Virus record (IMG/VR): IMGVR_UViG_3300043446_003193
Location: 62,001-126,000 of that record
Length of the DNA: 64,000 nt
Reading direction: 5' to 3' (one strand)
Position numbers and translations under genes: made by a program. Shown here in pieces: positions 1 to 64,000 of this stretch. Position 1 is the first letter of the stretch, and the number at the start of each line of letters is the position of its first letter. The notes beneath the pieces are model-generated. The model saw only the letters and a program-made list of their open reading frames with translations, had not been told where the DNA came from and did not search any database.

Positions 1-22
1 GCCATAACTTATTATTCTTTTA

Positions 23-220
23 TTAAAATTGTGAACCACTTACTTGTAGTACCGTGTATTCGTTTAATTGTTTTCTAAATTCTTTGTTTTTTGTGTAAAG
101 GTCTAATGTTCTATTTACTAATTTTTGAAAATTTATACCACCCTGTATTGATGTTATTTTAAAATCTTCATCATATAACTTTTGTATAACCTTAACAGTT
201 GTTAATTTTAATTCTGCCAT
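23..220 (-). CDS. Small hypothetical protein (65 aa, MAELKLTTVKV...)
   Basis: ATG at 220 preferred over the track start, which overlaps the upstream gene; fits the co-directional operon. Confidence 0.6.
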   Translation of the reverse strand: MAELKLTTVKVIQKLYDEDFKITSIQGGINFQKLVNRTLDLYTKNKEFRKQLNEYTVLQVSGSQF

Positions 221-260
221 AATTGTTGATAATTTATATATACATATATATGATATAAAA

Positions 261-1127
261 TTATTTTCCATTACAATATTTTCCGTAGAACTCACACCAT
301 CCACATAATTTTGACGGTTTTGTTATATATTCAATATCCGTTCTATAATTACCATCTTTATCAAACACAGTTTCTACAAATTCAGTAAATCCTTTCCATG
401 CTTTGTTTATAGACGGTTTACCATTGGCAGGAACATGTCTACTCATTCTATGTGTTGGTATATCTTCAACTACTTCAACTTTTCTTTTTAAGATAATAAA
501 TTCAACATCAATCATATCTTCAGAAATACCAATTAATTCTGCATAAAATTTCTTATACAAAAGTATTTGTGAATTTTTAACAGCATCCGATTTTTGATAT
601 TTACTCCAACCTCTTGTAGATGTTTTAAAATCTATAATTTTATACTTTCCGGTAAATGTATCTCTAATAATTAAATCTATAAAACCCATAAAGTTTACAT
701 TCTCTGCAATCTTTGTGTTTATAGGTTGTTCAATCGCTACTAATTCATCGTGCTTTAACGAAAAGAATTTATTAAAGTTTTTAGGTTTTTGAAACCAATC
801 TAATAGAACATTTCCATCTTCTAAAAACTCTACCATTTCTTCTTTTGTACAAATTGTAGTGTTTCCAATTTCTCCGCCGGATTCTTTTAAGTATGCATCT
901 CTCATTCTTTCTTTTAGATATACTTTTAAGTCAATCATTTTATCCGCTTGGGATTTTGATATTCTTAAACATTTCTCTAAATAGTTTTGTAGAGTTTCGT
1001 GCATTGCTGTTCCGAAAATACTATGGATGTTTGAACTAGATTCGGATAATCCATCTATATAACTTAATTTGTATTGTTGTGGACATGTATGCCACATACT
1101 ATATTGTGAAAATGATACTCTTGCCAT
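261..1127 (-). CDS. Cas4/RecB-like PD-(D/E)XK exonuclease with probable 4Fe-4S cluster
   Basis: GFIDLI...IIDFKTS...QILLY nuclease motifs; N-terminal TCP Cys plus C-terminal CGWC-x6-C. Confidence 0.8.
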   Translation of the reverse strand: MARVSFSQYSMWHTCPQQYKLSYIDGLSESSSNIHSIFGTAMHETLQNYLEKCLRISKSQADKMIDLKVYLKERMRDAYLKESGGEIGNTTICTKEEMVEFLEDGNVLLDWFQKPKNFNKFFSLKHDELVAIEQPINTKIAENVNFMGFIDLIIRDTFTGKYKIIDFKTSTRGWSKYQKSDAVKNSQILLYKKFYAELIGISEDMIDVEFIILKRKVEVVEDIPTHRMSRHVPANGKPSINKAWKGFTEFVETVFDKDGNYRTDIEYITKPSKLCGWCEFYGKYCNGK

Positions 1128-1131
1128 AGAT

Positions 1132-1163
1132 GTAATATAACTAAATTATTTGGATTTACCAAA
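1132..1163 (-). promoter_or_regulatory. Bacteroidota-type promoter TTTG-N20-TATATTAC
   Basis: Read from the sequence; the -7 box ends 4 nt before the ATG at 1127. Confidence 0.65.
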
Positions 1164-1616
1164 TTATATCTTAAGTTTTAATTTAGTTACTTGCTTCTTA
1201 TCTACTGCATATTTTTCACAAACATATTTGATATATTCTCTACCTTCTCTGGTTGAATAAAGAATTTCTATATAATCGTTTGCTTGAACTTCCGAACAAT
1301 CGTATTCCTTTTTAATTAAATCAACTAAAAAAGATTCATACTTATCTTCTGATTTTCCTTTAATATATTTTAAATAATATTTACCTTTTGGTATGACACT
1401 AATATACAACTTATACATTTCCTTTGGTTGTAGTGTTTGCGTTAAAGGAAGTAAAGTTGCAATCAGTTCAACCCATTCAGGTTTCATAGAAAGAAAACGA
1501 TTAATCATAAAATTACTCCATGATTTTAAATCTTCTTCCGTTAGTTTATCAAAGTACTTTGGGTCTTGTTCGGTTGTTACTGCATTAATATGGTCAAATA
1601 ACTTTTTGGCTGCCAT
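1164..1616 (-). CDS. Clamp loader small subunit (T4 gp62-like)
   Basis: LFDHINAVT...WSNFMINRFLSM pattern, size, and position near the gp44-like gene. Confidence 0.65.
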   Translation of the reverse strand: MAAKKLFDHINAVTTEQDPKYFDKLTEEDLKSWSNFMINRFLSMKPEWVELIATLLPLTQTLQPKEMYKLYISVIPKGKYYLKYIKGKSEDKYESFLVDLIKKEYDCSEVQANDYIEILYSTREGREYIKYVCEKYAVDKKQVTKLKLKI

Positions 1617-1858
1617 TATTCAATGATTTTTGTTTCTTGTAATTCTTGTGGTAATAACTCATTTAAAGGTTTACCACAACTCGCACAAAGATATAATTCA
1701 ATTGGCATTACTGAATCTTTTGCTCCACCTGTCAATAGACGTGATATTTTTTTAAATCTATATCCTGGCATAAATACTTTTCCACCACAATCACATTCCA
1801 TGTCTCTTGCATCATTTAAGTTAAAATTAGGTGGTAATTGGTTCATTTGCTCTTGCAT
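1616..1858 (-). CDS. Zn-ribbon hypothetical protein
   Basis: CDCGG...CASCG Cys pairs; TAATG coupling to the next gene. Confidence 0.65.
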   Translation of the reverse strand: MQEQMNQLPPNFNLNDARDMECDCGGKVFMPGYRFKKISRLLTGGAKDSVMPIELYLCASCGKPLNELLPQELQETKIIE

Positions 1859-1864
1859 AATTTT

Positions 1865-2812
1865 TTATTTTATAATGTTTAATATTTGTATAATTGTTGA
1901 AGTGAATACGATTTCTTTATCCACCACTAATGCATCTTTTGATAATCCTTCTGCAATTGTAACTATCACATTTGCTGTATTTCCACTTGCATAATCATCA
2001 ACCTTATCATACAACATTGAATACATTTCTGAATAATCATTTAATTTATTATCCGCAACTGCTTGTCTAATTTTCATAAACACATTTCTCTTATCATCAT
2101 TTGATTTCAAAAGGTCAATCAATTTAGTTTGGAAATTTGATTCAACCATAATCTGATGGTCAACTTTCAATTCACCTTTTGCAGATTGTAATTGACAAGT
2201 ATTAAGTATTCTTCTAATATCTGGATAATAAGAATTGATAATATCCGCCATATTCTTTGGTTCATACTTAATGTTTTCAGCCTCTAAAATTTTAGCTACT
2301 TGAACTGCTACATCCTTTTTTGTAGGTGGAGTAATTGCAAATGATTGACATCTACTTTTGATTGGGTCAATAATCTTTTCGTGATAATTACAAGTTAAGA
2401 TAAAACGGCAATGTTTACTAAATGTTTCCATTAAGTTACGAAGGATTGCCTGTGCTCCAGGTGTCATATAATCAAACTCATCTAAGATAATAATCTTAAA
2501 TCCTGCAAAACCCATTGATGATGCAAAGTTCTTTACTTTGTTACGAACTGTGTCCACATTATTTTCATCTGATGCATTGATAATCATGCTATCACACTTA
2601 ATTGTATTTACTATTAACTTTGCTAATGTGGTCTTACCTGTCCCTGCTTTGCCATACAAAAGTAAATGTGGAATATCGTTATTATCCAAATATTGTTGTA
2701 TTGTTTCTTTTACAGTTTCATTTCCTACATATTCGGAAAGTGTTTGTGGGCGATACTTTTCTACCCATAATGTATGTTCTCTTTTAGAGACATCGTTTGC
2801 GAAAAAACTCAT
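1865..2812 (-). CDS. gp44: Clamp loader large subunit (gp44/RFC-like AAA+ ATPase)
   Basis: WVEKYRP RFC box, GKAGTGKT Walker A, ILDEFD Walker B, SRC motif. Confidence 0.93.
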   Translation of the reverse strand: MSFFANDVSKREHTLWVEKYRPQTLSEYVGNETVKETIQQYLDNNDIPHLLLYGKAGTGKTTLAKLIVNTIKCDSMIINASDENNVDTVRNKVKNFASSMGFAGFKIIILDEFDYMTPGAQAILRNLMETFSKHCRFILTCNYHEKIIDPIKSRCQSFAITPPTKKDVAVQVAKILEAENIKYEPKNMADIINSYYPDIRRILNTCQLQSAKGELKVDHQIMVESNFQTKLIDLLKSNDDKRNVFMKIRQAVADNKLNDYSEMYSMLYDKVDDYASGNTANVIVTIAEGLSKDALVVDKEIVFTSTIIQILNIIK

Positions 2813-2824
2813 ATTATTATTTTT

Positions 2825-3259
2825 TTATTTACCAGTTGAACCGAATCCGCCTTCACCTCTTTCTGAATCAGAAAGTTCATCAACTTCCACAAATTCAATC
2901 GGTGGGTAAGGTATAATTATTATTTGTGCAACTCTATCACCAACCATGTAGATATGCCCACCATCAATTTTATTTACGCCTTTTTTATTAAATGTTGCTT
3001 GTAATTCTCCTCTATAACCACTATCAATCACACCCACCGAATTACTTAATGTTAAATCGGTATTTCTTATTGATGAACGAGGAAATACCAATCCTACAAA
3101 TCCTTCTGGTATTTCTAAAGCAATTCCCAATCCATATGTAATTTGTGTTGAAGTTTCTAATATAATTGACGTTGCTACTAAATCTAATCCCGCATCACTA
3201 TTTTTTGCGTATTTTGGGATTACTGCGTTTTCTTTTAATTTCTTTATGTTTATCTTCAT
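2825..3259 (-). CDS. dut: Trimeric dUTPase
   Basis: AGLDL, PRSS, GVIDSGYRGE, RVAQ and RGEGGFGSTG motifs; start moved to ATG 3259 (MKINIKK). Confidence 0.95.
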   Translation of the reverse strand: MKINIKKLKENAVIPKYAKNSDAGLDLVATSIILETSTQITYGLGIALEIPEGFVGLVFPRSSIRNTDLTLSNSVGVIDSGYRGELQATFNKKGVNKIDGGHIYMVGDRVAQIIIIPYPPIEFVEVDELSDSERGEGGFGSTGK

Positions 3260-3272
3260 TTTTTTATTTTTA

Positions 3273-3303
3273 CTAATATACAAATAATTTTTTAAAATGC
3301 AAA
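3273..3303 (-). promoter_or_regulatory. Bacteroidota-type promoter TTTG-N19-TATATTAG
   Basis: Read from the sequence upstream of dut. Confidence 0.55.
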
Positions 3304-5847
3304 GAATTTCTTTGCAGTTTGTGCACCTTCGGATGCTTTTTCCCATTTAAGAGCGTTATAAAAATCATCTAATTTATTTTCTAATTCCGATTTATATATC
3401 TCATCCCTATCAATGTATGTTTCTATAAATTCCATAACTTCTTTAGGGTCATTATAATCTTTAAATGCTAATCCTTCTAGTCCTAATGGATTTTGTCTTA
3501 GATATACCCATTTTACTTTATCACCATCTCTGATTGGTTCGTGTTTATATGGACAATTGAAGAACTTTAATAATCTATTGTATGCTATTCCGGCTTTAAC
3601 GTGTGCAGGTGTTCCTTTTTCAAATTCTGCAACCGGTTTACCCTTTTCCCATCTTCCATTGTCATACTTACTTAACTCTTTAATTGCACCACCCTTTGCA
3701 ATTGTATTTACAGGAAGTTCTGGTAAACTCTTTTTAAATTTTAATAATGTATCATCAATATATTCATTGTTTTTACCCATTAGAATATCTTTTAACATTG
3801 TAGACATGAACTTCTGAAATGCTTTTGGAAATGAGGAACGAACTACATCCAATCCTTTTACATCCAACTTATCACATGGAATACCATTTTTCAAAATCAT
3901 CCATTGTGCATATCTTTTCTTTGCTACCCAAAATCCGGCTTTACTGATATACTCTTTCTTAATTTCAAATCTATGTTTCTCTTTTGGAATACAGAAAAAT
4001 CTTTCTGCTAATAGGTCATAAAATTTATTAAGGAATGTTTGTGTTTCTTCTGCAATAGTATTTACCTCTTGTGCCATTCTCTTCTCATCAAAGTTCTTAT
4101 AATCAGGGTATCTATGTTTTACCAAAGGTTCTGCCATCATATAGATTGAATCCGTATCAATATACACATTGTAATCTTCTTTCGTACCCAACTCTTTCCA
4201 ATATTTGATGTTAGCCATTTCGGCAGTTTTCTTAATTACTGTTTGACCAGTAATTGTAACCGCTTCCGCATTATCAATATCATAGAAACGAAATGCAGGT
4301 AATCCTAACACACCATACATTGAGTTCAAAAGAATCTTTTGTACCAATTGTCTTTTAGCGTAAAACTCATACTTTTCATTATCACCCGCTTCACCATATT
4401 TCTTTTCTAATTTTCTGAACTCAACCCTTTGTTGAAACCATGTATTAAGAATATCCGCAATCAAACCTGGTTTATCCTGATTATAAAGTACTCCATTTGC
4501 AGCGATACCCAAATTACTATCTTTGATTACATCTGCAAGTTCCTGTTTTGTATATTCATATTCATCACCATCCTTACCGATTATTTTATACATCCTATCT
4601 TCACCTTTAATCCATTGTTCCGGGTCCCAATTTTGTACCTTACCAATCTTTGTTTCTGGACTGATATTTAGGGTCATAATGATTGATGGATATAGAGATG
4701 TTAAATCCAAGTCATAAATCCAATCATACTTTCCAACGATAGGTTCTTTAACATATGCTCCGATGAACTTCTCTTCGTTGTTATCACGAAGTGCCTGCAT
4801 TCTTTCTTTCCTATCTTTTGGTTTATTTGGTGATACTAAATTTTTAGTTTTTAGATATGCCAAACATGCTCCTTCTAAGTACTTTGATGAATAAATGTAA
4901 TCTTCATATGGAACGAATCCGGCGTGACAAATCGCTCTACATAAATCAATGAATTGTAATTTACTATCCATTGCTACAACAAGGTCTACGTCCACAATAT
5001 TATATTCAATGAATTTTTCTAAATCCTCTTCAAATAAGTCATCCAAACTTCCTTCATACTCTACCTTACCTCTACCCAATTCTTTGGTTGCAATGTGGTT
5101 AAGGGTGTATGAACTTTCTAAACCATAGTTATAGTTTTTATAAAGATTGATGTAATCTAAAATTGATACACCACCAAAACTCCATTTCTCTCTATATGGA
5201 GACCAGAAAGTTTGTCCGATTGGAGATAATCTTTTTGCATGACCTTCTCCACATACATTTTTTAAACGATTGTAAAGATATGGAATATCAAAAAAATCTA
5301 TATTCCAACCAGTTAAAATAGTTGGGTTAATTTCCTCGTAATAATTAAGGAAAGCAAGTAAGAGATTTTTCTCGTTGTCGTAAATGTGAATAACAACTTT
5401 TCTCCCATCTTTGCTAAAATTGTTTGCATTATTTTTAACTTTTTTATGTTTATCTAAAACAAATACATCAAAAACACCAGTTGCCCCATCATGAGCAGCA
5501 ATTGCTGTAATTTCATTTTGAGCTTCTCGTGTATTTGGAAGACCTGTAATCATTTCTACCTCAATATCAAATGTCATTACTCTATGTCCATTTGAAGGTA
5601 AATCGGAATCATACATATCAACCAACACTCTCGTTGTTTCTGGTACATCACTTTCAAATAAATCTTCGGATTCTTCTTTTTCCCATTTGCTAATTCTAGT
5701 CAAACGGTCTCCGTTCATTGAAAGATGTTGACCCATAGGGTCTTTTTTGTAGGCATACTTTCGGTATGGTAAGGTGAAGTAACCTTTTTCATCGTCCCAT
5801 AAATGAATTAAGTTTCTTTGCCTTTCGTAGAATATGTTTTGATACAT
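3292..5847 (-). CDS. gp43: Family B DNA polymerase (T4 gp43-like)
   Basis: Exonuclease motifs FDIE and TGWNIDFFD; polymerase motifs DLTSLYPSII, KILLNSMYG, YIDTDS, KKRY. Confidence 0.96.
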   Translation of the reverse strand: MYQNIFYERQRNLIHLWDDEKGYFTLPYRKYAYKKDPMGQHLSMNGDRLTRISKWEKEESEDLFESDVPETTRVLVDMYDSDLPSNGHRVMTFDIEVEMITGLPNTREAQNEITAIAAHDGATGVFDVFVLDKHKKVKNNANNFSKDGRKVVIHIYDNEKNLLLAFLNYYEEINPTILTGWNIDFFDIPYLYNRLKNVCGEGHAKRLSPIGQTFWSPYREKWSFGGVSILDYINLYKNYNYGLESSYTLNHIATKELGRGKVEYEGSLDDLFEEDLEKFIEYNIVDVDLVVAMDSKLQFIDLCRAICHAGFVPYEDYIYSSKYLEGACLAYLKTKNLVSPNKPKDRKERMQALRDNNEEKFIGAYVKEPIVGKYDWIYDLDLTSLYPSIIMTLNISPETKIGKVQNWDPEQWIKGEDRMYKIIGKDGDEYEYTKQELADVIKDSNLGIAANGVLYNQDKPGLIADILNTWFQQRVEFRKLEKKYGEAGDNEKYEFYAKRQLVQKILLNSMYGVLGLPAFRFYDIDNAEAVTITGQTVIKKTAEMANIKYWKELGTKEDYNVYIDTDSIYMMAEPLVKHRYPDYKNFDEKRMAQEVNTIAEETQTFLNKFYDLLAERFFCIPKEKHRFEIKKEYISKAGFWVAKKRYAQWMILKNGIPCDKLDVKGLDVVRSSFPKAFQKFMSTMLKDILMGKNNEYIDDTLLKFKKSLPELPVNTIAKGGAIKELSKYDNGRWEKGKPVAEFEKGTPAHVKAGIAYNRLLKFFNCPYKHEPIRDGDKVKWVYLRQNPLGLEGLAFKDYNDPKEVMEFIETYIDRDEIYKSELENKLDDFYNALKWEKASEGAQTAKKFFAF

Positions 5848-5855
5848 TTTTTATA

Positions 5856-7427
5856 TTATGGTTTGTAAAATATAAAGATTGGTTCGTATTTGTAAAACTG
5901 ACCTTCAATCTTCATACTATTTTTTGCTTTTGATAAATCCATTCCTGTCATCGGACTCATCGTCATTCTTAATTTTCCTCTATACTCCATTCCTAATTCA
6001 ACTAGAATATCAATTGAATCTTGCTCTAATGGGAAAAATTTATCCGTTCCAATTTTTATATCTGCAATATTCCAACAAATGTATCTATCATTTTTAAGAT
6101 ATTCAAATGCAGTTGTTAGTGTAGGTCGTAAGAAACCATCTCTCCAACTTTCATATGAACTAAATTTCTTAAATGATTGTGTATCATCATCGGAATATCT
6201 TTCTCTATCAAAGTATGGTGGAGAAGTAAATACAAAATCTAATTCACCTTTATACTTTTGAAATCTTTCTTCTAAGTGAATAATTTCAGAGCCAGTTGTA
6301 AAAATTTCGTAAGTATTTGCATGTCCCCAAAACGGGTTTGATGCTCCAGGTACTTTATTGTTAAAGAATTCTGCAAGATACTCATATCTAGTTTTTCCGA
6401 TTTCAGGTATTTGATTTTCTGTATTAGGGTCATTTCCTATATAATGTATATTTCTATCATCAACACTCAATGCTCCTAAAATTCTACCACCCCATCCAGC
6501 AGATGGGTCGTAAATATTAATCTTCTTTTGGTCTTTGATGTGGTTTGTAAATCTTTGGTAAAGATATTTTGCAGTTAGTGGTGGAAAATTTACCGCTGCT
6601 TGAGTTCCCATACCAATTCTAAATGCCGCAGTTGCCTCAGGGAATATAGTTTGTCCTAATGGATAAATTTTAATTTGAATTGGTTGTTTTGGAATATCAT
6701 ATAGATTATCAATATTCTCACCCCAATCTGCAGTTTTTAATGAAGATATGTTTTCATACTTCAATATACCCGCTGCATAAAGTTCTTTAACCTCTTGTGC
6801 AGTAATTGGTGGTGATGGAACTTTACTATCTGCTTGAGATAAACAAAATCCATGTCCTTCTAAGCTTTCACCAGATACCCATTTCTCAATCCATTCTTTA
6901 CCACTTTGGATATGTGAGTTATGAAATTCAGGATGATTTAAATGTAAAGTTTTAGAAAAACGATACATACCATCTTGTCTTGTCAATCTATTCATTTGTT
7001 TAATGAACTCTGGAAGATATTCATCATTTGCAAATACATCATATATAGATGGTTTTGGTTTATCATAAGTTGAACCACCAATACCTGTCTTATACATTGC
7101 AGGGAAGAATTGATTAACTGGTGTAGCAAACTTATTAAAGTTAAAGATGACTTCATTTCCTTCATCATCTTTTTCTTCAAACTCATTTACTTTATAAGTT
7201 TGTAGTCTTGAAAACTGCTCAATCATTTCTGATTCATCAACACCAATTCTAGGTGGTGCACCGGTTTCATTCCACTTTCTTACTGCTAATTCACGAAAGA
7301 ATGCCACCCACTCTCCGAACTTAGGGAATGGCATTTTAAGAACATCTTCGTATTTTAAGTTTACTTCTGGAGAGTAAATCCAATCGTTCTTTTCGTAAAA
7401 GTATTTTTTAGGATAATTAAAACTCAT
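5856..7427 (-). CDS. SAM-dependent DNA amino-methyltransferase-like protein, paralogue 1
   Basis: Motif I YDPSAGWGGR, motif IV FTSPPYF; long N-terminal extension. Confidence 0.8.
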   Translation of the reverse strand: MSFNYPKKYFYEKNDWIYSPEVNLKYEDVLKMPFPKFGEWVAFFRELAVRKWNETGAPPRIGVDESEMIEQFSRLQTYKVNEFEEKDDEGNEVIFNFNKFATPVNQFFPAMYKTGIGGSTYDKPKPSIYDVFANDEYLPEFIKQMNRLTRQDGMYRFSKTLHLNHPEFHNSHIQSGKEWIEKWVSGESLEGHGFCLSQADSKVPSPPITAQEVKELYAAGILKYENISSLKTADWGENIDNLYDIPKQPIQIKIYPLGQTIFPEATAAFRIGMGTQAAVNFPPLTAKYLYQRFTNHIKDQKKINIYDPSAGWGGRILGALSVDDRNIHYIGNDPNTENQIPEIGKTRYEYLAEFFNNKVPGASNPFWGHANTYEIFTTGSEIIHLEERFQKYKGELDFVFTSPPYFDRERYSDDDTQSFKKFSSYESWRDGFLRPTLTTAFEYLKNDRYICWNIADIKIGTDKFFPLEQDSIDILVELGMEYRGKLRMTMSPMTGMDLSKAKNSMKIEGQFYKYEPIFIFYKP

Positions 7428-8146
7428 TATGCAGTTAATTGAACTTCTACTAAATAATATTTTGAAGTAAAGTCATCAACTTTAAATTCAGCGTGAGCCA
7501 AACCTGCAGTTGAAACTTTTAAAGTAACTGAAGTTGCCTCTTTGTTTGCTGTAAGGATTTCTTTGAAATACTTTGCAGAGAAAGAGATTGGTTTAATTTG
7601 TTTTGTAAAATCTTTTTGTGCTGTAAATTCAATTCTATTTGAATTAACATTTGAATATCCTAATACAATTTTTAATTGCTCATCTGCTGATAAAATTGTA
7701 AAAGTATCAACATCACTTAATGCGTTTTTCGCTTTGATAAATTTATCAATAAACTTCGCATCAAATCCGATTTCAACATCCCATTCTGGAATACTTTTTA
7801 ATTCAGGAACAGATGGAATAACTGCCAAATCTGCTAATTGGAATTGTAATTTAGTATCACCATTCTTAATGAATAAGTTTACTGCTTTACCTTCAACTTG
7901 TTGAACATCAAATTCAATATCTTCGTCAGCTACTGATAACAATTTTGTTAATTGTGATGTTGTGTATACACCTAATTCTGGTGTTGTTTGTGTGAAATTA
8001 TCTAATTCAACTTCACCTAATACTGTTTTATCATCTGAGATAAAACGAGTAACTAATTTACCATCTGTCGCTTTCCAAGAAACAGATTCTACTAATCCAG
8101 CCAAATTATACTTTTGGATAAATCGTGTAACTCTTACTTTGTTCAT
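7427..8146 (-). CDS. gp45: Sliding clamp (T4 gp45-like)
   Basis: 239 aa, two-domain clamp-like pattern, ends KYYLVEV; lies in a replisome cluster with the clamp loader. Confidence 0.75.
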   Translation of the reverse strand: MNKVRVTRFIQKYNLAGLVESVSWKATDGKLVTRFISDDKTVLGEVELDNFTQTTPELGVYTTSQLTKLLSVADEDIEFDVQQVEGKAVNLFIKNGDTKLQFQLADLAVIPSVPELKSIPEWDVEIGFDAKFIDKFIKAKNALSDVDTFTILSADEQLKIVLGYSNVNSNRIEFTAQKDFTKQIKPISFSAKYFKEILTANKEATSVTLKVSTAGLAHAEFKVDDFTSKYYLVEVQLTA

Positions 8147-8174
8147 ACTTTTTTGTTTTAAATTTTATGTTTGT

Positions 8175-8206
8175 TAAATATAACACTTTTTTTTGATAAT
8201 ACCAAA
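8175..8206 (-). promoter_or_regulatory. Bacteroidota-type promoter TTTG-N20-TATATTTA
   Basis: Read from the sequence upstream of the clamp gene. Confidence 0.65.
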
Positions 8207-9436
8207 TTATATTTTTTTCCATATCCATATAGGTTCGCAGAATGTTTTATCACCTGCTTCTTCTGCTTTTTTGAGTGCTTCTTCGGTGTATCTATCTTCA
8301 TCACCTTCTATAATTGAAGCTGCACCTGCACTACCTGGTCTCTTTGCCATTTCCATACCCAAACATCCTTGATATTCTGCACCCAAAGATTGAATAAAAT
8401 CATTCATTGGATTACATATTTCTTTATATCCTTTACCATCACCTTTAGAACTTGCGTATACATCTGCAATATTGATTGCTAAATATCCACCTTTACGAAT
8501 TGTAGGCCATACATTTGAAATTGTTTTATGTAAAAATAATGTATTCCAATCATCTATATTTTTATATCGTACCCAACTTTGAGTATCATCATATGAATAC
8601 CTTTCTACATTAAAATATGGTGGGGAACTGAATACAATATCAAAGTGTTCTTTATACATTGAAAGGTCTGCATCTTCTGCCGGTGATTCAATAAAATCGG
8701 CTTTCTTTTCAGTTTCAAAAAACCCGTTATTCTTTGTATAAAATTCTGCTTGTTGTCTATAAATTGGATGATTTTCTTTACGAGGATCAATACCTACATA
8801 ATGTTTTCCTTTTTCACTTGCAAAGAAACCACACATTCTATCACCCCATCCTGCTGATATATCCAAAACATTCTCAGCTTCCACGTAATCATACAATGCT
8901 TTGGCAACATTAGGTTTAAATTGAGAACATATGTATTTTCTTAAACTCAAACATACCCTCAAAGCTGCTTTATCTATTTCATCAAATTTAAGAGTATACA
9001 ATCCACCCATAAGAGTGGTCATAAATTCTTTACTTGTCCAAGTTCTCAATGGACCAGGTGAAACTGTACCATCAACACTCCAACGATTTTGTTGTTGGAA
9101 AAAATTAGATGCTTCGTTTCCGGTATTCAATCTTCTAAAGTATTGTGGTTTTCCTTGAAAATCTAAACTATATCTAAAATCGGATGCTTTTCTTGGAAAC
9201 CATTCACCTTCGGTAAGTAGTTCTCTCCAACGAATTCCTTTTAATTTAAGATATTCTTTTCTTGCTTCTTCTTCGGTAATTTCCGCATATGGAAGTGGGT
9301 ACTCCATGCAAATATCTGCAAGAGATTCTTTAACATCTTCTCTATCAAATGTTTTTTGTATATATTCCCACTCTTCTTCATTGATATGAAGATATGGTTC
9401 CATTCCTTTAAATTTATTAAAATATTCTATGAACAT
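8207..9436 (-). CDS. SAM-dependent DNA amino-methyltransferase-like protein, paralogue 2
   Basis: LDISAGWGDR and FSSPPYF motifs; start overlaps the GNAT stop. Confidence 0.8.
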   Translation of the reverse strand: MFIEYFNKFKGMEPYLHINEEEWEYIQKTFDREDVKESLADICMEYPLPYAEITEEEARKEYLKLKGIRWRELLTEGEWFPRKASDFRYSLDFQGKPQYFRRLNTGNEASNFFQQQNRWSVDGTVSPGPLRTWTSKEFMTTLMGGLYTLKFDEIDKAALRVCLSLRKYICSQFKPNVAKALYDYVEAENVLDISAGWGDRMCGFFASEKGKHYVGIDPRKENHPIYRQQAEFYTKNNGFFETEKKADFIESPAEDADLSMYKEHFDIVFSSPPYFNVERYSYDDTQSWVRYKNIDDWNTLFLHKTISNVWPTIRKGGYLAINIADVYASSKGDGKGYKEICNPMNDFIQSLGAEYQGCLGMEMAKRPGSAGAASIIEGDEDRYTEEALKKAEEAGDKTFCEPIWIWKKI

Positions 9437-9948
9437 ACTGTCTCAATATTTTTATCAGCAACTAACCTCAATCTAAAAACAATACCAGGTATTATACCAT
9501 CTTTTTTAGATGTCCAGTATATTTCACTATCCTTTACAAATCCGTTTCTATAATAGAATTCAACTGCTCTCGTATTAAACTCTCTTACGGTTAAGAACAA
9601 ATTTTCTGCATGTTGTGATTTACAATATTCTATAAATTTATTAAGAACTCTAACTGATGCTCCAGTTACTGAGTGATTACTTGCAATCTGATGTAAAATA
9701 TAATCACCTTTCTTTTTATAAGTGGTTGCGTTTCTACTCATCTTACCATTACTACCATATCTACCAAAAGTAACTACAACACCATCTTGCAGTATTATAC
9801 CACCTTTTTCAATATATTTTTCCAACTTAAAACCTTGCTTATGTAGGTGTGGAAATATTTCAGGATACAAATCAATAATAGCAGAAGCCTGATTTACTGC
9901 TTCTGTCATTTCTGTTGTACCTTTTTCTGCTTTTATAAAATTAAGCAT
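9427..9948 (-). CDS. GNAT-family acetyltransferase
   Basis: C-terminal LTVREFNTRAVEFYYRNGF GNAT signature; ATG at 9948 overlaps the AsnB-like stop. Confidence 0.8.
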   Translation of the reverse strand: MLNFIKAEKGTTEMTEAVNQASAIIDLYPEIFPHLHKQGFKLEKYIEKGGIILQDGVVVTFGRYGSNGKMSRNATTYKKKGDYILHQIASNHSVTGASVRVLNKFIEYCKSQHAENLFLTVREFNTRAVEFYYRNGFVKDSEIYWTSKKDGIIPGIVFRLRLVADKNIETVCS

Positions 9949-11398
9949 ATTCAAAAAATTTATTTAAGTTTAATTTGTCTTTATATGAATATAAGGAATT
10001 TAATTGAGATTTCAAAATATCTTTTCTGGCTTCCATCATATCGCCTGTTCTTGCACCTTTTGCAAAAAATACTTTTGGTCTAAAAAGAAGTTCATCTGAT
10101 ATTTCACCTTTAAATGCGGCTCTCAATAGTGGTTTCATATGACCGTTTTCCTTTTGATATAGTGGTGGAATGTTTAATGTATATTCCACAAATGGTCTCC
10201 AACTATATGGTGTACGAACTTCTACCGTCCCACCCCACATAATAGATTGGTTTGTTGTTAAGAAATTGGTTTTATGTACATCCTCTACTAACTTTCTCCT
10301 AGCCTTATCATAATCTTCAGGTTTGTAATGAAACGCTTGAATGTGTCCATAACTACCCCATATCTCATCGGATAGGTCACCACTAAATACTACTTTAAAT
10401 CCCAACTCATTTATCTTTTTACCCAATGCTATTTGAGCAATTGCAGAACCAACATTTTGCCATCTACTTTGTTCTATCACATAAAGTGTTTCATCTATTG
10501 CATCTAATACATCCTGTTCGCTTAATATAATTTCATGTAACTTAACACCAAATTCTTTTGCAGCTATTCTGGCATATTTTATATCATCATTCTTTGTATC
10601 ACCATCTCCCATTGATACTACAAATGCTTCAATATCAGGTTTAATTTTAGAAAGTAAATAGGTTGTAATTACTGAATCAATTCCACCACTAAGGATTGTA
10701 CAAATAGGAACATCTGATACCATTTTAACCCTTACAGCTTCTTCCATCATTGTTCTAATATTCTTAACAATAGTTTCTCTATCATCATTTATTATTTCAT
10801 TTGGAAGTTTATAATAAGTTTGTGTTGAATGTTCTAATGTATTATAATCATATTCTAAATAAGTACCTGGATAAACGGCCTTTACTTGCTTCTCATATAA
10901 TTCTGAAATTGGTAATCCTTTCTTTTCCGAACAAAATACTAATTTACCGTCATTATCAATTGCATACCATAAAGGTAATTCACCAACATAATCTCTAACA
11001 ACAAATATTTTATTAAGTTTTGTATCAACTATTGCAAATGAAAACATACCATCTAATAATTCAAATGATTTTGTTCCAAATTCACAATAAGCGTTTAGGA
11101 TGATTTCAGTATCAGATTTTGTTTTGAACTTTGTTTTTAAACCTTTTTTTAATTCTTTTGTTTCTATACTATCCCAAAGTTCACCATTGTAAACAATACA
11201 TACGGTCTTATCTTCATTCCACATTGGTTGATTTGCAGATGAAGATAAGTCCTGTATTGAAAGACGATTGTGTCCAACATAAACGTTGTCCACTTTATCT
11301 ACTTTAGAAGCATCTCTGCCTCTATGAATTATTTTATTTAATTGGGTATAGGTTTGTTCCTCAGAGGTAAACCAATTACCGCCTATTATTCCACACAT
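9941..11398 (-). CDS. asnB: Asparagine synthetase B-like amidotransferase (Ntn glutaminase plus PP-loop synthetase)
   Basis: MCGI N-terminal Cys, HNRLSI, NQPM, YNGE, SDTE, SGGIDS PP-loop; SGDLSDEIWGSY in place of the usual SGEGxDExFGGY. Confidence 0.88.
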   Translation of the reverse strand: MCGIIGGNWFTSEEQTYTQLNKIIHRGRDASKVDKVDNVYVGHNRLSIQDLSSSANQPMWNEDKTVCIVYNGELWDSIETKELKKGLKTKFKTKSDTEIILNAYCEFGTKSFELLDGMFSFAIVDTKLNKIFVVRDYVGELPLWYAIDNDGKLVFCSEKKGLPISELYEKQVKAVYPGTYLEYDYNTLEHSTQTYYKLPNEIINDDRETIVKNIRTMMEEAVRVKMVSDVPICTILSGGIDSVITTYLLSKIKPDIEAFVVSMGDGDTKNDDIKYARIAAKEFGVKLHEIILSEQDVLDAIDETLYVIEQSRWQNVGSAIAQIALGKKINELGFKVVFSGDLSDEIWGSYGHIQAFHYKPEDYDKARRKLVEDVHKTNFLTTNQSIMWGGTVEVRTPYSWRPFVEYTLNIPPLYQKENGHMKPLLRAAFKGEISDELLFRPKVFFAKGARTGDMMEARKDILKSQLNSLYSYKDKLNLNKFFEYA

Positions 11399-11402
11399 AT
11401 AA

Positions 11403-11434
11403 CTAATTTACGAAAAATAATTGATATTACCAAC
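11403..11434 (-). promoter_or_regulatory. Bacteroidota-type promoter GTTG-N20-TAAATTAG
   Basis: Read from the sequence; same spacer ending (TTTTTCG) as two other copies; 4 nt from the asnB-like ATG. Confidence 0.55.
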
Positions 11435-11697
11435 TATTTTACTGCTTCGTTTATTGCATTAACGTAAGCAATTTTTGATGAAAGACCAGTGAACCTATTT
11501 ATTTCAACTCCATCTTTTACAATTACAACGGTTGGTACTGAGCGTACTCCGTATTTTTCGGTTTCATCACTATATTCATCAATATCAATATCTTCAAATT
11601 TTACATTTGAAAATTGACCTTTGATTTCATTCATTACCGGTGCTAATGCTCTACACGGACCACACCATACTGCTGAGAATTTTTTAACTGTTACCAT
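11434..11697 (-). CDS. trxA: Thioredoxin
   Basis: WCGPC active site, GVRSVPT; adjacent to the RNR. Confidence 0.93.
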   Translation of the reverse strand: MVTVKKFSAVWCGPCRALAPVMNEIKGQFSNVKFEDIDIDEYSDETEKYGVRSVPTVVIVKDGVEINRFTGLSSKIAYVNAINEAVK

Positions 11698-11887
11698 TTT
11701 CTTTTTCTTTTTCTTTTGTATTTGTATTTCCTTTTATACCAATTGGAACATATGGACAATGGCGGCAGCCACTCCCACAGCAATAACCTCTTTCAAGGTG
11801 ATACTTAGGAGTGAACACCACTTTACCATTTTCCAAATAATATAACGATTCATCATTTTTATTTAATTTCACAAGCACCTCCTGCAC
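11684..11887 (-). CDS. Small Cys-rich protein (DUF5522-like)
   Basis: RGYCCGSGCRHCPY motif; GTG start uncertain (11887 or 11878), overlaps the RNR 3' end. Confidence 0.7.
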   Translation of the reverse strand: MQEVLVKLNKNDESLYYLENGKVVFTPKYHLERGYCCGSGCRHCPYVPIGIKGNTNTKEKEKENGNS

Positions 11888-13715
11888 AAGCTAATTCACC
11901 ACTTAAATCTGTATTATCTTCCAATTCTACAACTTTACTTAGGTCAACATCATGTAATGTTTTCATAAGTTCTTCATACTTTTCTTTTGTACAATCTTCA
12001 AATGGGGCTTGAATATAAGTTCCACCATCATAAGGTAATACTGAAAGTCCGTTGTAAGAATCTTTGTTCTCCCACATCCATTCACCAACTGCATCCCACT
12101 CATGTTCTCTAATAGAAATTGTTGCAGATACATTGTGTGAATTGTTTCCTGTTCTATGTCCAGGTTTAATCCATTCTTGATGAACTCTCTTAACTCTTTC
12201 TAATAATTGAATTGGAGATTCAGTACGGAAGATTGCGTTTTCAGGTGCTTTTTGTGGAATACCGATTACTGCCGTATCATGTGGTCTAAAATATTCATCT
12301 TCAATCAATTCTGGATGATTTACTAATAAGTGAGTGTAAATACTTTCGTTCTTACCTACTCTTACTCTACGAATGTAGTAATCATTATGCCAAGCGTGAA
12401 TTCCAGATGATGTACCTAAAGTTAATGATGTTGTTCCGGCAGGCTTAACAGTCGTTGTTCTTGCTGAATGGTTGATACCTAAAATATCTGCTACTCTTAT
12501 ATTTTCTTCTTTAACTGCTTTTGCTGCAGCTTTCATGTCTAATTTTAAAACTGCACCACTACCGATACCTGTCATAGATACACCAATAAGTGCGTCCTTT
12601 TCAGTTGTTCTTTGCCAGATTGGTCTTAGGTAATGGAAATCGGTATAACCCGCTTGTAATGTTCCGATGAATGATGCTGCTTTTACTCTTGCATTCAAAT
12701 CATCCTGGTCAACTACATCACTTACATTTACTTCACATAAGTTACAGAATTGAAAAGGTCTTAATGCAATCTCACAACAAGGATTAGTTCCCCAATCTTT
12801 ATCATTTGATAAGTAGATACCAGGCTCACCTGCACCACTTGCTTCAATTCTTTTCCACAAATCCATAAAATATGTTTTTGTGATTTTATGTCTCATTAAT
12901 ACTGCTGAGTTATTTGCTCTACCTCTTTGTGGATTATTTTCCCACCAAGCACCACTCTTACAACTAATCATCTTATCATCATTTGCAGAGAATAAAGAAA
13001 TAAGTGCTGCTCTACGGATACCACCTGCTAATACTGCATCAGCAATGTGACAAATAATATCATGTACTTCAATTGGTTCTAATTTATCACTATCTTTTTT
13101 GGCATCTAAGATACCTTCAATCTTAATTAAACATTCTTTTAGGGGTTGAGGACCTGGTGCTTTACCACCTGATGTAATCAATCTTGCACCTTTTGGACGG
13201 ATATCTCTAAAATCAAATACTGGTTTACTTCCACCAAAGAAATATGCTTTAATTAAAACAGATATTGCATCTGCCCATCCTTCAATAGAATCACCAATAA
13301 GAAATCTTCTTGTTTTATCTTGATTTGGTTTTCTAATTTCTGGTAATTGATCAACGTGATGTTTTTGTACTGAATATCCTACACCAGTTCCACCTAATAA
13401 TAAGAACATAATTTCGGAGAACACTCTCCAATCATCTGCAGGTGCAAATGCACAATTATAAATTCTATTTGGACTTATTTCAATTGGTTTACCTGCGAAC
13501 TGCATTGAACGCATAGAAGGTAAAACCTTTTTATCATAAACAAATTTGTAGTTATCTCTAATCTCTTGCTCTAATTGTGGATATTTTTTAATATGCATCT
13601 CCATATTACGGGTTACCAACTCTTCCCATGTTTCTCTTCTGTTTAATTCTGGTCTAAACTTTGCGTACTTCATATAGACCGTAATGTCTGATAAAATTCT
13701 TTGTGAAATGTCCAT
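11859..13715 (-). CDS. nrdJ: Class II (adenosylcobalamin-dependent) ribonucleotide reductase, monomeric RTPR type
   Basis: PSMRSMQFAG, TNPCCEI, TVKPAGT, C-terminal ACAGGACE redox pair; no beta-subunit gene nearby. Confidence 0.88.
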   Translation of the reverse strand: MDISQRILSDITVYMKYAKFRPELNRRETWEELVTRNMEMHIKKYPQLEQEIRDNYKFVYDKKVLPSMRSMQFAGKPIEISPNRIYNCAFAPADDWRVFSEIMFLLLGGTGVGYSVQKHHVDQLPEIRKPNQDKTRRFLIGDSIEGWADAISVLIKAYFFGGSKPVFDFRDIRPKGARLITSGGKAPGPQPLKECLIKIEGILDAKKDSDKLEPIEVHDIICHIADAVLAGGIRRAALISLFSANDDKMISCKSGAWWENNPQRGRANNSAVLMRHKITKTYFMDLWKRIEASGAGEPGIYLSNDKDWGTNPCCEIALRPFQFCNLCEVNVSDVVDQDDLNARVKAASFIGTLQAGYTDFHYLRPIWQRTTEKDALIGVSMTGIGSGAVLKLDMKAAAKAVKEENIRVADILGINHSARTTTVKPAGTTSLTLGTSSGIHAWHNDYYIRRVRVGKNESIYTHLLVNHPELIEDEYFRPHDTAVIGIPQKAPENAIFRTESPIQLLERVKRVHQEWIKPGHRTGNNSHNVSATISIREHEWDAVGEWMWENKDSYNGLSVLPYDGGTYIQAPFEDCTKEKYEELMKTLHDVDLSKVVELEDNTDLSGELACAGGACEIK

Positions 13716-13740
13716 TTTGTAATTTTTTTAGTAAATAATT

Positions 13741-13834
13741 TTTTTCAGAAAAACCTGAAATTAAAAAGATATATATGGAGTCTACCCGTCAATAGTCTCG
13801 TTTTCTTTAGTTAATTTTAGGTTTTTTTGAAAAA
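13741..13834. repeat. Long imperfect inverted repeat in the nrdJ leader
   Basis: Arms 13741-13764 and 13811-13834 are complementary at 22 of 24 positions. Confidence 0.8.
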
Positions 13835-13873
13835 TATTTATTAGTTGTTTTTTTATTTTTTTCATACTTATGC

Positions 13874-14929
13874 TTAATTTTTAGTAAACACAAATATTGG
13901 TTCTAATTTAGTTCCGTTTCCAGCTACCGAAGATAATATAAGGTACAAAATGTCAGTTTTTGTAAATCCCAATTCTTCTGCAATTCTAACGGTTTCCGTT
14001 TCAATTTGTTTATATTTTGGAGTGTTTGCAATGTTTATTAACATCTTTCCTCCCACTTTTAAACCAGTATGACAATTTGCCATAGTTTGTTTTAAAAATC
14101 CGTTTAACCAATCGGTTTCATTTGGAAACTTTTTATACGATTGAGTTTCTTCATCTGAATATTTTTCCGTATCAAAATATGGTGGTGAAGTAAAACACAA
14201 ATCCAAACTTTGTTCATCTGGTATAAATTCTTCCGAACCCATTTTATGGAGTATTATCTCCTTATTAAAGAAGTTTAATTCATCTTTTAATCGTATTAAC
14301 CCTTCGTATGTTTTAGTTGAAGGATCAGTTCCTATGTAGGTTTTACACCTACTTGTAAGGAATCCGGTCAATCTACCACCCCATCCACAACTCATGTCCC
14401 AAACGGTTTCTCCACCATAGTTGTTATAAATCCATTTGGCTACCGATGGACGAAAGTTACTTACTGATTGATTTCCTCCATAGATTTTAAAATTCTGTCT
14501 TAATCGGTTTAAAGTAAATGTACCGTTTCCATGTTTCAATTGCCAATCCCAAGTTTTTCTAATAACCTCTTTTAATTTGTTATCATCATTCCAATAATCA
14601 ATTGGTTTCATTGTATTGTTACCACATGCTACTTCAACCCAATGTGGAAAATAACTCCATGCTAATGATAGGCAATGCATGGTTTGTTCTAATTTTCCAT
14701 CTTTATAAATTGTATTTTCATCAAAATTAATCAATGATTTCAATTGGTTTAGTTTTTCATGCTTTGAAACATTATAATGTGGAAATCCTTTTTTTCGGTG
14801 ATAATCAAATATAATTTTTTCAGCATGTTCTCTATCAGTTACCTCAAATATGTTTGTGGTAATTTTATGATATTCTAAATCTAAATCATCAACTTCAATA
14901 AACTTACTAAAACTATTATAATTTATCAT
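13874..14929 (-). CDS. SAM-dependent DNA amino-methyltransferase-like protein, paralogue 3
   Basis: WDMSCGWGGR and FTSPPYF motifs; TAATG-coupled to the helicase. Confidence 0.8.
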   Translation of the reverse strand: MINYNSFSKFIEVDDLDLEYHKITTNIFEVTDREHAEKIIFDYHRKKGFPHYNVSKHEKLNQLKSLINFDENTIYKDGKLEQTMHCLSLAWSYFPHWVEVACGNNTMKPIDYWNDDNKLKEVIRKTWDWQLKHGNGTFTLNRLRQNFKIYGGNQSVSNFRPSVAKWIYNNYGGETVWDMSCGWGGRLTGFLTSRCKTYIGTDPSTKTYEGLIRLKDELNFFNKEIILHKMGSEEFIPDEQSLDLCFTSPPYFDTEKYSDEETQSYKKFPNETDWLNGFLKQTMANCHTGLKVGGKMLINIANTPKYKQIETETVRIAEELGFTKTDILYLILSSVAGNGTKLEPIFVFTKN

Positions 14930-16287
14930 TATCCCATATTCTCTACATACTTTTTGTGTAGTAGTTTCTTTTCAAGTCCTTCACCATTTTTACTTTCTTT
15001 TGTCGCCATCATACCATCAACCGAAGTTGCTGCAAATACATCCATTACACCGTGGAAGGTATCAATCTTTGCAGGGAATGTCATACCATCTGGTCCAAAT
15101 CTATTTTTTACAATATGAATACGACCTGTATTAGATAATTTATCTTTGGTCTTTCTACTCACACTCATAATGAAATCTGCAGTTTGAACTTTCTTATAAG
15201 AATCACCCACACTATCCGCTTGAATAACCTCATGGTCTATCGCTGCTCTATTTGTTTGTGTTGCTGTCCAAACAGGTATTCCCGTTTCACCACTCAAACC
15301 TCTTAGTTCTTCATAAATACCACCCAACTCTGCGTATAAACCATCACTACCCCTATTACCACTCTTTAATAAATCGGCATAATCAATGATAATAAGTTGT
15401 GGATTGAATCCAGTTGTTTTAACTTTTTCAATATGTGCAGATAAGGTTTTTGCTGATGCAAATTGTGGTGGATAGTATTTGATTTTTACCCTACCTTCCG
15501 TTTGTTTAACTTTACGAATGATTTCGGCTTTATTCATTTTTTGGTCTGCAGTAGTGATACCTGTAAGAATTGTGATATATCTTTGTCCTACATAACTTTC
15601 AGATAATTCCAAAGTGTAGTGTAATACATTAACACCTCTTTGTAATGCCGCACATGCTATTTTAGATAAGAACCAACTTTTACCGATACCAGATGGAGCC
15701 ATTACTACACCTAATTCACCAGGTCCTAAACCACCATCCATTAGTTCATCAATAACATCCCATCCGGTCCCAACTGAACTTCTTTTAACATTTTCTAAAA
15801 TAGATTCAAAATCATCAATAAAATCTAAACCCAAATCATTTTCCACACCTACTTTAGATGCGGCCATCATTGTATCTATGATTTTATCATAATTACCTGC
15901 TTTGAGAAGGTCTACCGATTTCAATAGAGCTTCTTTAACTTTCTGATTCTTTGCAAATGTAAGGTATTCTTTTTTTACATATGGTATATCTTCTGCACCA
16001 ACTTGTAGGTATACCGCTTTTAATTGTTCAATTGTGGTTTGTTTAAGAACTTTATCCTCAATTTCACCAACTTTAATCTTGAACACTTCCATTGTCGGAA
16101 TTGCACGATATTCATCAAAGTAGTTTTGTACTTCTTTTACAATCCATTGATTTGCCTGAGATTCAAAGAAATTTGGTTTAGTAATTTCAGTTACCTGTTC
16201 TAAAAACTTAGCATCTGTGATAAGTGAAGCAACAACTTTAGATTGATACGATTGGCCATATTTGACTAGTGTATCTACTGCTTCCAT
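14929..16287 (-). CDS. dnaB: Replicative DnaB-like helicase (T4 gp41-like)
   Basis: APSGIGKS Walker A, IIIDYADLL, TATQTNR, KNRFG. Confidence 0.92.
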   Translation of the reverse strand: MEAVDTLVKYGQSYQSKVVASLITDAKFLEQVTEITKPNFFESQANQWIVKEVQNYFDEYRAIPTMEVFKIKVGEIEDKVLKQTTIEQLKAVYLQVGAEDIPYVKKEYLTFAKNQKVKEALLKSVDLLKAGNYDKIIDTMMAASKVGVENDLGLDFIDDFESILENVKRSSVGTGWDVIDELMDGGLGPGELGVVMAPSGIGKSWFLSKIACAALQRGVNVLHYTLELSESYVGQRYITILTGITTADQKMNKAEIIRKVKQTEGRVKIKYYPPQFASAKTLSAHIEKVKTTGFNPQLIIIDYADLLKSGNRGSDGLYAELGGIYEELRGLSGETGIPVWTATQTNRAAIDHEVIQADSVGDSYKKVQTADFIMSVSRKTKDKLSNTGRIHIVKNRFGPDGMTFPAKIDTFHGVMDVFAATSVDGMMATKESKNGEGLEKKLLHKKYVENMG

Positions 16288-16544
16288 TATCCTTTCATTA
16301 AATAGTTATCAATACCTTCTGCTTCTCTTTGTTTTTCTTTTAGTTTCTTTCTCTTAAGAGCTTTTTCAGAAATTGTTTCTTCTTTCTTTTCAATTTCTTC
16401 TACCTGCTTTTGTGTAGGTTTTGGTCTAGTTGCTTTCCATTCTGATTTTGCAACATACTGCCAAGTGTGGCCTGCCATTTGATAAGCCTGTTTATCATCA
16501 ACTCTGATGATATTTCCTGTTTCTTTGTTTTTAAGACACTTCAT
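16287..16544 (-). CDS. Hypothetical basic protein
   Basis: ORF tightly packed in the operon with TAATG coupling. Confidence 0.6.
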   Translation of the reverse strand: MKCLKNKETGNIIRVDDKQAYQMAGHTWQYVAKSEWKATRPKPTQKQVEEIEKKEETISEKALKRKKLKEKQREAEGIDNYLMKG

Positions 16545-16565
16545 AGTTTACCTCCATGTTTTTTG

Positions 16566-16883
16566 TTATCTAATAACCATTAATAATTCTGATTCTCTTA
16601 ATAAGATGTATTTGTTACCACCTACTTTGATTTCTACTCCTTGATGATATGGTGGTAGAATTACTTCATCGCCTACCTTTACTGTCATTGGGATTGCTAC
16701 ACCGGCTTGAGTATATAATCCATCACCAACTGCTTCTACTTTTGCTCTTTTTACATCTTCTGATTTTGCACTATCTGGAATAATAATTCCACCTGCTGTT
16801 TTTGATTCATCTTTAACATCCAATTCGGTCAATAAAACTCTATCACCTAATGGTTTTGCTAATTTGTCTGCTGCTTTTGCCAT
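16566..16883 (-). CDS. groES: Co-chaperonin GroES
   Basis: KPLGDRVL, GGIIIPD mobile loop, VKVGD, LLRESEL. Confidence 0.93.
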   Translation of the reverse strand: MAKAADKLAKPLGDRVLLTELDVKDESKTAGGIIIPDSAKSEDVKRAKVEAVGDGLYTQAGVAIPMTVKVGDEVILPPYHQGVEIKVGGNKYILLRESELLMVIR

Positions 16884-16887
16884 AACT

Positions 16888-17103
16888 TTATTTTATTATT
16901 TTGTTTACTAAATTATTCCAATCCTGTCTTTCTATTTTATCTGCATTATACATTTCAAATTCATCTTTATCTTTATCGTTTCTAATAGTAATGATATGAT
17001 ACTCATTATTCATATCGGATTTGTATACTATTTCAGAAACATTTCTTTGTTCTGCATCGGTCATTGAATTACGAAATCTCATTACAAATACTGGTTTTGC
17101 CAT
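16888..17103 (-). CDS. Hypothetical protein
   Basis: 71 aa ORF filling the gap between neighbours. Confidence 0.6.
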   Translation of the reverse strand: MAKPVFVMRFRNSMTDAEQRNVSEIVYKSDMNNEYHIITIRNDKDKDEFEMYNADKIERQDWNNLVNKIIK

Positions 17104-17106
17104 AAC

Positions 17107-18159
17107 TTAAAATTTTGCGATGTGACTAAATGTTGATTGTAACCAATCTAATACATTTGGAAATCCTTCAAGCATTCTATGTTTTAATCCTAATTTTAGG
17201 AATGCTTGTTTATCAAATTTTGGAGTTGGTTCATCGTATCTATCCATAATTTTCATACGAAGATTACCACTAAACTCCGGTTCAGATAACTGCATCAATC
17301 TACGATTTCTTTCGCAAATTGCCAAATTATTTAAAAACAATTCATGTGCTTTACTTTGTTTATCCAAAGATTCAACATATTCAATCATACTTTCAGTTGT
17401 ATGATATGTTTCTTCTGTTAGAATTGGAAAACTTTTTATAATTGATTTTATTCCCAAACCATTGATACCGCCTACATTGTCAGATTTATCACCATCAATC
17501 ATTCTGAAATTAATGAAATTGTGTGGATGAATACCAAACTCTTCTAACACCTCGTCAATGTTATAAATTTTCTTTTTAGACGGAGAATAAACACTTACAT
17601 CTTTGTTTACCAATTGTAAGAAATCTTTATCGGTACTCATTAGTATAACTTTCTCACCTTCTTGCTTTAATTGAGTTGAAATGTATGCCATAACATCATC
17701 TGCTTCAATTCCATCATATACCATAACGGTAACAGGTAGACAAGTTAATAGTTCAGCAAGTCCGACCATTTGACGTTTCATAGAAACTTGTTCATCTTCT
17801 TCATTCATCAAATCGGTATATGCCCTATTTAATCTAATTTTGTTTTTACCTCTTTCAGATTTGTAACCCGAATATATTTGTTTTCTGCTGTTTGACCCAC
17901 CTTTACCGTCAAATGTAATAATAACTCTAGTTGGATTAAGAGTACGGATTGCAAAGCCGATACTCTTTAAAGTACCGACTATGCCTCCAATGTGGTCACC
18001 ATTATCGTTTAGATTTGGTGCGGTTGACCAGGAACGGATGAAGGTATTAAGACCATCAATAACCAATGTTTTAGAATTTCTATGTAAATCACCAAACTCA
18101 TTGTGTTCCCTATCTATTTCTTTTAGTATATTTAAATACTTTGCTTTAATCTGACTCAT
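17107..18159 (-). CDS. 5'-3' exonuclease / RNase H (T4 rnh, FEN-like)
   Basis: IDGLN, FDGKGG, YKSER, EADD, STDKDFLQL, GDKSDNVGGI motifs; start moved to ATG 18159. Confidence 0.9.
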   Translation of the reverse strand: MSQIKAKYLNILKEIDREHNEFGDLHRNSKTLVIDGLNTFIRSWSTAPNLNDNGDHIGGIVGTLKSIGFAIRTLNPTRVIITFDGKGGSNSRKQIYSGYKSERGKNKIRLNRAYTDLMNEEDEQVSMKRQMVGLAELLTCLPVTVMVYDGIEADDVMAYISTQLKQEGEKVILMSTDKDFLQLVNKDVSVYSPSKKKIYNIDEVLEEFGIHPHNFINFRMIDGDKSDNVGGINGLGIKSIIKSFPILTEETYHTTESMIEYVESLDKQSKAHELFLNNLAICERNRRLMQLSEPEFSGNLRMKIMDRYDEPTPKFDKQAFLKLGLKHRMLEGFPNVLDWLQSTFSHIAKF

Positions 18160-19249
18160 TTGCTTCGTCCGTTGTAATTTCAACTTCTTCCGATGCGGAA
18201 TTTTTGTATTGTAATATTGTTGCCTCACAAATCCTACGATAGATTTGATCCTTTAATTCTTCGTTTTCTAACATCTTAGGAAAATCCTTAGATTGAAACT
18301 TCATAACTTCACCACTATCAGTATCAATGTATTCATACCATGCACCGGCTTGCTTTACGATTTTACCATCCTTCATAACTGCCAACCAGCCACCATAGTT
18401 ATCAATACCTCTGTCAAAGAAAATGTCAAAGTCTGCATGTCTCAATGGTGGTCCCATTCTGTTTTTAATAACCTGACAACGAACTTTGATACCCACTATT
18501 CTATCACCTTGTTTCAATTGTCCCATATTCTTCAATCTCAATCTAACTGAACTATGAAATGCTAATGCCTTGCCACCCGATGTTGTCCAAGGGTCACCGA
18601 ACATTGCGTTCATCTTTTGTCTCAATTGGTTTGTGAATACTAGAGCGATGGATTGTCTACCAATCATATTGGTAATTTTTCTCATTGCTTTTGAAATGAT
18701 AATAGCTTTATCGGTTGCGTAACCATCTTTATCATAATCAGCTTCCATCTCTTTCTTTGAAGATGCTGCTGCTACTGAGTCAACTACGATTGTAACTAAT
18801 CTATCTTTGTCTCCCGTTCTAACCTTTTCAATAATTGTTTCACATGCTTCAAAGATTCCCTCAACGGTGTCTACTGAAACATACAATAATTTTGAAATAT
18901 CTACTCCGATTGCTTCTAAGTATTCTCTACTTACAGCAGTTTCGGTATCAATTAATACAGCTACTCCACCTTTGCGTTGTGTTTCAGCAAGGAGATGGGC
19001 GGAGAGCAGAGATTTTCCACTCTGCTCTAAACCCGTAATCTCACTAATACGTCCAACAGGGAAGCCGCCATAAGGTCTATTAGAGATTGCAACATCCAAC
19101 ATAGCATTACCAGTTGAAATCCAATCCTTAACATTGGTAGGAGCATCACCACCTTCATCAGTTAGAAAGTAGGCAATCTTACCATCCTTATTTTGTTTGT
19201 TTAATGAATCTGCAAGAATACTTGCTAAATCCTCTTCTCTTTTGGCCAT
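18146..19249 (-). CDS. recA: RecA/UvsX-like recombinase
   Basis: GLEQSGKS Walker A, VVDSVAA, FTNQLR, TSGGKALAFHSSVRL. Confidence 0.95.
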   Translation of the reverse strand: MAKREEDLASILADSLNKQNKDGKIAYFLTDEGGDAPTNVKDWISTGNAMLDVAISNRPYGGFPVGRISEITGLEQSGKSLLSAHLLAETQRKGGVAVLIDTETAVSREYLEAIGVDISKLLYVSVDTVEGIFEACETIIEKVRTGDKDRLVTIVVDSVAAASSKKEMEADYDKDGYATDKAIIISKAMRKITNMIGRQSIALVFTNQLRQKMNAMFGDPWTTSGGKALAFHSSVRLRLKNMGQLKQGDRIVGIKVRCQVIKNRMGPPLRHADFDIFFDRGIDNYGGWLAVMKDGKIVKQAGAWYEYIDTDSGEVMKFQSKDFPKMLENEELKDQIYRRICEATILQYKNSASEEVEITTDEANESD

Positions 19250-19262
19250 TGTAACCTAATTA

Positions 19263-20111
19263 TTAATTGTTAAATAAATCATCAAATGCTGATGCTACAT
19301 CATCCTTTGCTTTAGGAGTTTCATCTTCCCAAGGCAAATCGTTTGGTAAAGAACCAATACCTACACCAGGAATTTCTTTTGCTTCCGATGTTTTTGCAGG
19401 TTGTGCTTTTGGTTTTGGTGCTTCCAATTCCTCAACAATATCATCATCTACTCCAGATGGTGAAGATGGGTTTAACCAATTTTCTAAAATTGTTTTCAAT
19501 TCTGCGTAAGATAACTCCTGATATAATTCAGTAATTTCTTTTTGATTTTCTAATAAAGATTTAATCGTTGCAGGGTCTTCGTGCAATTTAGTTGTTGCAG
19601 GTTTAACTCTGATTGTTGTTGTAGGATAAGATGCGTTAGATTCTTCCGCTGAAGTTACTTCCAATACAATATCTCTACCTGTGATTGGGTCAGTAATATC
19701 ACCGTAATCAGGGTCTGCAATATAACCTAAGATATCTTGGTAAACTGTCTTACCAAATCCCCAAAACTTAACACCTTCGTTTTCTTTACCTCTTACGATA
19801 ACTGGTACGAAAGTTCTTAATTTTGGTTCCATTTTTTTACCTGCTTTCCAATCATCAGTATCACCTGTTCTCTTAAGTTTTTCTGCAAACTCAACGATAG
19901 GGTCAGGTCTACCAAATGACATTGGACTCAAATAAGTCTTGTTGTTAATGTTGTAGTGAAAATAAAGTTCAATAAAAGGAATGTCTTTGTTGAACTTGTA
20001 CGGAACGATTCTAACTTGTGATTTTCCGTTAGCCGGTTTGTAAATTGAATCCGACTTTTTAGTGTTGTTTTGTAAAGAGCTAAATCTCTTTAGTGCCAAT
20101 GAAATGTCCAT
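19263..20111 (-). CDS. gp32: Single-stranded DNA-binding protein (T4 gp32-like)
   Basis: VRIVPY...ELYFHY...DPI, KFWGFGKTVY, DITDP pattern; acidic C-terminus ending FDDLFNN. Confidence 0.8.
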   Translation of the reverse strand: MDISLALKRFSSLQNNTKKSDSIYKPANGKSQVRIVPYKFNKDIPFIELYFHYNINNKTYLSPMSFGRPDPIVEFAEKLKRTGDTDDWKAGKKMEPKLRTFVPVIVRGKENEGVKFWGFGKTVYQDILGYIADPDYGDITDPITGRDIVLEVTSAEESNASYPTTTIRVKPATTKLHEDPATIKSLLENQKEITELYQELSYAELKTILENWLNPSSPSGVDDDIVEELEAPKPKAQPAKTSEAKEIPGVGIGSLPNDLPWEDETPKAKDDVASAFDDLFNN

Positions 20112-20209
20112 TGTTTTGTTGTTTTAGGGTTTAAAAATTTGTTTTAAAGTTTAAGGTTTTATCGCGATTTCCTTATATCTAAATATAACCTTTTTTGCTT
20201 TTATTACTA

Positions 20210-20241
20210 TAAATATACGACTATTTTTTGGATTTTCCAAA
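20210..20241 (-). promoter_or_regulatory. Bacteroidota-type promoter TTTG-N20-TATATTTA
   Basis: Read from the sequence upstream of the SSB gene. Confidence 0.65.
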
Positions 20242-20242
20242 T

Positions 20243-20656
20243 TTATTTTGCCCATTTTCCCCTCTGTACTAATTGGGCAATTATACCATAAACTGATAGG
20301 TCTTGGTAGGTATCTTGGATAGATTCACCCACCTCATCTGGTTGTCCCAAAACTATCAATTGTTTCAATCTTTGGATTTTATCGTTAATTCTAAACCAAA
20401 GGCCTGTAAGTGATAATTTTATATCTTCTTTGGTTTGTAGTGAAGTTCCAACGGAGATATTTCCTGGTCCATAATTTCTTTGTTTTTTACAAAATGTTTC
20501 GTACATTTCGTCTTGAATTTTCTTAAATTCAATCATCATTTCGGGATATTCCCTTTCGCAAAATTCTACTGCTGATTCTTCTTTCATATAACTTGTTTTT
20601 ACTTTTCTTATATCCGATATCGGTGGTGGGTTCGGAATTCTTGGTGAATATAACAT
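20243..20656 (-). CDS. DUF1599 / nucleotide-modification-associated domain 1-like protein
   Basis: KKQRNYG...RINDKIQRL...DTYQDLSVYGII pattern; start uncertain (20656 or 20587). Confidence 0.65.
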   Translation of the reverse strand: MLYSPRIPNPPPISDIRKVKTSYMKEESAVEFCEREYPEMMIEFKKIQDEMYETFCKKQRNYGPGNISVGTSLQTKEDIKLSLTGLWFRINDKIQRLKQLIVLGQPDEVGESIQDTYQDLSVYGIIAQLVQRGKWAK

Positions 20657-20660
20657 AATT

Positions 20661-20963
20661 TTATTTTTTCCAAAATTGATACCATTTTTTCTTTTTAACT
20701 TCTGGCTTTGCAAAGGGTTGCGTATTATCCCAAATGTTTACCATTCCTCCATATCTAACCATCATCATTTGACAAAATAATTGATGATATTGTGGTGGGA
20801 TTTTTTCAAAGTCTGCTAGGATTTTTACATCTAATGTAACACCTTGACCATCTCCTGTCATTAACTTTAGATAATCGTGCATTTCTACGACAGTACTACT
20901 TTTTACTGACAAATGTGCCCCATCTCCAATATGAAATTCACCTTTTTGTTGTTTTGGTGCCAT
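20661..20963 (-). CDS. Hypothetical protein
   Basis: Packed ORF in the operon. Confidence 0.6.
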   Translation of the reverse strand: MAPKQQKGEFHIGDGAHLSVKSSTVVEMHDYLKLMTGDGQGVTLDVKILADFEKIPPQYHQLFCQMMMVRYGGMVNIWDNTQPFAKPEVKKKKWYQFWKK

Positions 20964-20965
20964 AA

Positions 20966-21226
20966 CTATTTTTTACTGTCCCAATACATTTGTCTAACTT
21001 TTGCTCCTAATTCGGCATCGTTAGGTGTATCTAAAATTGTTCTACTATTTACTGTGATTAGGTTTCTATCTTCACCTAAATAACATTCTCTACACAACTG
21101 TCCTGCTCCTTCTACATATCCATGTCGGAAATCAATGTGAGTTGTTTTTAATGTTGTTGTTTTCTTTCCACACATTATACAATCTTCGTAAATGTCTTCA
21201 AATGGTATTTCTAACTGTTTTGACAT
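20966..21226 (-). CDS. Zn-finger hypothetical protein
   Basis: CIMC...CREC Cys pairs. Confidence 0.6.
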   Translation of the reverse strand: MSKQLEIPFEDIYEDCIMCGKKTTTLKTTHIDFRHGYVEGAGQLCRECYLGEDRNLITVNSRTILDTPNDAELGAKVRQMYWDSKK

Positions 21227-21229
21227 AAT

Positions 21230-21544
21230 TTATACTTTTTGTTTATTTAATTTATCTTTAAGTTTCATTACTAATGCGCATGACTCATACTCCTCAAAAT
21301 CAATCAGCGTCTGTAAATTTTCATCTAAAAGGTCTTGAAACTCTCTACTATCAATTGAGAGTGTAATAACAATAATGTTTTTAATTAAGACTTTTGCAAA
21401 ATCAACCCTTTTCTTCTTATATCTAATACCATACTGAATCCCATCAACTATCGCTTTGGAAATCTGCCTTCTATGCATTTCAAAAATATCGGAAGGCTCA
21501 TCGGCATGTATTTCAATAGGAGCGTATTTTTTCATTTTTGTCAT
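21230..21544 (-). CDS. Hypothetical protein with UVR-like C-terminal helix
   Basis: FEEYESCALVMKLKDKL resembles the UVR motif. Confidence 0.55.
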   Translation of the reverse strand: MTKMKKYAPIEIHADEPSDIFEMHRRQISKAIVDGIQYGIRYKKKRVDFAKVLIKNIIVITLSIDSREFQDLLDENLQTLIDFEEYESCALVMKLKDKLNKQKV

Positions 21545-21548
21545 AAAT

Positions 21549-21580
21549 CAAATATAACAAAAATATTTTAATTCTCCAAA
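21549..21580 (-). promoter_or_regulatory. Consensus Bacteroidota promoter TTTG-N20-TATATTTG
   Basis: Exact TTTG / TAnnTTTG match; 4 nt from the ATG at 21544. Confidence 0.75.
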
Positions 21581-21975
21581 TTTTGTGTATTGAAACTTTT
21601 AAAAACTTTTGTAGATATTTTTTTGTATCCTACATTAGATGTAGTAAGAATACAATTTCTGAACTCTTCCCAATCAATCATATATGAATTATCAACCTGT
21701 CCACCTGTTTTTTCCTTAACTACTTCGTTAAGTGCATTAATAGTGTATATTGTATTTGATTGTTTTTTTCTATGTACTAAGATGGTTTTCCATTCGGAAG
21801 GTATTGCATTAGAACCTTTTTCAACATTAAATGTAATAAATGCTTCTTCAGGTCTCAACTTACTTTCTAAGATGAAAACATTTGGGTTAGTTAGTGTATA
21901 GTTACTTAATATAAAATCTACCGATTTATCTAACTCATCCTTTGTCGTAAATAGGCAAAGTAATTGTGTGTTCAT
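21568..21975 (-). CDS. Hypothetical protein
   Basis: 135 aa ORF, TAATG-coupled to the upstream gene. Confidence 0.65.
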   Translation of the reverse strand: MNTQLLCLFTTKDELDKSVDFILSNYTLTNPNVFILESKLRPEEAFITFNVEKGSNAIPSEWKTILVHRKKQSNTIYTINALNEVVKEKTGGQVDNSYMIDWEEFRNCILTTSNVGYKKISTKVFKSFNTQNLEN

Positions 21976-24059
21976 TATCTTTTATTTATTTTAGCATCTA
22001 TTTCTCTACATGCATCTTCAAAATCTTTAGTTGGTTTACATTGTAGTCCTACTACACCATTATATCCAACTCCCTTCTCTCTCATTTCTATACTTGCTAA
22101 TTTAATAGGTTTTTCTGGTTTTTTACCTTTTGCAGAATACACAATTGATGCTACTCCGTTTACAACTTTGATTGATAAAAATTCTTTAATACTATTCCAA
22201 TCATCTGTTCCAAACATTTCTTGCATATGAGCTTGTGTAATATACATACTATCTATCTGCATTGTTTCTACACCTTCAACCATAGTTTTCATAGGAATTG
22301 CTTCTTGTAATTTTCTCAATAACATTCCCTGAAATTCTTTATCAGTTGCCATTTTTTCAGCAGATTCTTTCATAAAATCATAAGTAATCTGTCTGTGTGA
22401 ATCAATCCATTTTCTATCACCACTATATTCTGCTAATACTTTATTGTAAACCAAAACTGCTTTCTTAAATTCTTTTTCACTCATTGTTCCTAAGAATTTT
22501 CTAAACTCATCTACATCTAATGTCTTGGTTTTACTCAAATACTTAGCAACTTTTCTTACCAATTGTTCATCATTTTTATCAATAAACAACGGGTCGTTTT
22601 GACCTTTTTCCCTACAAGCTTTAATTGCTCTACCTAAATCTGAAGATGGGATTTCTCTGGTTTGTAAAAATCCTTTTTCTGCAGATGCCATTTGTTTTTC
22701 TTGTAATTCTGTATTTTTAACAGGTGCTTTTGAAAGAGCTTGTTCTGATAATTGTCTTAATTCTGCATCTTCTGCTTTACCAAAACGAGGGTCTTTAGCA
22801 TCCTTCATATTTTTTAATTCATTAGCTCTCTTTTCTTTTTGAGCACCTAATGTGTAGAACCAGTTTTCAGCATCACCTAAACCGGCATTTAATAAATAAA
22901 TTTGCCAATCCTTCTTACAACTGATTTCAATATTTTGAATTTGTCCTTTTATCTTAACCTGTGCGTTGATATCTGTTGAATCTCCTTTATCATCATAGTT
23001 TGCACCCAATGCTTCTTGTTGTGCTCTAACATCCCAAGTCATACCGGTAACTTCCCAATTTCCTTTACCATATTGTCTATCCATATTTTTGATAAACGCA
23101 TCGTGAGCACCCGCCATTTGTTTAATCCAACTTCTATCTAAAATTGGAACTCCACCTGCCGCTTCAATTGCATCTGCATTTGCTTCCAATGATTTTATAA
23201 ATTCTGCTCTTGCTGCCATTCCAGCTTGAGTTGGTGGGAACGAATATACCGCCTGCATTGCCAATTCGTTAGCTTGAGCAGATACTTGTCCTGCACCATA
23301 TTGGTCAGTAATCATTCCGATTGGTGGTTCAAATGTACCTTGTTTAGACATTTTAAGTAATGAACGAAGGGCATCATATCCAGCCGGTGGTAATTTACTT
23401 TGTAAAAATTTAGCCAATGCAGGAGGATAATCATATTTACTAACTACTTGACCAGGATATGCTTTCTTAAATGCCGCTATTGCCTTTTCTGTTGAAATTC
23501 CAGAAGGAGGTAAAAATTTATTTCTATTAGCCGCTTTCTTTTGGTCTAGAGTTTTTGAACCTTTAGTTCCGTATTTTTGTTTTGGAGCCACTACAACTGC
23601 ACCCTTTTCTACATCTACATTTTTAGGTGTTGTATCTTTTGTTTTTTTCTCTTTTGCCTTTTCAGCATCTGTTGTTGTAATATTTGCTTTAGGTGCTGTT
23701 TGTTGTTTTCCTACTTTTGGAGCAGGTTTTCCTGCAGCAGGTTTTTCTTTTGGTAATTGACCACCATTTGCCTTTTTAGCTTTACTAATTTCAGCAGATG
23801 TTGGTATATCGTGGATTGCAGGGTCCATTTTAGAAACCACATAGATGTTTCCTGATTTTTTGTTCTTAACTACATCCTCTTCGTTTAAATACGAAAAATA
23901 TACTCTTGCTTTCTGTGCCATTTCGTTAGCATCTGAAACCCCATTTTCTTTTAGGATTTGAGCAAGTTTTGTAACCTGTTCCTCTTTTGTCAAGTCTATA
24001 ATACCACTTTCTACTCTGTATTCTAACTCTTTAAGGATTTCTTGAAAATTTATTGACAT
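21975..24059 (-). CDS. Large hypothetical protein, possible restriction-endonuclease-fold domain
   Basis: 694 aa; Lys/Pro/Ala-rich linker; DSTDI-x12-EISCK motif; preceded by the late-type motif. Confidence 0.55.
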   Translation of the reverse strand: MSINFQEILKELEYRVESGIIDLTKEEQVTKLAQILKENGVSDANEMAQKARVYFSYLNEEDVVKNKKSGNIYVVSKMDPAIHDIPTSAEISKAKKANGGQLPKEKPAAGKPAPKVGKQQTAPKANITTTDAEKAKEKKTKDTTPKNVDVEKGAVVVAPKQKYGTKGSKTLDQKKAANRNKFLPPSGISTEKAIAAFKKAYPGQVVSKYDYPPALAKFLQSKLPPAGYDALRSLLKMSKQGTFEPPIGMITDQYGAGQVSAQANELAMQAVYSFPPTQAGMAARAEFIKSLEANADAIEAAGGVPILDRSWIKQMAGAHDAFIKNMDRQYGKGNWEVTGMTWDVRAQQEALGANYDDKGDSTDINAQVKIKGQIQNIEISCKKDWQIYLLNAGLGDAENWFYTLGAQKEKRANELKNMKDAKDPRFGKAEDAELRQLSEQALSKAPVKNTELQEKQMASAEKGFLQTREIPSSDLGRAIKACREKGQNDPLFIDKNDEQLVRKVAKYLSKTKTLDVDEFRKFLGTMSEKEFKKAVLVYNKVLAEYSGDRKWIDSHRQITYDFMKESAEKMATDKEFQGMLLRKLQEAIPMKTMVEGVETMQIDSMYITQAHMQEMFGTDDWNSIKEFLSIKVVNGVASIVYSAKGKKPEKPIKLASIEMREKGVGYNGVVGLQCKPTKDFEDACREIDAKINKR

Positions 24060-24107
24060 ATCTATTCTATTATCTTAAGTATAATTATATGATATAAATA
24101 TAATTTT

Positions 24108-25376
24108 TTAGTCTATTACCACTAAATCGTTGTAATTCTTTCCTTCGTAACTTCGGACCGGAAACCCACCCCTTTCCATTATCTCCTTAACCCCATTCAA
24201 TACCTCTTCTCTTTCAATCGGATGTGTATCTATAAGAAACGCATCATATGTGTATAGAATGAACTTGCTCATCTTACCTTCTAAGAAATCTAATACCTCT
24301 CTAATTTTCATATAATTCACTTCAGTCTCTAAGGCCTGTAACAGGTAACTAAACACCTTTTGTTCGGTTGCGGCTTCAATCCTACTAAAATGTATTTCTC
24401 TTTTATATAAGAGTGTCGTTAGTTTTCCAGAAATGATGAACTTTTGGTGTACTTCTCTTATCCACTCATCTACCTTTTGAAAAAACGGAATCCCTCTCGC
24501 CTTATCATCTAATCCCCCATAAAGATAACGGAAGGTTAATAACTTCGCTTCCTCATACCCAACCCCATAAAGGTCGGCAAGGTGTTGGTGAGCGGTAACC
24601 CCTTTAGGAAATTCGTATCCAACTATTTTCGCAATTAGGCGGATGTGATACGATTCGTAATCAAATTGTATTAGGGTTCCGTTGTGGTGACGGGATATAA
24701 TGGATTCTCTCGTTCCATCTCCTTTATTAAGGGCAGACCAGTTTACGTTTAGATGACGATTGGATGGACGACCGGTGATTGTGTATGGATTGTATTGTGT
24801 GTAAACGATACCACCTCTTTTGATATAAGCGGGATTGAAAGCAAAACTATCAATAAATTTTTCCTCTACGACCTTTACCCCAGCCCCTTCCAGCCTTCCC
24901 AATGTTTGTATTGCTTTGGAATATTTTAAATTCGGTTCTGTTCTTAGGGTTGGTAATGGAATTGTTTTTAGAACTTCGTACCACTTCATTAATGGTATAC
25001 AATCATTGAGTTCTTTATAATCATTTCTATACCCCTTATAAACTGATCCTACGAACTCGCTGAATATAAATGGTTTCCCATACTCTTCAAAGTATAACCA
25101 TTCAAAATCATATCCTAATCCACCAAGATACCTACTATCTAAAACGACAGTATCTTCGTTGATAAATTCCGATACATTAATCATTGGTAGTTTACCAGCA
25201 TCTATATGATGAAAATTAATAATACCGTCTTCCGATTTTGTTCTATAATAAAGAAACGACATAACTGTTCCTAATGGATGTGCTCTATGAGAACTCCAAA
25301 CGGGTATCAATAATTCTACTTTTGGTTTTGTAGATATTAGTTGTTTTAGTGTAGATTTTGTTTCAATTAAGTTCAT
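24108..25376 (-). CDS. Degenerate family A DNA polymerase (polymerase domain only)
   Basis: TITGRPS, motif A FDYESYHIRL, motif B AKLLTFRYLYGG, motif C YTYDAF. Confidence 0.75.
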   Translation of the reverse strand: MNLIETKSTLKQLISTKPKVELLIPVWSSHRAHPLGTVMSFLYYRTKSEDGIINFHHIDAGKLPMINVSEFINEDTVVLDSRYLGGLGYDFEWLYFEEYGKPFIFSEFVGSVYKGYRNDYKELNDCIPLMKWYEVLKTIPLPTLRTEPNLKYSKAIQTLGRLEGAGVKVVEEKFIDSFAFNPAYIKRGGIVYTQYNPYTITGRPSNRHLNVNWSALNKGDGTRESIISRHHNGTLIQFDYESYHIRLIAKIVGYEFPKGVTAHQHLADLYGVGYEEAKLLTFRYLYGGLDDKARGIPFFQKVDEWIREVHQKFIISGKLTTLLYKREIHFSRIEAATEQKVFSYLLQALETEVNYMKIREVLDFLEGKMSKFILYTYDAFLIDTHPIEREEVLNGVKEIMERGGFPVRSYEGKNYNDLVVID

Positions 25377-25382
25377 ACGAAC

Positions 25383-25413
25383 TCAATATACGAAAAATAT
25401 TTGTATTTACAAA
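25383..25413 (-). promoter_or_regulatory. Bacteroidota-type promoter TTTG-N19-TATATTGA
   Basis: Read from the sequence; 6 nt from the ATG of the PolA-like gene. Confidence 0.6.
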
Positions 25414-25414
25414 G

Positions 25415-25789
25415 TTATTTATGAAATTGTAATAGGTTAGGTAAATACAAACCTATGTTTTTTATTTTTGCAGCTGCAATAGAAATTGTTGCTTTGTTTG
25501 AGTTTCTAACACCCATATCATCAATACCACCTTCCACTTTATAAGTAGTATCAATTGGTCCAGATATTCTCCAATACATTTTTATAGCTAACCAAAATGG
25601 GTTTTCTAAATGTTGTGCATATACATTCTGGTCTACTTCGTACACATGTCCGTTTGAATCATTTGCTTTTTGAACAAAATATCTTTGAATGAATCCATTT
25701 GAATAATCATACTTTGTTGGAATTGGTACAATTGTTTTTGGGAATTGTATAGTAAATTGTTCTATATTTTGTGCTACATCTTTATACAT
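25415..25789 (-). CDS. Hypothetical protein (baseplate-adjacent)
   Basis: 124 aa ORF at the end of the structural operon. Confidence 0.6.
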   Translation of the reverse strand: MYKDVAQNIEQFTIQFPKTIVPIPTKYDYSNGFIQRYFVQKANDSNGHVYEVDQNVYAQHLENPFWLAIKMYWRISGPIDTTYKVEGGIDDMGVRNSNKATISIAAAKIKNIGLYLPNLLQFHK

Positions 25790-25799
25790 ACAATTTATT

Positions 25800-28211
25800 T
25801 TATGATATGATTAACCACATCGCTTCTATTTGTGTTGTCCAACCTTGAACATCAATTTGATGGGTAACATTTGTTATTTGAAATACTCCGTTTTGATTAT
25901 ATATTTCAGGTACACCATTTGCTCTAAAATATTCACCGGTACTTAATCCTGATATTCCGTTTATTGTTAAGTTTATAGTTGTATTTGTTAATGTTTTATT
26001 CTCTTTTTCAGGAGATATTTTTAATTCTTTTAAAACATTATTTTTATCATTTAAAATAAGTATTTCTATTTTACCACTACCACCTGTTTCTTTTGGTATT
26101 TTGAATTTTATAACTTTTGAATCAATTATAGAACTTGCAGAAGGTTGTTTTTCTGTTACCTTTTTATCTTTTTTTGCTTCTTTTTTTGCTTCAGCATCAT
26201 CAAATGGTTTTTTATTTTCTGCCTGCTTTAATTCTTCATCTACATATCTTTTTACAATAAATAATTCAACACCATCTACTGAATAATATCCATCTGCATT
26301 GTGGTATCTATTTGCTTTTGCATCATCTGTATCTAAAATTGGAATTGAGTATGCTGTTCCAACTTTTAAATCTTTATCTTTTAATTTTAATTGTTTTAAT
26401 GCATCTTCAACTGCAGTAGCGGTTTGGAATACAGTTTGGCCTGCAACAAGATTTCCTAAATCCATTTGTATTGTACATTCCTTTACAATACTATTGATAC
26501 CATTTGTTTTAAATCTATATACATCATTTGATTTTATCTTATTATTATCTTGATCAGTAAGTTCATAAAACTTTCTATCAATTATAGTCATAGGGCCGCC
26601 ACCACTATCACCATGTATAGGTGCAACAACTAAACTAAATACCCCATATGAATTGTTATTTATCAAAGCCAAAATTGCATTTATAAAATCCGCTTTTGTT
26701 TGTGATTTTTGCCACGTCTCTACAACTTGTTCATAATTAACAAATATATTTAAAGCATTTCCTATATTTTTAGTTGATCCATATTTTTTAAAATCAGATT
26801 CTACTTTTTTAGTTTTAGGATTATATGCCATAGTTGGTATTTCAACATCTCCAGATATTTTAAAATCTAATCCATTTATTCTACAATCTCTAACATTTTT
26901 TTCATCTAATTGTAATTCATCTCTTTTATCTTTATCTGATCCAATTAGTATAGTTGGTAATTTACCTGGAAATAAAATGTCCTGACTTGATGCTATTAAT
27001 TTATTTTTGTAGTTACAAGGTATTCCTTTTACGGTTTTACCCGCTACTTTTATATCCTGTCCTTCTAATATGTAACCTTTTCCAAATATTCCACTATTCT
27101 TAGCACTATGGTTAACAAGGTGCTCAACAATAAAATCAAGTGTAACATATCTTAATTCACTAACATTTGAATCCTTAGCTAAATCTTGTGGTTTTATAAA
27201 ATTAAATGTATGTACTTTTAAATAATCAGATGATATATTTAATTTTGGAATATTTAAATCAATTCTAAGTTGTCTTAAAATAATTTCTTCTTTTGATAAT
27301 ACTCTATCTCCTTCTTTTGCCGTTATTTTAGATACATCGGAAGTAATTGAAGATGGAATCGCCATTGATACAGTATTACCTGCTGATAACTCCAACATAA
27401 CATTATAAGTTCCATTATCTCCCATTTCTATTGTAAAGGTTGTAACCTTACCCGCAAACACATCATAGTTACCTCGTGTATCTATTAGTTTATTATGATA
27501 TACGGCTTGTTCATCTAAATTTAATGAAAAATATTTTGGAAATTCTGTTTGAGCATACTTTTTATAATCATTCTTTGGAACTAATACATTTTCAATTGTA
27601 GGTAAATCTATTGGTTCAATTATTGGACCGAATATGGTATCTTTACCATTTAATCCTCTAGCTTTTTTGTATTCTTTTAATAAACTTTCCTTTAAAGTAA
27701 AGTTATTTCCAAATTCCAATAAAATATTATAGCCAGGTCTACAAAAAAACAATTCAAACATTTCCAATTGTTTTAATGTAAAAAGTGTTAAATTGATTTG
27801 AGCAGTTTTTAATGCGTTATTATCTCCATCAGTATTTATTGAAATAGAACTTATAATAGGACTAGGTCTTCTTGCTCCAGACTCACCATCTAAATCAACT
27901 GTTATAGGTTTTCCATCCAAATCAACTCCAATGTTTGTACCAGTAAACCATTGACCTGTTGGATTGGTATTCATTGCATATATTACATCCGGAGTTATAC
28001 TACTTTGAATTATACAACCATGATAAGTTGTTGTTCCAGATGGATTATCACCTGTTACTGCTGATTCGTATGTTTTTGTTTTTGAAACTGTCGCAGATGA
28101 TGTTAATATAGCAAAAGGAACTTTAAGAGCTTCCATTTCTGGTATCTGCTCTCTTTTTTTAAATTCTTCTACTATCCATTCTTTGATTGGTTGTAAATAC
28201 GGAAACCCCAT
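25800..28211 (-). CDS. Putative baseplate hub / tail-associated protein
   Basis: 803 aa; C-terminal GVFQITNVTHQI...WTTQIEA typical of gp27/gpD-like hubs; position downstream of the tape measure. Confidence 0.55.
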   Translation of the reverse strand: MGFPYLQPIKEWIVEEFKKREQIPEMEALKVPFAILTSSATVSKTKTYESAVTGDNPSGTTTYHGCIIQSSITPDVIYAMNTNPTGQWFTGTNIGVDLDGKPITVDLDGESGARRPSPIISSISINTDGDNNALKTAQINLTLFTLKQLEMFELFFCRPGYNILLEFGNNFTLKESLLKEYKKARGLNGKDTIFGPIIEPIDLPTIENVLVPKNDYKKYAQTEFPKYFSLNLDEQAVYHNKLIDTRGNYDVFAGKVTTFTIEMGDNGTYNVMLELSAGNTVSMAIPSSITSDVSKITAKEGDRVLSKEEIILRQLRIDLNIPKLNISSDYLKVHTFNFIKPQDLAKDSNVSELRYVTLDFIVEHLVNHSAKNSGIFGKGYILEGQDIKVAGKTVKGIPCNYKNKLIASSQDILFPGKLPTILIGSDKDKRDELQLDEKNVRDCRINGLDFKISGDVEIPTMAYNPKTKKVESDFKKYGSTKNIGNALNIFVNYEQVVETWQKSQTKADFINAILALINNNSYGVFSLVVAPIHGDSGGGPMTIIDRKFYELTDQDNNKIKSNDVYRFKTNGINSIVKECTIQMDLGNLVAGQTVFQTATAVEDALKQLKLKDKDLKVGTAYSIPILDTDDAKANRYHNADGYYSVDGVELFIVKRYVDEELKQAENKKPFDDAEAKKEAKKDKKVTEKQPSASSIIDSKVIKFKIPKETGGSGKIEILILNDKNNVLKELKISPEKENKTLTNTTINLTINGISGLSTGEYFRANGVPEIYNQNGVFQITNVTHQIDVQGWTTQIEAMWLIIS

Positions 28212-28504
28212 TATTTATTTATTTTTTGTAAATCAGAAAGTATTTCATTTATGTTTGAAGGTATTCTTAATTGTATTCCTTCTTCTACAAAAAAGTTAGC
28301 ATCATTTAAATTATTAGCAGTTGCAATAACCCACCACATAGCGGGATTATTATAATACTTATTTGCTAATAGATCCAATCTATCACCTGCTTCCGAAATA
28401 ATATATAAATCATTATTATTTGGTTTTATTTTAGGATAAATTGTACTTGCTAAATAATTTTTACCCACATCGGATTTTAATATTTCAGAATTTTTATACC
28501 TCAT
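28211..28504 (-). CDS. LysM-like baseplate protein (gp53/gpX-like)
   Basis: GDRLDLLANKYYNNPAMWWVIATANNL. Confidence 0.75.
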   Translation of the reverse strand: MRYKNSEILKSDVGKNYLASTIYPKIKPNNNDLYIISEAGDRLDLLANKYYNNPAMWWVIATANNLNDANFFVEEGIQLRIPSNINEILSDLQKINK

Positions 28505-28510
28505 TTTTTA

Positions 28511-29959
28511 TTATTTTAATCCAACTTTTCCACCAGATACTGTAATTTCTGCTAAATCTTCTACTTCTTGTAATTTATCTTTTGGAGTAGGTTTTGTTTT
28601 TTCAGATAAAGTATCATTTACAACACTTTGATCATCTAAAGTTCTAAAATTGTAACCAAATACTTTTTTACCTTTGATATCTGTTATATTATAATTATTT
28701 ATACTTTCAATTATTTTCATTCCAAATTGAACATTTATAACATTTGGTAATAATTCTATCGCACCATCTGCAGTTGTTGATGTTGTCCATGCAGTAGTAT
28801 CATCTACTGAAAAAGATAATGTATCTACTATTCCAAGTATATCCGAATATAATGATTTAATACTCAATCTAATAAAATTAGGTGCAAACATAACTTGTCC
28901 ACTATCTAACGATATTGAATTTGAGTATTTGGTTTGAACTAATTCTCTAAATGGATATGCCAATTTTGTTAAATATTCTAATTTTTCAACTAAACTTTGT
29001 TTTGATGCTCTATCGTAATAATATAATTTAAAATCAAAAGTTAAACTTCTTTCAACTCCACCATAAGTGTATACTTTAAAAGGAGAACCTAAAAATTTAT
29101 AATCTTGTATTTCAGGTGATACTGTTTCATTCAATCCACTAATAGTTGCATTAAAAAACATTGCCTTTGGTTCACCTAATACATGTATTTTTATATATGA
29201 TGTTGATGATTCAATTAATTTTGTTTCTGTTTTACTGTCAATTGGGGTTGATGAAATATTACTATTCATTATTAATTCATTCAAATCATCCCAATTATTA
29301 CTGGTTTCATCCCTTTCTTTTAATTTTATTTGAACATATTCTTCTCTACCGGTGTATTTGTTTGTTATTCTATCATATACAGGATAATGTGGTATTGATT
29401 TTCCACCGTTAGTAGCATAAAATGTTTTTGTTTTATCAATTTTTTTACCAAATCTATCTTCTTGATATTTTGCTCCGTATTCTGAGTTTTTTTCTTGACT
29501 TCTTGCTTTTAAATCATCTTTTAAAGTATTCAACCCTTTCTTACTTCCACCTATATTATTAATAGCACTAACTGCCGCTTGTTTTAATAATCCGGCTGGA
29601 TTAGTAGCTCCTTGTTTTAATTTAGAAAATATTGAAGCGGGTGCGGGTGATTTTTTTACAAAATATTCTGTTTCAGCTTCTACTGCGTTTTTTAATCCTT
29701 CTTTGGTTTTAAATAAAGATATTGGTTTTGCTATAAAAGTATCATTCCTAAAAATAGTATCAGATGGTCTATTTGCAGAACCACCCAATGCTCCACCTAT
29801 TTGATTACCTATTAAATCAGCTAATGCATTAGGAGAAGATGCTAATAAAGCGGCTCCTCTTGGTGGATTGATTAACCCCAAACTATTAATACGAACATTT
29901 TCTGATTTTCCGTATAATTCTTTTTGTCTACTTTTAAATAATTCTTTTATAGTCGGCAT
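28511..29959 (-). CDS. Putative tail tube initiator / baseplate protein (gp48/gp54-like C-terminal domain)
   Basis: YTYGGVERSLTFDFKLY...PNFIRLSI tube-fold-like pattern; position after the tape measure. Confidence 0.55.
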   Translation of the reverse strand: MPTIKELFKSRQKELYGKSENVRINSLGLINPPRGAALLASSPNALADLIGNQIGGALGGSANRPSDTIFRNDTFIAKPISLFKTKEGLKNAVEAETEYFVKKSPAPASIFSKLKQGATNPAGLLKQAAVSAINNIGGSKKGLNTLKDDLKARSQEKNSEYGAKYQEDRFGKKIDKTKTFYATNGGKSIPHYPVYDRITNKYTGREEYVQIKLKERDETSNNWDDLNELIMNSNISSTPIDSKTETKLIESSTSYIKIHVLGEPKAMFFNATISGLNETVSPEIQDYKFLGSPFKVYTYGGVERSLTFDFKLYYYDRASKQSLVEKLEYLTKLAYPFRELVQTKYSNSISLDSGQVMFAPNFIRLSIKSLYSDILGIVDTLSFSVDDTTAWTTSTTADGAIELLPNVINVQFGMKIIESINNYNITDIKGKKVFGYNFRTLDDQSVVNDTLSEKTKPTPKDKLQEVEDLAEITVSGGKVGLK

Positions 29960-29964
29960 CGTTA

Positions 29965-32730
29965 TTAAGGTTTAGTTTGTGAATTAGCAGTATATAGTGC
30001 TGCTGCTTTATTATACATTGCACTACTAATTTTCTTACCATCTAAGTATACTTGTGAATTTCCAGTAAAATCACTATCTGCATCAATTGCAAGTATATCT
30101 AATAATCTTGTCATTTCAAGCAACTGTGATATTATTGCTGCTCTAAATTGTTCTTCCGTTCCGTTTGCAATGGTTTCTAATTCGTTTTGTTCTTTTATTA
30201 TTCTTTGGGTTTCTGCATCCTGTTTTTTCTTTTCTTCTGCTGCTTTTAATGCCTCGTCTTGTTTTTTAGCATCTTCACTAAACCAATTATCCCAAATTCC
30301 TTTAATTCCACCTATTACCCCACCAACAGCTCCACCAACTGCAGTTCCAATTCCAGGTATAACACTTCCAATTGCTGCTCCATATCCACCATATTCCAAT
30401 GCAGTTGCACCAACTTTCATTCCTTTACCTTGATTAACTTTACTTCTATCTGCTTCTGCCATACCCTGTGCTTCTCTTTCTCCTCCAAAATAATCACCAG
30501 CCATAGATGCGGCTGTTCCGATTATTCCCGCTACACCTCCCTTTAAAATTCCCTTAGTCAATCCTTTCATAACGCCTTTAACTCCAACTTTACCTGCAGT
30601 TTGTAAACCAGTTTTTGCAACAGCACCAGCCGTTGATTTTCCGGCCTGTTGAAGTGCTAACTCTCTTGCTTCTTTACCCGCAAATCCTGCTAATATTTGT
30701 TTTTGTGAGAATTTTTTAACACCAGTTTCGGCTACTTCACTAGCTGCTTTTTTACCAAATATACTGGCTACTTTAGGTCCTGCTTTTTTAAATATCGTCT
30801 TTCCAATAGTACTTGCAAGAGCTACTCCACCTACTGCAACTAAAATGAATCCTAATGTTCTTAACATTTCACTAAGTTGAGTATTGAATTCAAGTTCTTT
30901 TTTAGCTTGTTCTGCTTTAGCTTGTGCGCTCCACATAGCATTAGCTGCTTCTGCATTTGCAAATTTTACACTTATTTCACCGGTTTTGAATTGTTGTGCA
31001 ATTCCGGTCATTATATTTGCTATATTATTTAATGACCCTAATTGTTTTTGTTGTTCAGTTTCTAATGGCCCACCTTTACCACCTTTTCCAATTTTCATTA
31101 TAGTTTCCATGTCCATTCCAGTTGCTTCTTGTAAAGACTGTCTTTGGAACATATTCAACTTATTTAAATCAATTCCTTTTAATTGCTGTTGTAATGCTTG
31201 AGCCGCTCCTGCTGCATCACCACCTGCAAATTTTTGTCTAACTTGAGAAAGGTCTACTTGTCTACCTAATAATGCCGATAACTGCATTTCTGATTTGATA
31301 CTATCTTTATAATTTAGTACCATTTTTTGTCCAGCTTGTAAAACTTTTTGTGCCGCAACTCCCATTACTCTAAGTGTTGCAACTTGTTTTATTAAACTTT
31401 GCTCATTACCATAATTATTTTGTAATAAAGCTTCAGATGATTCTGCTAAATCTTCGTATAAAGCGTTAATAGGAACACCGGTTGCTTTTGCCATACTCTC
31501 AGCCATTCCTAAAGAATTAACTGCTGCTTTTCCACTTAAATCTCCTACAATTCTAAATGTATTTGCAACACCTCCTAATTGTTCAGATGATACGCCAGTT
31601 CTTGCTGCAATCATCGCTATATCTGCTCCTGCTTCCTGTGCATTCTTTCCAGCTAATCCTAAATTATTAGATGCGAATTTTGTTGCTGCTCCAAAATCTT
31701 GTCCAGATACTCCCAATTTGGCCATTTGGGCCTGTAATGCTCCTGATATTTTTACATTTTGACCAAGATTCATTCCAACCTTTGTCAATTCTACATTAAG
31801 ATCAATAATACTTTCTTGCAACTTTTTGTTCATTTGTAATTGAACTTCAGTTGGCATTCCAAATAAAGATATTCCTTTGGCGTCAAATATAGTTTTCATC
31901 AAAGAACCTAAAGCGGCTCCTAATGCAAAAATACCACCTATCATAGTCATTTTACTAAGACCACTCAATGCATTTACTAATCCAGATGCACCTGATATTC
32001 CACCGGCTGCTTCCGCAGCAACTCCTGCTATTCCTTTTTGTAATTCTTGTACAGCCTTTTTACCCTCTGAAAACGCTTTTACCATTTCATGGGTAGAACC
32101 ACTTACGGATTTCATTTCATTGTATAACTTTTTAGCCTCTTCATTGGTTAAATCCATTGTATCAAGGAAAGAATCCATTTCTTCACCTGCATATTTTATA
32201 CGAGATGCTAATTGTTCTGCATCAATTTTGCCAGTTTTGAATTCTCTCATTGCTTTGGTGACAGTATTACTATAATCACCCATTGCTTTGTTAGCTTCTC
32301 TGGCAGCTGCTGCTCCTTCTTTTGTTTTGAATGCTTGTTTATCTAATTGTAATCCTATTTTTCCAATTAGACCTTCCATTGCGTTGAAAGCCTGTGCGGT
32401 TTTATTACTTTGACTTCTAATTAATGTCTGATTTCTAGACATTTTTTTAGCAATTGATAATGCTTCTTGAGCACCATCAACTTCTTCCTGCACTAAATCT
32501 CTAGCTTCTTTTCTTAGCTTTACTTCCTTCGTATATAGTTTTAATTTTTCAATTAAATCCTTTCTAAGAGCTTCATCTATTTTTTGTCCTTTGGCTTTTT
32601 CTACATTTAACTGTTTTAACGTGGCAAGTGTTTCCCTTTGAACATCTCCCAATGATTCATCGGTTGCATTTCCTGTTTTTGCAAACCCACCCGCTTCGTT
32701 TCTTAAAGTTGTATACTTTGATTTAGCCAT
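29965..32730 (-). CDS. Tape measure protein
   Basis: 921 aa helical Ala/Gly/Lys-rich protein with hydrophobic Gly-rich repeats; follows the tail chaperone. Confidence 0.8.
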   Translation of the reverse strand: MAKSKYTTLRNEAGGFAKTGNATDESLGDVQRETLATLKQLNVEKAKGQKIDEALRKDLIEKLKLYTKEVKLRKEARDLVQEEVDGAQEALSIAKKMSRNQTLIRSQSNKTAQAFNAMEGLIGKIGLQLDKQAFKTKEGAAAAREANKAMGDYSNTVTKAMREFKTGKIDAEQLASRIKYAGEEMDSFLDTMDLTNEEAKKLYNEMKSVSGSTHEMVKAFSEGKKAVQELQKGIAGVAAEAAGGISGASGLVNALSGLSKMTMIGGIFALGAALGSLMKTIFDAKGISLFGMPTEVQLQMNKKLQESIIDLNVELTKVGMNLGQNVKISGALQAQMAKLGVSGQDFGAATKFASNNLGLAGKNAQEAGADIAMIAARTGVSSEQLGGVANTFRIVGDLSGKAAVNSLGMAESMAKATGVPINALYEDLAESSEALLQNNYGNEQSLIKQVATLRVMGVAAQKVLQAGQKMVLNYKDSIKSEMQLSALLGRQVDLSQVRQKFAGGDAAGAAQALQQQLKGIDLNKLNMFQRQSLQEATGMDMETIMKIGKGGKGGPLETEQQKQLGSLNNIANIMTGIAQQFKTGEISVKFANAEAANAMWSAQAKAEQAKKELEFNTQLSEMLRTLGFILVAVGGVALASTIGKTIFKKAGPKVASIFGKKAASEVAETGVKKFSQKQILAGFAGKEARELALQQAGKSTAGAVAKTGLQTAGKVGVKGVMKGLTKGILKGGVAGIIGTAASMAGDYFGGEREAQGMAEADRSKVNQGKGMKVGATALEYGGYGAAIGSVIPGIGTAVGGAVGGVIGGIKGIWDNWFSEDAKKQDEALKAAEEKKKQDAETQRIIKEQNELETIANGTEEQFRAAIISQLLEMTRLLDILAIDADSDFTGNSQVYLDGKKISSAMYNKAAALYTANSQTKP

Positions 32731-32742
32731 TTATAAAAGATA

Positions 32743-32982
32743 TTATTTTATATCATTAACATCTATACCTTTACTTTTTAAATAAGGTTTAGCTGTTTTA
32801 TCAACATCTTTTTCTATATCAGCAATGTGTTGGTCAAATTTTTTCCAAACATTTTTTAATGATGGATATTTTTTGAATGTTCTTTCAATCCAACCATCTT
32901 GTTGATTTTTTGATTTATTTTTATAATAATCAACAAATAAATCTGTAAAATCTTCAAATTCTTTTAATGTAATTTTGGACAT
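32743..32982 (-). CDS. Hypothetical protein
   Basis: 79 aa ORF with its own upstream TATTTATA motif. Confidence 0.6.
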   Translation of the reverse strand: MSKITLKEFEDFTDLFVDYYKNKSKNQQDGWIERTFKKYPSLKNVWKKFDQHIADIEKDVDKTAKPYLKSKGIDVNDIK

Positions 32983-33026
32983 AGTTATAGTTTTCTATTT
33001 CATATAAATATAAAATAAGTAATTAA

Positions 33027-33245
33027 TTATCGCCTTTTCCCTGCTTTGTTATTTGTATTAACCTTTTTAAGAGATTCTGATTCTGATTTTTTAGTTTCTA
33101 ACAACTTATTAAAATAGAATTTTCTAAATTTGACGGGCATATTATACACATCACCCCAACTAAACCCACCATTAGAGTAATATAATAAATCAAAAATCTC
33201 CGTATGAAGTATTACCGAATAATTAGATGGAAGGGTAAAAAAAGT
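33027..33245 (-). CDS. gp51-like / tail chaperone C-terminal extension, probably reached by frameshift
   Basis: LHTEIFDLLYYSNGGFSWGDVYNMP ORF in the +1 frame overlapping the chaperone end; no ATG upstream of this segment. Confidence 0.6.
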   Translation of the reverse strand, partial: TFFTLPSNYSVILHTEIFDLLYYSNGGFSWGDVYNMPVKFRKFYFNKLLETKKSESESLKKVNTNNKAGKRR

Positions 33246-34059
33246 CAAGTCCGAATGGGACTTGGAGAGCCTCCTTCTCACCGGTAATAGGGCTTACATA
33301 ATCAAATGTAAAATCAATATCAGGAGTGATATCTTTAATGTGATTTCTAAATACTCTTGAATCCGATGCTAAAAATTGATTATTAACAAATTTTGCAATT
33401 GTACCCAAATCTCTTTCACCATTAACTGATGTAATGATGTATCTCAATCTGGTTGTAATTTCTGATGTGTTATCTTTGTTAATCTTAGAAATTGCATTTA
33501 AATCTGCATCAATTTTCTTTTCTAAACCATGAGTTAATAATTGATAAGTCAATTTTGTACCATTCTTTAAAGTGAATTCGTACTCATTGTTTCTGTTTAA
33601 TCTACTGAAGTCAATTTCTTTTGTTTTCAATTGACTCATATCAACTGTATAATTAACAACATCTTCCGTAATTGGGTCTGTTATTTGGACTGTATAATCT
33701 GGACCATATGATAGAACTCTACTAGCAATTAAGATAGCATTCTTATCACCAATTAAAAGGTCATCTGCTTTAACACCATCTTCAATTACTACTGCTTCTA
33801 ATAATTTATCTAAAAGAATTCCTTTTTTAATTAAATTAGGAGATGCAAGAATATCTTCTTCTTTTGCAGTCATTAATTTAATTGTAACTTCACCTTTAGA
33901 TAATGGATGACCTTCTGGATAACCCAACCCTTGAGATGGTAAGGTAATTGTTTCGGTTGGGAAATCGTATGATTTTTTAGGTGTAGATGAAACGGATGGG
34001 GTAGTTTGTGTAGTTGCACCCAATCCTCTTGTAACTTGTTGTTCAATATTTTCGCTCAT
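33223..34059 (-). CDS. Tail/baseplate assembly chaperone (T4 gp26-like)
   Basis: LPSQG...MTAKEEDIL...LLIGDKNAILIASR pattern; between tube and tape measure. Confidence 0.7.
   Translation of the reverse strand: MSENIEQQVTRGLGATTQTTPSVSSTPKKSYDFPTETITLPSQGLGYPEGHPLSKGEVTIKLMTAKEEDILASPNLIKKGILLDKLLEAVVIEDGVKADDLLIGDKNAILIASRVLSYGPDYTVQITDPITEDVVNYTVDMSQLKTKEIDFSRLNRNNEYEFTLKNGTKLTYQLLTHGLEKKIDADLNAISKINKDNTSEITTRLRYIITSVNGERDLGTIAKFVNNQFLASDSRVFRNHIKDITPDIDFTFDYVSPITGEKEALQVPFGLDFFYPSI
33237..33264 (-). other. Hairpin (CAAGTCC-CATTC-GGACTTG) followed by a T7 run
   Basis: Perfect 7 bp stem ending 2 nt before TTT TTT T at the junction of two overlapping frames. Confidence 0.7.
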
Positions 34060-34097
34060 AATATAACTTTGTGTTTAATAATATATATACACTTTTT

Positions 34098-34136
34098 AAA
34101 AAAATAAAAGGGGATATCATTTCTGATTCCCCTTTT
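34098..34136 (-). terminator. Intrinsic terminator after the tail tube gene
   Basis: AAAAGGGGAATCA-GAAA-TGATATCCCCTTTT stem (one bulge, GNRA loop) followed by ATTTTTTT. Confidence 0.8.
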
Positions 34137-34159
34137 ACATCTGTATCTCTTTACTAAAA

Positions 34160-34648
34160 TTAGTACTCTAAAATTGCGTAGTCGTATGCCAAAGTTAATT
34201 CAATTGATAACGGGTCGTTAGAAGCCCAATCCAATTCACCAAAGTTTGCTTGAGTGATAAATGCTCCTTTTAATGTCCATTGCTCAATCTTATCACCAAC
34301 TGGTCCTAATAAGTAGAAAGTAACATCTTTCTTATAGAAAGCTGCATAACCATCTCTACCTGTCAAAGATTCATGTGATTGACGAACCCACTCCATAACT
34401 TGCTGTGCTCCTGATGGAACGATTGGGTCATAAAGAGTAATGTTTACATCATCCCAAGTTGATTTTCCTTTAATCTTTCTCTTCACGTTGATGTGGTCTA
34501 ACTCAACTACTTCAGAAGTGAAAGTTGGTCTATTTGCTGTTTTGATAATGTATGATTCAATACCATTGATTTCCATAATGAATCTGTTACCAAGTTTTGG
34601 TTCAAAATTCTTATAAAACATCTTATCAAACTCTAATATTTCTGGCAT
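34160..34648 (-). CDS. gp19: Tail tube protein (T4 gp19-like)
   Basis: NRFIMEI...RPTF...LYDPI...QWTLKGAF...LTLAYDYA; follows the sheath. Confidence 0.9.
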   Translation of the reverse strand: MPEILEFDKMFYKNFEPKLGNRFIMEINGIESYIIKTANRPTFTSEVVELDHINVKRKIKGKSTWDDVNITLYDPIVPSGAQQVMEWVRQSHESLTGRDGYAAFYKKDVTFYLLGPVGDKIEQWTLKGAFITQANFGELDWASNDPLSIELTLAYDYAILEY

Positions 34649-34695
34649 TTTACTTTATTTTTATGTTGTTCTTTTATAAATATCTATTTTTCAAA

Positions 34696-36936
34696 TTATC
34701 CGTTAAAACTTGCACCAGTTGGTAAGATGTTGAAATCAATTTGAATGAATTCAGCTGTCTTAGTTGGTTGTAAGAAGATAGCTCCTTTCATAATGTTTCT
34801 ATCAATTACATCTGGTGTGTTGTTTGTATCATCCATTACAACTCTGAAAGCGTATAAACCTTGTCTTTGTTGGATTGATTCTAAGTAAGGATTAACAATG
34901 TTTAAGAATCTGTTTCTAGTTTCAGAAGTATTTTGTTCAAATACTAAATATCTTGAAGTAGAAGCGATGTACTTTCTAACAGTTAATAATAATCTTCTTA
35001 CATTGATTCTATCTAATGCAGATGGTTTATCTTGTAATGTTTTTTGTCCGAATACTACGATTCCTTGACCAGGGAACTGAACGATTGGGTTTACCTTTCC
35101 TTCGTATAATGTATCTTTTTCAGATTGAGTTAATCTATTCAATACACTTACTGCTCCTGTCAAACCACCTCTATTCAAACCTGCTGGTGCGAACCATTCT
35201 GCTGCTACTCTATCGTTTGCCGCAAATACGCCAGGTAATAATACTGATGGTGGAACTGTGATTAATTTGTTTGTGTTTACATCAATTGTTTTAATCCAAG
35301 GGTAGTAGAAAGCCGCGTAGTTAGAATCAACTTCACCTGCTTTAGTTACAGTTGTACTTAATGAATCGTTTGAACTACCTGCATCTGCAATATAAAATGC
35401 GTCAGCTCTTTCTTCAACCATATCCAAAATATCTGTAAATACTACATTGTGATTATTCTTATTGATACCAGGTGCTACAATCATATTGATATCCCACTCA
35501 TCTGCATTTGATAATGCTGCGATTTGTTTACCATATGCTACTGAACCACTTGCAGTTGATGTAGAACAATCAAGACCTTGTGTGTTGCTTGGTGTGATAT
35601 CAGAACCTTTGTAGATTGGAGTTGCTGGTGATTGACCATCAAATCCTTCTTGGAAACCTACTAAGAATTGTGCTACTGTTGAACCTACTGCCAATGAACC
35701 TCCGTTAGATGCATCCAATCCAAATACTGAATTTGAACCAGTTGTTGCTCCGTTAGGAATTGGTTTTAAGTAGATTTTGTTATCATCTTTAGTTACTGTT
35801 GTATCTAAATCAATACCACCATATTGTGTTGAACTTGCTGCTAAATAAACTACTGAAGGGATATTTGCTACTTGCAATGCCGAACCACTTACTGGTAATT
35901 GGTATGCAGAGTGTGCAAATGGTACTGCTTGAATTGGTGCGTTTTCGTTTAAGTTTGCAACTCTAATATATTTTGAGTTGTTTACCCAATCACCAGTTTC
36001 AGAAATTTTACCACTAGCATCAATTGATAACTTTCTATCACCAATTACTCTACTAATAAAGTTAGGAGAGTTAGGGTCTAAAGTTATATTAGCAAATGTT
36101 TCTAATACATTTTTCTTTTTATTTGTATCAGCAAATGCTCTTACTACTACTGTAAATGTACCATAATCAGTACCATTTACAGAACCTGCTGCTTTAATAT
36201 TTGTGATACCAACTTTTACTTTTGTATTTGCTGCATTACCTGCACCGATTGTTTCAAAATTGAAAAGAGAATGTCTTTCACCACTAATAGTTTGAGATAA
36301 AATAGTTGGAGTAGAAGCTTCTTGAGCATCAAATCCGAAATCTTGATCACCTAATGCTACAACACTTGCAGTTGCATTGCTATCCAAAGTAACACCGTGT
36401 CCTTTGAATAAACCATAAACATATCCACCTTTTGAACCGAATGGAGATGTACCAAATAATGCTTCAACATTATTAGTATCTTCACTATCTAAAGATGATG
36501 TACCAACAAATCCTAATTCAGAACCAGTGATAATAAAATCACCATTACCTAAGTTAGTAATAGTTGTTCCTGTAAATCCAGTTGAATCAGTATCTGTATT
36601 AAAGATGATACCAACTGATGCAGTTACACTACCACTTGCTACTGTAAATAATAAAGGATTTTGTTCAGTATATCCACCGATACCTGCTACTCTACAAATT
36701 GTTGCTGTACCTGCTTCTCTTAAATAGTTTTGAACTGCTAAAGGAGTATAATAAGTGTCATCAACATTTCCGAACAATGTTTCAAATTCTGATTGAGAGT
36801 TTACAATTGTTGGAACTAACGGTCCTTCTTTGAAAGGTCCGATGAATGCTGCACCGATTTCAGCTACACCTTGTTGTAAAAATGATAGGTCGTTTTCCTT
36901 TGTGAATACGCCTGGTGATACTATTTTCTCTGCCAT
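34696..36936 (-). CDS. gp18: Contractile tail sheath protein (T4 gp18-like)
   Basis: SPGVFTKE N-terminus; WFAPAGLNRG, GQKTLQ, DRINVRRLL, PTKTAEFI. Confidence 0.95.
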   Translation of the reverse strand: MAEKIVSPGVFTKENDLSFLQQGVAEIGAAFIGPFKEGPLVPTIVNSQSEFETLFGNVDDTYYTPLAVQNYLREAGTATICRVAGIGGYTEQNPLLFTVASGSVTASVGIIFNTDTDSTGFTGTTITNLGNGDFIITGSELGFVGTSSLDSEDTNNVEALFGTSPFGSKGGYVYGLFKGHGVTLDSNATASVVALGDQDFGFDAQEASTPTILSQTISGERHSLFNFETIGAGNAANTKVKVGITNIKAAGSVNGTDYGTFTVVVRAFADTNKKKNVLETFANITLDPNSPNFISRVIGDRKLSIDASGKISETGDWVNNSKYIRVANLNENAPIQAVPFAHSAYQLPVSGSALQVANIPSVVYLAASSTQYGGIDLDTTVTKDDNKIYLKPIPNGATTGSNSVFGLDASNGGSLAVGSTVAQFLVGFQEGFDGQSPATPIYKGSDITPSNTQGLDCSTSTASGSVAYGKQIAALSNADEWDINMIVAPGINKNNHNVVFTDILDMVEERADAFYIADAGSSNDSLSTTVTKAGEVDSNYAAFYYPWIKTIDVNTNKLITVPPSVLLPGVFAANDRVAAEWFAPAGLNRGGLTGAVSVLNRLTQSEKDTLYEGKVNPIVQFPGQGIVVFGQKTLQDKPSALDRINVRRLLLTVRKYIASTSRYLVFEQNTSETRNRFLNIVNPYLESIQQRQGLYAFRVVMDDTNNTPDVIDRNIMKGAIFLQPTKTAEFIQIDFNILPTGASFNG

Positions 36937-36982
36937 TTTATATGCTTTAATTTAAATTTATTAATTCTCAATATAAATATAA

Positions 36983-37024
36983 ATTAAAAGTTCAAAACAT
37001 TTATTTATGTAATGAACTTTTAAT
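36983..37024. repeat. Perfect 12 bp inverted repeat upstream of the sheath gene
   Basis: ATTAAAAGTTCA-N18-TGAACTTTTAAT. Confidence 0.75.
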
Positions 37025-37054
37025 CTAAAAGGGAATTATATGTGGTGTAAACTA

Positions 37055-37513
37055 CTATTCAGTAGGTGCTTTCACTAATTTGAAGAATACATTTAAGTTT
37101 CCTTCAGTTTCTACATTTGCCAATTCTGATAATTCAAATGGACGGTATTCAATTTCTTTCTCTTCTGATAATAATTTATCGTACTCTTGATTAAATTCAA
37201 TAAAGTTTGAAGTTAATGAACGAGAAATAACATTTCCTTCTTCATCTTTTACTTCGTCGTACATTTTGATGAAAACTTGTCCATCTTCTTCCGTACCTAA
37301 CTTTTTGATTAATTCTTCTCTTAATTTTTCAACGCTTTCTTTTTCAGTTGCAACTTTCTTTCCTAATTCGTTTAACCAGAATTTAGCAACTAATGAAAGT
37401 TTTTCGTTTAATAAACCTTTTGATGTAACTTCTCCTGTTTGTTGATTTTTAACACCGAATAATTCTGCTTCCAATGTTAAGAATTCATGTAACTTAAGAC
37501 TAATTTTTTCCAT
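37055..37513 (-). CDS. Hypothetical acidic protein, possible fibre chaperone
   Basis: 152 aa, Glu/Lys-rich; lies between the fibre array and the sheath. Confidence 0.6.
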   Translation of the reverse strand: MEKISLKLHEFLTLEAELFGVKNQQTGEVTSKGLLNEKLSLVAKFWLNELGKKVATEKESVEKLREELIKKLGTEEDGQVFIKMYDEVKDEEGNVISRSLTSNFIEFNQEYDKLLSEEKEIEYRPFELSELANVETEGNLNVFFKLVKAPTE

Positions 37514-37590
37514 AATTCAATTTTAGTTTTGTTTTGTTTGTATATAAATATATATTGTAATTTTTTTTGAAAAATGTACTTTATTATTTA

Positions 37591-39942
37591 TTATATTATT
37601 CTTTTCAAAAATATTGTTGTTCCCGCGCCTGTATAATTACTGTTATATCCTGCTATCTTAAAACGAATTGTATATGAACCACCCGTACCAATACATGAAG
37701 ATTCTACCGAGCTTTGATACATACATACATTTATTGTTAAATTACCACCACCAGAACCATATAAAGTTCTTGGTTGTGCACTTTCTTGACACCATACTAA
37801 ATAATCTGTTACAGCAGCTCCACTATAACCAGTTCCTATTAGTAATCTTCCATAATAAAAATCATAATAGGTAGCTCCTCCTGCATTTGCATTAGCAACA
37901 AGAGCTACTTCATATAAACCAACTCCATTTCTTGTTATTGTATCAAATATTGCTGTTCCTGTTCCAGAACCTGCGGTAAGTGTACTATATCCTGCTCCAA
38001 AGTAAGCAGGAGAATAAAATCCAGCAGATGAATATACTGTTCCGGATACATCTAATTTATATCCAGGACTACTCGTACCCACACCAAGATTACATTGAAC
38101 TATAAAATGTCCCATACAATTACCATATCCAACCCAATGACCGTTAGAATTATATATACCTCCCCTCCTATCACTTCCTTGGTCACCTGCATATGATATA
38201 AATGTACTATAATTACCAGAAGATGTACATACTCTAAAACCCCAATTGGTATCATTATCATTAGTTACTCCCCAATTATAGGTATTTGACATTCCTATAC
38301 AACCATTTACTGTAAGTGTTTTACTGGGTGAAGTACAATTTATACCTACACTTCCACCATTTGGATTCAATATTAAACAATAATTTGTACCTAAACCATC
38401 TGCATTAGTAGATTGTATCCAAGCATAAGTTGGAGAAACATTCATACCAAAATCCATTGTTTCACCATATAGCCCAACAGCAGGTCTTAATCTTAATATA
38501 CCACATTGAGATGTACCAGTTGTAGATGGTATACCTTGACCTGTACCAGTTGCTCCTTGGTTAACCGTTAATCTTTGGGTTGGAGTAGAAGTGCCAATTC
38601 CCATACAACCTCCTTGTATCCAGCTATCTCCATCTGTTCTTAATCTTATATATCCAGCCGCAAATGTACCACTTTCTGTACATCTACCCATATCTAAAAT
38701 AGAATGTCCTTGTGTACCATTACTGATAAAACTAAATAAATTATTGTTTGTAGTAGATGCAATTCTTGCGGATGTTGCGTTTGCTGCTAATACTTTTACT
38801 TGCAATGCACTTGCTGCATCATCAGTTACAGAATTAACTAATATTTTTGATAAACAAGCTCCTCCAGCTGTACATATTCCAGCATCAAATTTTGCAAATG
38901 CAGTACTACCATCAATAGTCATACCGGATACCCAAACTCCCGTATCATTTACTATACCAATTCTAGCATATCTATCTGTTGTAGCATCGCTTCTTCTTAA
39001 TTGAATACCACCACCATATCCTTCATTCCAAATACAGTATGTTGCTAAATTAGCAGGAAATACTAAATTACCTGATGACCTTATACCACTAGTTCCTGCG
39101 GCAATTCCCAATCCACAGACACTATTAGCAAAACACGCAGTTCCACTTCCTTTCAAATTTGCATTTACACAAACCGTAGTTCCATCATCAATTATGCAAC
39201 TATCATAGAGATGATCACCACCTCCACTCTTTGCAACATAGTTACAAGTTAAAGTGGTTTCGGTTCCTAAAGTTGCTGCTCTTGGACCGCTCATTAATAC
39301 TCCACCAGAATATCCTACTCCACTTGGGTTAGAATATATCCATCTGTTACATGTACTATCCCATAACATACTTCCAGTTACTCCATTTGCACTTCCACTA
39401 TCTTGTACGCTAATTCCGCCATATCTTACAGCGGGATTTGCAGTGTTTAAGTTTACAACATTAGTTCCGATTGAAACGGATGATGCCGAAATGTATTGGA
39501 TAGATGAGCTACCTTGAACTATAAAGTCACCTGCTATCCAAGTTGTACCGGATATAATCTGATTACCATAAAATGTATTTGAACCAGTACTTGCTAAAGA
39601 ACCGGTCTTATTTTCTAGTTCTGTCAGACGAGTATTTGCAGAAGTAGTAAAAGTATTAGTTGTATAAATAGAACTACTAAACGATTCCAATGAGGTTATT
39701 CTTGCAATGTTTGAAGCAGTAACGGTTTCAATTGAACTTACTCTATTATTTACCGAAGAACTAAATGTTGCAGTGTTACCAATGCCAAAAACGGAACCAG
39801 TAAATGATCCAGTAATAGAAGTAGCAACAACACTTCCACTTGTTTGAATTGAAGAGGACGGTGATGATGTTAAACTTACATTATTATTTACGTCGTAAGA
39901 TATTACATTTACTAAACCAGATTGTTGTCTATTTTTTCCCAT
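37591..39942 (-). CDS. Tail fibre-like protein (shared module, Cys-rich)
   Basis: Ser/Thr/Gly-rich, GIGTxTP beta-repeat motifs, shared TGSLASTGSNTF module. Confidence 0.7.
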   Translation of the reverse strand: MGKNRQQSGLVNVISYDVNNNVSLTSSPSSSIQTSGSVVATSITGSFTGSVFGIGNTATFSSSVNNRVSSIETVTASNIARITSLESFSSSIYTTNTFTTSANTRLTELENKTGSLASTGSNTFYGNQIISGTTWIAGDFIVQGSSSIQYISASSVSIGTNVVNLNTANPAVRYGGISVQDSGSANGVTGSMLWDSTCNRWIYSNPSGVGYSGGVLMSGPRAATLGTETTLTCNYVAKSGGGDHLYDSCIIDDGTTVCVNANLKGSGTACFANSVCGLGIAAGTSGIRSSGNLVFPANLATYCIWNEGYGGGIQLRRSDATTDRYARIGIVNDTGVWVSGMTIDGSTAFAKFDAGICTAGGACLSKILVNSVTDDAASALQVKVLAANATSARIASTTNNNLFSFISNGTQGHSILDMGRCTESGTFAAGYIRLRTDGDSWIQGGCMGIGTSTPTQRLTVNQGATGTGQGIPSTTGTSQCGILRLRPAVGLYGETMDFGMNVSPTYAWIQSTNADGLGTNYCLILNPNGGSVGINCTSPSKTLTVNGCIGMSNTYNWGVTNDNDTNWGFRVCTSSGNYSTFISYAGDQGSDRRGGIYNSNGHWVGYGNCMGHFIVQCNLGVGTSSPGYKLDVSGTVYSSAGFYSPAYFGAGYSTLTAGSGTGTAIFDTITRNGVGLYEVALVANANAGGATYYDFYYGRLLIGTGYSGAAVTDYLVWCQESAQPRTLYGSGGGNLTINVCMYQSSVESSCIGTGGSYTIRFKIAGYNSNYTGAGTTIFLKRII

Positions 39943-39954
39943 TTTTGTTTTTTA

Positions 39955-42276
39955 TTATACTCTATTTAATTGCCAAATATATCCCGCTGAACCAGCATAT
40001 GTTGTACCTAATGCTTGGGTTGGTCTAGATGAATCTAACACTTTAATTCTATATGCTTGGAATGGAACATCATTTGTATACCAGAAAGTAAATATTGTAC
40101 CATCCGTACATCCACTTGCATTTCCACCCATATTCTGACAGTTATTACTATTACTACATAGAAATGCCAAAGAAGTCCAAGTACCATTAGTTGCAAATCC
40201 CGATGCATTTCCCGAATTATTTGAACCTTGTAATTCAAAATATCCCCAAGAGTTAGCATGTATCCATACTTTTAATTGATTTACTGCTCTTGCTGCACCT
40301 AAATTAACTGCCCAATAACCAGGAAAATCGGTTATACCACAATGTCCTCCGTGTGTTGCAAATTGATAACTCGTATTAGAAGTAGGCATTGAAGGTGTAG
40401 CGGGTCCATATATAGTAATACATGCTGAACCCTGTCCTTGTAATCCTAATGTTCCAGCTGCTCTATAAACATCATGACACATTGAAAGATTATTAAAACA
40501 AAAGCCGGTTGCCAAATCTCCACTTCCCATTTGTACCCAAGTACTTCCGTTATAAAATTCCATTAAATTATATGATGTATTATATCTCATCATTCCGGTA
40601 CATGCCGATGGTCTTTGAGCAGTTGTTCCATTATTTGGTAAAAATCCTCCAGTACCTCCAAATGAAATATTTCCTGTTGCATTTGCTCCTATTAATTGTA
40701 TATAACAACTACCATCTGAACGATATGAGTCTAGTCTAAAAGTTGGATTTGTACTTGAATTAGGTCCTAATACACCAATTCTCGCACCGCCACTATAATA
40801 ATCTAAGTATACTTCCGATGCTTTTGATGTTTGTGCTGTTCCTGTAACGTGTATAGCTCCATTAACTTCTAATTTATCTATTGGTGATGTTGTGCCTATA
40901 CCAACATATCCACTACAATTAATGTACATTCTTTCAGTACACGTACTTCCTGCAAAAAATCCAATATTATTATTTCCGTTAGGACCACAAGATACCAATG
41001 CCAATTGTCCACTTGAACCGGCACCATAATCAACGGTCATACCAAAGAATTCATTTGCTGTTTTAAATGAATAAATTTTAGCTGCACATGCATATCCTTT
41101 ACTACTATTGAAGAAATCAATACCACCATATCCACAATCGGATGTACGATAATTTGAATAAGGAATTATACTACATGCTATTCTTAAAGTTGTAATAGTT
41201 GAATCCGTAGATATTATATTAGGTGTACATACCTGACAACCAATAGTAATAATACCAGTTTGCCATATTTTCAATCTTTCATTATATGTTCCACCACCTT
41301 CGCCATTATAAAATCCAATAGATTGACCAAGATCAGATTGTATTATTGAATATCCACCAGAACCTTTACAAACCGTTAATCCAAATGTTACTTCATCGGA
41401 TACTCTTAAAGAAGTTGCTGTAAGTGATGGTGAACATATTCTTCCACCAAAACATGCAGTTCCTGTTCCTACCAAATTATTTTTAATACAAGTAGTAGTT
41501 CCATTATCTATAATACATGAATCATATAAATGAAAACCACTTTGTACTTTTGGTATTGAATTTGTTGTTAAACGAGTCTCATTACCAACACTATCGTATG
41601 TTTCTGGACCAGTAATGACCGTTGATGAAGTTACCGCTACATTTCCTTGATGTATGAATATCCATTCATTATCGGTTGAATCAAAATAAAGTGAACCACT
41701 TTTACCACTTGCACTACCACTATCTATTGCCGAAATACCTGCAAATCTTACTGCAGGATTTGCCGTATTTAAGTTTACAACATTTGTCCCAATTGAAACG
41801 GAAGATGCTGAGATATATTGGATTGAAGAACTTCCTTGCACAACCAAATCATTTGCAACAAAAACACTTCCAGAAAATATTTGAGTTCCAATAAAGGTGT
41901 TTGAACCAGTGCTTGCTAATGAGCCAGTTTTATTTTCTAAAGATGATAATCTACTTAAATTTGATGCCGAAACCGTTTCTATTGAATTTAATCTTGCAGA
42001 AGTAGATGATGTAAATGTTTCTATACTACCAATTCTTGCAATGTTTGAAGCAGTAACTTCATGTATACTAACTAAGTCGGACGATATAGATGAAGAAAAA
42101 CTTACAACATTACCAATACCATATACAGATCCAGTAAATGAACCAGTAATAGAAATCGCTTCAATACTACCACTTAATTCCAAAGATGAAGATACAGAAC
42201 TTCCGATAATAAGATTATTATTATTATCAAATTGTATTTGTGTTGCTAATTTACCTGTATTCCTTGTTTTTCCCAT
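39955..42276 (-). CDS. Tail fibre-like protein (shared module, Cys-rich, discoidin-like C-terminus)
   Basis: Shared module; C-terminal WAVNLG...LQGSN...AYRIKV resembles an F5/8-type fold. Confidence 0.7.
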   Translation of the reverse strand: MGKTRNTGKLATQIQFDNNNNLIIGSSVSSSLELSGSIEAISITGSFTGSVYGIGNVVSFSSSISSDLVSIHEVTASNIARIGSIETFTSSTSARLNSIETVSASNLSRLSSLENKTGSLASTGSNTFIGTQIFSGSVFVANDLVVQGSSSIQYISASSVSIGTNVVNLNTANPAVRFAGISAIDSGSASGKSGSLYFDSTDNEWIFIHQGNVAVTSSTVITGPETYDSVGNETRLTTNSIPKVQSGFHLYDSCIIDNGTTTCIKNNLVGTGTACFGGRICSPSLTATSLRVSDEVTFGLTVCKGSGGYSIIQSDLGQSIGFYNGEGGGTYNERLKIWQTGIITIGCQVCTPNIISTDSTITTLRIACSIIPYSNYRTSDCGYGGIDFFNSSKGYACAAKIYSFKTANEFFGMTVDYGAGSSGQLALVSCGPNGNNNIGFFAGSTCTERMYINCSGYVGIGTTSPIDKLEVNGAIHVTGTAQTSKASEVYLDYYSGGARIGVLGPNSSTNPTFRLDSYRSDGSCYIQLIGANATGNISFGGTGGFLPNNGTTAQRPSACTGMMRYNTSYNLMEFYNGSTWVQMGSGDLATGFCFNNLSMCHDVYRAAGTLGLQGQGSACITIYGPATPSMPTSNTSYQFATHGGHCGITDFPGYWAVNLGAARAVNQLKVWIHANSWGYFELQGSNNSGNASGFATNGTWTSLAFLCSNSNNCQNMGGNASGCTDGTIFTFWYTNDVPFQAYRIKVLDSSRPTQALGTTYAGSAGYIWQLNRV

Positions 42277-42291
42277 TTTTTATAAATATTT

Positions 42292-45200
42292 TTATTGTGC
42301 TATCTCCATTATTGTCCAAGTAAAATTTCCAACAGTAGCTGCATCAAATCCTGCAGATGCGTAATACGGATTCCACTCATAATAAGCTCCACTACTTCCG
42401 GTTGTTCCAATTCTAAATATAATTGTTTTTGTTGTTGTTCCCCAAGAATTAGCCGTACCATTTAATGAAATAATACCACCATTTTGTCCATTAGGACCAA
42501 AATTATATAAATATTGACCAGATTTAACCAAAATTGTACCATCAGTATGATTTGCAGCCCATAAATAAAAATGATCAGATACATTTGATCTTTCCCACAT
42601 AACAACACTATTTGTCATTATTAATATTTTTGATGTTGCTGATTTTGGTGTAAATGTTGTTTGTGCTATGTTTAATCCCTGATTATATGCCGGTGTACTA
42701 CCCCCTGCTTCATTTGTTCCCATGCTTGAACCAGTACCTTGTGCTCCGGATGAAACTGTTGCGTTTCCTGTTACAACTTGAATTGGTGTTCCAGGTGCGA
42801 ATATATTACAAGTAAAATTAGCAAAACCACTTTTATCAATAGTAACTACTTTACCGGCTCCAGTATACATTGCAATATACGCACAACTACAATTGGTATA
42901 TGGTACTTGGAATTCATTAATATTATGATTATATGCAATTGCACCCACATTTGTATTATTTCTAGCAAAATTTATTGAACTATATGAACACCCTGCTGCT
43001 ACATCTATTTTAACCTGATTATCATTTAATCCCAAAATATGAAGAGTACTTCCAGGAGTTGTTGTACCAATTCCCACTCTTCCACCACTAGAACCATTTA
43101 AAATCAAACAAGATGCTTCAATTGCTAATTTTTTATATTCATTATCACCATAATTATCTATATAAGAAGCGTTACCCGCTGATTGAAAATATAATCTAGA
43201 GTTACCCACATCATTTGTACCACCTAATCTTATTGAAGCCGTGCAAGATGAACCAGTATTTAATATTTGTAAATCACACATACATACTCTACCATAAAAT
43301 TTAGCAATACCATCATTAAATACCCTAAATAAAGCAGCAGTATCTTCATAATTATTTAATCCCCAAGCTCCACCATTTGCAGTGGTTCCTGCATTATGAA
43401 AAACAATTTGATTATTACCTGCATAAAATAGTCTTGAAAAAGTACTATTGTTAGATTTTACAAATACAGTATCTCTATTACAACCATCTATATAAAGTTG
43501 ACAAGATAGTGTAACTGCTCCAGTATTTGCAATTGATATTCTATTATTATTTGCGGTTTGTAATGCTAATGCTGCCTGGCTATTTATTAATATATTTCCG
43601 GTAGAATTTGATGCTTCCATTCCACCTAATTGAGTAATTCCATTATAAAAATAAACACCAGAATAGCCAGTTGTGCAGCCATTATTTATTGAAATTGCGG
43701 GATATTGTCCTGCTCCAGTACATGCATTGTTATTACATATTTCCAATTGGAATCTAGGAGTACATGTACCCATACCCACTTTACCACTACTACTAATAAA
43801 TAAATCAGGAGTAACACCAGCATCTTGTGTACTAAATTGTAAATTTCTACCAATACCCGATGATGTTGTTGTTGACTTAAATCTATTATAATTTGGTAAC
43901 GAACCATCAAAGAAAAAACTACCACTATCATCCATTACTTGGAATTTTCCAGCTGGTGAATTTGTATTAATACCTACACTTCCACTCATTTCCCAAATAC
44001 AACTATCATATAAATGGTCACCACCTCCAGACTTTGCTACATAATTACAGGTGAGTGTTGTTTCCGTACCAAAAGTTGCTGCTCTTGGTCCGCTCATCAA
44101 CACACCACCACTATAACCAACACCTGAAGGATTAGAATATATCCAACGATTACAAGTACTATCCCATAATAAACTTCCGGTTACACCATTTGCACTTCCG
44201 CTATCTTGTACACTTATACCTGCATATCTAACGGAAGGGTTTGCAGTGTTTAGGTTTACTATGTTTGTTCCAATACTTACTGAACTTGCTGAAATATATT
44301 GAATAGATGAAGAACCTTGTACTATAAAATCTCCAGCTATCCAAGTTGTACCAGATATGATTTGTGTGCCATAGAATGTGTTACTTCCAGTACTTGCTAA
44401 ACTTCCTGTTTTATTTTCTAAAGAATTTAGTCTTGAAGTTGCCGAAGAAGTAAATGTATTAGTAGCCGAATTACTTGCTGTAAATGAATTAAGTGATGAA
44501 AGTATTCCTATTACTTGAGCAGAAGATGAAACTGTGCCTACCGGTAAAGAATTAACTAAATTGATACTTCCACTATTAAGAGTGTCCGTTGTAACTATAC
44601 TTTGTGCAGTAATTGTATTTGTAACTTGTCCTTGTGGGTTTACTAAATAAATTGAACCACTTCCAACATATATGTGTCGGAACGGTTTATCAGTAGTACC
44701 TAAATCATATGCACCACTTACTGCAGGGATAATACTTCCACCAGCAATTATAGATGAACCACTTATAGAAATTACACTACTACCACTAATTCCACTTTGA
44801 GAACTAAAATATGCAAATTGTCCGGCTTCTCCACCACCACCAATACCACTAAACGCACCAATTTGGTTATTATATACAAAAATATCTATCACTTCTCCAC
44901 CAGTCGCAGCTTCTGTTAATATAATTGATGTTCCGTTATTTGCAGTATATTCTTCACTCGCCAAATGAGAACCATTGAAATATACATCAATAAGTCCAGG
45001 TGTATAATCTACTAAAAATGTAGTTTGTGATGCCGATGCTGTAAATGATGTTTTTGTTCTTAATGCGTTTTGTTCAACACCACTAACTGGTCTAAATGTT
45101 ACCAATTCAACAATATCTCCCGTTTGGTTTGAACCAGTTGTTAGAGTTATTGTACTTCCATTGATATCACTAAATTCAGTTGAATCTAATTTTGTACCAT

Positions 45201-45594
45201 TATAATAAACTTGTACTAAACCAGTTAAATATCCGTATGATGAATTGAATACAGTTTGTCCGGCAGTTGCAACAAATCTTTCAGTATTTAAGATTGCATT
45301 ACTTCCACTTATTGCTATTAGTTGTCCACCACTTATCGCAGCAACATAATTTACACCACTCCCACTTAAGTCCGAAACAAATAATGAACCAGTGATTGTA
45401 GTTGTTGTATTAATATTAAATCCACCGGTGCTTGAAATTGATGCTGTATATGAACCTGTACCGATTTGAGATGGGTTCAATCCTTCAATTCTACTAACAA
45501 TTGATGCACTTAATGCGGACAATTCTGATGCTGATATTACATTTTCTCCGTTAATTGAAAGTGAACCAGTGACTCTTAGGTTATGTTGTCTCAT
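42292..45594 (-). CDS. Large tail fibre-like protein
   Basis: Two TAGQTVF/SASQTTF...NG repeats, shared module, GIGTTTP repeats. Confidence 0.7.
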   Translation of the reverse strand: MRQHNLRVTGSLSINGENVISASELSALSASIVSRIEGLNPSQIGTGSYTASISSTGGFNINTTTTITGSLFVSDLSGSGVNYVAAISGGQLIAISGSNAILNTERFVATAGQTVFNSSYGYLTGLVQVYYNGTKLDSTEFSDINGSTITLTTGSNQTGDIVELVTFRPVSGVEQNALRTKTSFTASASQTTFLVDYTPGLIDVYFNGSHLASEEYTANNGTSIILTEAATGGEVIDIFVYNNQIGAFSGIGGGGEAGQFAYFSSQSGISGSSVISISGSSIIAGGSIIPAVSGAYDLGTTDKPFRHIYVGSGSIYLVNPQGQVTNTITAQSIVTTDTLNSGSINLVNSLPVGTVSSSAQVIGILSSLNSFTASNSATNTFTSSATSRLNSLENKTGSLASTGSNTFYGTQIISGTTWIAGDFIVQGSSSIQYISASSVSIGTNIVNLNTANPSVRYAGISVQDSGSANGVTGSLLWDSTCNRWIYSNPSGVGYSGGVLMSGPRAATFGTETTLTCNYVAKSGGGDHLYDSCIWEMSGSVGINTNSPAGKFQVMDDSGSFFFDGSLPNYNRFKSTTTSSGIGRNLQFSTQDAGVTPDLFISSSGKVGMGTCTPRFQLEICNNNACTGAGQYPAISINNGCTTGYSGVYFYNGITQLGGMEASNSTGNILINSQAALALQTANNNRISIANTGAVTLSCQLYIDGCNRDTVFVKSNNSTFSRLFYAGNNQIVFHNAGTTANGGAWGLNNYEDTAALFRVFNDGIAKFYGRVCMCDLQILNTGSSCTASIRLGGTNDVGNSRLYFQSAGNASYIDNYGDNEYKKLAIEASCLILNGSSGGRVGIGTTTPGSTLHILGLNDNQVKIDVAAGCSYSSINFARNNTNVGAIAYNHNINEFQVPYTNCSCAYIAMYTGAGKVVTIDKSGFANFTCNIFAPGTPIQVVTGNATVSSGAQGTGSSMGTNEAGGSTPAYNQGLNIAQTTFTPKSATSKILIMTNSVVMWERSNVSDHFYLWAANHTDGTILVKSGQYLYNFGPNGQNGGIISLNGTANSWGTTTKTIIFRIGTTGSSGAYYEWNPYYASAGFDAATVGNFTWTIMEIAQ

Positions 45595-45655
45595 TCGTAG
45601 TTATTCTCTGTTTAATTAATACTACATATAAGTATTTAATTTCTTCCGAATTGAG

Positions 45656-45817
45656 TTAAGGAATATAAATGTGTGCAGTATCTTCGTTTATATTACTAAA
45701 ATGTATTGGTGAAGATATTTTTACACCATTACTTAAATTTAATATTAGGTATGTCAAAGTAATTGCTGCTAAAATTTTAATCAATTCTAAACTACTTTTG
45801 AATTCTATTGTTTTCAT
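45656..45817 (-). CDS. Small hydrophobic hypothetical protein (53 aa)
   Basis: ATG 11 nt after the upstream stop; one hydrophobic stretch (LIKILAAITLTYLILNL). Confidence 0.4.
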   Translation of the reverse strand: MKTIEFKSSLELIKILAAITLTYLILNLSNGVKISSPIHFSNINEDTAHIYIP

Positions 45818-45827
45818 ATTATTATTT

Positions 45828-46679
45828 TTAATATCCAAATCTTGCTTTTGTTACATTATAATTATTTAATATCTCTGCATCGGATAATGCTCTATTATAT
45901 ATAAAATATGTAGCAATTGCACCATTATTAAATTCACCAGGAGTGTTATCTGCTTTAGTGTGTGCACCAATTAAATATGTTTTATTTGGTTTGTTTTGTA
46001 CTCCCGATTTAGATGTACTTGTATATAGTGAACCATTTATGTACATTTTTTGTGTAGTTCCATCAAATGTTTGTGCCAAATTATACCACGTATTATATGA
46101 ATATGTAGAATGTAAATCACTATTTGATGTACCACCACCTGTTGTAATTCTTGTACTCATATATCCAATTGCAAGTCCGTTTAGATAAATTTCAACACCT
46201 TGATATACTGAACTTTCATATCCAGTACCACCTAATATCATTACTTTTTCAGAATATGTATTATTATTAAACCAAATTTGAGTTGTGGAATAATCCGTTG
46301 CAGGTGAAGAAGATAAACTCATATATCCTCCACCTAAATAAGATGCAGCAGGTGCGTATGTTCCAGTAAATTGATAATATCTAATATTACCGGAAGTTTG
46401 AATTACAGGATTTGATCCACCATTATATGAATTTGGTAATGCATAATATCCAGTATTTAATAAATTATACCAAGCACTATTATTTGCATATGTTGCATTT
46501 TTTGCATCCAAATACCAAGTCATTCCACTAGTTACTACACCGGTACCATAAAATTCACTCATTCCATCAGGTGTTGATTTTCCCATCGTATTACTTAAAG
46601 ACCTCAACGAATATGAAGGACTCCCTAATTCCGAAGCTATTTGACCGATTGATATACATCCGCTACTTTGTAATGCCAT
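45828..46679 (-). CDS. Concanavalin A/LamG-like lectin-domain virion protein
   Basis: LDAKN...WYNLAQTFDG...MYING...YNRALSDAEILNNY LamG pattern. Confidence 0.8.
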   Translation of the reverse strand: MALQSSGCISIGQIASELGSPSYSLRSLSNTMGKSTPDGMSEFYGTGVVTSGMTWYLDAKNATYANNSAWYNLLNTGYYALPNSYNGGSNPVIQTSGNIRYYQFTGTYAPAASYLGGGYMSLSSSPATDYSTTQIWFNNNTYSEKVMILGGTGYESSVYQGVEIYLNGLAIGYMSTRITTGGGTSNSDLHSTYSYNTWYNLAQTFDGTTQKMYINGSLYTSTSKSGVQNKPNKTYLIGAHTKADNTPGEFNNGAIATYFIYNRALSDAEILNNYNVTKARFGY

Positions 46680-49033
46680 TATAATCCTTTTGGTTTTTTA
46701 AGATTTTCTACTTCTATTGTAAGATTATCTATTTTAATTTGTTGTTCTTTAATTGCTTCTACCAATAATGCCGTCATATTTCCATAAGATACTCCATATC
46801 TATCTTGTTCTTTGTTATATGTTACTACTTCTGGAACTACATTTTGAACTTCTTGTGCTATGAAACCAATCTTAGTTGATTTATCTTCCAAATCAGTTCT
46901 ATTATACGAAACACCTCTCAATCTTAATACTTTATCTAATGGGTCGGTTATTGTTACTATATTTTCTTTAATTCTTCTATCGGAATATGCTACAACATCT
47001 CCAGATGCAGTTGCTGTACCACCACTACTTACACTAAATAATACTACCGTCCAAGCGTAGTCCACAACTTCAAAACTTCTAGAAGATGAACTATTACCAC
47101 CCAGTTGAACAGTCATTGTACCTTGGTTTCTATCGGATGCCCTACCTATCCACGCTTCACCTGTATTTGTTGTGCTATTTGGAAAAGTTCCCAAAGTAAT
47201 TTTTCCAGAGAATGATGAATATCCAGCACTTGTAATATTAAAAAATGCCGTATCATCTCTTCCAATTGAGTATTTATCCGTACCTTGTGCATTTGCACCT
47301 ACACCCATATCCCAATAATGATTTGCTGCACCATCCGATGCCATTCTTACTTTTGCTCCCGTATTTGTACCAGTAAATCCATTAACACCATTTGCAACAT
47401 AAGAAATGTGTGGATTTATATGCATTACCCATCTATCTTGATGACTACCATAAAGTGTTGGATATGTCGTACTACCTGCCCAACTGGCTTGAATATTTCC
47501 CAATGTTGCGGTATATGACCCACCATTTATTGCAGTTACTGCTCCAGTTGAAGTTACTGATCCAAATGTTGGACCAGAAGTTGTTAGTAATGCCTGATTG
47601 ATATATGTTCCAAATCCAGATGTAGATGATAATGTAATTTGCCCACTACCACTAACTACCGTTTCTGCATTCAATTTTGTTTTTACTCTTGCATCGGTAT
47701 AATATAAGTTGGTGTTTTCTGATAAATTTGCAGTAGTAAATCCACTTAAAGATATTTGAGATGAACCTGAAACAATTCCAGCAGGTATTGAACTTAATGA
47801 TGAATAAATAACTTGCCCACTACCACTTACAACACCGGAAGGTAATTGAGCACTTCCACTCCATACACCTGCCAAATTTGTTGCAGTTATAGTTGATGAT
47901 ACTTTTAAACTACCAGTTATTTCAGTATTTAATTTTAATCCAATAGTTGTACCATCATCATAAATTGCAGATGAAGAAATATGATCATCACCAACTGCTT
48001 TGACAATATAATTGTTAACTAATCCTAATTCGCTACCTAAAGTTTGTGATTGTGGTCCTGCTATAAATTTTGCAGATGTATATCCACTTCCACTTGGATT
48101 TTGATACAACCAGTTATTATTGGTTGAATCCCAAAGTATTGAACCAGTAAGACCGGTACTACCACTATCTATTACACTTATACCCGCATAACGAACTGCA
48201 GGATTTGCAGTATTTAGAACTACTTTATTTGTTCCAATATTAACCGAACTACCTGTAATATTTTGAATTGATGAACTTCCTTGTACAATTAAATCGGTAG
48301 TAATATATAATGAACCACTAAATACTTGAGTACCAATAAATGTGTTTGAACCCGTTGTTGCTAGCGAACCAGTTTTATTTTCTAAGTTTGTAAGACGAGT
48401 ATTTTGAGTTGTATTTAAATTATCTACCGATGCAGATGTGGTTTCTAATGCACTTAATCTTGCATTTTGAGTAGTATTTGTAGTGTCTACTGATGCCGAT
48501 TTTGTTTCTAATGCATTTATTCTAGCTGTATTTGATGATGTTATAGTTTCAATACTACCTAATCTTGCAGAAGTAGATGAAGTAAATGTATTTATTGCTC
48601 CTACCGAAACATTTACACTTGCTGATGTTGTTTGTAAAGAAGATAATACTGTATTTGTAGAAGATGTATAAGAATTAAATGATGCTGATGTTGCGTAATC
48701 ACTTACTTGTCCTACCGAAGATGATTGTGCAATATTTTGTGTTACTGATCCGGTACTGTCTACAAATGCAATAGAAGATGTGGTAATTACAACACTACCA
48801 ATTTGAATACCACCACCTGGAGCAGAACTTATTGTTGATTTTACACTACCACTATCTACAAAATTAATTGAACCGGTAGATACATAAATTTCTTTAAAGT
48901 ATTTATCAACACTTCCTAAATTACGAATGTTATTAGTATCTGGAATAATGTTACCACTTACTATTATATTTTGAAAAGAAGAACTGGCATTTACCGTTAG
49001 TGATCCGGTTATTTGAGCATCATTTATTAACAT
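46679..49033 (-). CDS. Tail fibre with C-terminal intramolecular chaperone (peptidase S74-like)
   Basis: YSDRRIKENI...GFIAQEV...LLVEAIKEQQ; shared module; no Cys seen. Confidence 0.85.
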   Translation of the reverse strand: MLINDAQITGSLTVNASSSFQNIIVSGNIIPDTNNIRNLGSVDKYFKEIYVSTGSINFVDSGSVKSTISSAPGGGIQIGSVVITTSSIAFVDSTGSVTQNIAQSSSVGQVSDYATSASFNSYTSSTNTVLSSLQTTSASVNVSVGAINTFTSSTSARLGSIETITSSNTARINALETKSASVDTTNTTQNARLSALETTSASVDNLNTTQNTRLTNLENKTGSLATTGSNTFIGTQVFSGSLYITTDLIVQGSSSIQNITGSSVNIGTNKVVLNTANPAVRYAGISVIDSGSTGLTGSILWDSTNNNWLYQNPSGSGYTSAKFIAGPQSQTLGSELGLVNNYIVKAVGDDHISSSAIYDDGTTIGLKLNTEITGSLKVSSTITATNLAGVWSGSAQLPSGVVSGSGQVIYSSLSSIPAGIVSGSSQISLSGFTTANLSENTNLYYTDARVKTKLNAETVVSGSGQITLSSTSGFGTYINQALLTTSGPTFGSVTSTGAVTAINGGSYTATLGNIQASWAGSTTYPTLYGSHQDRWVMHINPHISYVANGVNGFTGTNTGAKVRMASDGAANHYWDMGVGANAQGTDKYSIGRDDTAFFNITSAGYSSFSGKITLGTFPNSTTNTGEAWIGRASDRNQGTMTVQLGGNSSSSRSFEVVDYAWTVVLFSVSSGGTATASGDVVAYSDRRIKENIVTITDPLDKVLRLRGVSYNRTDLEDKSTKIGFIAQEVQNVVPEVVTYNKEQDRYGVSYGNMTALLVEAIKEQQIKIDNLTIEVENLKKPKGL

Positions 49034-49077
49034 CTATATTCTGTTTTTGAATATAAATATCAATTTTTACTATTAAA

Positions 49078-49830
49078 TTACTTCTTATTGTACTGGCTAA
49101 GTATCTGTCTTGCCGAACTTTCATCCATATACGGATAAAGTCTATGATATCCCAATGTACCTAATTCAAATTTTGATTCAACACTAAATTTCTTAGATAC
49201 TTCAATTGGTGCATAATTTCCGATATTATACTTAATTAATCTTAAACAAAAGAATATATCTTCTGCAAAAAATGATGCTGTTGAATATTGTCCCAATTGT
49301 ATTAGTTCTTGTAAATCTGTTTCCCATCCAAAGTTTCTGCACACATATTCCATTATTCTAGGATTTCTAATTGATAATCCACCATTTTGAATTGTTTTAT
49401 CACCAACCCAATTATAACAAGGTGCACCAATATAATCCCAATCTAAGAATTCTTCAATACCTTCTCTTAAAAGACCAGTATCGGTTTGGAATATTAAAAT
49501 TCTTTCGTATTCGTATAAATCAATCCAAAAGTTTCTATCAGTTAAGAATAGACAATAATTTAACAATGGTTTTAAATGAGGATTGTTTTTTAATAATTCA
49601 TCAAATCCTGCAATATTTTGTATTGTTTTTGGAATTGGTAAATTAGACGGATATCTTCGGAAATGAATATTATCTTCTTTTAATAACTTTCTATATTCCT
49701 TTTCAGTGCTTTCTGATGTGTAAATGATTATATCAGTATCTTTTGGTAAATACTTCATATGTTCTTTTACAATCTTATAAAATTCTGCAATCTTTCTATC
49801 TTCAATTATAACTGCTCCTAATTTTTTCAT
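49078..49830 (-). CDS. Glycosyltransferase-like protein (DUF5672-like)
   Basis: ILIFQTD...WDYIGAP...NGGLSIRN...EDIFF; start moved to ATG 49830. Confidence 0.75.
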   Translation of the reverse strand: MKKLGAVIIEDRKIAEFYKIVKEHMKYLPKDTDIIIYTSESTEKEYRKLLKEDNIHFRRYPSNLPIPKTIQNIAGFDELLKNNPHLKPLLNYCLFLTDRNFWIDLYEYERILIFQTDTGLLREGIEEFLDWDYIGAPCYNWVGDKTIQNGGLSIRNPRIMEYVCRNFGWETDLQELIQLGQYSTASFFAEDIFFCLRLIKYNIGNYAPIEVSKKFSVESKFELGTLGYHRLYPYMDESSARQILSQYNKK

Positions 49831-49832
49831 AA

Positions 49833-50540
49833 CTATATTTCGTTTTCCCAATTTGTTAAAGGTGATAACCATTTAGTTTCCCCATGTGTAGAATAGCCAG
49901 GAATAGATGATACCAATCTTCTACCTTTTTTAGTTAGGTCTCCCCACATTTGAAAATCATGTGGATATTCTCCTGCTGTCCATTGTCTTAAAACCGCTTC
50001 ATCTTCTTTTAGAGTTTTTACTTTTGCAGCAAATGTCATTGTAGTTGAATTAGTAATCTTAAAATGTGATAACTCACCACAATAAACTCTCGTAAATTCT
50101 GCTCTACCCTCACAATAAGGATTTCCACCTTCAATTGGATTTAAGTATTTATCTCTATGGTCATAAAGTGTAACATAATCCATTCCTAAATTCAAACCAT
50201 CTTCTAATACTTTTTGGGAACCGTCTTTATGTAAATAATCATCTTCTAAAAAGTAAACAATTTCATCTCCCTCTAAAACAAATACTTCCGTTTGTCCTAA
50301 TGCATGTGATAGTGCTAAATTAAATGTTCCAGCTCCATGTCCTATTTGAACTATTTGTGCTTTACCACTATAAATCTTTTCTATTTCTGATTTAAGATTT
50401 TCCGAAACACCATCCATTATAAGTAAAAAATCTTCTTGTCCGAAATGTTTAAGTGCATTTTTAAGACAATTGATTTTAGTAATATAATCGGGCTTCTCTT
50501 TTTGATATCCACCTTCTGATATTCTATAAATAACTTTCAT
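49833..50540 (-). CDS. GT-A fold (GT2-like) glycosyltransferase
   Basis: YFLEDDYLH DxD-type motif, LYDH, STHG. Confidence 0.7.
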   Translation of the reverse strand: MKVIYRISEGGYQKEKPDYITKINCLKNALKHFGQEDFLLIMDGVSENLKSEIEKIYSGKAQIVQIGHGAGTFNLALSHALGQTEVFVLEGDEIVYFLEDDYLHKDGSQKVLEDGLNLGMDYVTLYDHRDKYLNPIEGGNPYCEGRAEFTRVYCGELSHFKITNSTTMTFAAKVKTLKEDEAVLRQWTAGEYPHDFQMWGDLTKKGRRLVSSIPGYSTHGETKWLSPLTNWENEI

Positions 50541-51052
50541 TAACCTCTTTTTATAACTCTAAAACCATTATTGTTTGTTACAGTTTCACATTCTACCCAA
50601 TGAGGATTTGCTTCCATAAATTCTTCAATTGCTCTATTCATATCATTTGCCCATTCGGTATCATGAAATGCAATATATTTTCTGGCTTTATTTCCATGCA
50701 ATTCTAATTCACCCTTCATTTGGTCGTAGTTGTGTTCGGTATCTATAAACAATAAATCGGTTTCTTCTATTTGAATTTCTAATGTGCTTTTTTCTATGAA
50801 CTGAAAATCTATTCCTAATTGGTTTGTTGTATCGTAAACATCATTAATATTTTCCGATGTTCTAATATCATAACAAATTAATTTTTTAGGATTTGAACCA
50901 ACCCAACCCCAAGTTGAAACAACATCTCTAACTCCAAATTCAGTTATATGTTCACATTCTTTCCCATATTTTAACATAAGGGGAAAGTGTTCACAAATAT
51001 CACAACCGGAATTACTTAGTTCTTCTATTTTTTCAGTTACATTAATTATCAT
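50540..51052 (-). CDS. Small-molecule/glycan SAM methyltransferase (Methyltransf_24-like)
   Basis: EFGVR, DLLFIDTEH, IAFHDT. Confidence 0.75.
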   Translation of the reverse strand: MIINVTEKIEELSNSGCDICEHFPLMLKYGKECEHITEFGVRDVVSTWGWVGSNPKKLICYDIRTSENINDVYDTTNQLGIDFQFIEKSTLEIQIEETDLLFIDTEHNYDQMKGELELHGNKARKYIAFHDTEWANDMNRAIEEFMEANPHWVECETVTNNNGFRVIKRG

Positions 51053-51951
51053 TAGAACTTATTTACTTCATTGATTATTTGTGATACATCAAACATTTCG
51101 TCTTGAGAACCATAAGGACACTCGTGAAATTGTCCGTCTAATGAATAATCAAAATAAAGTGAATCAATTCTCTTTGTATTTCCAATTGGTTCTTTTGCTT
51201 CAATATTTTTGTGTATTTCGTAACCAAACATTTTAGGATGTGTTCCAATCCATAAAACTACTGATGGTAATTTGAATGCCGCTGCTGCGTGTTGTAAACA
51301 AGAATCAATTAGGACTCTTTTTGCTGAAACTTTTAATAGAGAGAACAATTCGGTATTACTCATCTGACGAGTAATTGTTTCTACTGCCGGATGATTTACT
51401 GATTGAGATTCGTGCTTACAAATTTGAATGATATGATATTGTTGTCCAAATTGTTGAACCAATGCTTCTACAACTGTTTTCGGCATGTCTCTTGTCCATG
51501 CATAGATTGGTTGTCCATCCATAATTGGGCCTCCGTTTGTATGCAATAACATAATCGGACGAGAACGCTGCCATTGTAAGTGCATTTGATTTTGTGTCAT
51601 ATTCAAATACAATTCTGGCAAATCTTCTTTCTTATTAAAAGGTAAATCATACATCTTATGCCAAGTTTCCGTTAGAGGAGTTTGTTGCATCATATGTTGT
51701 GATTCAAAATAAGGTTCTCTTCTTAAGACAATAGTATCTTTGCCATTGATATAATCATCCCAAAAATAAGGAGATACACCTAATCTATAAACTCTATGTA
51801 TGTAAGGATTGTTTAAAAATATCTCTGGGAAAGAACATACTACGATTAACTTTCTATCTGGATATTTTTTGTAAATATTTTTAAGGATTGCAGTAGATGC
51901 TACATTTTTACCTAGTCCACCTTCAACGTGGAAAATAACGAATTTGTCCAT
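51052..51951 (-). CDS. GT-B fold (GT9-like) glycosyltransferase
   Basis: GGLGKNV N-terminus; LIDSCLQHAAAAF..PSVVLW pattern of the heptosyltransferase family. Confidence 0.7.
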   Translation of the reverse strand: MDKFVIFHVEGGLGKNVASTAILKNIYKKYPDRKLIVVCSFPEIFLNNPYIHRVYRLGVSPYFWDDYINGKDTIVLRREPYFESQHMMQQTPLTETWHKMYDLPFNKKEDLPELYLNMTQNQMHLQWQRSRPIMLLHTNGGPIMDGQPIYAWTRDMPKTVVEALVQQFGQQYHIIQICKHESQSVNHPAVETITRQMSNTELFSLLKVSAKRVLIDSCLQHAAAAFKLPSVVLWIGTHPKMFGYEIHKNIEAKEPIGNTKRIDSLYFDYSLDGQFHECPYGSQDEMFDVSQIINEVNKF

Positions 51952-51978
51952 TTATAACTTTTTAATGTTTTATAGAAA

Positions 51979-52010
51979 TAAATATACGAAAAATAATTTA
52001 GAATACCAAA
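51979..52010 (-). promoter_or_regulatory. Bacteroidota-type promoter TTTG-N20-TATATTTA
   Basis: The only clear copy found inside the structural region; directly upstream of the glycosyltransferase cassette. Confidence 0.65.
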
Positions 52011-52016
52011 AATAAA

Positions 52017-52706
52017 TTATCCCTTTAAATTAGTAGATACTAAATATGATGTTCCGGTATAATACATACCACTTGACCCATCATTAAATTTAACATCTTC
52101 TAAATTATATCCGTTTGGTAAACCATTTCTATTATTCATATCACCTAACCATGTACCTAATTGATAATCTCCATTTGGTTCGGTATAAACAGTATCTCTC
52201 AACCACCATCTTCCATAATCTTTTACTTGCCAATCGGATGCACCTGTTCCATAAAAATATGGATTTCTCATTATATTACCTGTATAATCACCTGAATTTG
52301 ATGTGGATGTTCTATAAATACCAGGAACTGCTGATAAATAGGTATACCCAGTATCTCCAACTACATTGCTAAGAAAGTTTCTCATTGCTCTCCAATGATA
52401 TTTACTTCTTGGCATAATTAAATCTAATCCCAACGCAGTTCCACTATGTACTGCTGTATATGAATTTACTGATATACCACCTGTTATTACATAAAAATCA
52501 TATCCACCGCCTTCTTCTACCATGTCAACATACATTTGTAATGGATTTGGCATAAATTCAGATTGTATCCAATAATAACCAGAAGATTTGTGTGGATAAT
52601 TTCTTGCTAAATCCATACCACTTCTAGCCGGTCTGCTTGATGATGAACCATCTGCAGGTAAAGCATGTGATGAACTTATTATTAAACCTCCTACATCAAA
52701 TGGCAT
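52017..52706 (-). CDS. Fibrinogen-like (FReD-type) domain protein, paralogue A
   Basis: SGYYWI...PLQMYVDM..EGGGYDFY matches the fibrinogen-domain N-terminal motif. Confidence 0.6.
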   Translation of the reverse strand: MPFDVGGLIISSSHALPADGSSSSRPARSGMDLARNYPHKSSGYYWIQSEFMPNPLQMYVDMVEEGGGYDFYVITGGISVNSYTAVHSGTALGLDLIMPRSKYHWRAMRNFLSNVVGDTGYTYLSAVPGIYRTSTSNSGDYTGNIMRNPYFYGTGASDWQVKDYGRWWLRDTVYTEPNGDYQLGTWLGDMNNRNGLPNGYNLEDVKFNDGSSGMYYTGTSYLVSTNLKG

Positions 52707-52709
52707 ATC

Positions 52710-53456
52710 TTATCCTTTTAAATTTGTAGATAATAAATAGCTTGTACCCGTTGAATATGTACCACCATCATTAAATCCAGTCAAACTTCCATCAGAATTT
52801 AATGCGTATCCTGCTGCATATAATCCTAAAAATCCATAAGCGTATTGGTCACCATTTGGTTCACCAAATGTGGCATCTTTTAACCACCATCTGCCTAAAT
52901 CAGGTACTTTCCAATCTGGTGGTCCTGATGCGTAATAATTTGGATTTCTCATAACATATGAAGTATAGTTACCATTCATATATGCTGGATATGAGCCTGC
53001 TGCAACAGTTGATGATGTTGCGTATAATTTACCAACTATTTGCATATATCCTGATAAATTTCCTAATACATTATTTGCGTATCTATACATAGCTTTAAAA
53101 TGTCCTTGACTTCTTGGATATATTAAATCCAATCCCAGTGCAGTTCCACTATGATTTGCATTTGCATAAGATACAGCAGTTCCACCACTTATTGGATAAA
53201 AATCCCATCCACCACCATCACAATCACTATCCAAATTTACATACATTTGTAATGGATTTGGCATTTTTTCATTTTGTATCCAATAATATCCACTAGTTTT
53301 TGATGGGTAGTTTCTTTTTATATCCAATCCACTTCTAGCAGGATATGAACTAGAACTACCATCTGGTGCTAATTGTTTTGATGAATCAATAATCAATGTT
53401 CCTCCAATATCTATCGGCATAATTTTATATTTTTTTAGGTGTAGCACATTCTGCAC
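52710..53456 (-). CDS. Fibrinogen-like (FReD-type) domain protein, paralogue B
   Basis: SGYYWI...PLQMYVNL...GGGWDFY; colinear with paralogue A; true start probably MPIDIGG. Confidence 0.6.
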   Translation of the reverse strand: MQNVLHLKKYKIMPIDIGGTLIIDSSKQLAPDGSSSSYPARSGLDIKRNYPSKTSGYYWIQNEKMPNPLQMYVNLDSDCDGGGWDFYPISGGTAVSYANANHSGTALGLDLIYPRSQGHFKAMYRYANNVLGNLSGYMQIVGKLYATSSTVAAGSYPAYMNGNYTSYVMRNPNYYASGPPDWKVPDLGRWWLKDATFGEPNGDQYAYGFLGLYAAGYALNSDGSLTGFNDGGTYSTGTSYLLSTNLKG

Positions 53457-55866
53457 AAACTTGCTCTAACATAAATCTGTACACTTTACATTGTTTATTA
53501 TTATATAAGAATAAATCATTTTCTCCTTCTACTATGGTATAATCTCCTATACCATTTGATAAGTCCAAATCGGATGTATATACAGTGCTCCATCTATAAG
53601 AAGAACTTCCTAAATTTTGAGTTCCATTTGCTCCAGGTCTAACAGTACCATCACCTACTATAACTAATTTATTATCATAGTTATAAAACCCAAATGATAA
53701 ATTATTACTTGAACTTTGGTCACCAACATAATTGAAAACCATTTTACCCAAATTATAAGACGCCTCTTGTTTTCCTATATTAAATGATAATCCACCACCA
53801 GTTTGACCGGATGCTAATAATGTAACAAAATCAGCATATCCACTACTTAAAGAATAAGTTGTTGTGAATCTACTTATTTGACTTCCAGATGTACATACAT
53901 GCAATGGTACTGATGGTGTTTGTATACCAATTCCTATATACCCATTTCCAGATACATAAAGAGCATCTATTGCATTTGCTCTTAATTTCATAAACCCACA
54001 TGCAGGTGTTGCGCAATGAATATATTCTACTGCACCTGCAGTTGTACCACCCGTTGGTGCTGAGAAATAAATTCTACCGTATCCAGTATCAGGAGAAAGT
54101 ATGTTTATACCTGTTATAGAAGTACTTTCAATTTGTAAACCACCTGTAAGAGAATATGCACTTGCTCCACTATTACCTTGACAAAGTTTAAGTAAATTAT
54201 TTGTTAATACAAATCTATCAATATTTGAACCAGTGGTTCTATCTACAATAGCAAATTGACAACTATTTCTTGATTGTATAGACCAACCACCACTATTAGT
54301 TGCTCCACCTTTTAAATACATTCCAGCATCCCCACCTGTTGCAACTAAACATAACATATTATATCCATCTGATGATGTATTTAATATCAGATTTGTAGAA
54401 CAGATAGTATTGGAAAAACAAGATATACCAGTAGTTGTTATTTGGAAGCGCGTAGCTGTATCATTTGATAAATCCCAGTTACTTCTTACTTCAAAATTAC
54501 CAGTTGTTGTATTTCTACCAAATGACCAAACTGTTCCAGTTTTACCCGCTGCAAAATAAGCGTTTCCAGAAGTATCTCCACAAACTTCTACTTGAATTAC
54601 TGCTTTATCTGATGAGGTACTACCACAATTATAATGATAAAGTCTATGGTCTCCGAATCCTTGTATAGATAAAGTATAAGTAGGTGCAATATTTATACCA
54701 ACACAACTATATCTATCCGCTCCTAATTTTATATACCCACAAGCGTTTGTATTTGCATCTATACCTGGTGTTAAAAATAAATGATTGCTTGTTCCACCTG
54801 CCGTTCTTATTGATGCGGCTTTATCTGCGGTTATAGCTCCACCTTGTTCACTAATAATTAAACCATTACAAGAATTTGCACCTCTTTGTAAAAATATACT
54901 ACCATTACACGCTACTAGTGAAGGTGCACATATTGTACCAGTAAAACATGCAGTACCTGTTCCTACCAAATTATTTTTAATACAAGTTGTAGTACCATTA
55001 TCAAAAATACAAGAATCAGTAATATGAAAACTATTAGTTGATTTTGGAATTACATTTGTTGTCAAACGGGTTTCATTTCCTACACTATCATATGTTTCAG
55101 GACCAGTAATCACCGTAGAAGATGTTACTGCTACGTTTCCCTGATGTACAAATATCCATTCGTTATCTGTTGAGTCAAAATAAAGTGAACCACTTGTTCC
55201 GGCAGCTGAACCACTATCTATTGCTGAAATACCTGCAAATCTAATTGATGGATTTGATGTATTTAATAATATAGTATTTGTACCAACACTTACTGCTGAA
55301 GCAGTTATATTTTGAAGAGATGATGAACCCTGAACTACTAAGTTGTTTTGAATAAAAAGAGTTCCACTTATTGTTTGATTACCAATAAAGGTATTTGAAC
55401 CCGTTGTTGCCAAACTTCCAGTTTTATTCTCTAAGTTTGTAAGACGAGTGTTTTGTGTGGTATTAAGAGTATCAACACTTGCCGATGTAGTTTCTAATGC
55501 ACTCAATCTTGCATTTTGAGTAGTGTTAGTAGTATCTACTGATGCTGATTTGGTTTCCAATGCTCCTATTCTTGCTAAGTTAGATGCAGTTATAGTTTCA
55601 ATAGACCCTAATCTTGCTAAGTTAGATGCAGTAATGGTTTCAATGCTACCTAATCTTGCGGAAGTAGATGATGTAAATGTTTCAATAGAACTCAATCTAC
55701 CATCTTGTGAACTCGTTGTTGATTGTATTCCAGTAATTACTTGATTAATAGATGAACTAAATATTTGTACATCTACTCCACTAACTGTCCCTATTACTCC
55801 ATTGGTAACTGTTAATGATCCTGTTATGATTAATGATCCTGATACGGTTGGGTTGTATTGTAGCAT
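53425..55866 (-). CDS. Tail fibre-like protein (shared module, Cys-rich)
   Basis: Shared module, 14-aa stalk repeats, C-terminal YTIVEGENDLFLYN domain. Confidence 0.7.
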   Translation of the reverse strand: MLQYNPTVSGSLIITGSLTVTNGVIGTVSGVDVQIFSSSINQVITGIQSTTSSQDGRLSSIETFTSSTSARLGSIETITASNLARLGSIETITASNLARIGALETKSASVDTTNTTQNARLSALETTSASVDTLNTTQNTRLTNLENKTGSLATTGSNTFIGNQTISGTLFIQNNLVVQGSSSLQNITASAVSVGTNTILLNTSNPSIRFAGISAIDSGSAAGTSGSLYFDSTDNEWIFVHQGNVAVTSSTVITGPETYDSVGNETRLTTNVIPKSTNSFHITDSCIFDNGTTTCIKNNLVGTGTACFTGTICAPSLVACNGSIFLQRGANSCNGLIISEQGGAITADKAASIRTAGGTSNHLFLTPGIDANTNACGYIKLGADRYSCVGINIAPTYTLSIQGFGDHRLYHYNCGSTSSDKAVIQVEVCGDTSGNAYFAAGKTGTVWSFGRNTTTGNFEVRSNWDLSNDTATRFQITTTGISCFSNTICSTNLILNTSSDGYNMLCLVATGGDAGMYLKGGATNSGGWSIQSRNSCQFAIVDRTTGSNIDRFVLTNNLLKLCQGNSGASAYSLTGGLQIESTSITGINILSPDTGYGRIYFSAPTGGTTAGAVEYIHCATPACGFMKLRANAIDALYVSGNGYIGIGIQTPSVPLHVCTSGSQISRFTTTYSLSSGYADFVTLLASGQTGGGLSFNIGKQEASYNLGKMVFNYVGDQSSSNNLSFGFYNYDNKLVIVGDGTVRPGANGTQNLGSSSYRWSTVYTSDLDLSNGIGDYTIVEGENDLFLYNNKQCKVYRFMLEQVCAECATPKKI
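55570..55659. repeat. 42-nt tandem duplication in the fibre stalk
   Basis: Units 55570-55611 and 55612-55653 encode the repeated TITASNLARLGSIE unit. Confidence 0.8.
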
Positions 55867-55906
55867 TTAGTTAGTCCGATTTGTTATTTTTTATAAATAT
55901 TATCTA

Positions 55907-56254
55907 TTATGGTTTATTAGGCCAATTTATAATATCAGTTACATTTGTTATAGTTGATATTAAATCTCTTAATTCTTGTCTATAAGTTTGCCACTCCACT
56001 TTTTTTTCTTCACTTAATGGAGAATCAATGTTTTGTGTCCAATCGGATTCTGCTAATCTCTTATCTCTTTCTAATCTTACAAAATTTTTATGATTTTCTA
56101 ATATTATATTTTCTAATTCTTCAGATGTAGCCAAACTAATATCATCTGGAATAGGCATATTTAATATTATTGGATTGGCAACAAGATTATCATAATTTTT
56201 ATTGATATATTCTACTGAACCGTCTTCTTTTTCTATTTTTATAAAATCACTCAT
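55907..56254 (-). CDS. Tail fibre assembly chaperone
   Basis: RLERDKRLAESDWTQ...WQTYRQELRDL...WPNKP. Confidence 0.8.
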   Translation of the reverse strand: MSDFIKIEKEDGSVEYINKNYDNLVANPIILNMPIPDDISLATSEELENIILENHKNFVRLERDKRLAESDWTQNIDSPLSEEKKVEWQTYRQELRDLISTITNVTDIINWPNKP

Positions 56255-56266
56255 AATATTAAAATT

Positions 56267-56725
56267 TTAACTATAATAACTTGTAGCTGATTGATTTTGT
56301 GCATATTCAATTATACCAACGGCACCTAAATCCAAACTATGTGAACCTATAAAAATGTTTATTCTACCTTCACTATACCCATCATTACCACTATCAAATT
56401 TAAAACACATATAATTTGGAGAAGCTATTTTGTAAATATTTGATAATGTAGTTGAACCCGTATTATAAATGTACTTATTTAAGATATCAGTACCACTATA
56501 TAAATAACATCCAGCGTGTCCAAAAATTGTACCTCTATTATATAAATATCCCCAATAATAAAAAGATAACATTGCACTACCTGATATCAAATTTGTTTTT
56601 ACATCTAAGTACCTGTTTCCTGCTCTTAATGTAAATTCACCAATGTGTTGCATCATTGGCATGCCTGATCTAGCCCATGTGTTTGTACTTGTTGCATCAC
56701 TAATTACTCTTTGAAATATTGCCAT
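56267..56725 (-). CDS. Hypothetical virion protein
   Basis: 152 aa beta-rich ORF in the fibre array. Confidence 0.55.
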   Translation of the reverse strand: MAIFQRVISDATSTNTWARSGMPMMQHIGEFTLRAGNRYLDVKTNLISGSAMLSFYYWGYLYNRGTIFGHAGCYLYSGTDILNKYIYNTGSTTLSNIYKIASPNYMCFKFDSGNDGYSEGRINIFIGSHSLDLGAVGIIEYAQNQSATSYYS

Positions 56726-56728
56726 AAT

Positions 56729-59098
56729 TTATATAATTTCTTGTAATTGAATTTTGAATTTTTTATTATTTTTGTTGTTGATGATATATAAGTTTTCAGA
56801 ACCCTCTTGTATTGTCCAATTACCATTTGTACCATCAATATCATTACCACCACATTTACCTTCATTACTTAAATGTAAGTCGTTTGTATATATGTGAGCC
56901 CAAGCACAAGTTGAAGTTCCTAAACAATATGTATTATTAGCAGATGGTGCTAAGTTTACAGATACTTGAATACCATCATCTGCAATGTGTAGTTTTAGAG
57001 TTTGATTTGATAATAATCCACCTGTCCAAAATAAGTGTCCTTTACCTGCTGATAAATTTCCACCATATTGATAATAGTTTGTATAGTCAGCTGCCGTACC
57101 GGCTCTATTACCTCTTATAATAATACTATGATTTGCATCTGCTGCGTATATCCATCCATATCCACTACTATTTACAATTCCAATATCACCACAAGTTTTA
57201 GAACTACTAACAATCAATCCGTTTCCTGCACAAACTGTTGATGAAAAACATGCAATACCAGTTCCATAGAAACTTGCGTATTCGGTTGGTGCACCGTTTA
57301 CAAATGCTATTCTTTGGCCACCAACACTAGCATATTGAACTATATACGTGTTTGATGTATTCCCTAAATATAAACCAGATGCTGATCCATCTGCTCTGTT
57401 AATTCCTATACATCCCCCATTTGTTTGAATTTGGCAACCAAAAGTAGTTATACCGTTTGCTGCAATAGTAAGTCTAGTTTGACCAGTAGTTTGAAATAAT
57501 AATCCACCATATGTCATAGCCGATCTATATGATGTACCTATTTTACCATCACATCCACTAATTCCTACATAAATACCAGCATCATTTCCACCTGCTCCTT
57601 CAAACCAAGCTACATCACAAGATGCTATACCTTTAACTTGTAATGTTTGGTATACTCCTCCTGTTGTGCTCCAAGCTTGTCCAACTCCTATACAATTTAT
57701 TACCGCTTGTGGTGCACAAATTGTATTAGAAAAACAAGAAACACCATTGGTAGTATCTATTTTCAATAAACTAGTAAAAGTAAAAGAACATCCTGCTGCC
57801 TGGCATGCGGCACCTTGAAATAATATATTTTGATTATATCCACTAACAACTATTCCGGCTGATCCGTATGATCCATTTTTAATATAAGATGTACCATTAT
57901 AGTAACCATTTGATGTAATATACATTTCTGGCAATCCAATGTAATTGGCTATATTATTTCCATTTCTACCTTCAATAATAGGTGCTACTGGATTTCCCCA
58001 ACCACTTAAAGTTGAAATACCTGATCCAAATCTATCTCCTAAAACATTACCACAAATTATAGATTGGGATGTACAAATTGTATTAGAAAAACAAGCTACA
58101 CCATTGGTATCTATTTTTAATCTAGAATTTGTATTATTAGAATAAAATACCAAATTTTTATTTGTAGATGTACTAGATGCGTAAACAAAAGTATCATTTG
58201 GATCACTATAAATTGAAAGTGGATTTGAACTTGTACATCCAAAATAATTTGTATTTGCAAATGCGTATATTGATGATCCAGCGATAACCGTACTTCCAAA
58301 ACACGCAGTTCCTGTTCCTACCAAATTATTTTTAATACAAGTTGTAGTCCCGTTATCAATAATACAAGAATCTACAATGTGGAATCCACTTTGTACTTTT
58401 GGAATGATGTTTGTCGTTAATTTAGTTTCATTACCTAAATTATCATATGTTTCAGGACCAGTAATCATTATAGATGAAGTTACTGCCAAATTTCCCTGAT
58501 GAACAAATATCCATTCGTCATCTCTTGAATCAAAATATAATGAGCCACTCTTTCCTGCAGCTGAACCACTATCTACAGCCGATATTCCTGCATATCTTAC
58601 AGATGGATTAGCAGTATTTAATAGAACAGTATTTGTACCTATACTTACCGCAGAAGCAGTAATGTTTTGAAGTGAAGAAGAACCCTGAACTACTAAGTTA
58701 TTTTGAATGTAAACAGTTCCACTTATAATTTGGTCTCCAATAAGTGTATTACTTCCAGTACTTGCCAAACTACCAGTTTTATTTTCTAAATTAGTAAGAC
58801 GAGTATTTTGAGTAGTATTTGTAGTATCTACTGATGCTGATTTGGTTTCTAATGCATTTATTCTAGCTACATTTGAAGCAGTAATTGTTTCAATAGAACT
58901 CAATCTTGCGGAAGTAGAAGATGTAAATGTATTAGTTCCAGATATACTCGCAGTAAATGTATTGGTAGATGACGTAAATGTATTATTTGCATTTATATCA
59001 ATTCCGGCAATAGATCCACTAAATGAACCCGTTAGGGATACATTTGAACCAGTTGCTACCGTTGTTGTTCCTTTTAATTGTGGCGAATATATCTTCAT
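56729..59098 (-). CDS. Tail fibre-like protein (shared module, Cys-rich)
   Basis: Shared module; C-terminal WTIQEGSENLYIIN domain. Confidence 0.7.
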   Translation of the reverse strand: MKIYSPQLKGTTTVATGSNVSLTGSFSGSIAGIDINANNTFTSSTNTFTASISGTNTFTSSTSARLSSIETITASNVARINALETKSASVDTTNTTQNTRLTNLENKTGSLASTGSNTLIGDQIISGTVYIQNNLVVQGSSSLQNITASAVSIGTNTVLLNTANPSVRYAGISAVDSGSAAGKSGSLYFDSRDDEWIFVHQGNLAVTSSIMITGPETYDNLGNETKLTTNIIPKVQSGFHIVDSCIIDNGTTTCIKNNLVGTGTACFGSTVIAGSSIYAFANTNYFGCTSSNPLSIYSDPNDTFVYASSTSTNKNLVFYSNNTNSRLKIDTNGVACFSNTICTSQSIICGNVLGDRFGSGISTLSGWGNPVAPIIEGRNGNNIANYIGLPEMYITSNGYYNGTSYIKNGSYGSAGIVVSGYNQNILFQGAACQAAGCSFTFTSLLKIDTTNGVSCFSNTICAPQAVINCIGVGQAWSTTGGVYQTLQVKGIASCDVAWFEGAGGNDAGIYVGISGCDGKIGTSYRSAMTYGGLLFQTTGQTRLTIAANGITTFGCQIQTNGGCIGINRADGSASGLYLGNTSNTYIVQYASVGGQRIAFVNGAPTEYASFYGTGIACFSSTVCAGNGLIVSSSKTCGDIGIVNSSGYGWIYAADANHSIIIRGNRAGTAADYTNYYQYGGNLSAGKGHLFWTGGLLSNQTLKLHIADDGIQVSVNLAPSANNTYCLGTSTCAWAHIYTNDLHLSNEGKCGGNDIDGTNGNWTIQEGSENLYIINNKNNKKFKIQLQEII

Positions 59099-59123
59099 TC
59101 TTTAATTCTTTTTTATAAATATT

Positions 59124-60728
59124 TTATTTTGTTTTAAGTTCGTCCAATTCTTTTCTTAATTTTTGAACTTCGGACAATAATACAATTGACAATTTTTCAT
59201 AGTCAACATTTCTTACTACTTTATTATCTTCTTCATCTTTCAATATTGCCAATTCTGGATAAACTTCTGCTACATCTTCCGCTATCAAACCTATTTGTGT
59301 TCCTGATTTTAATTCTTTTCCTAAATGACACCATTCATCTTTGTATTGATATGTCACAGGAGTCAATTTCATAAACATACAACTATCGGTATTATATTGA
59401 CAAATAGATTGTTTATATTCACAAGAAGAACCTGCTGCGTAAAATGCTCCGTTTACATATAATTTGTAAGTAGTATTAATATTAGCAGCATTTACAGAAA
59501 CATTACCACATGCTCCCACTAAAAATCTAGGATTACCACTATAATCTTCTCCTTTTATAATTTCATTTGTTGCATTTGAACCCGCTTTAACATATAATCC
59601 TGCAGAATCACCTGTTTTAGTATTATATAATCTAACCAAATAATCACCAATACTACATTGTACATCTAATTTATAAGCAGGACAAACTACACCAATTCCA
59701 ACATGTCCATTATTCATAAAACGAACATTCTCAGTAAATACTGATCCGCAATATTGACCAAAAGTTATGCCACCACACTGTTCACCAGCAGTACCGGTAT
59801 ACATTAAAAATTGACTGTTTCTTATACCAAACCCATATCTATCATTTACCGAACCATTATCATATACAAGAAGTTTACAATCGTTTATTATACTTCCTAA
59901 ACTAACTTGTCCACATGGTGTTATATTGTTTACACCAACATATCCATTACTAGCTAAATGCAATCTTCTTATGCCATTTGATTGAATTGAAAATGGAGTA
60001 GCACCGGTGGTTCCAATTAAACCTTCCGATTCGGTATATGCTCCTAAACTATCAGAACTACTTGCTCTCTGTAGTCTTAATTCAGCATAAGTAGTAGATG
60101 ATCTTTGAAAAAATATAGCCGGTTGATATATACATTGATGGTGTGAATCAAGGTACATAAACATATGTTCACCGGTTGATCTAAAAATTGTTTGGTTTCT
60201 AAGAGTATTTTCAACTGTCAAACCATCTAATGAAGTTGTTGAATATACATGTAGTTTGGATGATGGGGATGTTGTACCCATTCCAATATATCCATTATTT
60301 TTTATACTTAATGCAACACACGCTGTGTTCATTAAAATATTAAAATTATTATCGTACGCTCGTATATAGTGTGAACTTGTAGAATTTTGCAATCTTATTT
60401 CAGGACCAGAACCTCCTGCTTGGCAAATATGCAGCATTTCAGTAGGAGCGTATGTACCAATACCAACATGTCCACCCCAATCAAATGTTACAGCAGCATT
60501 TGCACCATCAACTCCTTCTCTATAAAAAATTAAATTACAATATCCTTGTGAAAAATTTGTACCAGTTGAATATATTGACCAGGTTTGTCCATTAACACTC
60601 GTGTTTTTTAATTGAATTGCCGCATCTCCTACAGCCGAACCTTGTGCTGTAAATCCTAAACCTGGAGTATCCGTTCCTGCTCCTATTTTACCAGAGGCTG
60701 TCCATGTACCATTTACACAATATGCCAT
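59124..60728 (-). CDS. Tail fibre-like protein with degenerate S74-like chaperone
   Basis: GIGTxxP repeats; PVTYQYK...IGLIAEDV...VDYEKLSIVLL; lacks the shared module. Confidence 0.75.
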   Translation of the reverse strand: MAYCVNGTWTASGKIGAGTDTPGLGFTAQGSAVGDAAIQLKNTSVNGQTWSIYSTGTNFSQGYCNLIFYREGVDGANAAVTFDWGGHVGIGTYAPTEMLHICQAGGSGPEIRLQNSTSSHYIRAYDNNFNILMNTACVALSIKNNGYIGMGTTSPSSKLHVYSTTSLDGLTVENTLRNQTIFRSTGEHMFMYLDSHHQCIYQPAIFFQRSSTTYAELRLQRASSSDSLGAYTESEGLIGTTGATPFSIQSNGIRRLHLASNGYVGVNNITPCGQVSLGSIINDCKLLVYDNGSVNDRYGFGIRNSQFLMYTGTAGEQCGGITFGQYCGSVFTENVRFMNNGHVGIGVVCPAYKLDVQCSIGDYLVRLYNTKTGDSAGLYVKAGSNATNEIIKGEDYSGNPRFLVGACGNVSVNAANINTTYKLYVNGAFYAAGSSCEYKQSICQYNTDSCMFMKLTPVTYQYKDEWCHLGKELKSGTQIGLIAEDVAEVYPELAILKDEEDNKVVRNVDYEKLSIVLLSEVQKLRKELDELKTK

Positions 60729-60734
60729 AATCTA

Positions 60735-63700
60735 TTACTTTATTTCTATTAAGTTAAATTTATATTTTTTACAACTTATTTGATTTATAATAAATAAGTC
60801 ATTTTCTCCTTCTTGTATTAACCAACTACCTCTTGTACCATCTACATAATTTGCACATTCATAATTTAAGTTACTCAATCTTAAGTCATTTGTTCCGATT
60901 GTTTTAGCAGTTAAATCACAAGCAAAACAAGCAACACCATTTGATGCTATTCTAAATCTTTCAGTAATAGAACTTGCATTTCCTCCTGTAAAAAATGATA
61001 TTCTTGCGTTTGTTCCTAATGCCGAAACATCCAATTGATCAGCACTTACATTAAATCCATATCTTTGACCATTTGAAGGGCTTTCTCCATAAAGTAATAA
61101 AGAAGGTAAACCAGCAGTACCACTTTGTCCACATATGTGCAATGTAGATAAAGGTAAAGAAGTTCCTATACCAACACAACTCCCACTTTCATAAATTGCA
61201 CTATCATAAAGATGATCACCACCACCTGATTTTGCTATGTAGTTGCAAGTCAAAGTAGTTTCAGTTCCAAAAGTTGCTGCTCTTGGTCCACTCATAATAA
61301 TACCACCACTATATCCTACTCCAGATGGATTTGAGTATAACCAACGATTACATACTGAATCCCAAAGAATTGATCCAGTTACACCTGCAGAACTTCCACT
61401 ATCTTGTACACTTATACCTGCATATCTAACTGCAGGTGTTGAAGTATTTAAAGTTACAATATTTGTTCCAATACTTACTGAACTCGCTGAAATATACTGA
61501 ATAGATGAAGAACCTATTACTATTAAGTCGCCGGTTACATATGTTGAACCACTCATAATAGTAGTTCCTTTGAATGTATTACTTCCGGTTGTTGCTAAAG
61601 AACCAGTTAGTGATTCAATACTATTTAATCTATTTGTTTGTACTAAATCAGTTGTTGCAATAGAAGAACTAAATGTTGAATAGTTATTAGTTAAAGTTAC
61701 ATCAACTTGTGATGAACCAGATACAACACCATTATTTGCGTATATTGAACCACTAAATCCTGTTGAACATATGTTACCGCTAAATTTACCAGTACCTTCA
61801 ACATATAATGTGTATCCGGTATTTGCGTATTCGTTATTAATGTTTACACTTCTGCTGTAAAAATTTGCTATCGTTTGTCCGGCAACAATTGTTCTAATAT
61901 TTGTAGTTTGACTATTATTTGTATCAAAGTATGTATTATTACTCCAACCCAATCCATATCCAGGTTGTATTCTAGCACCTTGTTCTAAATTAGAAAATCC
62001 TCCAATATATAAATCATCCCAAAGATGTGTAGGGTCTCCTAAACTATATGCACTATATGTTACATTAGTTGCAGGTATTACATTTTGATTTAATGAATTT
62101 AAGTAAGATGCAGTTAATGAATTTACTGCGTTTGAAGCAGTTACATATGCTATTGGTGTCCAACTTGCAGTATAAGGTGAACCTGCTGAAACTTGTAAAA
62201 CATATCCTGCATAAGATGAACTAATAGAAGGTAAGTCACCACCTATTGTACCAATTGCCCAACCTGCTGCCGCTTCAGGGAATGTAATTAGAGATGAAGT
62301 GTTATCCGTTAATACAATTGTTTGAGGAATTATTTTCTCGTAATTACTGTCAAATGTTTGGATATTAACAAATCTATCTCCAAAATTATGTTCAAATCTC
62401 CATTCTAAAGAAGATGTAAAACTTTGTTTAACTGTTCTACCATTCACTTCAATTATACCACCAATACCTGCTACCGCGTATCCAGCAACTGGTGTACCAA
62501 ATTCTAAAACTAAAGTATTCACATCAGTTGCAGTAATGGTTTGTGGAAGAACTATTTGTCCGGAATTATTATAAACCGTTACATTTGGATATTGTACATT
62601 TAAATTATGCGTGAATGTCCAAGTTGCTGCAGAGGTAGTTTGTGTATGTATTTTTCCACCTCCAGTTAATCCGGTCAATAGAGAACCATCACCTTTGAAT
62701 GAACCAGTAAATGAACCAGTGAACGGGTCTGTTAAGGTTACAAATTGTGCAGATCCAGATATTAATGTAGGTTTTTCAGTTAATTCAGTAAATGTAATTG
62801 GTGTACCTACTTGTCTATATCTTAAATCTAAAGATGCTGTTGTTTGTTCTGAACCACTAATAATTCCGCCTGGTTTATTTGCAATATTGTCCCAAGTTGT
62901 TTGAGTTATTGAACCGCTTAAAACATATCTATTATCGTATGAAGCGGTCAATTGTGCAGATGAACTTACTAAACCATTTGATGCAGATATTGGGCCCGTT
63001 ACTTGTAAAGTACCATTAACTATTATTTTATTTCCACCCGTTTGAGTAATAATAGAATCGGAAATGTGGTCATCTCCACTTGCTACCGGAAGATATCCAG
63101 TTGTTAAACCAATTTCATTTCCCAAAGAACCCGTATTTTTAGGTCCTGCTATTAATATTGCCGAACTATATGCTGCTCCAGATGGATTTTCGTATATCCA
63201 ATGATTATTTACCGAATCCCACCAAAGAGAACCGGTTCCAGATGTACTTCCAGAATCTTGTACACTTATACCACCAAAACGAACTGCAGGTGTTGCTGTA
63301 TTTAATAAAACCGTATTTGTTCCAATACTTACTGCCGAACCCGTAATATTTTGAATTGATGATGTACCTTGAACAATTAAATTTTCAGTTACATATAAAG
63401 AACCACTCATTATTTGTGTTCCTTTAAATGTATTTGAACCAGTTGTTGCAAATGAAGATTCAATTACATCTAATCTTGTATCAATTGATGCGGATAAAAC
63501 ATTTGTACTTGCTGCACTTGCACTAAATGATGTTGCAACGGAGGAACTAAAGTCTCCAGTAACAGTTGAAACCGAAGCAGATAATGCTGAAATATTTGCA
63601 TTACTTGCACTTATTGATGTTGCAACGGAAGAAGAAAATGATTGTGTAAATGAATTAATAGCAGATAACGAAGTATCAACCGATGCCGATTTTGCTTCCA

Positions 63701-63878
63701 AAGAATTTAATCTCAATGCCTGTGAACCACTATCTGTTGATAATTCATTAAGCCTTTGATTAATTGAAGCGGAAGCAGCTAAAAACGAAGACGATACTGC
63801 TGTATATCTAGGTATTTCTGCTGTTTGTCCGGCTTGCTGTATTAAGGAACCGGTTATAATAGGACTATCTAAAATCAT
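60735..63878 (-). CDS. Large tail fibre-like protein with two copies of the shared module
   Basis: Module at both ends; two WTFTHNL/WRFEHNF repeats; C-terminal WLIQEGENDLFIIN domain. Confidence 0.7.
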   Translation of the reverse strand: MILDSPIITGSLIQQAGQTAEIPRYTAVSSSFLAASASINQRLNELSTDSGSQALRLNSLEAKSASVDTSLSAINSFTQSFSSSVATSISASNANISALSASVSTVTGDFSSSVATSFSASAASTNVLSASIDTRLDVIESSFATTGSNTFKGTQIMSGSLYVTENLIVQGTSSIQNITGSAVSIGTNTVLLNTATPAVRFGGISVQDSGSTSGTGSLWWDSVNNHWIYENPSGAAYSSAILIAGPKNTGSLGNEIGLTTGYLPVASGDDHISDSIITQTGGNKIIVNGTLQVTGPISASNGLVSSSAQLTASYDNRYVLSGSITQTTWDNIANKPGGIISGSEQTTASLDLRYRQVGTPITFTELTEKPTLISGSAQFVTLTDPFTGSFTGSFKGDGSLLTGLTGGGKIHTQTTSAATWTFTHNLNVQYPNVTVYNNSGQIVLPQTITATDVNTLVLEFGTPVAGYAVAGIGGIIEVNGRTVKQSFTSSLEWRFEHNFGDRFVNIQTFDSNYEKIIPQTIVLTDNTSSLITFPEAAAGWAIGTIGGDLPSISSSYAGYVLQVSAGSPYTASWTPIAYVTASNAVNSLTASYLNSLNQNVIPATNVTYSAYSLGDPTHLWDDLYIGGFSNLEQGARIQPGYGLGWSNNTYFDTNNSQTTNIRTIVAGQTIANFYSRSVNINNEYANTGYTLYVEGTGKFSGNICSTGFSGSIYANNGVVSGSSQVDVTLTNNYSTFSSSIATTDLVQTNRLNSIESLTGSLATTGSNTFKGTTIMSGSTYVTGDLIVIGSSSIQYISASSVSIGTNIVTLNTSTPAVRYAGISVQDSGSSAGVTGSILWDSVCNRWLYSNPSGVGYSGGIIMSGPRAATFGTETTLTCNYIAKSGGGDHLYDSAIYESGSCVGIGTSLPLSTLHICGQSGTAGLPSLLLYGESPSNGQRYGFNVSADQLDVSALGTNARISFFTGGNASSITERFRIASNGVACFACDLTAKTIGTNDLRLSNLNYECANYVDGTRGSWLIQEGENDLFIINQISCKKYKFNLIEIK

Positions 63879-63912
63879 TTCTCCGTTTTATTTAAGTATA
63901 AATATCTTTATG

Positions 63913-63999
63913 TTATGGTTTTGGGTATTTTGCTTTTACTTCTAAACATTTTTGTATATAAGCATCAATTTGTTCTTGATCTCCTTTTACAATCCCATC
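63913..63999 (-). CDS. 3' end of a CDS running off the window (...DGIVKGDQEQIDAYIQKCLEVKAKYPKP)
   Basis: Translated by hand; VKAKYPKP endings are typical of small fibre-associated phage proteins. Confidence 0.65.
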   Translation of the reverse strand, partial: DGIVKGDQEQIDAYIQKCLEVKAKYPKP

Positions 64000-64000
64000 T

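What the first reader, a model, noticed from the sequence alone, without database searches (positions are those of the whole stretch)
24108..25376. Second DNA polymerase: a minimal family A enzyme with a rewritten active site alongside an intact PolB
Seen: the two catalytic Asp equivalents remain (motif A D-YES, motif C Y-D-A) as does K-x3-F-x3-YG. Read against E. coli Pol I, E710 (sugar steric gate) becomes His, R754 becomes Tyr and HDE becomes YDA. There is no clear exonuclease domain. The gene has its own host-type promoter. Inference: relaxed sugar or base selectivity (primer synthesis, gap filling or handling of modified nucleotides), or a non-catalytic role. No DnaG-type primase is present in this window.
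Basis: partly seen in the sequence, partly recalled or inferred. Interest (0 to 1): 0.7.

Follow-up and report, generated by a model that had tools for sequence, protein, structure and literature searches.

The report
Compact second DNA polymerase (divPolA1) of phage
This gene encodes a small, proofreading-dead relative of bacterial DNA polymerase I, from a phage family named divPolA1 in 2024; its altered active site is real and conserved across the family, but what the enzyme does is still untested.

Summary
ORF 24108..25376 (minus strand, 422 aa) is a family A polymerase. It keeps both catalytic Asp residues and K-x3-F-x3-YG. Klenow E710 is His, R754 is Tyr and HDE is YDA. These are not private quirks: in 86 diverse relatives His244, Tyr377-Asp378, Lys278, Phe282 and Tyr286 are invariant.

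The AlphaFold2 model (pLDDT 96) superposes on bacterial Pol I large fragments (Z 26) along its whole length. It has a vestigial exonuclease domain and a shortened thumb.

The family is already published as divPolA1 (Yutin et al. 2024, PMC11348598). The type member, gene 1 of Flavobacterium phage immuto, matches at E 9e-42 and carries the same signature. That paper's text does not discuss these substitutions.

The gene heads a conserved module (SSB, UvsX, Pol I-type 5' nuclease, DnaB) and has a conserved Bacteroidota-like promoter. PolB lies beside a clamp and clamp loader, so it is the likely replicase. A DnaG-type primase exists outside the window, which weakens the priming idea.

Best reading: an active, exonuclease-free accessory DNA polymerase that forms a split Pol I with the phage 5' nuclease. 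Its sugar selectivity is untested. This is a new member of a known kind, of moderate interest.

The parts
24108..25376 (-). divPolA1-type family A DNA polymerase gene, 422 aa
   Evidence: ORF; profile vs Klenow 2.1e-11; model pLDDT 96; VIA Z 26 to bacterial Pol I large fragments; BLASTP 9e-42 to immuto gene 1, the type divPolA1
25017..25376 (-). N-terminal vestigial 3'-5' exonuclease-like domain (about residues 1-120)
   Evidence: The model aligns from residue 1 with Bst LF 301 and KlenTaq 294, which are their vestigial exo domains. No DNA_pol_A_exo1 hit at E<=1. Only two conserved acidic columns (59, 90), so no DEDD set.
24807..25016 (-). Shortened thumb region (about residues 121-190)
   Evidence: In the profile-to-Klenow alignment, Klenow chain residues 236-311 (about 76 aa) have no counterpart between the two aligned stretches.
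24639..24662 (-). Motif A: D239-Y-E-S-Y-H244-I-R246. Catalytic Asp kept; His at the position of the Klenow E710 steric gate.
   Evidence: Alignments; D239 and H244 are 86/86 in family alignment A1.
24516..24557 (-). O-helix / motif B: Y274-EEA-K278-LLT-F282-RYL-Y286-G287. Tyr at the position of Klenow R754.
   Evidence: alignment; helix 274-287 in the model; Y274 73/86 (Arg 3/86); K278, F282 and Y286 86/86.
24321..24359 (-). Motif 6 helix: K340-V-F-S-Y-L-L-Q347-A-L-E350-T-E352. Q347 equals Klenow Q849. E350 is a family-specific invariant Glu.
   Evidence: alignment; Q347 and E350 86/86.
24228..24257 (-). Motif C: L-Y-T-Y377-D378-A379-F-L-I-D. Catalytic Asp kept; Klenow H881->Tyr and E883->Ala.
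   Evidence: Y377 and D378 86/86; Ser 71, Ala 13, Gly 2 at position 379.
25385..25413 (-). Promoter-like element TTTG-N19-TATATT in the 38-nt gap upstream of the gene (Bacteroidota-like -33/-7 layout)
   Evidence: One search gives a 9/12 sigma-70-like match, not enriched on its own. The same extended motif occurs 17 times on the coding strand of the genome, including upstream of the primase gene, against 6 looser hits on the other strand. It is conserved upstream of the gene in 28 of 41 relatives, whichever gene lies upstream.
21975..24059 (-). Conserved downstream gene of unknown function (694 aa)
   Evidence: No Pfam, PHROG or NCBIfam hit. Follows the polymerase gene in most close relatives and some distant ones. 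Weak Atlas leads to restriction-endonuclease-like folds.
20243..20713 (-). DUF1599 (nucleotide modification associated domain 1) protein, part of the conserved module in many loci
   Evidence: Pfam 5e-05, below the cut-off; synteny.
19263..20111 (-). Single-strand DNA-binding protein
   Evidence: phrog_1192 and phrog_224, about 1e-14; syntenic in nearly all loci.
18146..19249 (-). UvsX/RecA-like recombinase
   Evidence: phrog_97, 1.3e-75; synteny.
17107..18228 (-). Pol I-type 5'-3' exonuclease / flap endonuclease. The likely true start is the ATG at 18159. It is the only such gene in the genome.
   Evidence: Pfam 5_3_exonuc_N 1.9e-30. The best NCBIfam hit is the N-terminal 244 positions of DNA polymerase I, NF004397, 1.2e-40. 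Acidic active-site residues are invariant in 23 relatives. Single copy. Start inferred.
16572..16856 (-). GroES (Cpn10) co-chaperonin inside the replication module
   Evidence: PF00166, 3.9e-25, at genome 78572-78856.
14929..16287 (-). DnaB-like replicative helicase
   Evidence: phrog_19, 2.8e-82; synteny.
3292..5847 (-). Family B DNA polymerase with exonuclease domain, the 'regular' polymerase of this phage
   Evidence: PF00136 9.8e-36 and PF03104 2.2e-24; the only PolB hit in the genome.
1164..2812 (-). Clamp-loader subunits: gp62-like at 1164..1616 and gp44-like AAA+ at 1865..2812
   Evidence: Phage_clamp_A 8.1e-10; AAA, DNA_pol3_delta2 and Gp44_lid.
7427..8146 (-). Probable sliding clamp (PCNA/gp45-like)
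   Evidence: NCBIfam 'DNA polymerase sliding clamp' 1.5e-07; weak PCNA_C.

Best explanation
The gene encodes a member of the divPolA1 family. This is a miniaturised, Klenow-like family A polymerase of 422 aa: a dead exonuclease-like domain, a shortened thumb, and a palm and fingers. It belongs to a large clade of big aquatic myovirus-like phages.

Shown here: it has the Pol I large-fragment fold. It keeps the two metal-binding Asp residues, the O-helix Lys, Phe and Tyr, and the DNA-contacting Arg and Gln. It carries a family-wide altered nucleotide pocket: His for the steric-gate Glu, Tyr for the triphosphate-binding Arg, and Y-D-S/A for H-D-E. It is transcribed from its own early-type promoter at the head of a conserved module of SSB, UvsX, a Pol I-type 5' nuclease and DnaB. 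The genome's processive replicase is most likely the PolB, which sits with the clamp and clamp loader.

Inferred: the enzyme is an active, non-proofreading, poorly processive DNA-dependent DNA polymerase. Together with the separately encoded Pol I-type 5' nuclease it would do the work of a split Pol I. That work is filling gaps after primer removal on the lagging strand, and short-patch synthesis during UvsX-driven recombination and repair.

The altered pocket probably changes nucleotide handling, but in which direction is unknown.
For: Family membership:
- BLASTP 9e-42 to immuto gene 1, with the same motifs D-x4-H, Y-x3-K-x3-F-x3-YG and YDA.
- PMC11348598 names immuto and related phages as divPolA1 carriers and describes the same fold features and gene context.

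Fold: pLDDT 96; Foldseek 1e-15 to 1e-17 to Klenow, Taq and Bst; VIA Z 26 with 398 residues aligned.

Active enzyme: D239, D378, K278, F282, Y286, R203, R223 and Q347 are invariant in 86 sequences at 30-72% identity.

Conserved role: 975 clusters at 50% identity. At least 580 IMG/VR loci. The order polymerase, SSB, UvsX, FEN, DnaB is kept down to 31% identity and in phages Mel-JY01 and immuto.

Split Pol I:
- The nearest structures are bacterial Pol I large fragments.
- The phage 5' nuclease matches the Pol I N-terminal domain best (NF004397, 1.2e-40). It is the only FEN in the genome and has an intact acidic site.

PolB as replicase: it has exonuclease and polymerase domains and lies beside the clamp loader and clamp.

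The main polymerase is interchangeable while divPolA1 stays. Immuto has a regular PolA and no PolB. This phage, Mel-JY01 and two IMG/VR relatives have PolB.

Shared promoter type with the primase and other early genes.
Against: - There are no biochemical data for any member of the family.
- From the published Klenow mutant literature, recalled from memory, loss of R754, E883 or E710 each lowers activity strongly. A canonical mechanism therefore cannot simply be assumed.
- No compensating invariant basic residue was found in the O-helix.
- The complex prediction with the 5' nuclease gave no answer (score 0.02). A physical Pol-FEN pairing is therefore unsupported, though also not contradicted.
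- The polymerase and 5' nuclease genes are not adjacent.
- No DNA ligase gene was found in the genome. A complete phage-encoded maturation pathway is therefore not shown.
- PMC11348598 stresses that divPolA1, not the regular polymerase, has the conserved replication context. That would also fit a more central replicative role.
Confidence: 0.55

Rival explanations
1. The altered pocket makes it a ribonucleotide-using or primer-making enzyme. It would be a PolA-family primase or short RNA/DNA primer synthase serving the neighbouring DnaB helicase, by analogy with CcPol-MP or TV-Pols.
For: - The steric-gate Glu is replaced in every member.
- The family consensus Y-D-S-F in motif C resembles the H-D-S-F that I recall for T7 RNA polymerase. 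This is memory only and a lead.
- There is precedent that a PolA catalytic domain can prime: CcPol-MP (PMC7581432, PMC10061031). TV-Pols are predicted primase-polymerases (PMC2579912).
- The gene is linked to DnaB in all loci.
Against: - The genome has a DnaG-type primase with zinc ribbon, DNAG_N and Toprim, under the same promoter type.
- TV-Pols keep the RxxxK motif and go with D5-like helicases. Here the Arg is Tyr and the helicase is DnaB.
- No small OB-fold partner was identified. The upstream 124-aa protein gave no hits.
- F282 and Y286, the Klenow F762 and Y766 equivalents, are invariant as in DNA polymerases.
- All 50 best structural matches are DNA polymerases I and none is an RNA polymerase.
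- His is bulky and may still exclude a 2'-OH.
Confidence: 0.15
2. It is a polymerase specialised for modified nucleotides or a modified template. It would be needed because these phages replace or decorate bases.
For: - The type phage immuto replaces all dG by a 7-deazaguanine derivative (bioRxiv 10.1101/2023.04.13.536721).
- The window holds a DUF1599 'nucleotide modification associated' protein inside the module, three DNA-methylase-like proteins, an Asn-synthase-like amidotransferase, a GNAT and a dUTPase.
- DUF1599 is syntenic with the polymerase gene in many loci.
Against: - The substituted residues (E710, R754, H881 and E883 equivalents) face the sugar, triphosphate and metal site. They do not face the major-groove side of the base, where such modifications sit.
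- tblastn with immuto QueD, QueE, FolE, DpdA, DpdN and QueF found nothing in this genome. The family therefore occurs without that pathway.
- In immuto the modification is attributed to the transglycosylase DpdA3 rather than to a polymerase.
Confidence: 0.1
3. divPolA1 is the conserved core replicase of the module, and the interchangeable 'regular' polymerase (here PolB) is the accessory enzyme.
For: - divPolA1 keeps a fixed replication context while the regular polymerase is family A, B or C in different members (PMC11348598).
Against: - It has no proofreading site and a shortened thumb. Both argue against processive, accurate copying of about 210 kb.
- Here PolB has an exonuclease domain and lies beside the clamp loader and clamp.
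Confidence: 0.1
4. It is a catalytically dead scaffold that only binds DNA or partner proteins.
For: - Several residues important in Klenow are changed.
- The single sequence falls below the Pfam cut-off.
Against: - Both metal-binding Asp residues and the whole set K278, F282, Y286, R203, R223 and Q347 are invariant across 86 sequences at about 30% identity. The replacement residues H244, Y377 and E350 are also invariant. This is the pattern of a working, re-tuned site, not of decay.
Confidence: 0.05

Closest known systems
divPolA1 (Yutin et al. [quoted passage not shown]
   Same: - About 420-440 aa.
- Palm with catalytic residues kept, shortened thumb and inactivated exonuclease domain.
- Followed by SSB, recombinase, 5'-3' exonuclease and DnaB.
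- Present beside a 'regular' polymerase.
- Same motif signature in the pairwise alignment.
   Different: - Only 30% identical to the immuto protein.
- The genome is 209 kb, against 155-190 kb in the paper.
- The regular polymerase here is a PolB lying next to the clamp and clamp loader. In immuto it is a PolA next to GroES/GroEL and deazaguanine genes.
- The paper lists 14 phages. The searches here find 975 clusters at 50% identity and at least 580 IMG/VR loci.
- The paper's text does not discuss the His, Tyr and YDS/A substitutions.
Bacterial DNA polymerase I large fragments (Klenow, KlenTaq, Bst LF)
   Same: - Same overall fold over the whole length (Z 26).
- TGR, motif A Asp, K-x3-F-x3-YG, Q849 and motif C Asp are all kept.
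- Like KlenTaq and Bst LF, it has a vestigial exonuclease domain.
   Different: - About 120-160 residues shorter, with a thumb tip of about 76 aa missing.
- Steric-gate Glu->His, R754->Tyr, H881->Tyr, E883->Ser/Ala, and a new invariant Glu350.
- The 5' nuclease is a separate gene.
- Below the Pfam gathering score.
CcPol-MP / PolA-SSB primases of Bacillota mobile elements (PMC7581432, PMC10061031)
   Same: - An N-terminally reduced family A polymerase on a mobile genome, next to a helicase.
   Different: - No identified small OB-fold partner.
- The helicase is DnaB-type, and a DnaG-type primase is also present.
- No detectable sequence link was seen in any search here.
TV-Pol family (Iyer, Abhiman and Aravind 2008, PMC2579912)
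   Same: - A minimal family A-like polymerase core in viruses and mobile elements.
   Different: - TV-Pols keep RxxxK and are fused or linked to D5-like helicases.
- Here the Arg is Tyr, the N-terminus is a vestigial exonuclease domain, and the context is SSB, UvsX, FEN and DnaB.
Split T7-like PolA (S-SBP1 type; Czernecki et al. 2023, PMC10201439)
   Same: - A family A polymerase whose nuclease function is not in the same polypeptide.
   Different: - There the active 3'-5' exonuclease is a neighbouring gene produced by recent fission.
- Here the exonuclease domain is retained but dead. The separate gene is a 5' nuclease several kb away.

Membership tests
divPolA1 (PMC11348598) | Sequence homology to the named members (immuto gene 1) | tested here: met
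   tblastn 5e-34; BLASTP 9e-42 at 30% identity over residues 119-408, with the same motifs.
divPolA1 (PMC11348598) | Palm domain with the main catalytic residues conserved | tested here: met
   D239 and D378 are invariant, and the profile aligns them to Klenow D705 and D882.
divPolA1 (PMC11348598) | Truncated thumb | tested here: met
   Klenow chain residues 236-311 have no counterpart. 422 aa against 576 aa of Bst LF, with 398 aligned.
divPolA1 (PMC11348598) | 3'-5' exonuclease domain present but inactivated | tested here: met
   The fold aligns from residue 1 to the vestigial exo domains of Bst LF and KlenTaq. No PF01612 hit. Only two conserved acidic columns in residues 1-125.
divPolA1 (PMC11348598) | Conserved replication genes downstream | tested here: met
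   SSB, UvsX, FEN and DnaB follow in the window, in 80 IMG/VR loci, in Mel-JY01 and in immuto.
divPolA1 (PMC11348598) | Genome also encodes a 'regular' polymerase of family A, B or C | tested here: met
   PolB at 3292..5847. No second PolA and no PolC.
divPolA1 (PMC11348598) | Chaperonin (GroES/GroEL) and nucleotide-metabolism genes near the regular polymerase | tested here: inconclusive
   A dUTPase lies next to PolB and the RNR about 6 kb away. GroES is about 11 kb from PolB, inside the divPolA1 module. No GroEL was searched for by family; tblastn with immuto GroEL found nothing.
Canonical family A DNA polymerase (Pfam PF00476 / Pol I-like) | Reaches the Pfam gathering score | tested here: not met
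   22.8 bits against a cut-off of 34.3. Some relatives do carry the precomputed PF00476 label.
Canonical family A DNA polymerase (Pfam PF00476 / Pol I-like) | Right-hand Pol I fold with motifs A, B and C in order | tested here: met
Canonical family A DNA polymerase (Pfam PF00476 / Pol I-like) | Glu steric gate five residues after the motif A Asp | tested here: not met
   His in 86 of 86.
Canonical family A DNA polymerase (Pfam PF00476 / Pol I-like) | R-x3-K in the O-helix and H-D-E in motif C | tested here: not met
   Tyr in 73/86 (Arg in 3/86) at the Arg position. Y-D-S/A/G in 86/86.
TV-Pol / PolA-SSB primases | RxxxK kept; linked to a D5-like helicase or a small OB-fold partner; stands in for a primase | tested here: not met
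   The Arg is lost. The helicase is DnaB-type. A DnaG-type primase is present. The fold of the 124-aa upstream protein was not predicted, so an OB partner is not strictly excluded.
T7-like single-subunit RNA polymerase | Large N-terminal promoter-binding domain and specificity loop; RNA polymerases among the nearest structures | tested here: not met
   422 aa. The 50 best VIA matches and the 50 best Foldseek matches are all DNA polymerases.

The most novel reading that the evidence does not exclude
The invariant His gate, Tyr and Y-D-S/A pocket (with the new invariant Glu350) gives divPolA1 a changed substrate chemistry. Examples would be tolerance or preference for ribonucleotides, or the ability to start or extend very short primers.

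This would make it the constant, specialised partner of a replication module whose main replicase can be swapped between families A, B and C. It would be a natural family A polymerase with a re-engineered sugar and triphosphate site, present in about a thousand phage lineages.
Probability: 0.15. Interest if true: 0.7.

Novelty: new member of a known kind. Interest (0 to 1): 0.4.

Why it matters
The family was named only in 2024, from 14 genomes, and no member has been studied biochemically. This window shows three things.

- The family is far larger than reported: about a thousand 50%-identity clusters, found in freshwater, marine, Flavobacterium and Microcystis phages.
- Its active site differs from all textbook family A DNA polymerases at four positions that Klenow mutant work treats as important, and those differences are invariant across the family.
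- It comes with a Pol I-type 5' nuclease, so together the two look like a split Pol I.

If the pocket changes sugar or primer requirements, the enzyme would be a natural experiment on the steric gate. It would also be a compact (422 aa) candidate tool polymerase. If it is simply a gap-filling enzyme, it is an ordinary accessory replication gene.

Tried and rejected
- Complex prediction of the polymerase with the phage 5' nuclease, using family alignments A1 and A2, scored 0.02. The tool's verdict was 'no answer', so it counts neither for nor against binding.
- Search for RNA sequencing runs holding the gene, to see a transcript start at the promoter: none was listed. Only DNA runs from freshwater metagenomes were found.
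- Atlas look-alike search for the conserved 124-aa upstream protein, as a possible small partner like MP of CcPol. It gave only scores of 0.84 to portal-like clusters, which is within noise.
- The plain sigma-70 scan of the gene region found 7 sites against 9.4 +/- 4.0 expected, so it is not informative by itself. The bare TAnnTTTG count is only mildly enriched and is not strand-specific. The promoter claim rests on the extended recurrent motif and its conservation.
- tblastn of immuto's 7-deazaguanine genes, regular PolA, GroES and GroEL against this genome found only the PD-(D/E)XK nuclease. Pfam does find a GroES, so this tblastn misses divergent genes.
- TV-Pol, CcPol and T7-like RNA polymerase memberships were considered and rejected on the tested features listed in the membership table.
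- The single-sequence phmmer placement of motif B (RLIAK on Taq RRAAK) was rejected in favour of the profile alignment.
- dN/dS was not computed. The nearest relatives are 79% identical or less at protein level, so synonymous sites would be saturated.
- Residue-level superposition of the N-terminal domain on the Klenow exonuclease site, and inspection of whether H244, Y377 and E350 touch each other, were not possible because model coordinates are not exposed.
Full report
**What is there.**
The window is part of a 209,443-bp virus record (window = bases 62001-126000). It is AT-rich, and every sizeable gene lies on the minus strand. The finding's coordinates are exactly one ORF, 24108..25376 on the minus strand, 422 aa.

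The single sequence is only weakly recognised as a family A polymerase:
- Pfam DNA_pol_A scores 22.8 bits, under the 34.3-bit cut-off.
- PHROG 17 'DNA polymerase' gives 5.7e-08.
- KlenTaq chains give about 1e-3.

**A large, conserved family.**
- A word-indexed search found 516 proteins of about 422 aa. Many lie on 150-245 kb contigs.
- An exhaustive HMMER search of 1.84 billion representatives found 975 clusters at E<=1e-3 and 455 at E<=1e-30. Nearly all are 400-460 aa.
- IMG/VR holds at least 580 loci.
- DNA nearly identical to this stretch occurs in freshwater metagenomes from about ten studies.
- Among isolated or named phages, relatives are in Flavobacterium phage immuto, Microcystis phage Mel-JY01 and a 484-kb uncultured phage.

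**Fold and residue mapping.**
I aligned 86 diverse members (A1; 30-72% identity to the query).
- The profile matches Klenow at 2.1e-11.
- AlphaFold2 on A1 gave pLDDT 96 and pTM 0.93.
- Foldseek's best hits are Klenow, KlenTaq, Bst LF, Pol nu and Pol theta.
- VIA-align gives Z about 26, with 398 of 422 residues aligned to Bst large fragment 301-876 and to KlenTaq 294-832.

The protein is therefore a compacted whole 'large fragment'. Its N-terminal ~120 residues correspond to the vestigial exonuclease domains of Taq and Bst. Its thumb lacks about 76 residues, because Klenow chain positions 236-311 are unmatched.

- D239-YESY-H244-I-R246 aligns with D705-YSQI-E710-L-R712.
- Y274-EEA-K278-LLT-F282-RYL-Y286-G aligns with R754-x3-K758-x3-F762-x3-Y766-G.
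- Y377-D378-A379 aligns with H881-D882-E883.

In A1 the following are 86/86: D239, H244, K278, F282, Y286, Q347, E350, Y377, D378, R203 (TGR) and R223. The R754 position is Tyr in 73 and Arg in 3. The E883 position is Ser 71, Ala 13, Gly 2. So the 'rewritten' site is a family signature under strong constraint, not decay.

In the N-terminal domain only two acidic columns are conserved: D/E59 in 86/86 and D90 in 81/86. With them are H33 (80/86) and H57 (81/86). That is too few carboxylates for a DEDD exonuclease site. What these four residues do is unexplained.

**It is already named.**
Yutin et al. (Virol J 2024, PMC11348598) describe 'divPolA1' in immuto_3-5A and 13 related phages of 155-190 kb. 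Their description matches:
- Palm catalytic residues kept, thumb truncated, 3'-5' exonuclease inactivated.
- A conserved array of replication genes downstream.
- A 'regular' polymerase of family A, B or C elsewhere in the genome.

The window protein matches immuto gene 1 at 9e-42 with the same motifs (DFDGYH, Y-x3-K-x3-F-x3-YG, YDA). All the descriptive features were met here, as set out in the membership table. The paper's text does not mention the steric gate, histidine or Okazaki processing. No later paper uses the name. A 2023 reclassification of PolAs into 19 clusters has no obvious place for this family.

**Context.**
Reading downstream on the minus strand from the polymerase gene:
- a conserved 694-aa unknown protein;
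- DUF1599;
- SSB;
- UvsX;
- a 5'-3' exonuclease;
- GroES;
- DnaB;
- a methylase-like protein;
- ribonucleotide reductase.

Upstream lie unknown, probably baseplate, genes, then the baseplate hub and tail sheath.

The order polymerase, SSB, UvsX, FEN, DnaB holds in 80 IMG/VR loci down to 31% identity, and in Mel-JY01 and immuto.

The 5' nuclease matches the N-terminal 244 positions of bacterial DNA polymerase I models best (1.2e-40). It has its acidic residues invariant and is the only one in the genome.

PolB (851 aa, with exonuclease and polymerase domains) lies with dUTPase, both clamp-loader subunits and a probable sliding clamp. No PolC and no second PolA were found.

A DnaG-type primase is encoded outside the window, at genome 182911-183870. 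It scores phrog_47 at 1.7e-53, with DNAG_N and the DnaG zinc ribbon above cut-off. No DNA ligase domain was found.

Immuto has a regular PolA and no PolB. Mel-JY01 and two IMG/VR relatives have PolB. This confirms that the main polymerase is interchangeable while divPolA1 stays.

**Promoter.**
The 38-nt gap upstream holds TTTG-N19-TATATT (25385-25413, minus strand). The generic scan alone is not significant. Two further results support it:
- The same extended motif (TTTGGTAAT.TCAAA.ATTTTTCGTATATT) occurs 17 times on the coding strand of the genome, usually 6-30 nt before an ATG. One copy lies in front of the primase gene. The other strand has 6 looser hits.
- A TTTG-N17-22-TAnnTT(T/G) element sits upstream of the gene in 28 of 41 relatives, whatever the upstream gene is.

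From my own knowledge, this layout resembles the -33/-7 promoter of Bacteroidota. One relative's contig is labelled as a Bacteroidota bin.

**How it most likely works.**
Shown: the fold, the invariant catalytic set, the dead exonuclease domain, the short thumb, the conserved module, the separate Pol I-type 5' nuclease, and the PolB with clamp and clamp loader.

Inferred: the enzyme is an active, non-proofreading, low-processivity DNA polymerase that acts with the 5' nuclease as a split Pol I. It would fill gaps after primer removal and carry out recombination-associated synthesis. PolB would copy the bulk of the genome. I put about 0.9 on family membership and about 0.5 on this role.

The altered pocket is the open point. 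From general knowledge, Tyr or Phe act as steric gates in other polymerase families. His for Glu therefore need not relax sugar choice. The loss of the Arg and of the motif C Glu suggests changed triphosphate and metal handling. The new invariant Glu350 may compensate, but I could not inspect coordinates to check.

**Rivals.**
Five alternatives were considered.
- A primase or rNTP-using enzyme. CcPol-MP is a precedent, but a DnaG primase is present, RxxxK is lost, there is no OB partner, and all structural neighbours are DNA polymerases.
- A polymerase for modified DNA. Immuto DNA is fully deazaguanine-substituted, but that pathway is absent here, and the changed residues do not face the base.
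- The true replicase. This is the paper's hint, but the enzyme has no proofreading and a short thumb, and the clamp genes lie by PolB.
- A dead scaffold. The invariance pattern contradicts this.
- A physical Pol-FEN complex. The prediction gave no answer.

**Verdict.**
This is a new member of a known kind. The added value here is the family-wide active-site signature, the scale of the family, and the split Pol I reading.

Noticed in passing
window 25385-25413 (-), 21551-21580 (-), 51981-52010 (-), 1134-1163 (-), 3275-3303 (-); genome 183859-183888 (-) and others: A recurrent 30-nt motif, TTTGGTAAT.TCAAA.ATTTTTCGTATATT, occurs 17 times on the coding strand of the 209-kb genome. It usually lies 6-30 nt before a start codon, including ahead of the primase, the PD-(D/E)XK nuclease and the polymerase gene. 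It looks like an early or middle promoter class with a Bacteroidota-like -33/-7 layout and very short leaders.
   Followed up: partly
window 25017-25376 (-), residues 1-120 of the polymerase: The vestigial exonuclease-like domain keeps four conserved polar residues across the family: H33 (80/86), H57 (81/86), D/E59 (86/86) and D90 (81/86). They do not make a DEDD set. Whether they cluster into a metal or other site could not be checked without coordinates.
   Followed up: partly
window 21975-24059 (-): A 694-aa protein immediately downstream of the polymerase gene is conserved in close relatives and some distant ones. It has a Lys/Ala/Pro-rich linker and no Pfam, PHROG or NCBIfam hit. Atlas structure leads point weakly to restriction-endonuclease-like (PD-(D/E)XK) folds.
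   Followed up: partly
window 25415-25789 (-): A 124-aa protein of unknown function sits directly upstream of the polymerase gene in many loci, down to about 30% identity. It is probably the last gene of the structural block, but a small polymerase partner was not excluded.
   Followed up: partly
window 5856-7427, 8207-9436, 13874-14929, 9427-9954, 9941-11398, 20243-20713 (all -): A cluster of possible DNA-modification genes: three proteins with weak N6_N4 DNA-methylase-like hits (all below the Pfam cut-off), a GNAT acetyltransferase, an asparagine-synthase-like glutamine amidotransferase, and a DUF1599 'nucleotide modification associated domain 1' protein. This suggests the phage DNA may be modified. 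The immuto-type 7-deazaguanine genes are not detectable.
   Followed up: partly
window 17107-18228 (-): The mechanical ORF of the 5' nuclease starts at a GTG at 18228 and overlaps the UvsX gene by 83 nt. Relatives begin at a Met matching the ATG at 18159 (M-S-Q-I...), so the real protein is probably 350 aa.
   Followed up: yes
window 16572-16856 (-): A GroES (Cpn10) co-chaperonin gene lies between DnaB and the 5' nuclease, inside the replication module. tblastn with the immuto GroEL found no GroEL.
   Followed up: partly
whole genome G000: No ATP- or NAD-dependent DNA ligase adenylation domain was found in the 209-kb genome by Pfam-based six-frame search. Nick sealing may depend on the host or on an unrecognised enzyme.
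   Followed up: partly
window 1-64000: Every ORF of 150 aa or more but one (an overlapping 155-aa ORF) lies on the minus strand. GC skew is negative in every 2-kb bin across 64 kb, so the transcription direction is uniform over replication and structural modules.
   Followed up: no
window 261-1127 (-): A PD-(D/E)XK nuclease (PF12705, 5.6e-19) lies beside the clamp loader. It is the only gene of the compared immuto region with a tblastn match in this genome (37% identity).
   Followed up: no

What the first reader, a model, noticed from the sequence alone, without database searches (positions are those of the whole stretch)
33027..33281. Hairpin plus U7 site predicts a +1 (or -2) recoding event fusing gp26-like and gp51-like tail chaperones
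Seen: the chaperone ends GAC TTT TTT TAC CCT TCC ATC TAA. The +1 frame (ACT TTT TTT ACC...) stays open for 69 more codons encoding a protein-like segment with no ATG before it. A perfect GC-rich 7 bp hairpin ends 2 nt 5' of the T7 run. Established: lambda G/GT-type frameshifts precede tape measure genes, usually -1, with -2 in Mu. Inference: here the shift is +1/-2, and the stimulator lies upstream. Hairpin plus U-tract could also be a transcriptional slippage site or a leaky terminator that sets the chaperone/tape-measure ratio.
Basis: partly seen in the sequence, partly recalled or inferred. Interest (0 to 1): 0.7.

Follow-up and report, generated by a model that had tools for sequence, protein, structure and literature searches.

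The report
+1 frameshift in phage tail chaperone
A tail-assembly gene of this 209-kb freshwater phage almost certainly makes a second, longer protein when some ribosomes slip one base forward on a run of seven U's; more than a hundred related phages share the device and public records do not annotate it.

Summary
On the minus strand a 278-aa ORF (33223-34059; Pfam PF12322, the T4 gp26/gp51 family) lies between the tail tube and tape measure genes. It ends GAC TTT TTT TAC CCT TCC ATC TAA. The +1 frame stays open for 69 more codons. A 7-bp hairpin ends 2 nt before the T7.

Comparison makes this a real recoding site.
- Of 131 non-redundant relatives (23-76% identity), 128 have the extension in the +1 frame and 115 have exactly T7.
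- The base before the T7 is never T, although about 64 T's would be expected.
- 34 loci have no start codon from which the extension could be made separately.
- The 33 nt upstream are far more structured than synonymous controls.
- A GGAGG lies 26 nt upstream in most loci.
- Five lineages encode the long form in frame as a second paralogue, as T4 does with genes 26 and 51. Their short genes have neither T7 nor GGAGG.
- Three lineages have T8 or T9 in another phase and the extension in the -1 frame; two of them have a hairpin 3' of the run instead.

Best reading: ribosomal +1 frameshifting on U UUU UUU, stimulated from the 5' side. Transcriptional slippage is less likely. There is no RNA or protein evidence. 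It is a new variant of the lambda G/GT theme.

The parts
33223..34059 (-). Zero-frame gene for the short form (278 aa), a gp26/gp51-family hub and tape-measure chaperone
33237..33243 (-). Shift site: T7 read as U UUU UUU U (Phe273-Phe274 plus the first base of Tyr275)
   Evidence: Exactly T7 in 115 of 131 non-redundant loci. The second Phe codon is TTT in 105 of 105 FF loci, against 77% TTT elsewhere. The base before the run is never T, with 64 expected.
33246..33264 (-). 5' hairpin: 7-bp stem, 5-nt loop, ending 2 nt before the run
   Evidence: Across the family the 33 nt upstream fold at -7.7 kcal/mol against -4.35 for synonymous controls (mean z -1.85); six control windows give z near 0. In the fixed-register helix 80.5% of cells pair.
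33270..33276 (-). Shine-Dalgarno-like AAGGAGG, 26 nt 5' of the run
   Evidence: GGAGG is present in 74 of 108 loci against 5.5 expected. The spacer is 26 nt in 63 of them. Its role is inferred.
33027..33236 (-). +1-frame extension: 69 codons plus stop. Predicted long form is 274 + 69 = 343 aa
   Evidence: Conserved as protein in the +1 frame of 128 loci. The profile finds 1697 proteins, including in-frame C-terminal copies. Gene callers did not call it in this genome.
33223..33225 (-). Zero-frame stop codon TAA, 3 codons after the run
   Evidence: Its distance from the run varies from 1 to 5 codons among relatives, so the stop is not part of the shift site.
34160..34648 (-). Tail tube gene (gp19-like); context
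   Evidence: PF06841, phrog_4542.
34696..36936 (-). Tail sheath gene; context
   Evidence: PF04984, PF17482, phrog_23.
29965..32730 (-). 921-aa putative tape measure protein; context
   Evidence: Assigned from its position, length and Ala/Gly/Lys-rich repetitive make-up. The syntenic genes are annotated as tape measure in phages immuto, LIS04 and HSE3. No family hit here.
32743..32982 (-). 79-aa ORF of unknown role between the extension and the tape measure gene
   Evidence: No family hit.

Best explanation
The gene encodes two products. Most ribosomes stop at TAA 33225-33223 and make the 278-aa short form. A fraction slips one base forward while tRNA-Phe sits on the U UUU UUU U run, where UUU re-pairs with UUU. 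Those ribosomes read 69 further codons and make a 343-aa long form with the junction ...GLDFF|TLPSNY. The hairpin that refolds just behind the ribosome, next to the E site, favours forward slippage. The GGAGG 5' of it probably helps. This part is inferred.

The two forms correspond to T4 gp26 (short) and gp51 (long). They play the part that gpG and gpGT play in lambda: chaperones that act on the tape measure and hub during tail assembly and are not kept in the virion. That function is inferred from gene order, family membership and a weak fold match. The recoding itself is shown only by comparative evidence. Its efficiency is unknown.
For: (1) The frame offset is +1 in 128 of 131 non-redundant loci from freshwater, marine, jumbo and Gram-positive-infecting myoviruses, down to 23-26% identity.
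(2) 34 of 107 loci have no ATG, GTG or TTG in the +1 frame before the conserved extension residues. In 21 loci a +1-frame stop lies directly before ACT TTT TTT.
(3) Natural in-frame long forms carry the predicted junction, for example SFFGITPQYK..HKEIF.
(4) In all five lineages looked at, the in-frame long form sits next to a separate short paralogue. Those short genes end TTC TTT, TTC TTC or TTT ATG and have no GGAGG.
(5) This genome has a single PF12322 gene.
(6) Eleven loci have a broken run (TTC TTT T/C, TTT CTN) but always keep UUU followed by a pyrimidine and the +1 offset. Such short runs cannot support polymerase slippage.
(7) T is never found before the T7: 0 of 115 with 64 expected, and GAC 36 of 36 although GAT is 81% elsewhere. 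This is expected if a U UUU UUU heptamer, which is prone to -1 slippage, must be avoided. It is not expected for polymerase slippage.
(8) The only loci with the run in that other phase (L099, L159/L160, RsoM2USA) have the extension in the -1 frame and lack the 5' elements. Two of these three lineages have strong hairpins 3' of the run.
(9) Upstream structure and GGAGG are far above synonymous-codon controls.
(10) Duplexes next to the E site stimulate +1 and attenuate -1 frameshifting on 70S ribosomes (PMC6321510).
Against: There is no transcript or protein evidence. The only RNA run holds two low-depth contigs that stop on either side of the run. No slow codon or stop follows the shift site, unlike prfB or Ty1. 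The GGAGG is 26 nt away, far beyond the 3-nt spacing that works in prfB, so its role is a guess. The hairpins are short (5-8 bp), whereas the hairpin tested in PMC6321510 had a 12-bp stem. Covariation in a fixed register is modest, because most stem positions are fixed by the I-P-x-G codons. In the window itself a TTG (33248) and a GTG (33281) exist in the +1 frame. In one megaphage (LR756511) the extension is a separate ATG-started ORF, so fusion is not obligatory everywhere.
Confidence: 0.74

Rival explanations
1. Transcriptional slippage. RNA polymerase slips on the seven A's of the template, helped by the nascent hairpin as in terminator-like slippage sites. The resulting U6 or U9 mRNAs encode the long form by ordinary translation.
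For: The geometry (hairpin, 2-4 nt, U7) resembles an intrinsic terminator and the hairpin-stimulated slippage of Penno et al. 2015 (cited in PMC5009743). The run is strongly conserved. The T9 variants (L159, RsoM2USA) are long enough to slip well. RNA contigs break at the run, but at depth 2, so this is no real evidence.
Against: Eleven loci with runs of only 3-4 T keep the +1 extension. A longer run (GAT TTT TTT T) would give the same product after a one-base deletion and should slip better, yet it is completely avoided. The phase of the run predicts the direction of the shift in all four T8/T9 cases, and phase matters to ribosomes but not to polymerase. The -1 variants have hairpins 3' of the run, the classic ribosomal stimulator. 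T7 is short for productive slippage, and one-base deletions are usually rarer than insertions (general knowledge).
Confidence: 0.13
2. Independent or re-initiated translation. The GGAGG plus hairpin is a split ribosome-binding site, as at the T4 gene 26-25 junction. It starts translation of the 69-84-codon ORF as a separate small protein, at TTG 33248 or GTG 33281 in the window.
For: In T4 an SD sits 27 nt from the AUG of gene 25 and is brought to 11 nt by a hairpin inside the 3' end of gene 26 (PMC3014915; sequence). The spacing here is 26 nt. 73 of 107 loci have some ATG, GTG or TTG in the overlap. In LR756511 the domain is a separate ATG-started ORF.
Against: 34 of 107 loci have no start codon at all, and 21 have a stop directly before the run. 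Candidate starts sit at inconsistent positions. The TTG of the window lies inside the stem. Independent genes would not keep a +1 overlap in 128 of 131 loci. It does not explain the conservation of T7 or the avoidance of a preceding T. In-frame fusions show that the domain works attached to the PF12322 body.
Confidence: 0.07
3. Leaky intrinsic terminator. The hairpin plus U-tract ends part of the transcripts before the tape measure gene and so sets the ratio of upstream to downstream products. On this reading the +1 ORF is incidental.
For: The site matches the terminator pattern. It lies between highly expressed genes (sheath, tube) and genes needed in small amounts.
Against: The +1 ORF is conserved as protein in 128 loci and in 1697 database proteins. 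In most relatives 3-4 nt separate the stem from the run, and the stems are weak. Loci with a broken run keep the hairpin (for example HSE3, z -5.8). Termination inside a coding region just before its stop would give non-stop mRNAs.
Confidence: 0.04
4. Artefact or decay. The T7 is a homopolymer sequencing error, or the gene is a frameshifted pseudogene.
For: Homopolymers are error-prone.
Against: Three independent samples give T7 without an indel. More than 100 independent assemblies share T7 and the +1 offset.
Confidence: 0.01

Closest known systems
Lambda G/GT-type programmed frameshift in tail assembly chaperone genes (Levin 1993; Xu, Hendrix and Duda 2004, 2013, 2014; summarised in PMC5009743)
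   Same: Two overlapping ORFs lie between the tail tube gene and the tape measure gene. The short product is abundant. The long product shares its N-terminal body and is made by recoding near the 3' end. The arrangement is conserved despite sequence divergence.
T4 gp26 and gp51 (hub assembly chaperones; PMC3004832)
   Same: Same Pfam family: both T4 proteins match PF12322 end to end. gp51 is that body plus a tail of about 48 aa, as the long form is here. The FF motif sits at the end of the shared body (T4 gp26 ends ...EFFELL).
   Different: T4 uses two separate, divergently transcribed genes and no recoding. Tail-to-tail homology is only suggestive (hhalign E 0.12 and 0.016). The T4 genes are not next to the tube gene.
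prfB (RF2) +1 frameshift
   Same: A forward slip of the P-site tRNA onto an overlapping cognate or near-cognate codon, with a stimulator on the 5' side that includes an SD-like sequence.
   Different: There is no stop or slow codon in the A site. The SD-like element is 26 nt away instead of 3 nt. A hairpin occupies the position next to the E site.
Synthetic upstream refolding hairpins that stimulate +1 and attenuate -1 frameshifting (Cho 2013, PMC3639245; Huang 2018, PMC6321510)
   Same: A duplex lies directly 5' of the E-site codon of a +1-prone site. In this family the 5' elements are absent exactly where the shift is -1.
   Different: Those were engineered 12-bp G+C-rich stems tested on CUUUGA without RF2. 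The stems here are natural, 5-8 bp, and untested.
T4 gene 26-25 split ribosome-binding site (Nivinskas 1999; Malys and Nivinskas 2009, via PMC3014915)
   Same: An SD, an intervening hairpin and a target codon about 26-27 nt downstream, located in the 3' end of a gene 26 homologue.
   Different: In T4 the target is the AUG of the next gene and the process is initiation. Here there is no start codon at the target in a third of the loci.
Listeria phage PSA and haloarchaeal HSTV-2 +1 frameshifts in structural genes (general knowledge; HSTV-2 is mentioned in PMC5009743)
   Same: A +1 direction in tailed-virus structural or assembly genes.
   Different: Other genes, other shift sites (a Pro codon at a stop in PSA) and 3' stimulators.

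Membership tests
Pfam PF12322 T4_baseplate (gp26/gp51) | HMM match above the curated gathering score | tested here: met
   31.8 bits against a cut-off of 24.5, covering residues 54-263. Confirmed in the whole genome. T4 gp26 and gp51 both match the full profile.
G/GT-type tail assembly chaperone recoding | Overlapping ORF pair between the tube (major tail) gene and the tape measure gene | tested here: met
   Order sheath, tube, 278-aa ORF plus +1 ORF, 79-aa ORF, 921-aa tape-measure-like gene. Same order in Mel-JY01, immuto, LIS04 and HSE3.
G/GT-type tail assembly chaperone recoding | Conserved slippery site and conserved frame relation among diverged relatives | tested here: met
   +1 in 128 of 131 loci and T7 in 115. 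The direction differs from the usual -1.
G/GT-type tail assembly chaperone recoding | Long fusion product actually made, at a fixed low ratio | not testable with these tools
   No proteomic data and no usable RNA data.
G/GT-type tail assembly chaperone recoding | Body binds the tape measure protein; extension binds the tube protein | tested here: inconclusive
   The complex prediction of tube plus extension returned 'no answer' (score 0.00). Binding to the tape measure protein was not tested because of the size limit.
G/GT-type tail assembly chaperone recoding | Fold related to solved tail assembly chaperones | tested here: inconclusive
prfB-type +1 frameshift | SD-like element about 3 nt 5' of the shift codon and a stop codon in the A site | tested here: not met
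   The GGAGG is 26 nt away. The A-site codon is UAC or UGG, and the stop lies 1-5 codons further on.
Hairpin-stimulated transcriptional slippage | A homopolymer run long enough to slip in all functional members | tested here: not met
   Eleven non-redundant loci with runs of 2-4 T keep the +1 extension.
Hairpin-stimulated transcriptional slippage | Run-length heterogeneity in RNA but not in DNA | not testable with these tools
   Only assembled contigs were available, and the single RNA run has depth 2.
Intrinsic terminator | Stable G+C-rich stem directly followed by a U-tract; transcript 3' ends at that place | tested here: inconclusive
   The pattern matches in the window. Relatives mostly have 3-4 nt between stem and run, and some have no run. 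Transcript 3' ends are not testable.
T4 gene 25-type split ribosome-binding site | SD, hairpin, then a start codon at the position brought close by the hairpin | tested here: not met
   SD and hairpin are present, but 34 of 107 loci have no ATG, GTG or TTG there.
T4 gp51 C-terminal tail (listed as PF28602 in precomputed annotations) | Significant profile match of the extension to the gp51 tail | tested here: inconclusive
   PF28602 is not in the local library. hhalign aligns the right segments at E 0.12 and 0.016. Precomputed Pfam lists for the in-frame long forms show PF12322 only.

The most novel reading that the evidence does not exclude
This family is a natural example of direction-specific frameshift signalling. 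A composite 5' signal (GGAGG, hairpin, exactly seven U's in phase 1) drives +1 shifting. Sister lineages with eight or nine U's in another phase and a 3' hairpin drive -1 shifting to reach the same extension. Other lineages, T4 among them, replaced recoding by gene duplication. T4 would then no longer be the exception among long-tailed phages: gp26 and gp51 are its G and GT.
Probability: 0.5. Interest if true: 0.8.

Novelty: new variant of a known kind. Interest (0 to 1): 0.7.

Why it matters
Programmed frameshifting in tail chaperone genes is a textbook feature of long-tailed phages, and T4 is quoted as the exception (PMC5009743). This locus shows three things.
- The T4 gp26/gp51 protein family does use recoding in many relatives: aquatic, jumbo, cyanobacterial and Gram-positive-infecting myoviruses.
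- In these relatives the recoding is +1, on a U7 run.
- T4's two paralogous genes are the duplicated equivalent of the short and long products.

The locus also offers a natural test bed for 5'-side stimulation of +1 frameshifting (hairpin plus SD-like element), so far shown mainly with engineered constructs. It provides internal contrasts as well: -1 variants, two-gene variants and broken-run variants.

In practice the long form is missing from the annotation of every isolate checked (Mel-JY01, immuto, LIS04, GXN1, HSE3, RsoM2USA) and from this genome's own gene calls. Annotation pipelines could add it.

Tried and rejected
- RNA evidence. Two searches for sequencing runs found one metatranscriptome with two depth-2 contigs, which is useless for run-length heterogeneity.
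- Complex prediction of the extension with the tube protein returned no answer.
- Foldseek against PDB and Swiss-Prot models found nothing significant.
- Rfam and tRNA scans found nothing.
- PF28602 could not be searched.
- A direct HMM search of the extension profile against T4 gave no hit.
- A long-range helix between the GGAGG region and the CCUUCC after the run looks good in the window (-12 kcal/mol). It shows no locus-specific complementarity (own pairs -8.1 against cross-locus pairs -8.8 kcal/mol), so it was dropped.
- -2 slippage would add a third Phe and cannot re-pair in the TTC TTT loci. The in-frame homologues show two hydrophobic residues before Gly. It was judged less likely.
- Literature searches for a description of this frameshift in gp26/gp51-family genes found none. 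The library is incomplete, so this is not proof of novelty.
- Downstream structure in +1 loci is only slightly above shuffles (mean z about -0.5).

Full report
WHAT IS THERE. The window belongs to a 209-kb virus record judged complete from a freshwater metagenome. The genes of interest are on the minus strand in this order:
- tail sheath (34696-36936);
- gp19-like tail tube (34160-34648);
- a 278-aa ORF (33223-34059);
- an overlapping +1-frame ORF that is open to 33027;
- a 79-aa ORF (32743-32982);
- a 921-aa tape-measure-like gene (29965-32730).

The 278-aa protein matches Pfam PF12322 (T4_baseplate, the gp26 family) and phrog_150. Its 3' end reads GGA CTT GAC TTT TTT TAC CCT TCC ATC TAA. The +1 frame (ACT TTT TTT ACC CTT CCA ...) continues for 69 codons. 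A perfect 7-bp hairpin (33264-33246) ends 2 nt before the T7 (33243-37). An AAGGAGG (33276-70) lies 26 nt before it.

IT IS NOT AN ERROR. Contigs from three independent DNA samples cross the run without an indel. More than a hundred independent assemblies show the same arrangement.

THE FRAME RELATION IS CONSERVED. IMG/VR holds at least 598 relatives of the 278-aa protein, and the best 80 were fetched. MAG contigs gave 29 more. A marine clade gave 37. Isolate genomes gave Microcystis phage Mel-JY01, Flavobacterium phage immuto, Listeria phage LIS04, Streptococcus phage GXN1, Bacillus phage HSE3, Ralstonia jumbo phage RsoM2USA and two uncultured megaphages.

A profile of the extension finds it just downstream of the main ORF in the +1 frame in 128 of 131 non-redundant loci. 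None of the isolate records annotates a frameshift. This genome's own gene calls leave the stretch empty.

IT IS NOT A SEPARATELY INITIATED GENE. In 34 of 107 loci the +1 frame has no ATG, GTG or TTG between its upstream stop and twelve codons past the run. In 21 loci a stop lies directly before ACT TTT TTT. The conserved extension residues (L-x-x-x-Y-x-x-x-L-H-x-E-I-F ...) begin right after the run, upstream of any Met.

NATURAL CONTROLS. The extension profile finds 1697 proteins among 1.84 billion representatives. Ten of the top 150 are 293-318-aa proteins that carry the extension in frame at the C-terminus of a PF12322 body. Their junction (for example S-F-F-G-I-T-P-Q-Y-K) is the junction predicted for a +1 shift on the Phe-Phe codons.

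In all five such lineages inspected, a second PF12322 gene for a short form lies directly upstream. The short genes end F-F-W-P in four lineages and F-M-W-P in the fifth, followed by a stop. At the nucleotide level they read TTC TTT, TTC TTC or TTT ATG, have no GGAGG and have no +1 ORF. T7 and GGAGG are therefore not needed by the protein. They occur only where recoding is needed. This genome has one PF12322 gene only.

THE LINK TO T4. T4 gp26 (208 aa) and gp51 (249 aa) both match PF12322 end to end, and gp51 has about 48 extra C-terminal residues. Both are listed as hub assembly chaperones that are not kept in the particle (PMC3004832).

Profile-profile comparison aligns the core of the extension with the gp51 tail at the right place, but weakly (E 0.12, then 0.016 with more diverse rows). 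I take this as suggestive. The two-gene lineages above are the firm bridge. A review states that G-T frameshifting is conserved in long-tailed phages 'except T4' (PMC5009743). On the present evidence T4 encodes the two forms as paralogues instead.

THE SIGNALS.
- Run. Of 131 non-redundant loci, 115 have exactly T7. In the first 108 loci the second Phe codon is TTT in 105 of 105 FF loci and the first in 100 of 105, although TTT is 77% of Phe codons elsewhere in these genes.
- Base before the run. It is never T (0 of 115, with 64 expected). Asp is GAC 36 of 36 times although GAT is 81% elsewhere, and Asn is AAC 15 of 15 times.
- Hairpin. The 33 nt upstream fold at -7.7 kcal/mol against -4.35 for synonymous-codon resamples (mean z -1.85, and 43% of loci below -2). 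Six control windows further upstream give z near 0. The stems differ in sequence and register between clades. In a fixed register 80.5% of cells pair, with modest covariation, because the I-P-x-G codons fix most positions.
- GGAGG. It occurs in 74 of 108 loci against 5.5 expected, with a 26-nt spacer in 63 of them. The preceding codon ends in G whatever the amino acid.

RIBOSOME OR POLYMERASE. Four lines of evidence favour the ribosome.
- Eleven loci have broken runs (TTC TTT T, TTC TTT C, TTT CTT T, TTT CTA T, TTT CTC T) or T6, yet keep the +1 extension. All retain UUU followed by a pyrimidine, a site where tRNA-Phe can re-pair one base forward.
- The strict avoidance of T before the run makes sense for ribosomes, because it avoids the U UUU UUU heptamer that is prone to -1 slippage. 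For polymerase a longer run would slip more and yield the same product after a one-base deletion.
- The few loci with the run in the other phase have the extension in the -1 frame: L099 (GGT TTT TTT TGG), L159/L160 (GAT TTT TTT TTC) and RsoM2USA (GTT TTT TTT TCC). L088 has T8 starting in phase 1 and is +1.
- The -1 lineages lack GGAGG and the upstream hairpin. Two of the three have strong hairpins 3' of the run instead (8 bp after 5 nt; 11 bp after about 13 nt; z -3.5 and -3.2).

This mirror image matches experiments on 70S ribosomes, in which duplexes next to the E site stimulate +1 and attenuate -1 shifting (PMC6321510, PMC3639245). Transcriptional slippage may still contribute on T7 to T9 runs and cannot be excluded without RNA data.

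WHAT IS NOT EXPLAINED. The role of the GGAGG is unclear. It is too far away for a prfB-type effect. With the hairpin folded, the unpaired distance to the run is about 10 nt, the geometry of the T4 gene 26-25 split ribosome-binding site (27 nt reduced to 11; PMC3014915). In a marine subclade GGAGG and T7 are lost together (GGAAG with TTC TTT) while the +1 extension stays. That suggests the two elements work together. A long-range pairing of GGAGG with the C-rich sequence after the run has no covariation support.

LIMITS. No RNA or protein data exist for this phage. The efficiency, the exact shift codon and the roles of the hairpin and GGAGG are all inferred. In megaphage LR756511 the extension is a separate ATG-started ORF, so other expression modes exist. 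The literature library searched is incomplete, and I found no description of this frameshift in it.

VERDICT. This is a real, widely conserved, unannotated recoding site. It is most likely a +1 ribosomal frameshift on U UUU UUU U with 5' stimulators, which makes a gp51-like long form of a gp26-like tail chaperone. It is a new variant of the G/GT theme.

Noticed in passing
L099:797-900; L159:1780-2018 (also L160); L161:2200-2498 (Ralstonia phage RsoM2USA): Three lineages of the same family reach the same extension by a -1 offset. They have T8 or T9 runs that start in the previous codon, no GGAGG and no upstream hairpin. In L099 and RsoM2USA a strong hairpin lies 3' of the run.
   Followed up: partly
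L119:1595-3709; L120:5139-6927; L164; L165:3118-4891; L166:3126-4927: Two-gene lineages: a short PF12322 gene without T7 or GGAGG is directly followed by a diverged PF12322 paralogue that carries the extension in frame, as with T4 genes 26 and 51. In L166 a 1009-aa tape-measure-like gene follows.
   Followed up: yes
L162:2200-2423 (uncultured megaphage LR756511): The extension domain is a separate 51-codon ORF that starts at an ATG overlapping the stop of the main gene (TAATG). This is a third way of expressing it.
   Followed up: partly
window 33270-33276 (minus strand): A perfect AAGGAGG lies inside the coding sequence, although the genes around it show no Shine-Dalgarno sequence before their starts. 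It is conserved at the nucleotide level across the family at a fixed 26-nt distance from the run.
   Followed up: partly
L128, L132, L135 (marine clade): This subclade has lost both T7 (GCC TTC TTT TGG) and GGAGG (GGAAG) but keeps the +1 extension. The joint loss hints that the two elements act together.
   Followed up: no
L104:3240-3500, L105:3243-3521, L107:3231-3491: Extensions of the marine clade end in a conserved basic motif (V-P-x-[RK]-L-R-R-F-T). Many other extensions end in Arg/Lys clusters. This may be a binding tail.
   Followed up: no
L119:2500-2850: A 116-aa Cys-rich ORF is inserted between the two PF12322 paralogues. It is possibly a mobile nuclease-like gene.
   Followed up: no
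window 33233-33243: In the only RNA run that holds this region, two 151-nt contigs end and start on either side of the run. At depth 2 this is no evidence, but run-length heterogeneity would produce this kind of break.
   Followed up: no
L116:3803-3860 (T4 gene 26 3' end, minus strand): T4 gp26 ends ...K-E-F-F-E-L-L with TTC TTT. The Phe-Phe codons lie inside the hairpin of the known split ribosome-binding site of gene 25.
   Followed up: partly
window 32743-32982 (minus strand): A 79-aa ORF with no family match lies between the extension and the tape measure gene. Mel-JY01 has a small ORF in the same position.
   Followed up: no

What the first reader, a model, noticed from the sequence alone, without database searches (positions are those of the whole stretch)
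37591..63878. Array of seven fibre paralogues sharing one ~140-aa module but carrying unrelated distal domains
Seen: the LENKTGSLA(S/T)TGSNTF...QGSSS...GTN...LNT(A/S)NP..R(Y/F)AGIS..DSGS...DS...W...GP...E module occurs 8 times (twice in 60735-63878), preceded by variable coiled-coil stalks. The distal parts differ (discoidin-like, S74-chaperoned, others). More than 26 kb is devoted to adhesins. Inference: the module is a common docking or trimerisation unit that lets many receptor-binding fibres attach to one virion, or lets alternative fibre sets be displayed, for a broad or polysaccharide-rich host surface.
Basis: partly seen in the sequence, partly recalled or inferred. Interest (0 to 1): 0.65.

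Follow-up and report, generated by a model that had tools for sequence, protein, structure and literature searches.

The report
Shared junction module in phage fibres
A 209-kb uncultured freshwater phage gives about 42 kb to a row of tail-fibre genes that share an undescribed ~150-residue, probably trimer-forming junction module, after which the receptor-binding ends are swapped freely; this follows the known modular fibre principle, with a new building block and unusually many copies.

Summary
The module occurs 8 times in 7 ORFs of the window (profile E 1e-69 to 1e-80). The array continues past the window edge. The whole 209-kb freshwater myovirus has 10 full copies in 9 proteins plus one diverged copy, in about 42 kb.

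The module has no Pfam, PHROG or PDB relative and no match in GenBank phages. It is nevertheless a large family: 2,634 cluster representatives in metagenomes.

A trimer prediction gives an intertwined homotrimer (ipSAE 0.91, best control 0.00). "Common docking unit" is not supported:
- The module is internal to every fibre.
- Each paralogue has its own N-terminal peptide class, conserved across related phages (69-98% identity).
- Similarity to same-class orthologues mostly ends within -6 to +27 residues of the module end.

Best reading: each fibre is an N-terminal address, a heptad coiled-coil stalk, the junction module, and an exchangeable, mostly Cys-rich distal binding part. The module locks chain register and marks the preferred exchange boundary.

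The paralogues are old (dS 0.8 or more, dN/dS 0.09-0.29). I found no reverse transcriptase and no inversion switch.

Verdict: a new variant of the known modular multi-fibre theme. Interest is moderate.

The parts
37591..39942 (-). Fibre A (783 aa), N-terminal class MGKNRQQSG; module at 39175-39636; Cys-rich distal part
39955..42276 (-). Fibre B (773 aa), class MGKTRNTGK; module at 41494-41958; discoidin-like C-terminus (lead only)
42292..45594 (-). Fibre C (1100 aa), class MRQHNL.VTGS; long N-terminal part; module at 43978-44439
45828..46679 (-). 283-aa ConA/Laminin_G_3 lectin-like protein between fibres C and D; no module
   Evidence: PF13385, E 6e-15
46679..49033 (-). Fibre D (784 aa), class MLINDAQITGSL; module at 47945-48403; C-terminal S74 intramolecular chaperone; no cysteine
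49078..51951 (-). Four non-fibre genes inside the array: DUF5672 (264 aa), 235 aa, 170 aa, and a 299-aa protein that is GT9-like (lead only)
   Evidence: the same trio lies beside fibre genes in relative L003
52017..53456 (-). Tandem paralogues of 229 and 248 aa (53% identical), phrog_15727 'virion structural protein'
53425..55866 (-). Fibre E (813 aa), class MLQYNP.VSGSL; module at 54988-55452; conserved C-terminal NDL.LSN...EG.NDL motif
55907..56254 (-). Tfa-like tail-fibre assembly chaperone (115 aa)
   Evidence: PF16778, E 1.5e-17; phrog_4912
56729..59098 (-). Fibre F (789 aa), class MKIYS.QLKG; module at 58343-58807; same C-terminal motif as E and H
59124..60728 (-). Fibre-like protein G (534 aa) with no stalk and no module; GIGT..P..L.V repeats and an S74 chaperone
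60735..63878 (-). Fibre H (1047 aa), class MILDSPIITGSL; two modules at 63030-63482 and 61176-61637, separated by a region matching virion-structural-protein PHROGs
34696..36936 (-). Tail sheath, with tail tube at 34160-34648, directly downstream of the array. This anchors the block in the tail module of a T4-like myovirus

Best explanation
The block is the host-recognition gene cluster of an uncultured freshwater T4-like myovirus. Each module-bearing gene encodes a homotrimeric fibre built from four parts:
1. A short N-terminal peptide that differs between paralogues and is conserved class by class in related phages. I infer that it is the position-specific docking end.
2. A Ser/Thr-rich heptad coiled-coil stalk of variable length.
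3. The ~150-aa module, predicted to be a tightly intertwined homotrimer. I infer that it locks the three chains in register where the alpha-helical stalk changes into the beta-structured distal shaft. It would then be a folding and junction unit, not the virion-attachment site.
4. An exchangeable distal receptor-binding part. It is mostly Cys-rich and has its own C-terminal folding aid: an S74 chaperone, a shared C-terminal motif, or a separate Tfa-like chaperone.

The C-terminal edge of the module is the preferred boundary at which distal parts have been exchanged between phages.

Shown: the copy number, the conservation pattern, the boundary, and the age of the duplications. Predicted: the trimer. 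Inferred: docking through the N-termini, the junction role, and joint display on one virion.
For: - **Copies.** 8 in the window, and 10 full plus 1 diverged in the genome.
- **Trimer.** ipSAE 0.91/0.91/0.92 against a best control of 0.00. The mark was reached by 20 of 30 proteins solved as pairs and 1 of 23 solved as single chains. The runs share at least 95% of contacts, with pLDDT 92. Residues 26-78 lie wholly in the interface.
- **Stalk.** Helix before the module and heptad periodicity.
- **N-terminal classes.** The metagenomic homologues fall into the same N-terminal classes as the window paralogues. Within a class, the pre-module part and the module align in nearly all pairs (51-88% identity), while the distal parts align in only 0-35% of pairs.
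- **Boundary.** Similarity to same-class orthologues ends -6 to +27 aa from the module end in 26/33 (J), 20/26 (E), 9/17 (B), 8/16 (C), 8/15 (I) and 3/3 (A).
- **N-terminal conservation.** The first 25 aa are 69-98% identical within a class, against 64-81% for the module.
- **Old paralogues.** 47-90% aa but only 54-80% nt identity, longest identical run 46 nt, dS 0.8 or more, dN/dS 0.09-0.29.
- **Other lakes.** Contigs from four other freshwater samples cover the stalk, the module and the C-terminal motif of E and F, but hardly any of the central distal parts.
- **Context.** A fibre chaperone and S74 domains lie in the block.
Against: - No experiment or solved structure exists. The trimer is a model, and its calibration was for two copies, not three.
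- The N-terminal classes were defined by their first 5-7 residues, which inflates their identity somewhat. It stays at about 0.6-0.97 after discounting those residues.
- The module's nearest neighbour belongs to the same N-class in only 109 of 186 cases. Six of the ten window copies are closer to a paralogue in their own genome than to any sampled same-class orthologue. Address and module are therefore not strictly co-inherited.
- Very high conservation (up to 90% aa at saturated synonymous sites) could also reflect a shared binding partner.
- Holes in contig coverage prove nothing.
- Nothing shows that all fibres are in virions.
Confidence: 0.55

Rival explanations
1. The module is the common docking unit. 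All fibres bind one conserved acceptor on the baseplate or neck through the module, so many fibres compete for or share the same sites.
For: It is the only block shared by all nine fibres and is under strong purifying selection. Sheath, tube and several unnamed structural genes lie near module genes in 16-22 of 79 related loci.
Against: The module is internal, not terminal. Almost every residue lies in the trimer's own predicted interface, which leaves little conserved free surface. Class-specific N-termini are at least as conserved. In all fibre systems I know of (from memory, not tested here), docking uses the N-terminus or a dedicated branching domain. The co-occurring genes are explained by synteny within one myovirus lineage.
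Confidence: 0.13
2. The module is a branching platform. The short N-terminal peptides of other fibres dock onto the module of a fibre already on the virion, and this builds a branched fibre tree. Fibre H, with two modules, would carry two branches.
For: Each fibre has both a short conserved N-terminal peptide and the module. Pairs of a branching domain and a conserved peptide are proven in Klebsiella podophages (PMC13352976). Hyperbranched fibres exist in jumbo myophages (PMC9700779). Nine or more fibre types exceed the usual number of baseplate sites (inference).
Against: No T4 gp10-like or other known branching domain was detected by Pfam or PHROG. The only hint is an Atlas TM of 0.40 to a cluster partly annotated T4_gp9_10_N. 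Phages with one copy keep the module. This was not tested, because the single complex job went to the homotrimer.
Confidence: 0.12
3. The module is a generic low-specificity adhesin, for example a glycan binder. It would give every fibre a first reversible hold on the cell, with the distal part adding specificity.
For: It is beta-rich, with invariant polar residues (R, D, D, E, H, DSGS). Fibre shafts with sugar sites are known, for example the Bdellovibrio fibre with GlcNAc (8ol4), a weak hit.
Against: There is no lectin or enzyme fold match: best Z 4.0 and 3.8, and Foldseek E above 1. The module sits proximal to 400-800 residues of distal fibre, far from the tip. It is conserved across phages whose distal parts, and presumably hosts, differ.
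Confidence: 0.07
4. Assembly artefact. Fibre genes of several co-occurring strains were strung together through the shared repeat, which inflated the array.
For: The record is a metagenome contig. The module is a dispersed repeat. Laid contigs show joints between paralogous module regions.
Against: Copies are only 54-80% identical in DNA, with a longest exact run of 46 nt. Each gene has a distinct N-terminal class. Independent contigs from other samples carry several classes side by side: L003 has C, I, D; L005 has F, E, C; L019 has D, C, B. The size and the 100% completeness estimate fit relatives of 223-237 kb.
Confidence: 0.03

Closest known systems
Host recognition cluster (HRC) of aquatic T4-like myophages (pelagimyophages and cyanomyophages; PMC7029224)
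   Same: A large island of about 34-45 kb in the structural region. It holds several tail-fibre genes mixed with glycosyltransferase-type genes and differs between otherwise syntenic phages.
   Different: This phage belongs to another lineage. Its sheath is closest to Microcystis phage Mel-JY01 (46%) and Flavobacterium phage immuto (41%). In the passages of that paper that I read, no shared internal module or N-terminal address classes are described.
Branched multi-RBP systems: Ackermannviridae TSP1-4, Klebsiella phiK64-1/RaK2/phiKp24, KP32-type dual RBPs (PMC11414711, PMC10253068, PMC9700779, PMC13352976)
   Same: Many receptor-binding proteins in one genome. The proximal parts are conserved and the distal specificity domains are exchangeable. 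Short conserved peptides serve as docking elements.
   Different: Those systems use T4 gp10-like branching or anchor domains and mostly depolymerase tailspikes. Here no such domain and no depolymerase was detected. The conserved unit is a coiled-coil stalk plus a new internal module.
T-even distal fibre locus (gp37/gp38), where recombination between conserved motifs swaps adhesin specificity (from memory, not checked here)
   Same: Conserved sequence blocks flank variable adhesin segments and mark the exchange points.
   Different: T4 has one long-fibre set. Here at least nine parallel fibre genes each carry the block. There is no sequence relation. The only weak structural hit is T4 gp34 (Z 4.0, rmsd 4.7 A over 120 residues).
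T4 fibritin, reovirus sigma1 and adenovirus fibre architecture (from memory)
   Same: An N-terminal anchor, a trimeric coiled-coil or shaft, and a compact element that sets trimer register.
   Different: The fibritin foldon is about 30 aa and C-terminal. This module is about 150 aa, internal, and followed by 400-800 residues. No sequence similarity was found.
Bdellovibrio bacteriovorus chimeric fibre (MAT) proteins (PMC10769870)
   Same: A family of paralogous trimeric fibres with a common proximal part and diverse adhesive tips, used for broad target recognition. Two of them are among the weak fold hits (8ojn Z 3.6, 8ol4 Z 3.2).
   Different: Those are bacterial proteins, not virion proteins. 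The matches are too weak to claim kinship.

Membership tests
Any curated protein family covering the module (Pfam-A, PHROGs v4, PDB sequences) | Significant profile or sequence match over the ~150-aa block | tested here: not met
   No Pfam or PHROG family covers it in any of the 9 proteins. PDB phmmer and profile searches found nothing below E 1.8. tblastn against 50,697 GenBank phages found no match.
Trimeric phage tail fibre | Homotrimer formation of the shaft | tested here: met
   Prediction only: ipSAE 0.91 against a best control of 0.00, pLDDT 92, runs agree in at least 95% of contacts. No experiment.
Trimeric phage tail fibre | Fibre-specific folding aids in or beside the genes (S74 intramolecular chaperone, Tfa-type chaperone) | tested here: met
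   PF13884 in D (6e-16), G (3e-7) and L1109 (6e-16). PF16778 in 55907-56254 (1.5e-17).
Trimeric phage tail fibre | Presence in purified virions | not testable with these tools
   The phage is uncultured. The weakly related proteins of phages immuto and Mel-JY01 are annotated 'structural protein' by their depositors.
Branched RBP systems (gp10-like branching domain plus docking peptide) | T4 gp10-like / XD branching domain | tested here: not met
   No PF07880 or related hit in any fibre. The only signal is an Atlas TM of 0.40 to a cluster partly carrying it.
Branched RBP systems (gp10-like branching domain plus docking peptide) | Short conserved N-terminal docking peptide | tested here: inconclusive
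   Class-specific N-terminal peptides are conserved at 69-98%. Their binding partner is unknown.
Host recognition cluster of aquatic T4-like myophages | Large variable island in the structural region holding tail fibres and glycosyltransferase-type genes | tested here: met
   About 42 kb between the neck/head genes and the sheath. Content and order differ in relatives. GT9-like lead and DUF5672.
Host recognition cluster of aquatic T4-like myophages | Position between VrlC and neck gene gp14, and kinship with pelagimyophages or cyanomyophages | tested here: inconclusive
   The flanking genes have no Pfam names. The sheath is closest to Mel-JY01 and immuto, not to pelagi- or cyanomyophages. No psbA.
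Diversity-generating retroelement targets (Mtd-type fibres) | Reverse transcriptase in the genome | tested here: not met
   No PF00078 match in the 209-kb record.
Invertible fibre-gene switches (Mu Gin / P1 Cin type) | Inverted repeats flanking alternative fibre segments | tested here: not met
   All genes lie on one strand. Only two weak inverted pairs were found (71-80% over 30-34 nt).

The most novel reading that the evidence does not exclude
The module and the class-specific N-terminal peptides are a matched plug-and-socket set. Fibres would dock onto each other's modules and build a branched tree of nine or more receptor-binding fibres on one particle. That would be a branching system unrelated to the gp10-type domains known so far, and it would be widespread in freshwater myoviruses.
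Probability: 0.12. Interest if true: 0.8.

Novelty: new variant of a known kind. Interest (0 to 1): 0.5.

Why it matters
The module is a large protein family with no curated name: 2,634 cluster representatives, all viral as far as I could see. It marks the fibres of an abundant group of uncultured freshwater myoviruses. Naming it would allow three things: host-recognition genes could be found automatically in metagenomes, the exchangeable receptor-binding part could be delimited, and a natural junction for chimeric fibres would be available. With 10 copies plus one diverged copy and about a fifth of its genome in fibres, this phage has the most module copies of the ten large records I compared. 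It is therefore a good test case for how many fibres one tail can carry, and why.

Tried and rejected
- **GenBank phages.** megablast and tblastn with the sheath region, the module, fibre K and a longer stalk-plus-module piece found no module match.
- **PDB by sequence.** Nothing with a single sequence or with an 89-sequence profile.
- **Fold searches, whole-module monomer model** (pLDDT 82). Foldseek PDB best E 2. VIA-wide best Z 4.0 (T4 gp34, rmsd 4.7 A, 120 aligned), followed by Bdellovibrio fibres and T7 gp17 at Z 3.5-3.6. BFVD best E 6e-3, to uncultured-phage fibre-like proteins. The Atlas returned only the family itself.
- **Fold searches, beta sub-domain alone** (pLDDT 88). Best Z 3.8, to generic beta-meanders; Foldseek E above 2. 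I do not claim a new fold, because a monomer model of a chain-swapped trimer is a poor probe.
- **Prokaryote genomes.** A pattern scan of 185,579 genomes found no relative, so it gave no prophage and no host clue.
- **T4 late-promoter motif.** TATAAATA lies within 60 nt upstream of only 4 of 189 genes, none of them in the fibre block, so this says nothing about timing.
- **psbA and reverse transcriptase.** Both absent.
- **Recent gene conversion.** Rejected as the reason for the likeness of the copies, because synonymous sites are near saturation.
- **Search of the 223-kb JGI relative** for its copy number. Not possible, because the record is not held.
Full report
**1. What the window is**

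The window is bases 62001-126000 of a 209,443-bp IMG/VR virus record. The record has 31.8% G+C and an estimated completeness of 100%. Of 189 called genes, 188 lie on the minus strand.

It is a T4-like myovirus. It has a Gp23-type major capsid protein, a tail sheath at 34696-36936, a gp19-type tube at 34160-34648, and a T4_baseplate protein at 33223-34059. It also encodes a family-B DNA polymerase, a ribonucleotide reductase and a DnaB-type helicase.

The nearest cultured phages by sheath are Microcystis phage Mel-JY01 (46%) and Flavobacterium phage immuto (41%). Near-identical DNA occurs in freshwater and lake metagenomes of at least ten studies. There is no psbA. The host is unknown.

**2. 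The observation**

The motif block is present eight times in seven ORFs, at the stated places.
- A profile built from the copies scores them at E 4e-69 to 6e-80.
- A DNA repeat search finds the same eight places independently (family D1).
- The block is about 150 aa long, with 21 invariant and about 32 nearly invariant columns among the genome's 11 copies.

The same profile finds full copies in two more ORFs just beyond it, at genome 126251-129643 (1130 aa) and 129654-132191 (845 aa). It also finds a diverged copy in a 637-aa protein (139680-141593, E 2e-20) and pieces of the first sub-domain in a 1109-aa S74-bearing fibre.

The fibre block therefore runs from about genome 99.6 to 141.6 kb. 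That is roughly 42 kb, a fifth of the genome. It contains 10 full module copies in 9 proteins.

The interval is not all fibres. It also holds:
- a ConA-like lectin protein;
- four non-fibre genes (DUF5672, two unnamed, one GT9-like by a language-model lead);
- a tandem pair of 'virion structural protein' paralogues;
- a Tfa-type fibre chaperone;
- a module-less S74 fibre.

**3. Anatomy of one fibre**

*N-terminus.* The paralogues begin differently: MGKNRQQSG (A), MGKTRNTGK (B), MRQHNLRVTGS (C), MLINDAQITGSL (D), MLQYNPTVSGSL (E), MKIYSPQLKG (F), MILDSPIITGSL (H), MAGQYRFKD (I), MRIDSAIITGSF (J), MAQIIKHRRG (K).

*Stalk.* The stretch before the module is Ser/Thr-rich and free of cysteine. It has 14- and 21-residue repeats, seen as 42-nt DNA periods (D5). 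Heptad periodicity beats shuffles in most stalks: 0 to 5 of 500 shuffles for six, 23 to 28 for two, and not significant over the last 70 residues of C.

*Module.* An AlphaFold2 monomer model (89-sequence alignment, pLDDT 82) shows a helix, a 60-residue stretch without secondary structure, and a beta-rich part. As three copies, the model is confident and heavily interlocked.
- ipSAE was 0.91, 0.91 and 0.92. The best of three controls scored 0.00.
- That mark was reached by 20 of 30 proteins solved as pairs and by 1 of 23 solved as single chains.
- The runs agree in at least 95% of contacts, with pLDDT 92 and about 720 contacts.
- Residues 26-78 lie entirely in the interface.
- The helix contacts fall at positions 2, 5, 9, 12, 16, 19 and 23, which is an a/d pattern.

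The calibration was for dimers, and my own alignment was used. This supports a trimer but does not show one.

*Distal part.* After the module the paralogues share little. The distal parts are Cys-rich (2.5-4.1%, against 0.9% genome-wide), except in D and K, which have no cysteine. Their endings differ:
- S74 in D;
- a shared ~45-aa C-terminal motif in E, F and H;
- a discoidin-like end in B, as a lead only.

No depolymerase-type domain was reported.

**4. The family outside this genome**

The module has no Pfam, PHROG or PDB relative and no tblastn match in 50,697 GenBank phage records. It is nonetheless very common in metagenomes.
- The word search found 1,145 proteins.
- The exhaustive profile search found 2,634 cluster representatives, 1,398 of them at E 1e-30 or better.
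- IMG/VR has at least 256 loci.

Of the 79 loci fetched, 22 also carry homologues of this phage's sheath and tube, so much of the family belongs to one broad myovirus lineage. A pattern scan of 185,579 prokaryote genomes found none.

Mel-JY01 and immuto each have only a weak partial match (E about 1e-8). It lies near the C-terminus of a protein that the depositors call 'structural protein'.

Nine other large virus records hold 1 to 5 full copies each. This genome therefore has the most copies of the ten large records compared.

**5. What is conserved with what**

This is the central result.
- The metagenomic proteins fall into the same N-terminal classes as the window paralogues.
- Within a class, the pre-module part and the module align in almost all pairs (median 51-88% identity). 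The distal parts align over at least 60% of their length in only 0-35% of pairs: for example 7 of 153 for B and 11 of 351 for E.
- I measured where similarity to each window paralogue stops. It stops -6 to +27 residues from the module end in 26 of 33 (J), 20 of 26 (E), 9 of 17 (B), 8 of 16 (C), 8 of 15 (I) and 3 of 3 (A).
- The first 25 residues are 69-98% identical within a class, against 64-81% for the module. The classes were defined by the first 5-7 residues. Discounting those leaves about 0.6-0.97.
- Contigs from four other lakes, laid at 80% likeness or more, cover the stalk, the module and the C-terminal motif of E and F but almost none of the central distal parts. Holes in contig coverage are weak evidence.
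- Address and module are mostly but not always inherited together. The module's nearest neighbour has the same N-class in 109 of 186 cases. Six of the ten window copies are nearer to a paralogue in their own genome than to any sampled same-class orthologue.

**6. Age of the copies**

The copies are 47-90% identical in protein but only 54-80% in DNA, and the longest identical run is 46 nt. For the closest pairs dS is 0.8-1.6 and dN/dS is 0.09-0.29. The likeness is therefore kept by selection on the protein, not by recent gene conversion.

I found no reverse transcriptase and no inverted repeats suited to an inversion switch. Nothing points to programmed variation or alternative expression. The genes are packed on one strand with gaps of 3-65 nt, apart from two larger gaps of 233 and 372 nt. 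Joint late expression is a reasonable inference, but no more than that. The T4 late-promoter motif is not informative here.

**7. Interpretation**

The best reading is a four-part fibre: address peptide, coiled-coil stalk, junction module, exchangeable distal binder. The module most likely locks the three chains in register at the change from alpha-helical stalk to beta-structured shaft. Its C-terminal edge is where new distal parts have been joined. An autonomous trimer core would allow many different distal parts to fold behind it.

- the module is internal;
- the model leaves little free surface on it;
- the paralogues have separate, well-kept N-terminal classes.

I could not exclude that the module also binds something shared. 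That could be a baseplate acceptor, or the N-terminal peptides of other fibres as in branched RBP systems (PMC13352976, PMC9700779). The single complex job went to the homotrimer, so neither was tested.

**8. Comparison and novelty**

Large fibre-rich host-recognition islands with glycosyltransferase genes are already described for aquatic T4-like myophages (PMC7029224). Conserved-proximal, variable-distal receptor-binding proteins are a general rule (PMC6872550, PMC11414711).

Three things are new here:
- the module itself, a large unannotated family;
- the set of about ten N-terminal address classes that recur across phages;
- the size of the array.

I rate this a new variant of a known kind, of moderate interest.

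All sequences were passed by reference.

Noticed in passing
L002:251-15593 (genome 126251-141593), just beyond the window's right edge: The fibre array continues here. There are two more full-module fibres (1130 and 845 aa), an S74 fibre with partial module pieces (1109 aa), a 1224-aa fibre/baseplate-wedge-like protein whose homologues lie near module genes in 29 of 79 related loci, and a 637-aa protein with an MAQIIKHRRG N-terminus and a diverged module near its C-terminus.
   Followed up: partly
window 49078-51951: Four non-fibre genes sit in the middle of the array: DUF5672, two unnamed, and a 299-aa protein whose nearest Atlas clusters partly carry Glyco_transf_9. A similar trio (299, 228 and 261 aa with DUF5672) lies beside fibre genes in the 223-kb relative L003. 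This recalls the glycosyltransferases in pelagimyophage host-recognition clusters.
   Followed up: partly
window 37591-63878, distal halves of fibres A, B, C, E, F, H (and I, J in L002): The distal parts hold 14-30 cysteines each in A, B, C, E, F, I and J, and 5 in the short 146-aa distal part of H. That is 2.5-4.1%, against 0.9% genome-wide. The stalks have none. The cysteines often lie in a repeated G(V/I)(A/S)CFS.T(I/V)C unit, and the first ones come right at the module end. Fibres D and K have no cysteine at all. This suggests disulfide- or metal-stabilised shafts.
   Followed up: partly
window 53425-53560, 56729-56880, 60735-60880 (C-termini of E, F, H): A shared ~45-aa C-terminal motif (NDL.LSN ... 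W.IQEG.NDL ... K.Y.F.L.E) has no Pfam family. It is also covered by contigs from other lakes. It could be a second kind of C-terminal folding or trimerisation element besides S74.
   Followed up: no
window 52017-53456: Two tandem paralogues (229 and 248 aa, 53% identical) match phrog_15727 'virion structural protein' at E 1e-65. They lie directly downstream of fibre E in the direction of transcription (both on the minus strand). They might be small tip or accessory proteins.
   Followed up: no
window 59124-60728: A 534-aa fibre-like protein has an S74 chaperone and GIGT..P..L.V repeats but no stalk and no module. It starts 6 nt after the stop of the two-module fibre H. It may be a separate distal piece that needs another protein to reach the virion.
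   Followed up: no
IMG/VR loci L004-L082: In more distant phages the commonest N-terminus of module-bearing proteins is MAQIIKHRRG-like (16 of about 98). Related forms such as MAAIFQLRRG also occur. This is the type carried by the diverged 637-aa protein here, and it resembles the Mtd-type N-terminal domain that appeared as a weak BFVD hit. It may be the ancestral arrangement.
   Followed up: partly
genome 168610-179491 (outside the window): Two very large ORFs (1598 and 2031 aa) lie downstream of the head genes. The first has a fibre-like Ser/Thr/Gly-rich start. They were not examined.
   Followed up: no
window 21975-32730: Seven ORFs lie downstream of the tube gene (694, 422, 124, 803, 97, 482 and 921 aa). 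The 694-, 803-, 482- and 921-aa ORFs had no PHROG hit, and the 482- and 921-aa ORFs also had no Pfam hit. The 422-, 124- and 97-aa ORFs were not scanned. By position this is presumably the baseplate, and it would hold the candidate docking partners for the fibres.
   Followed up: partly
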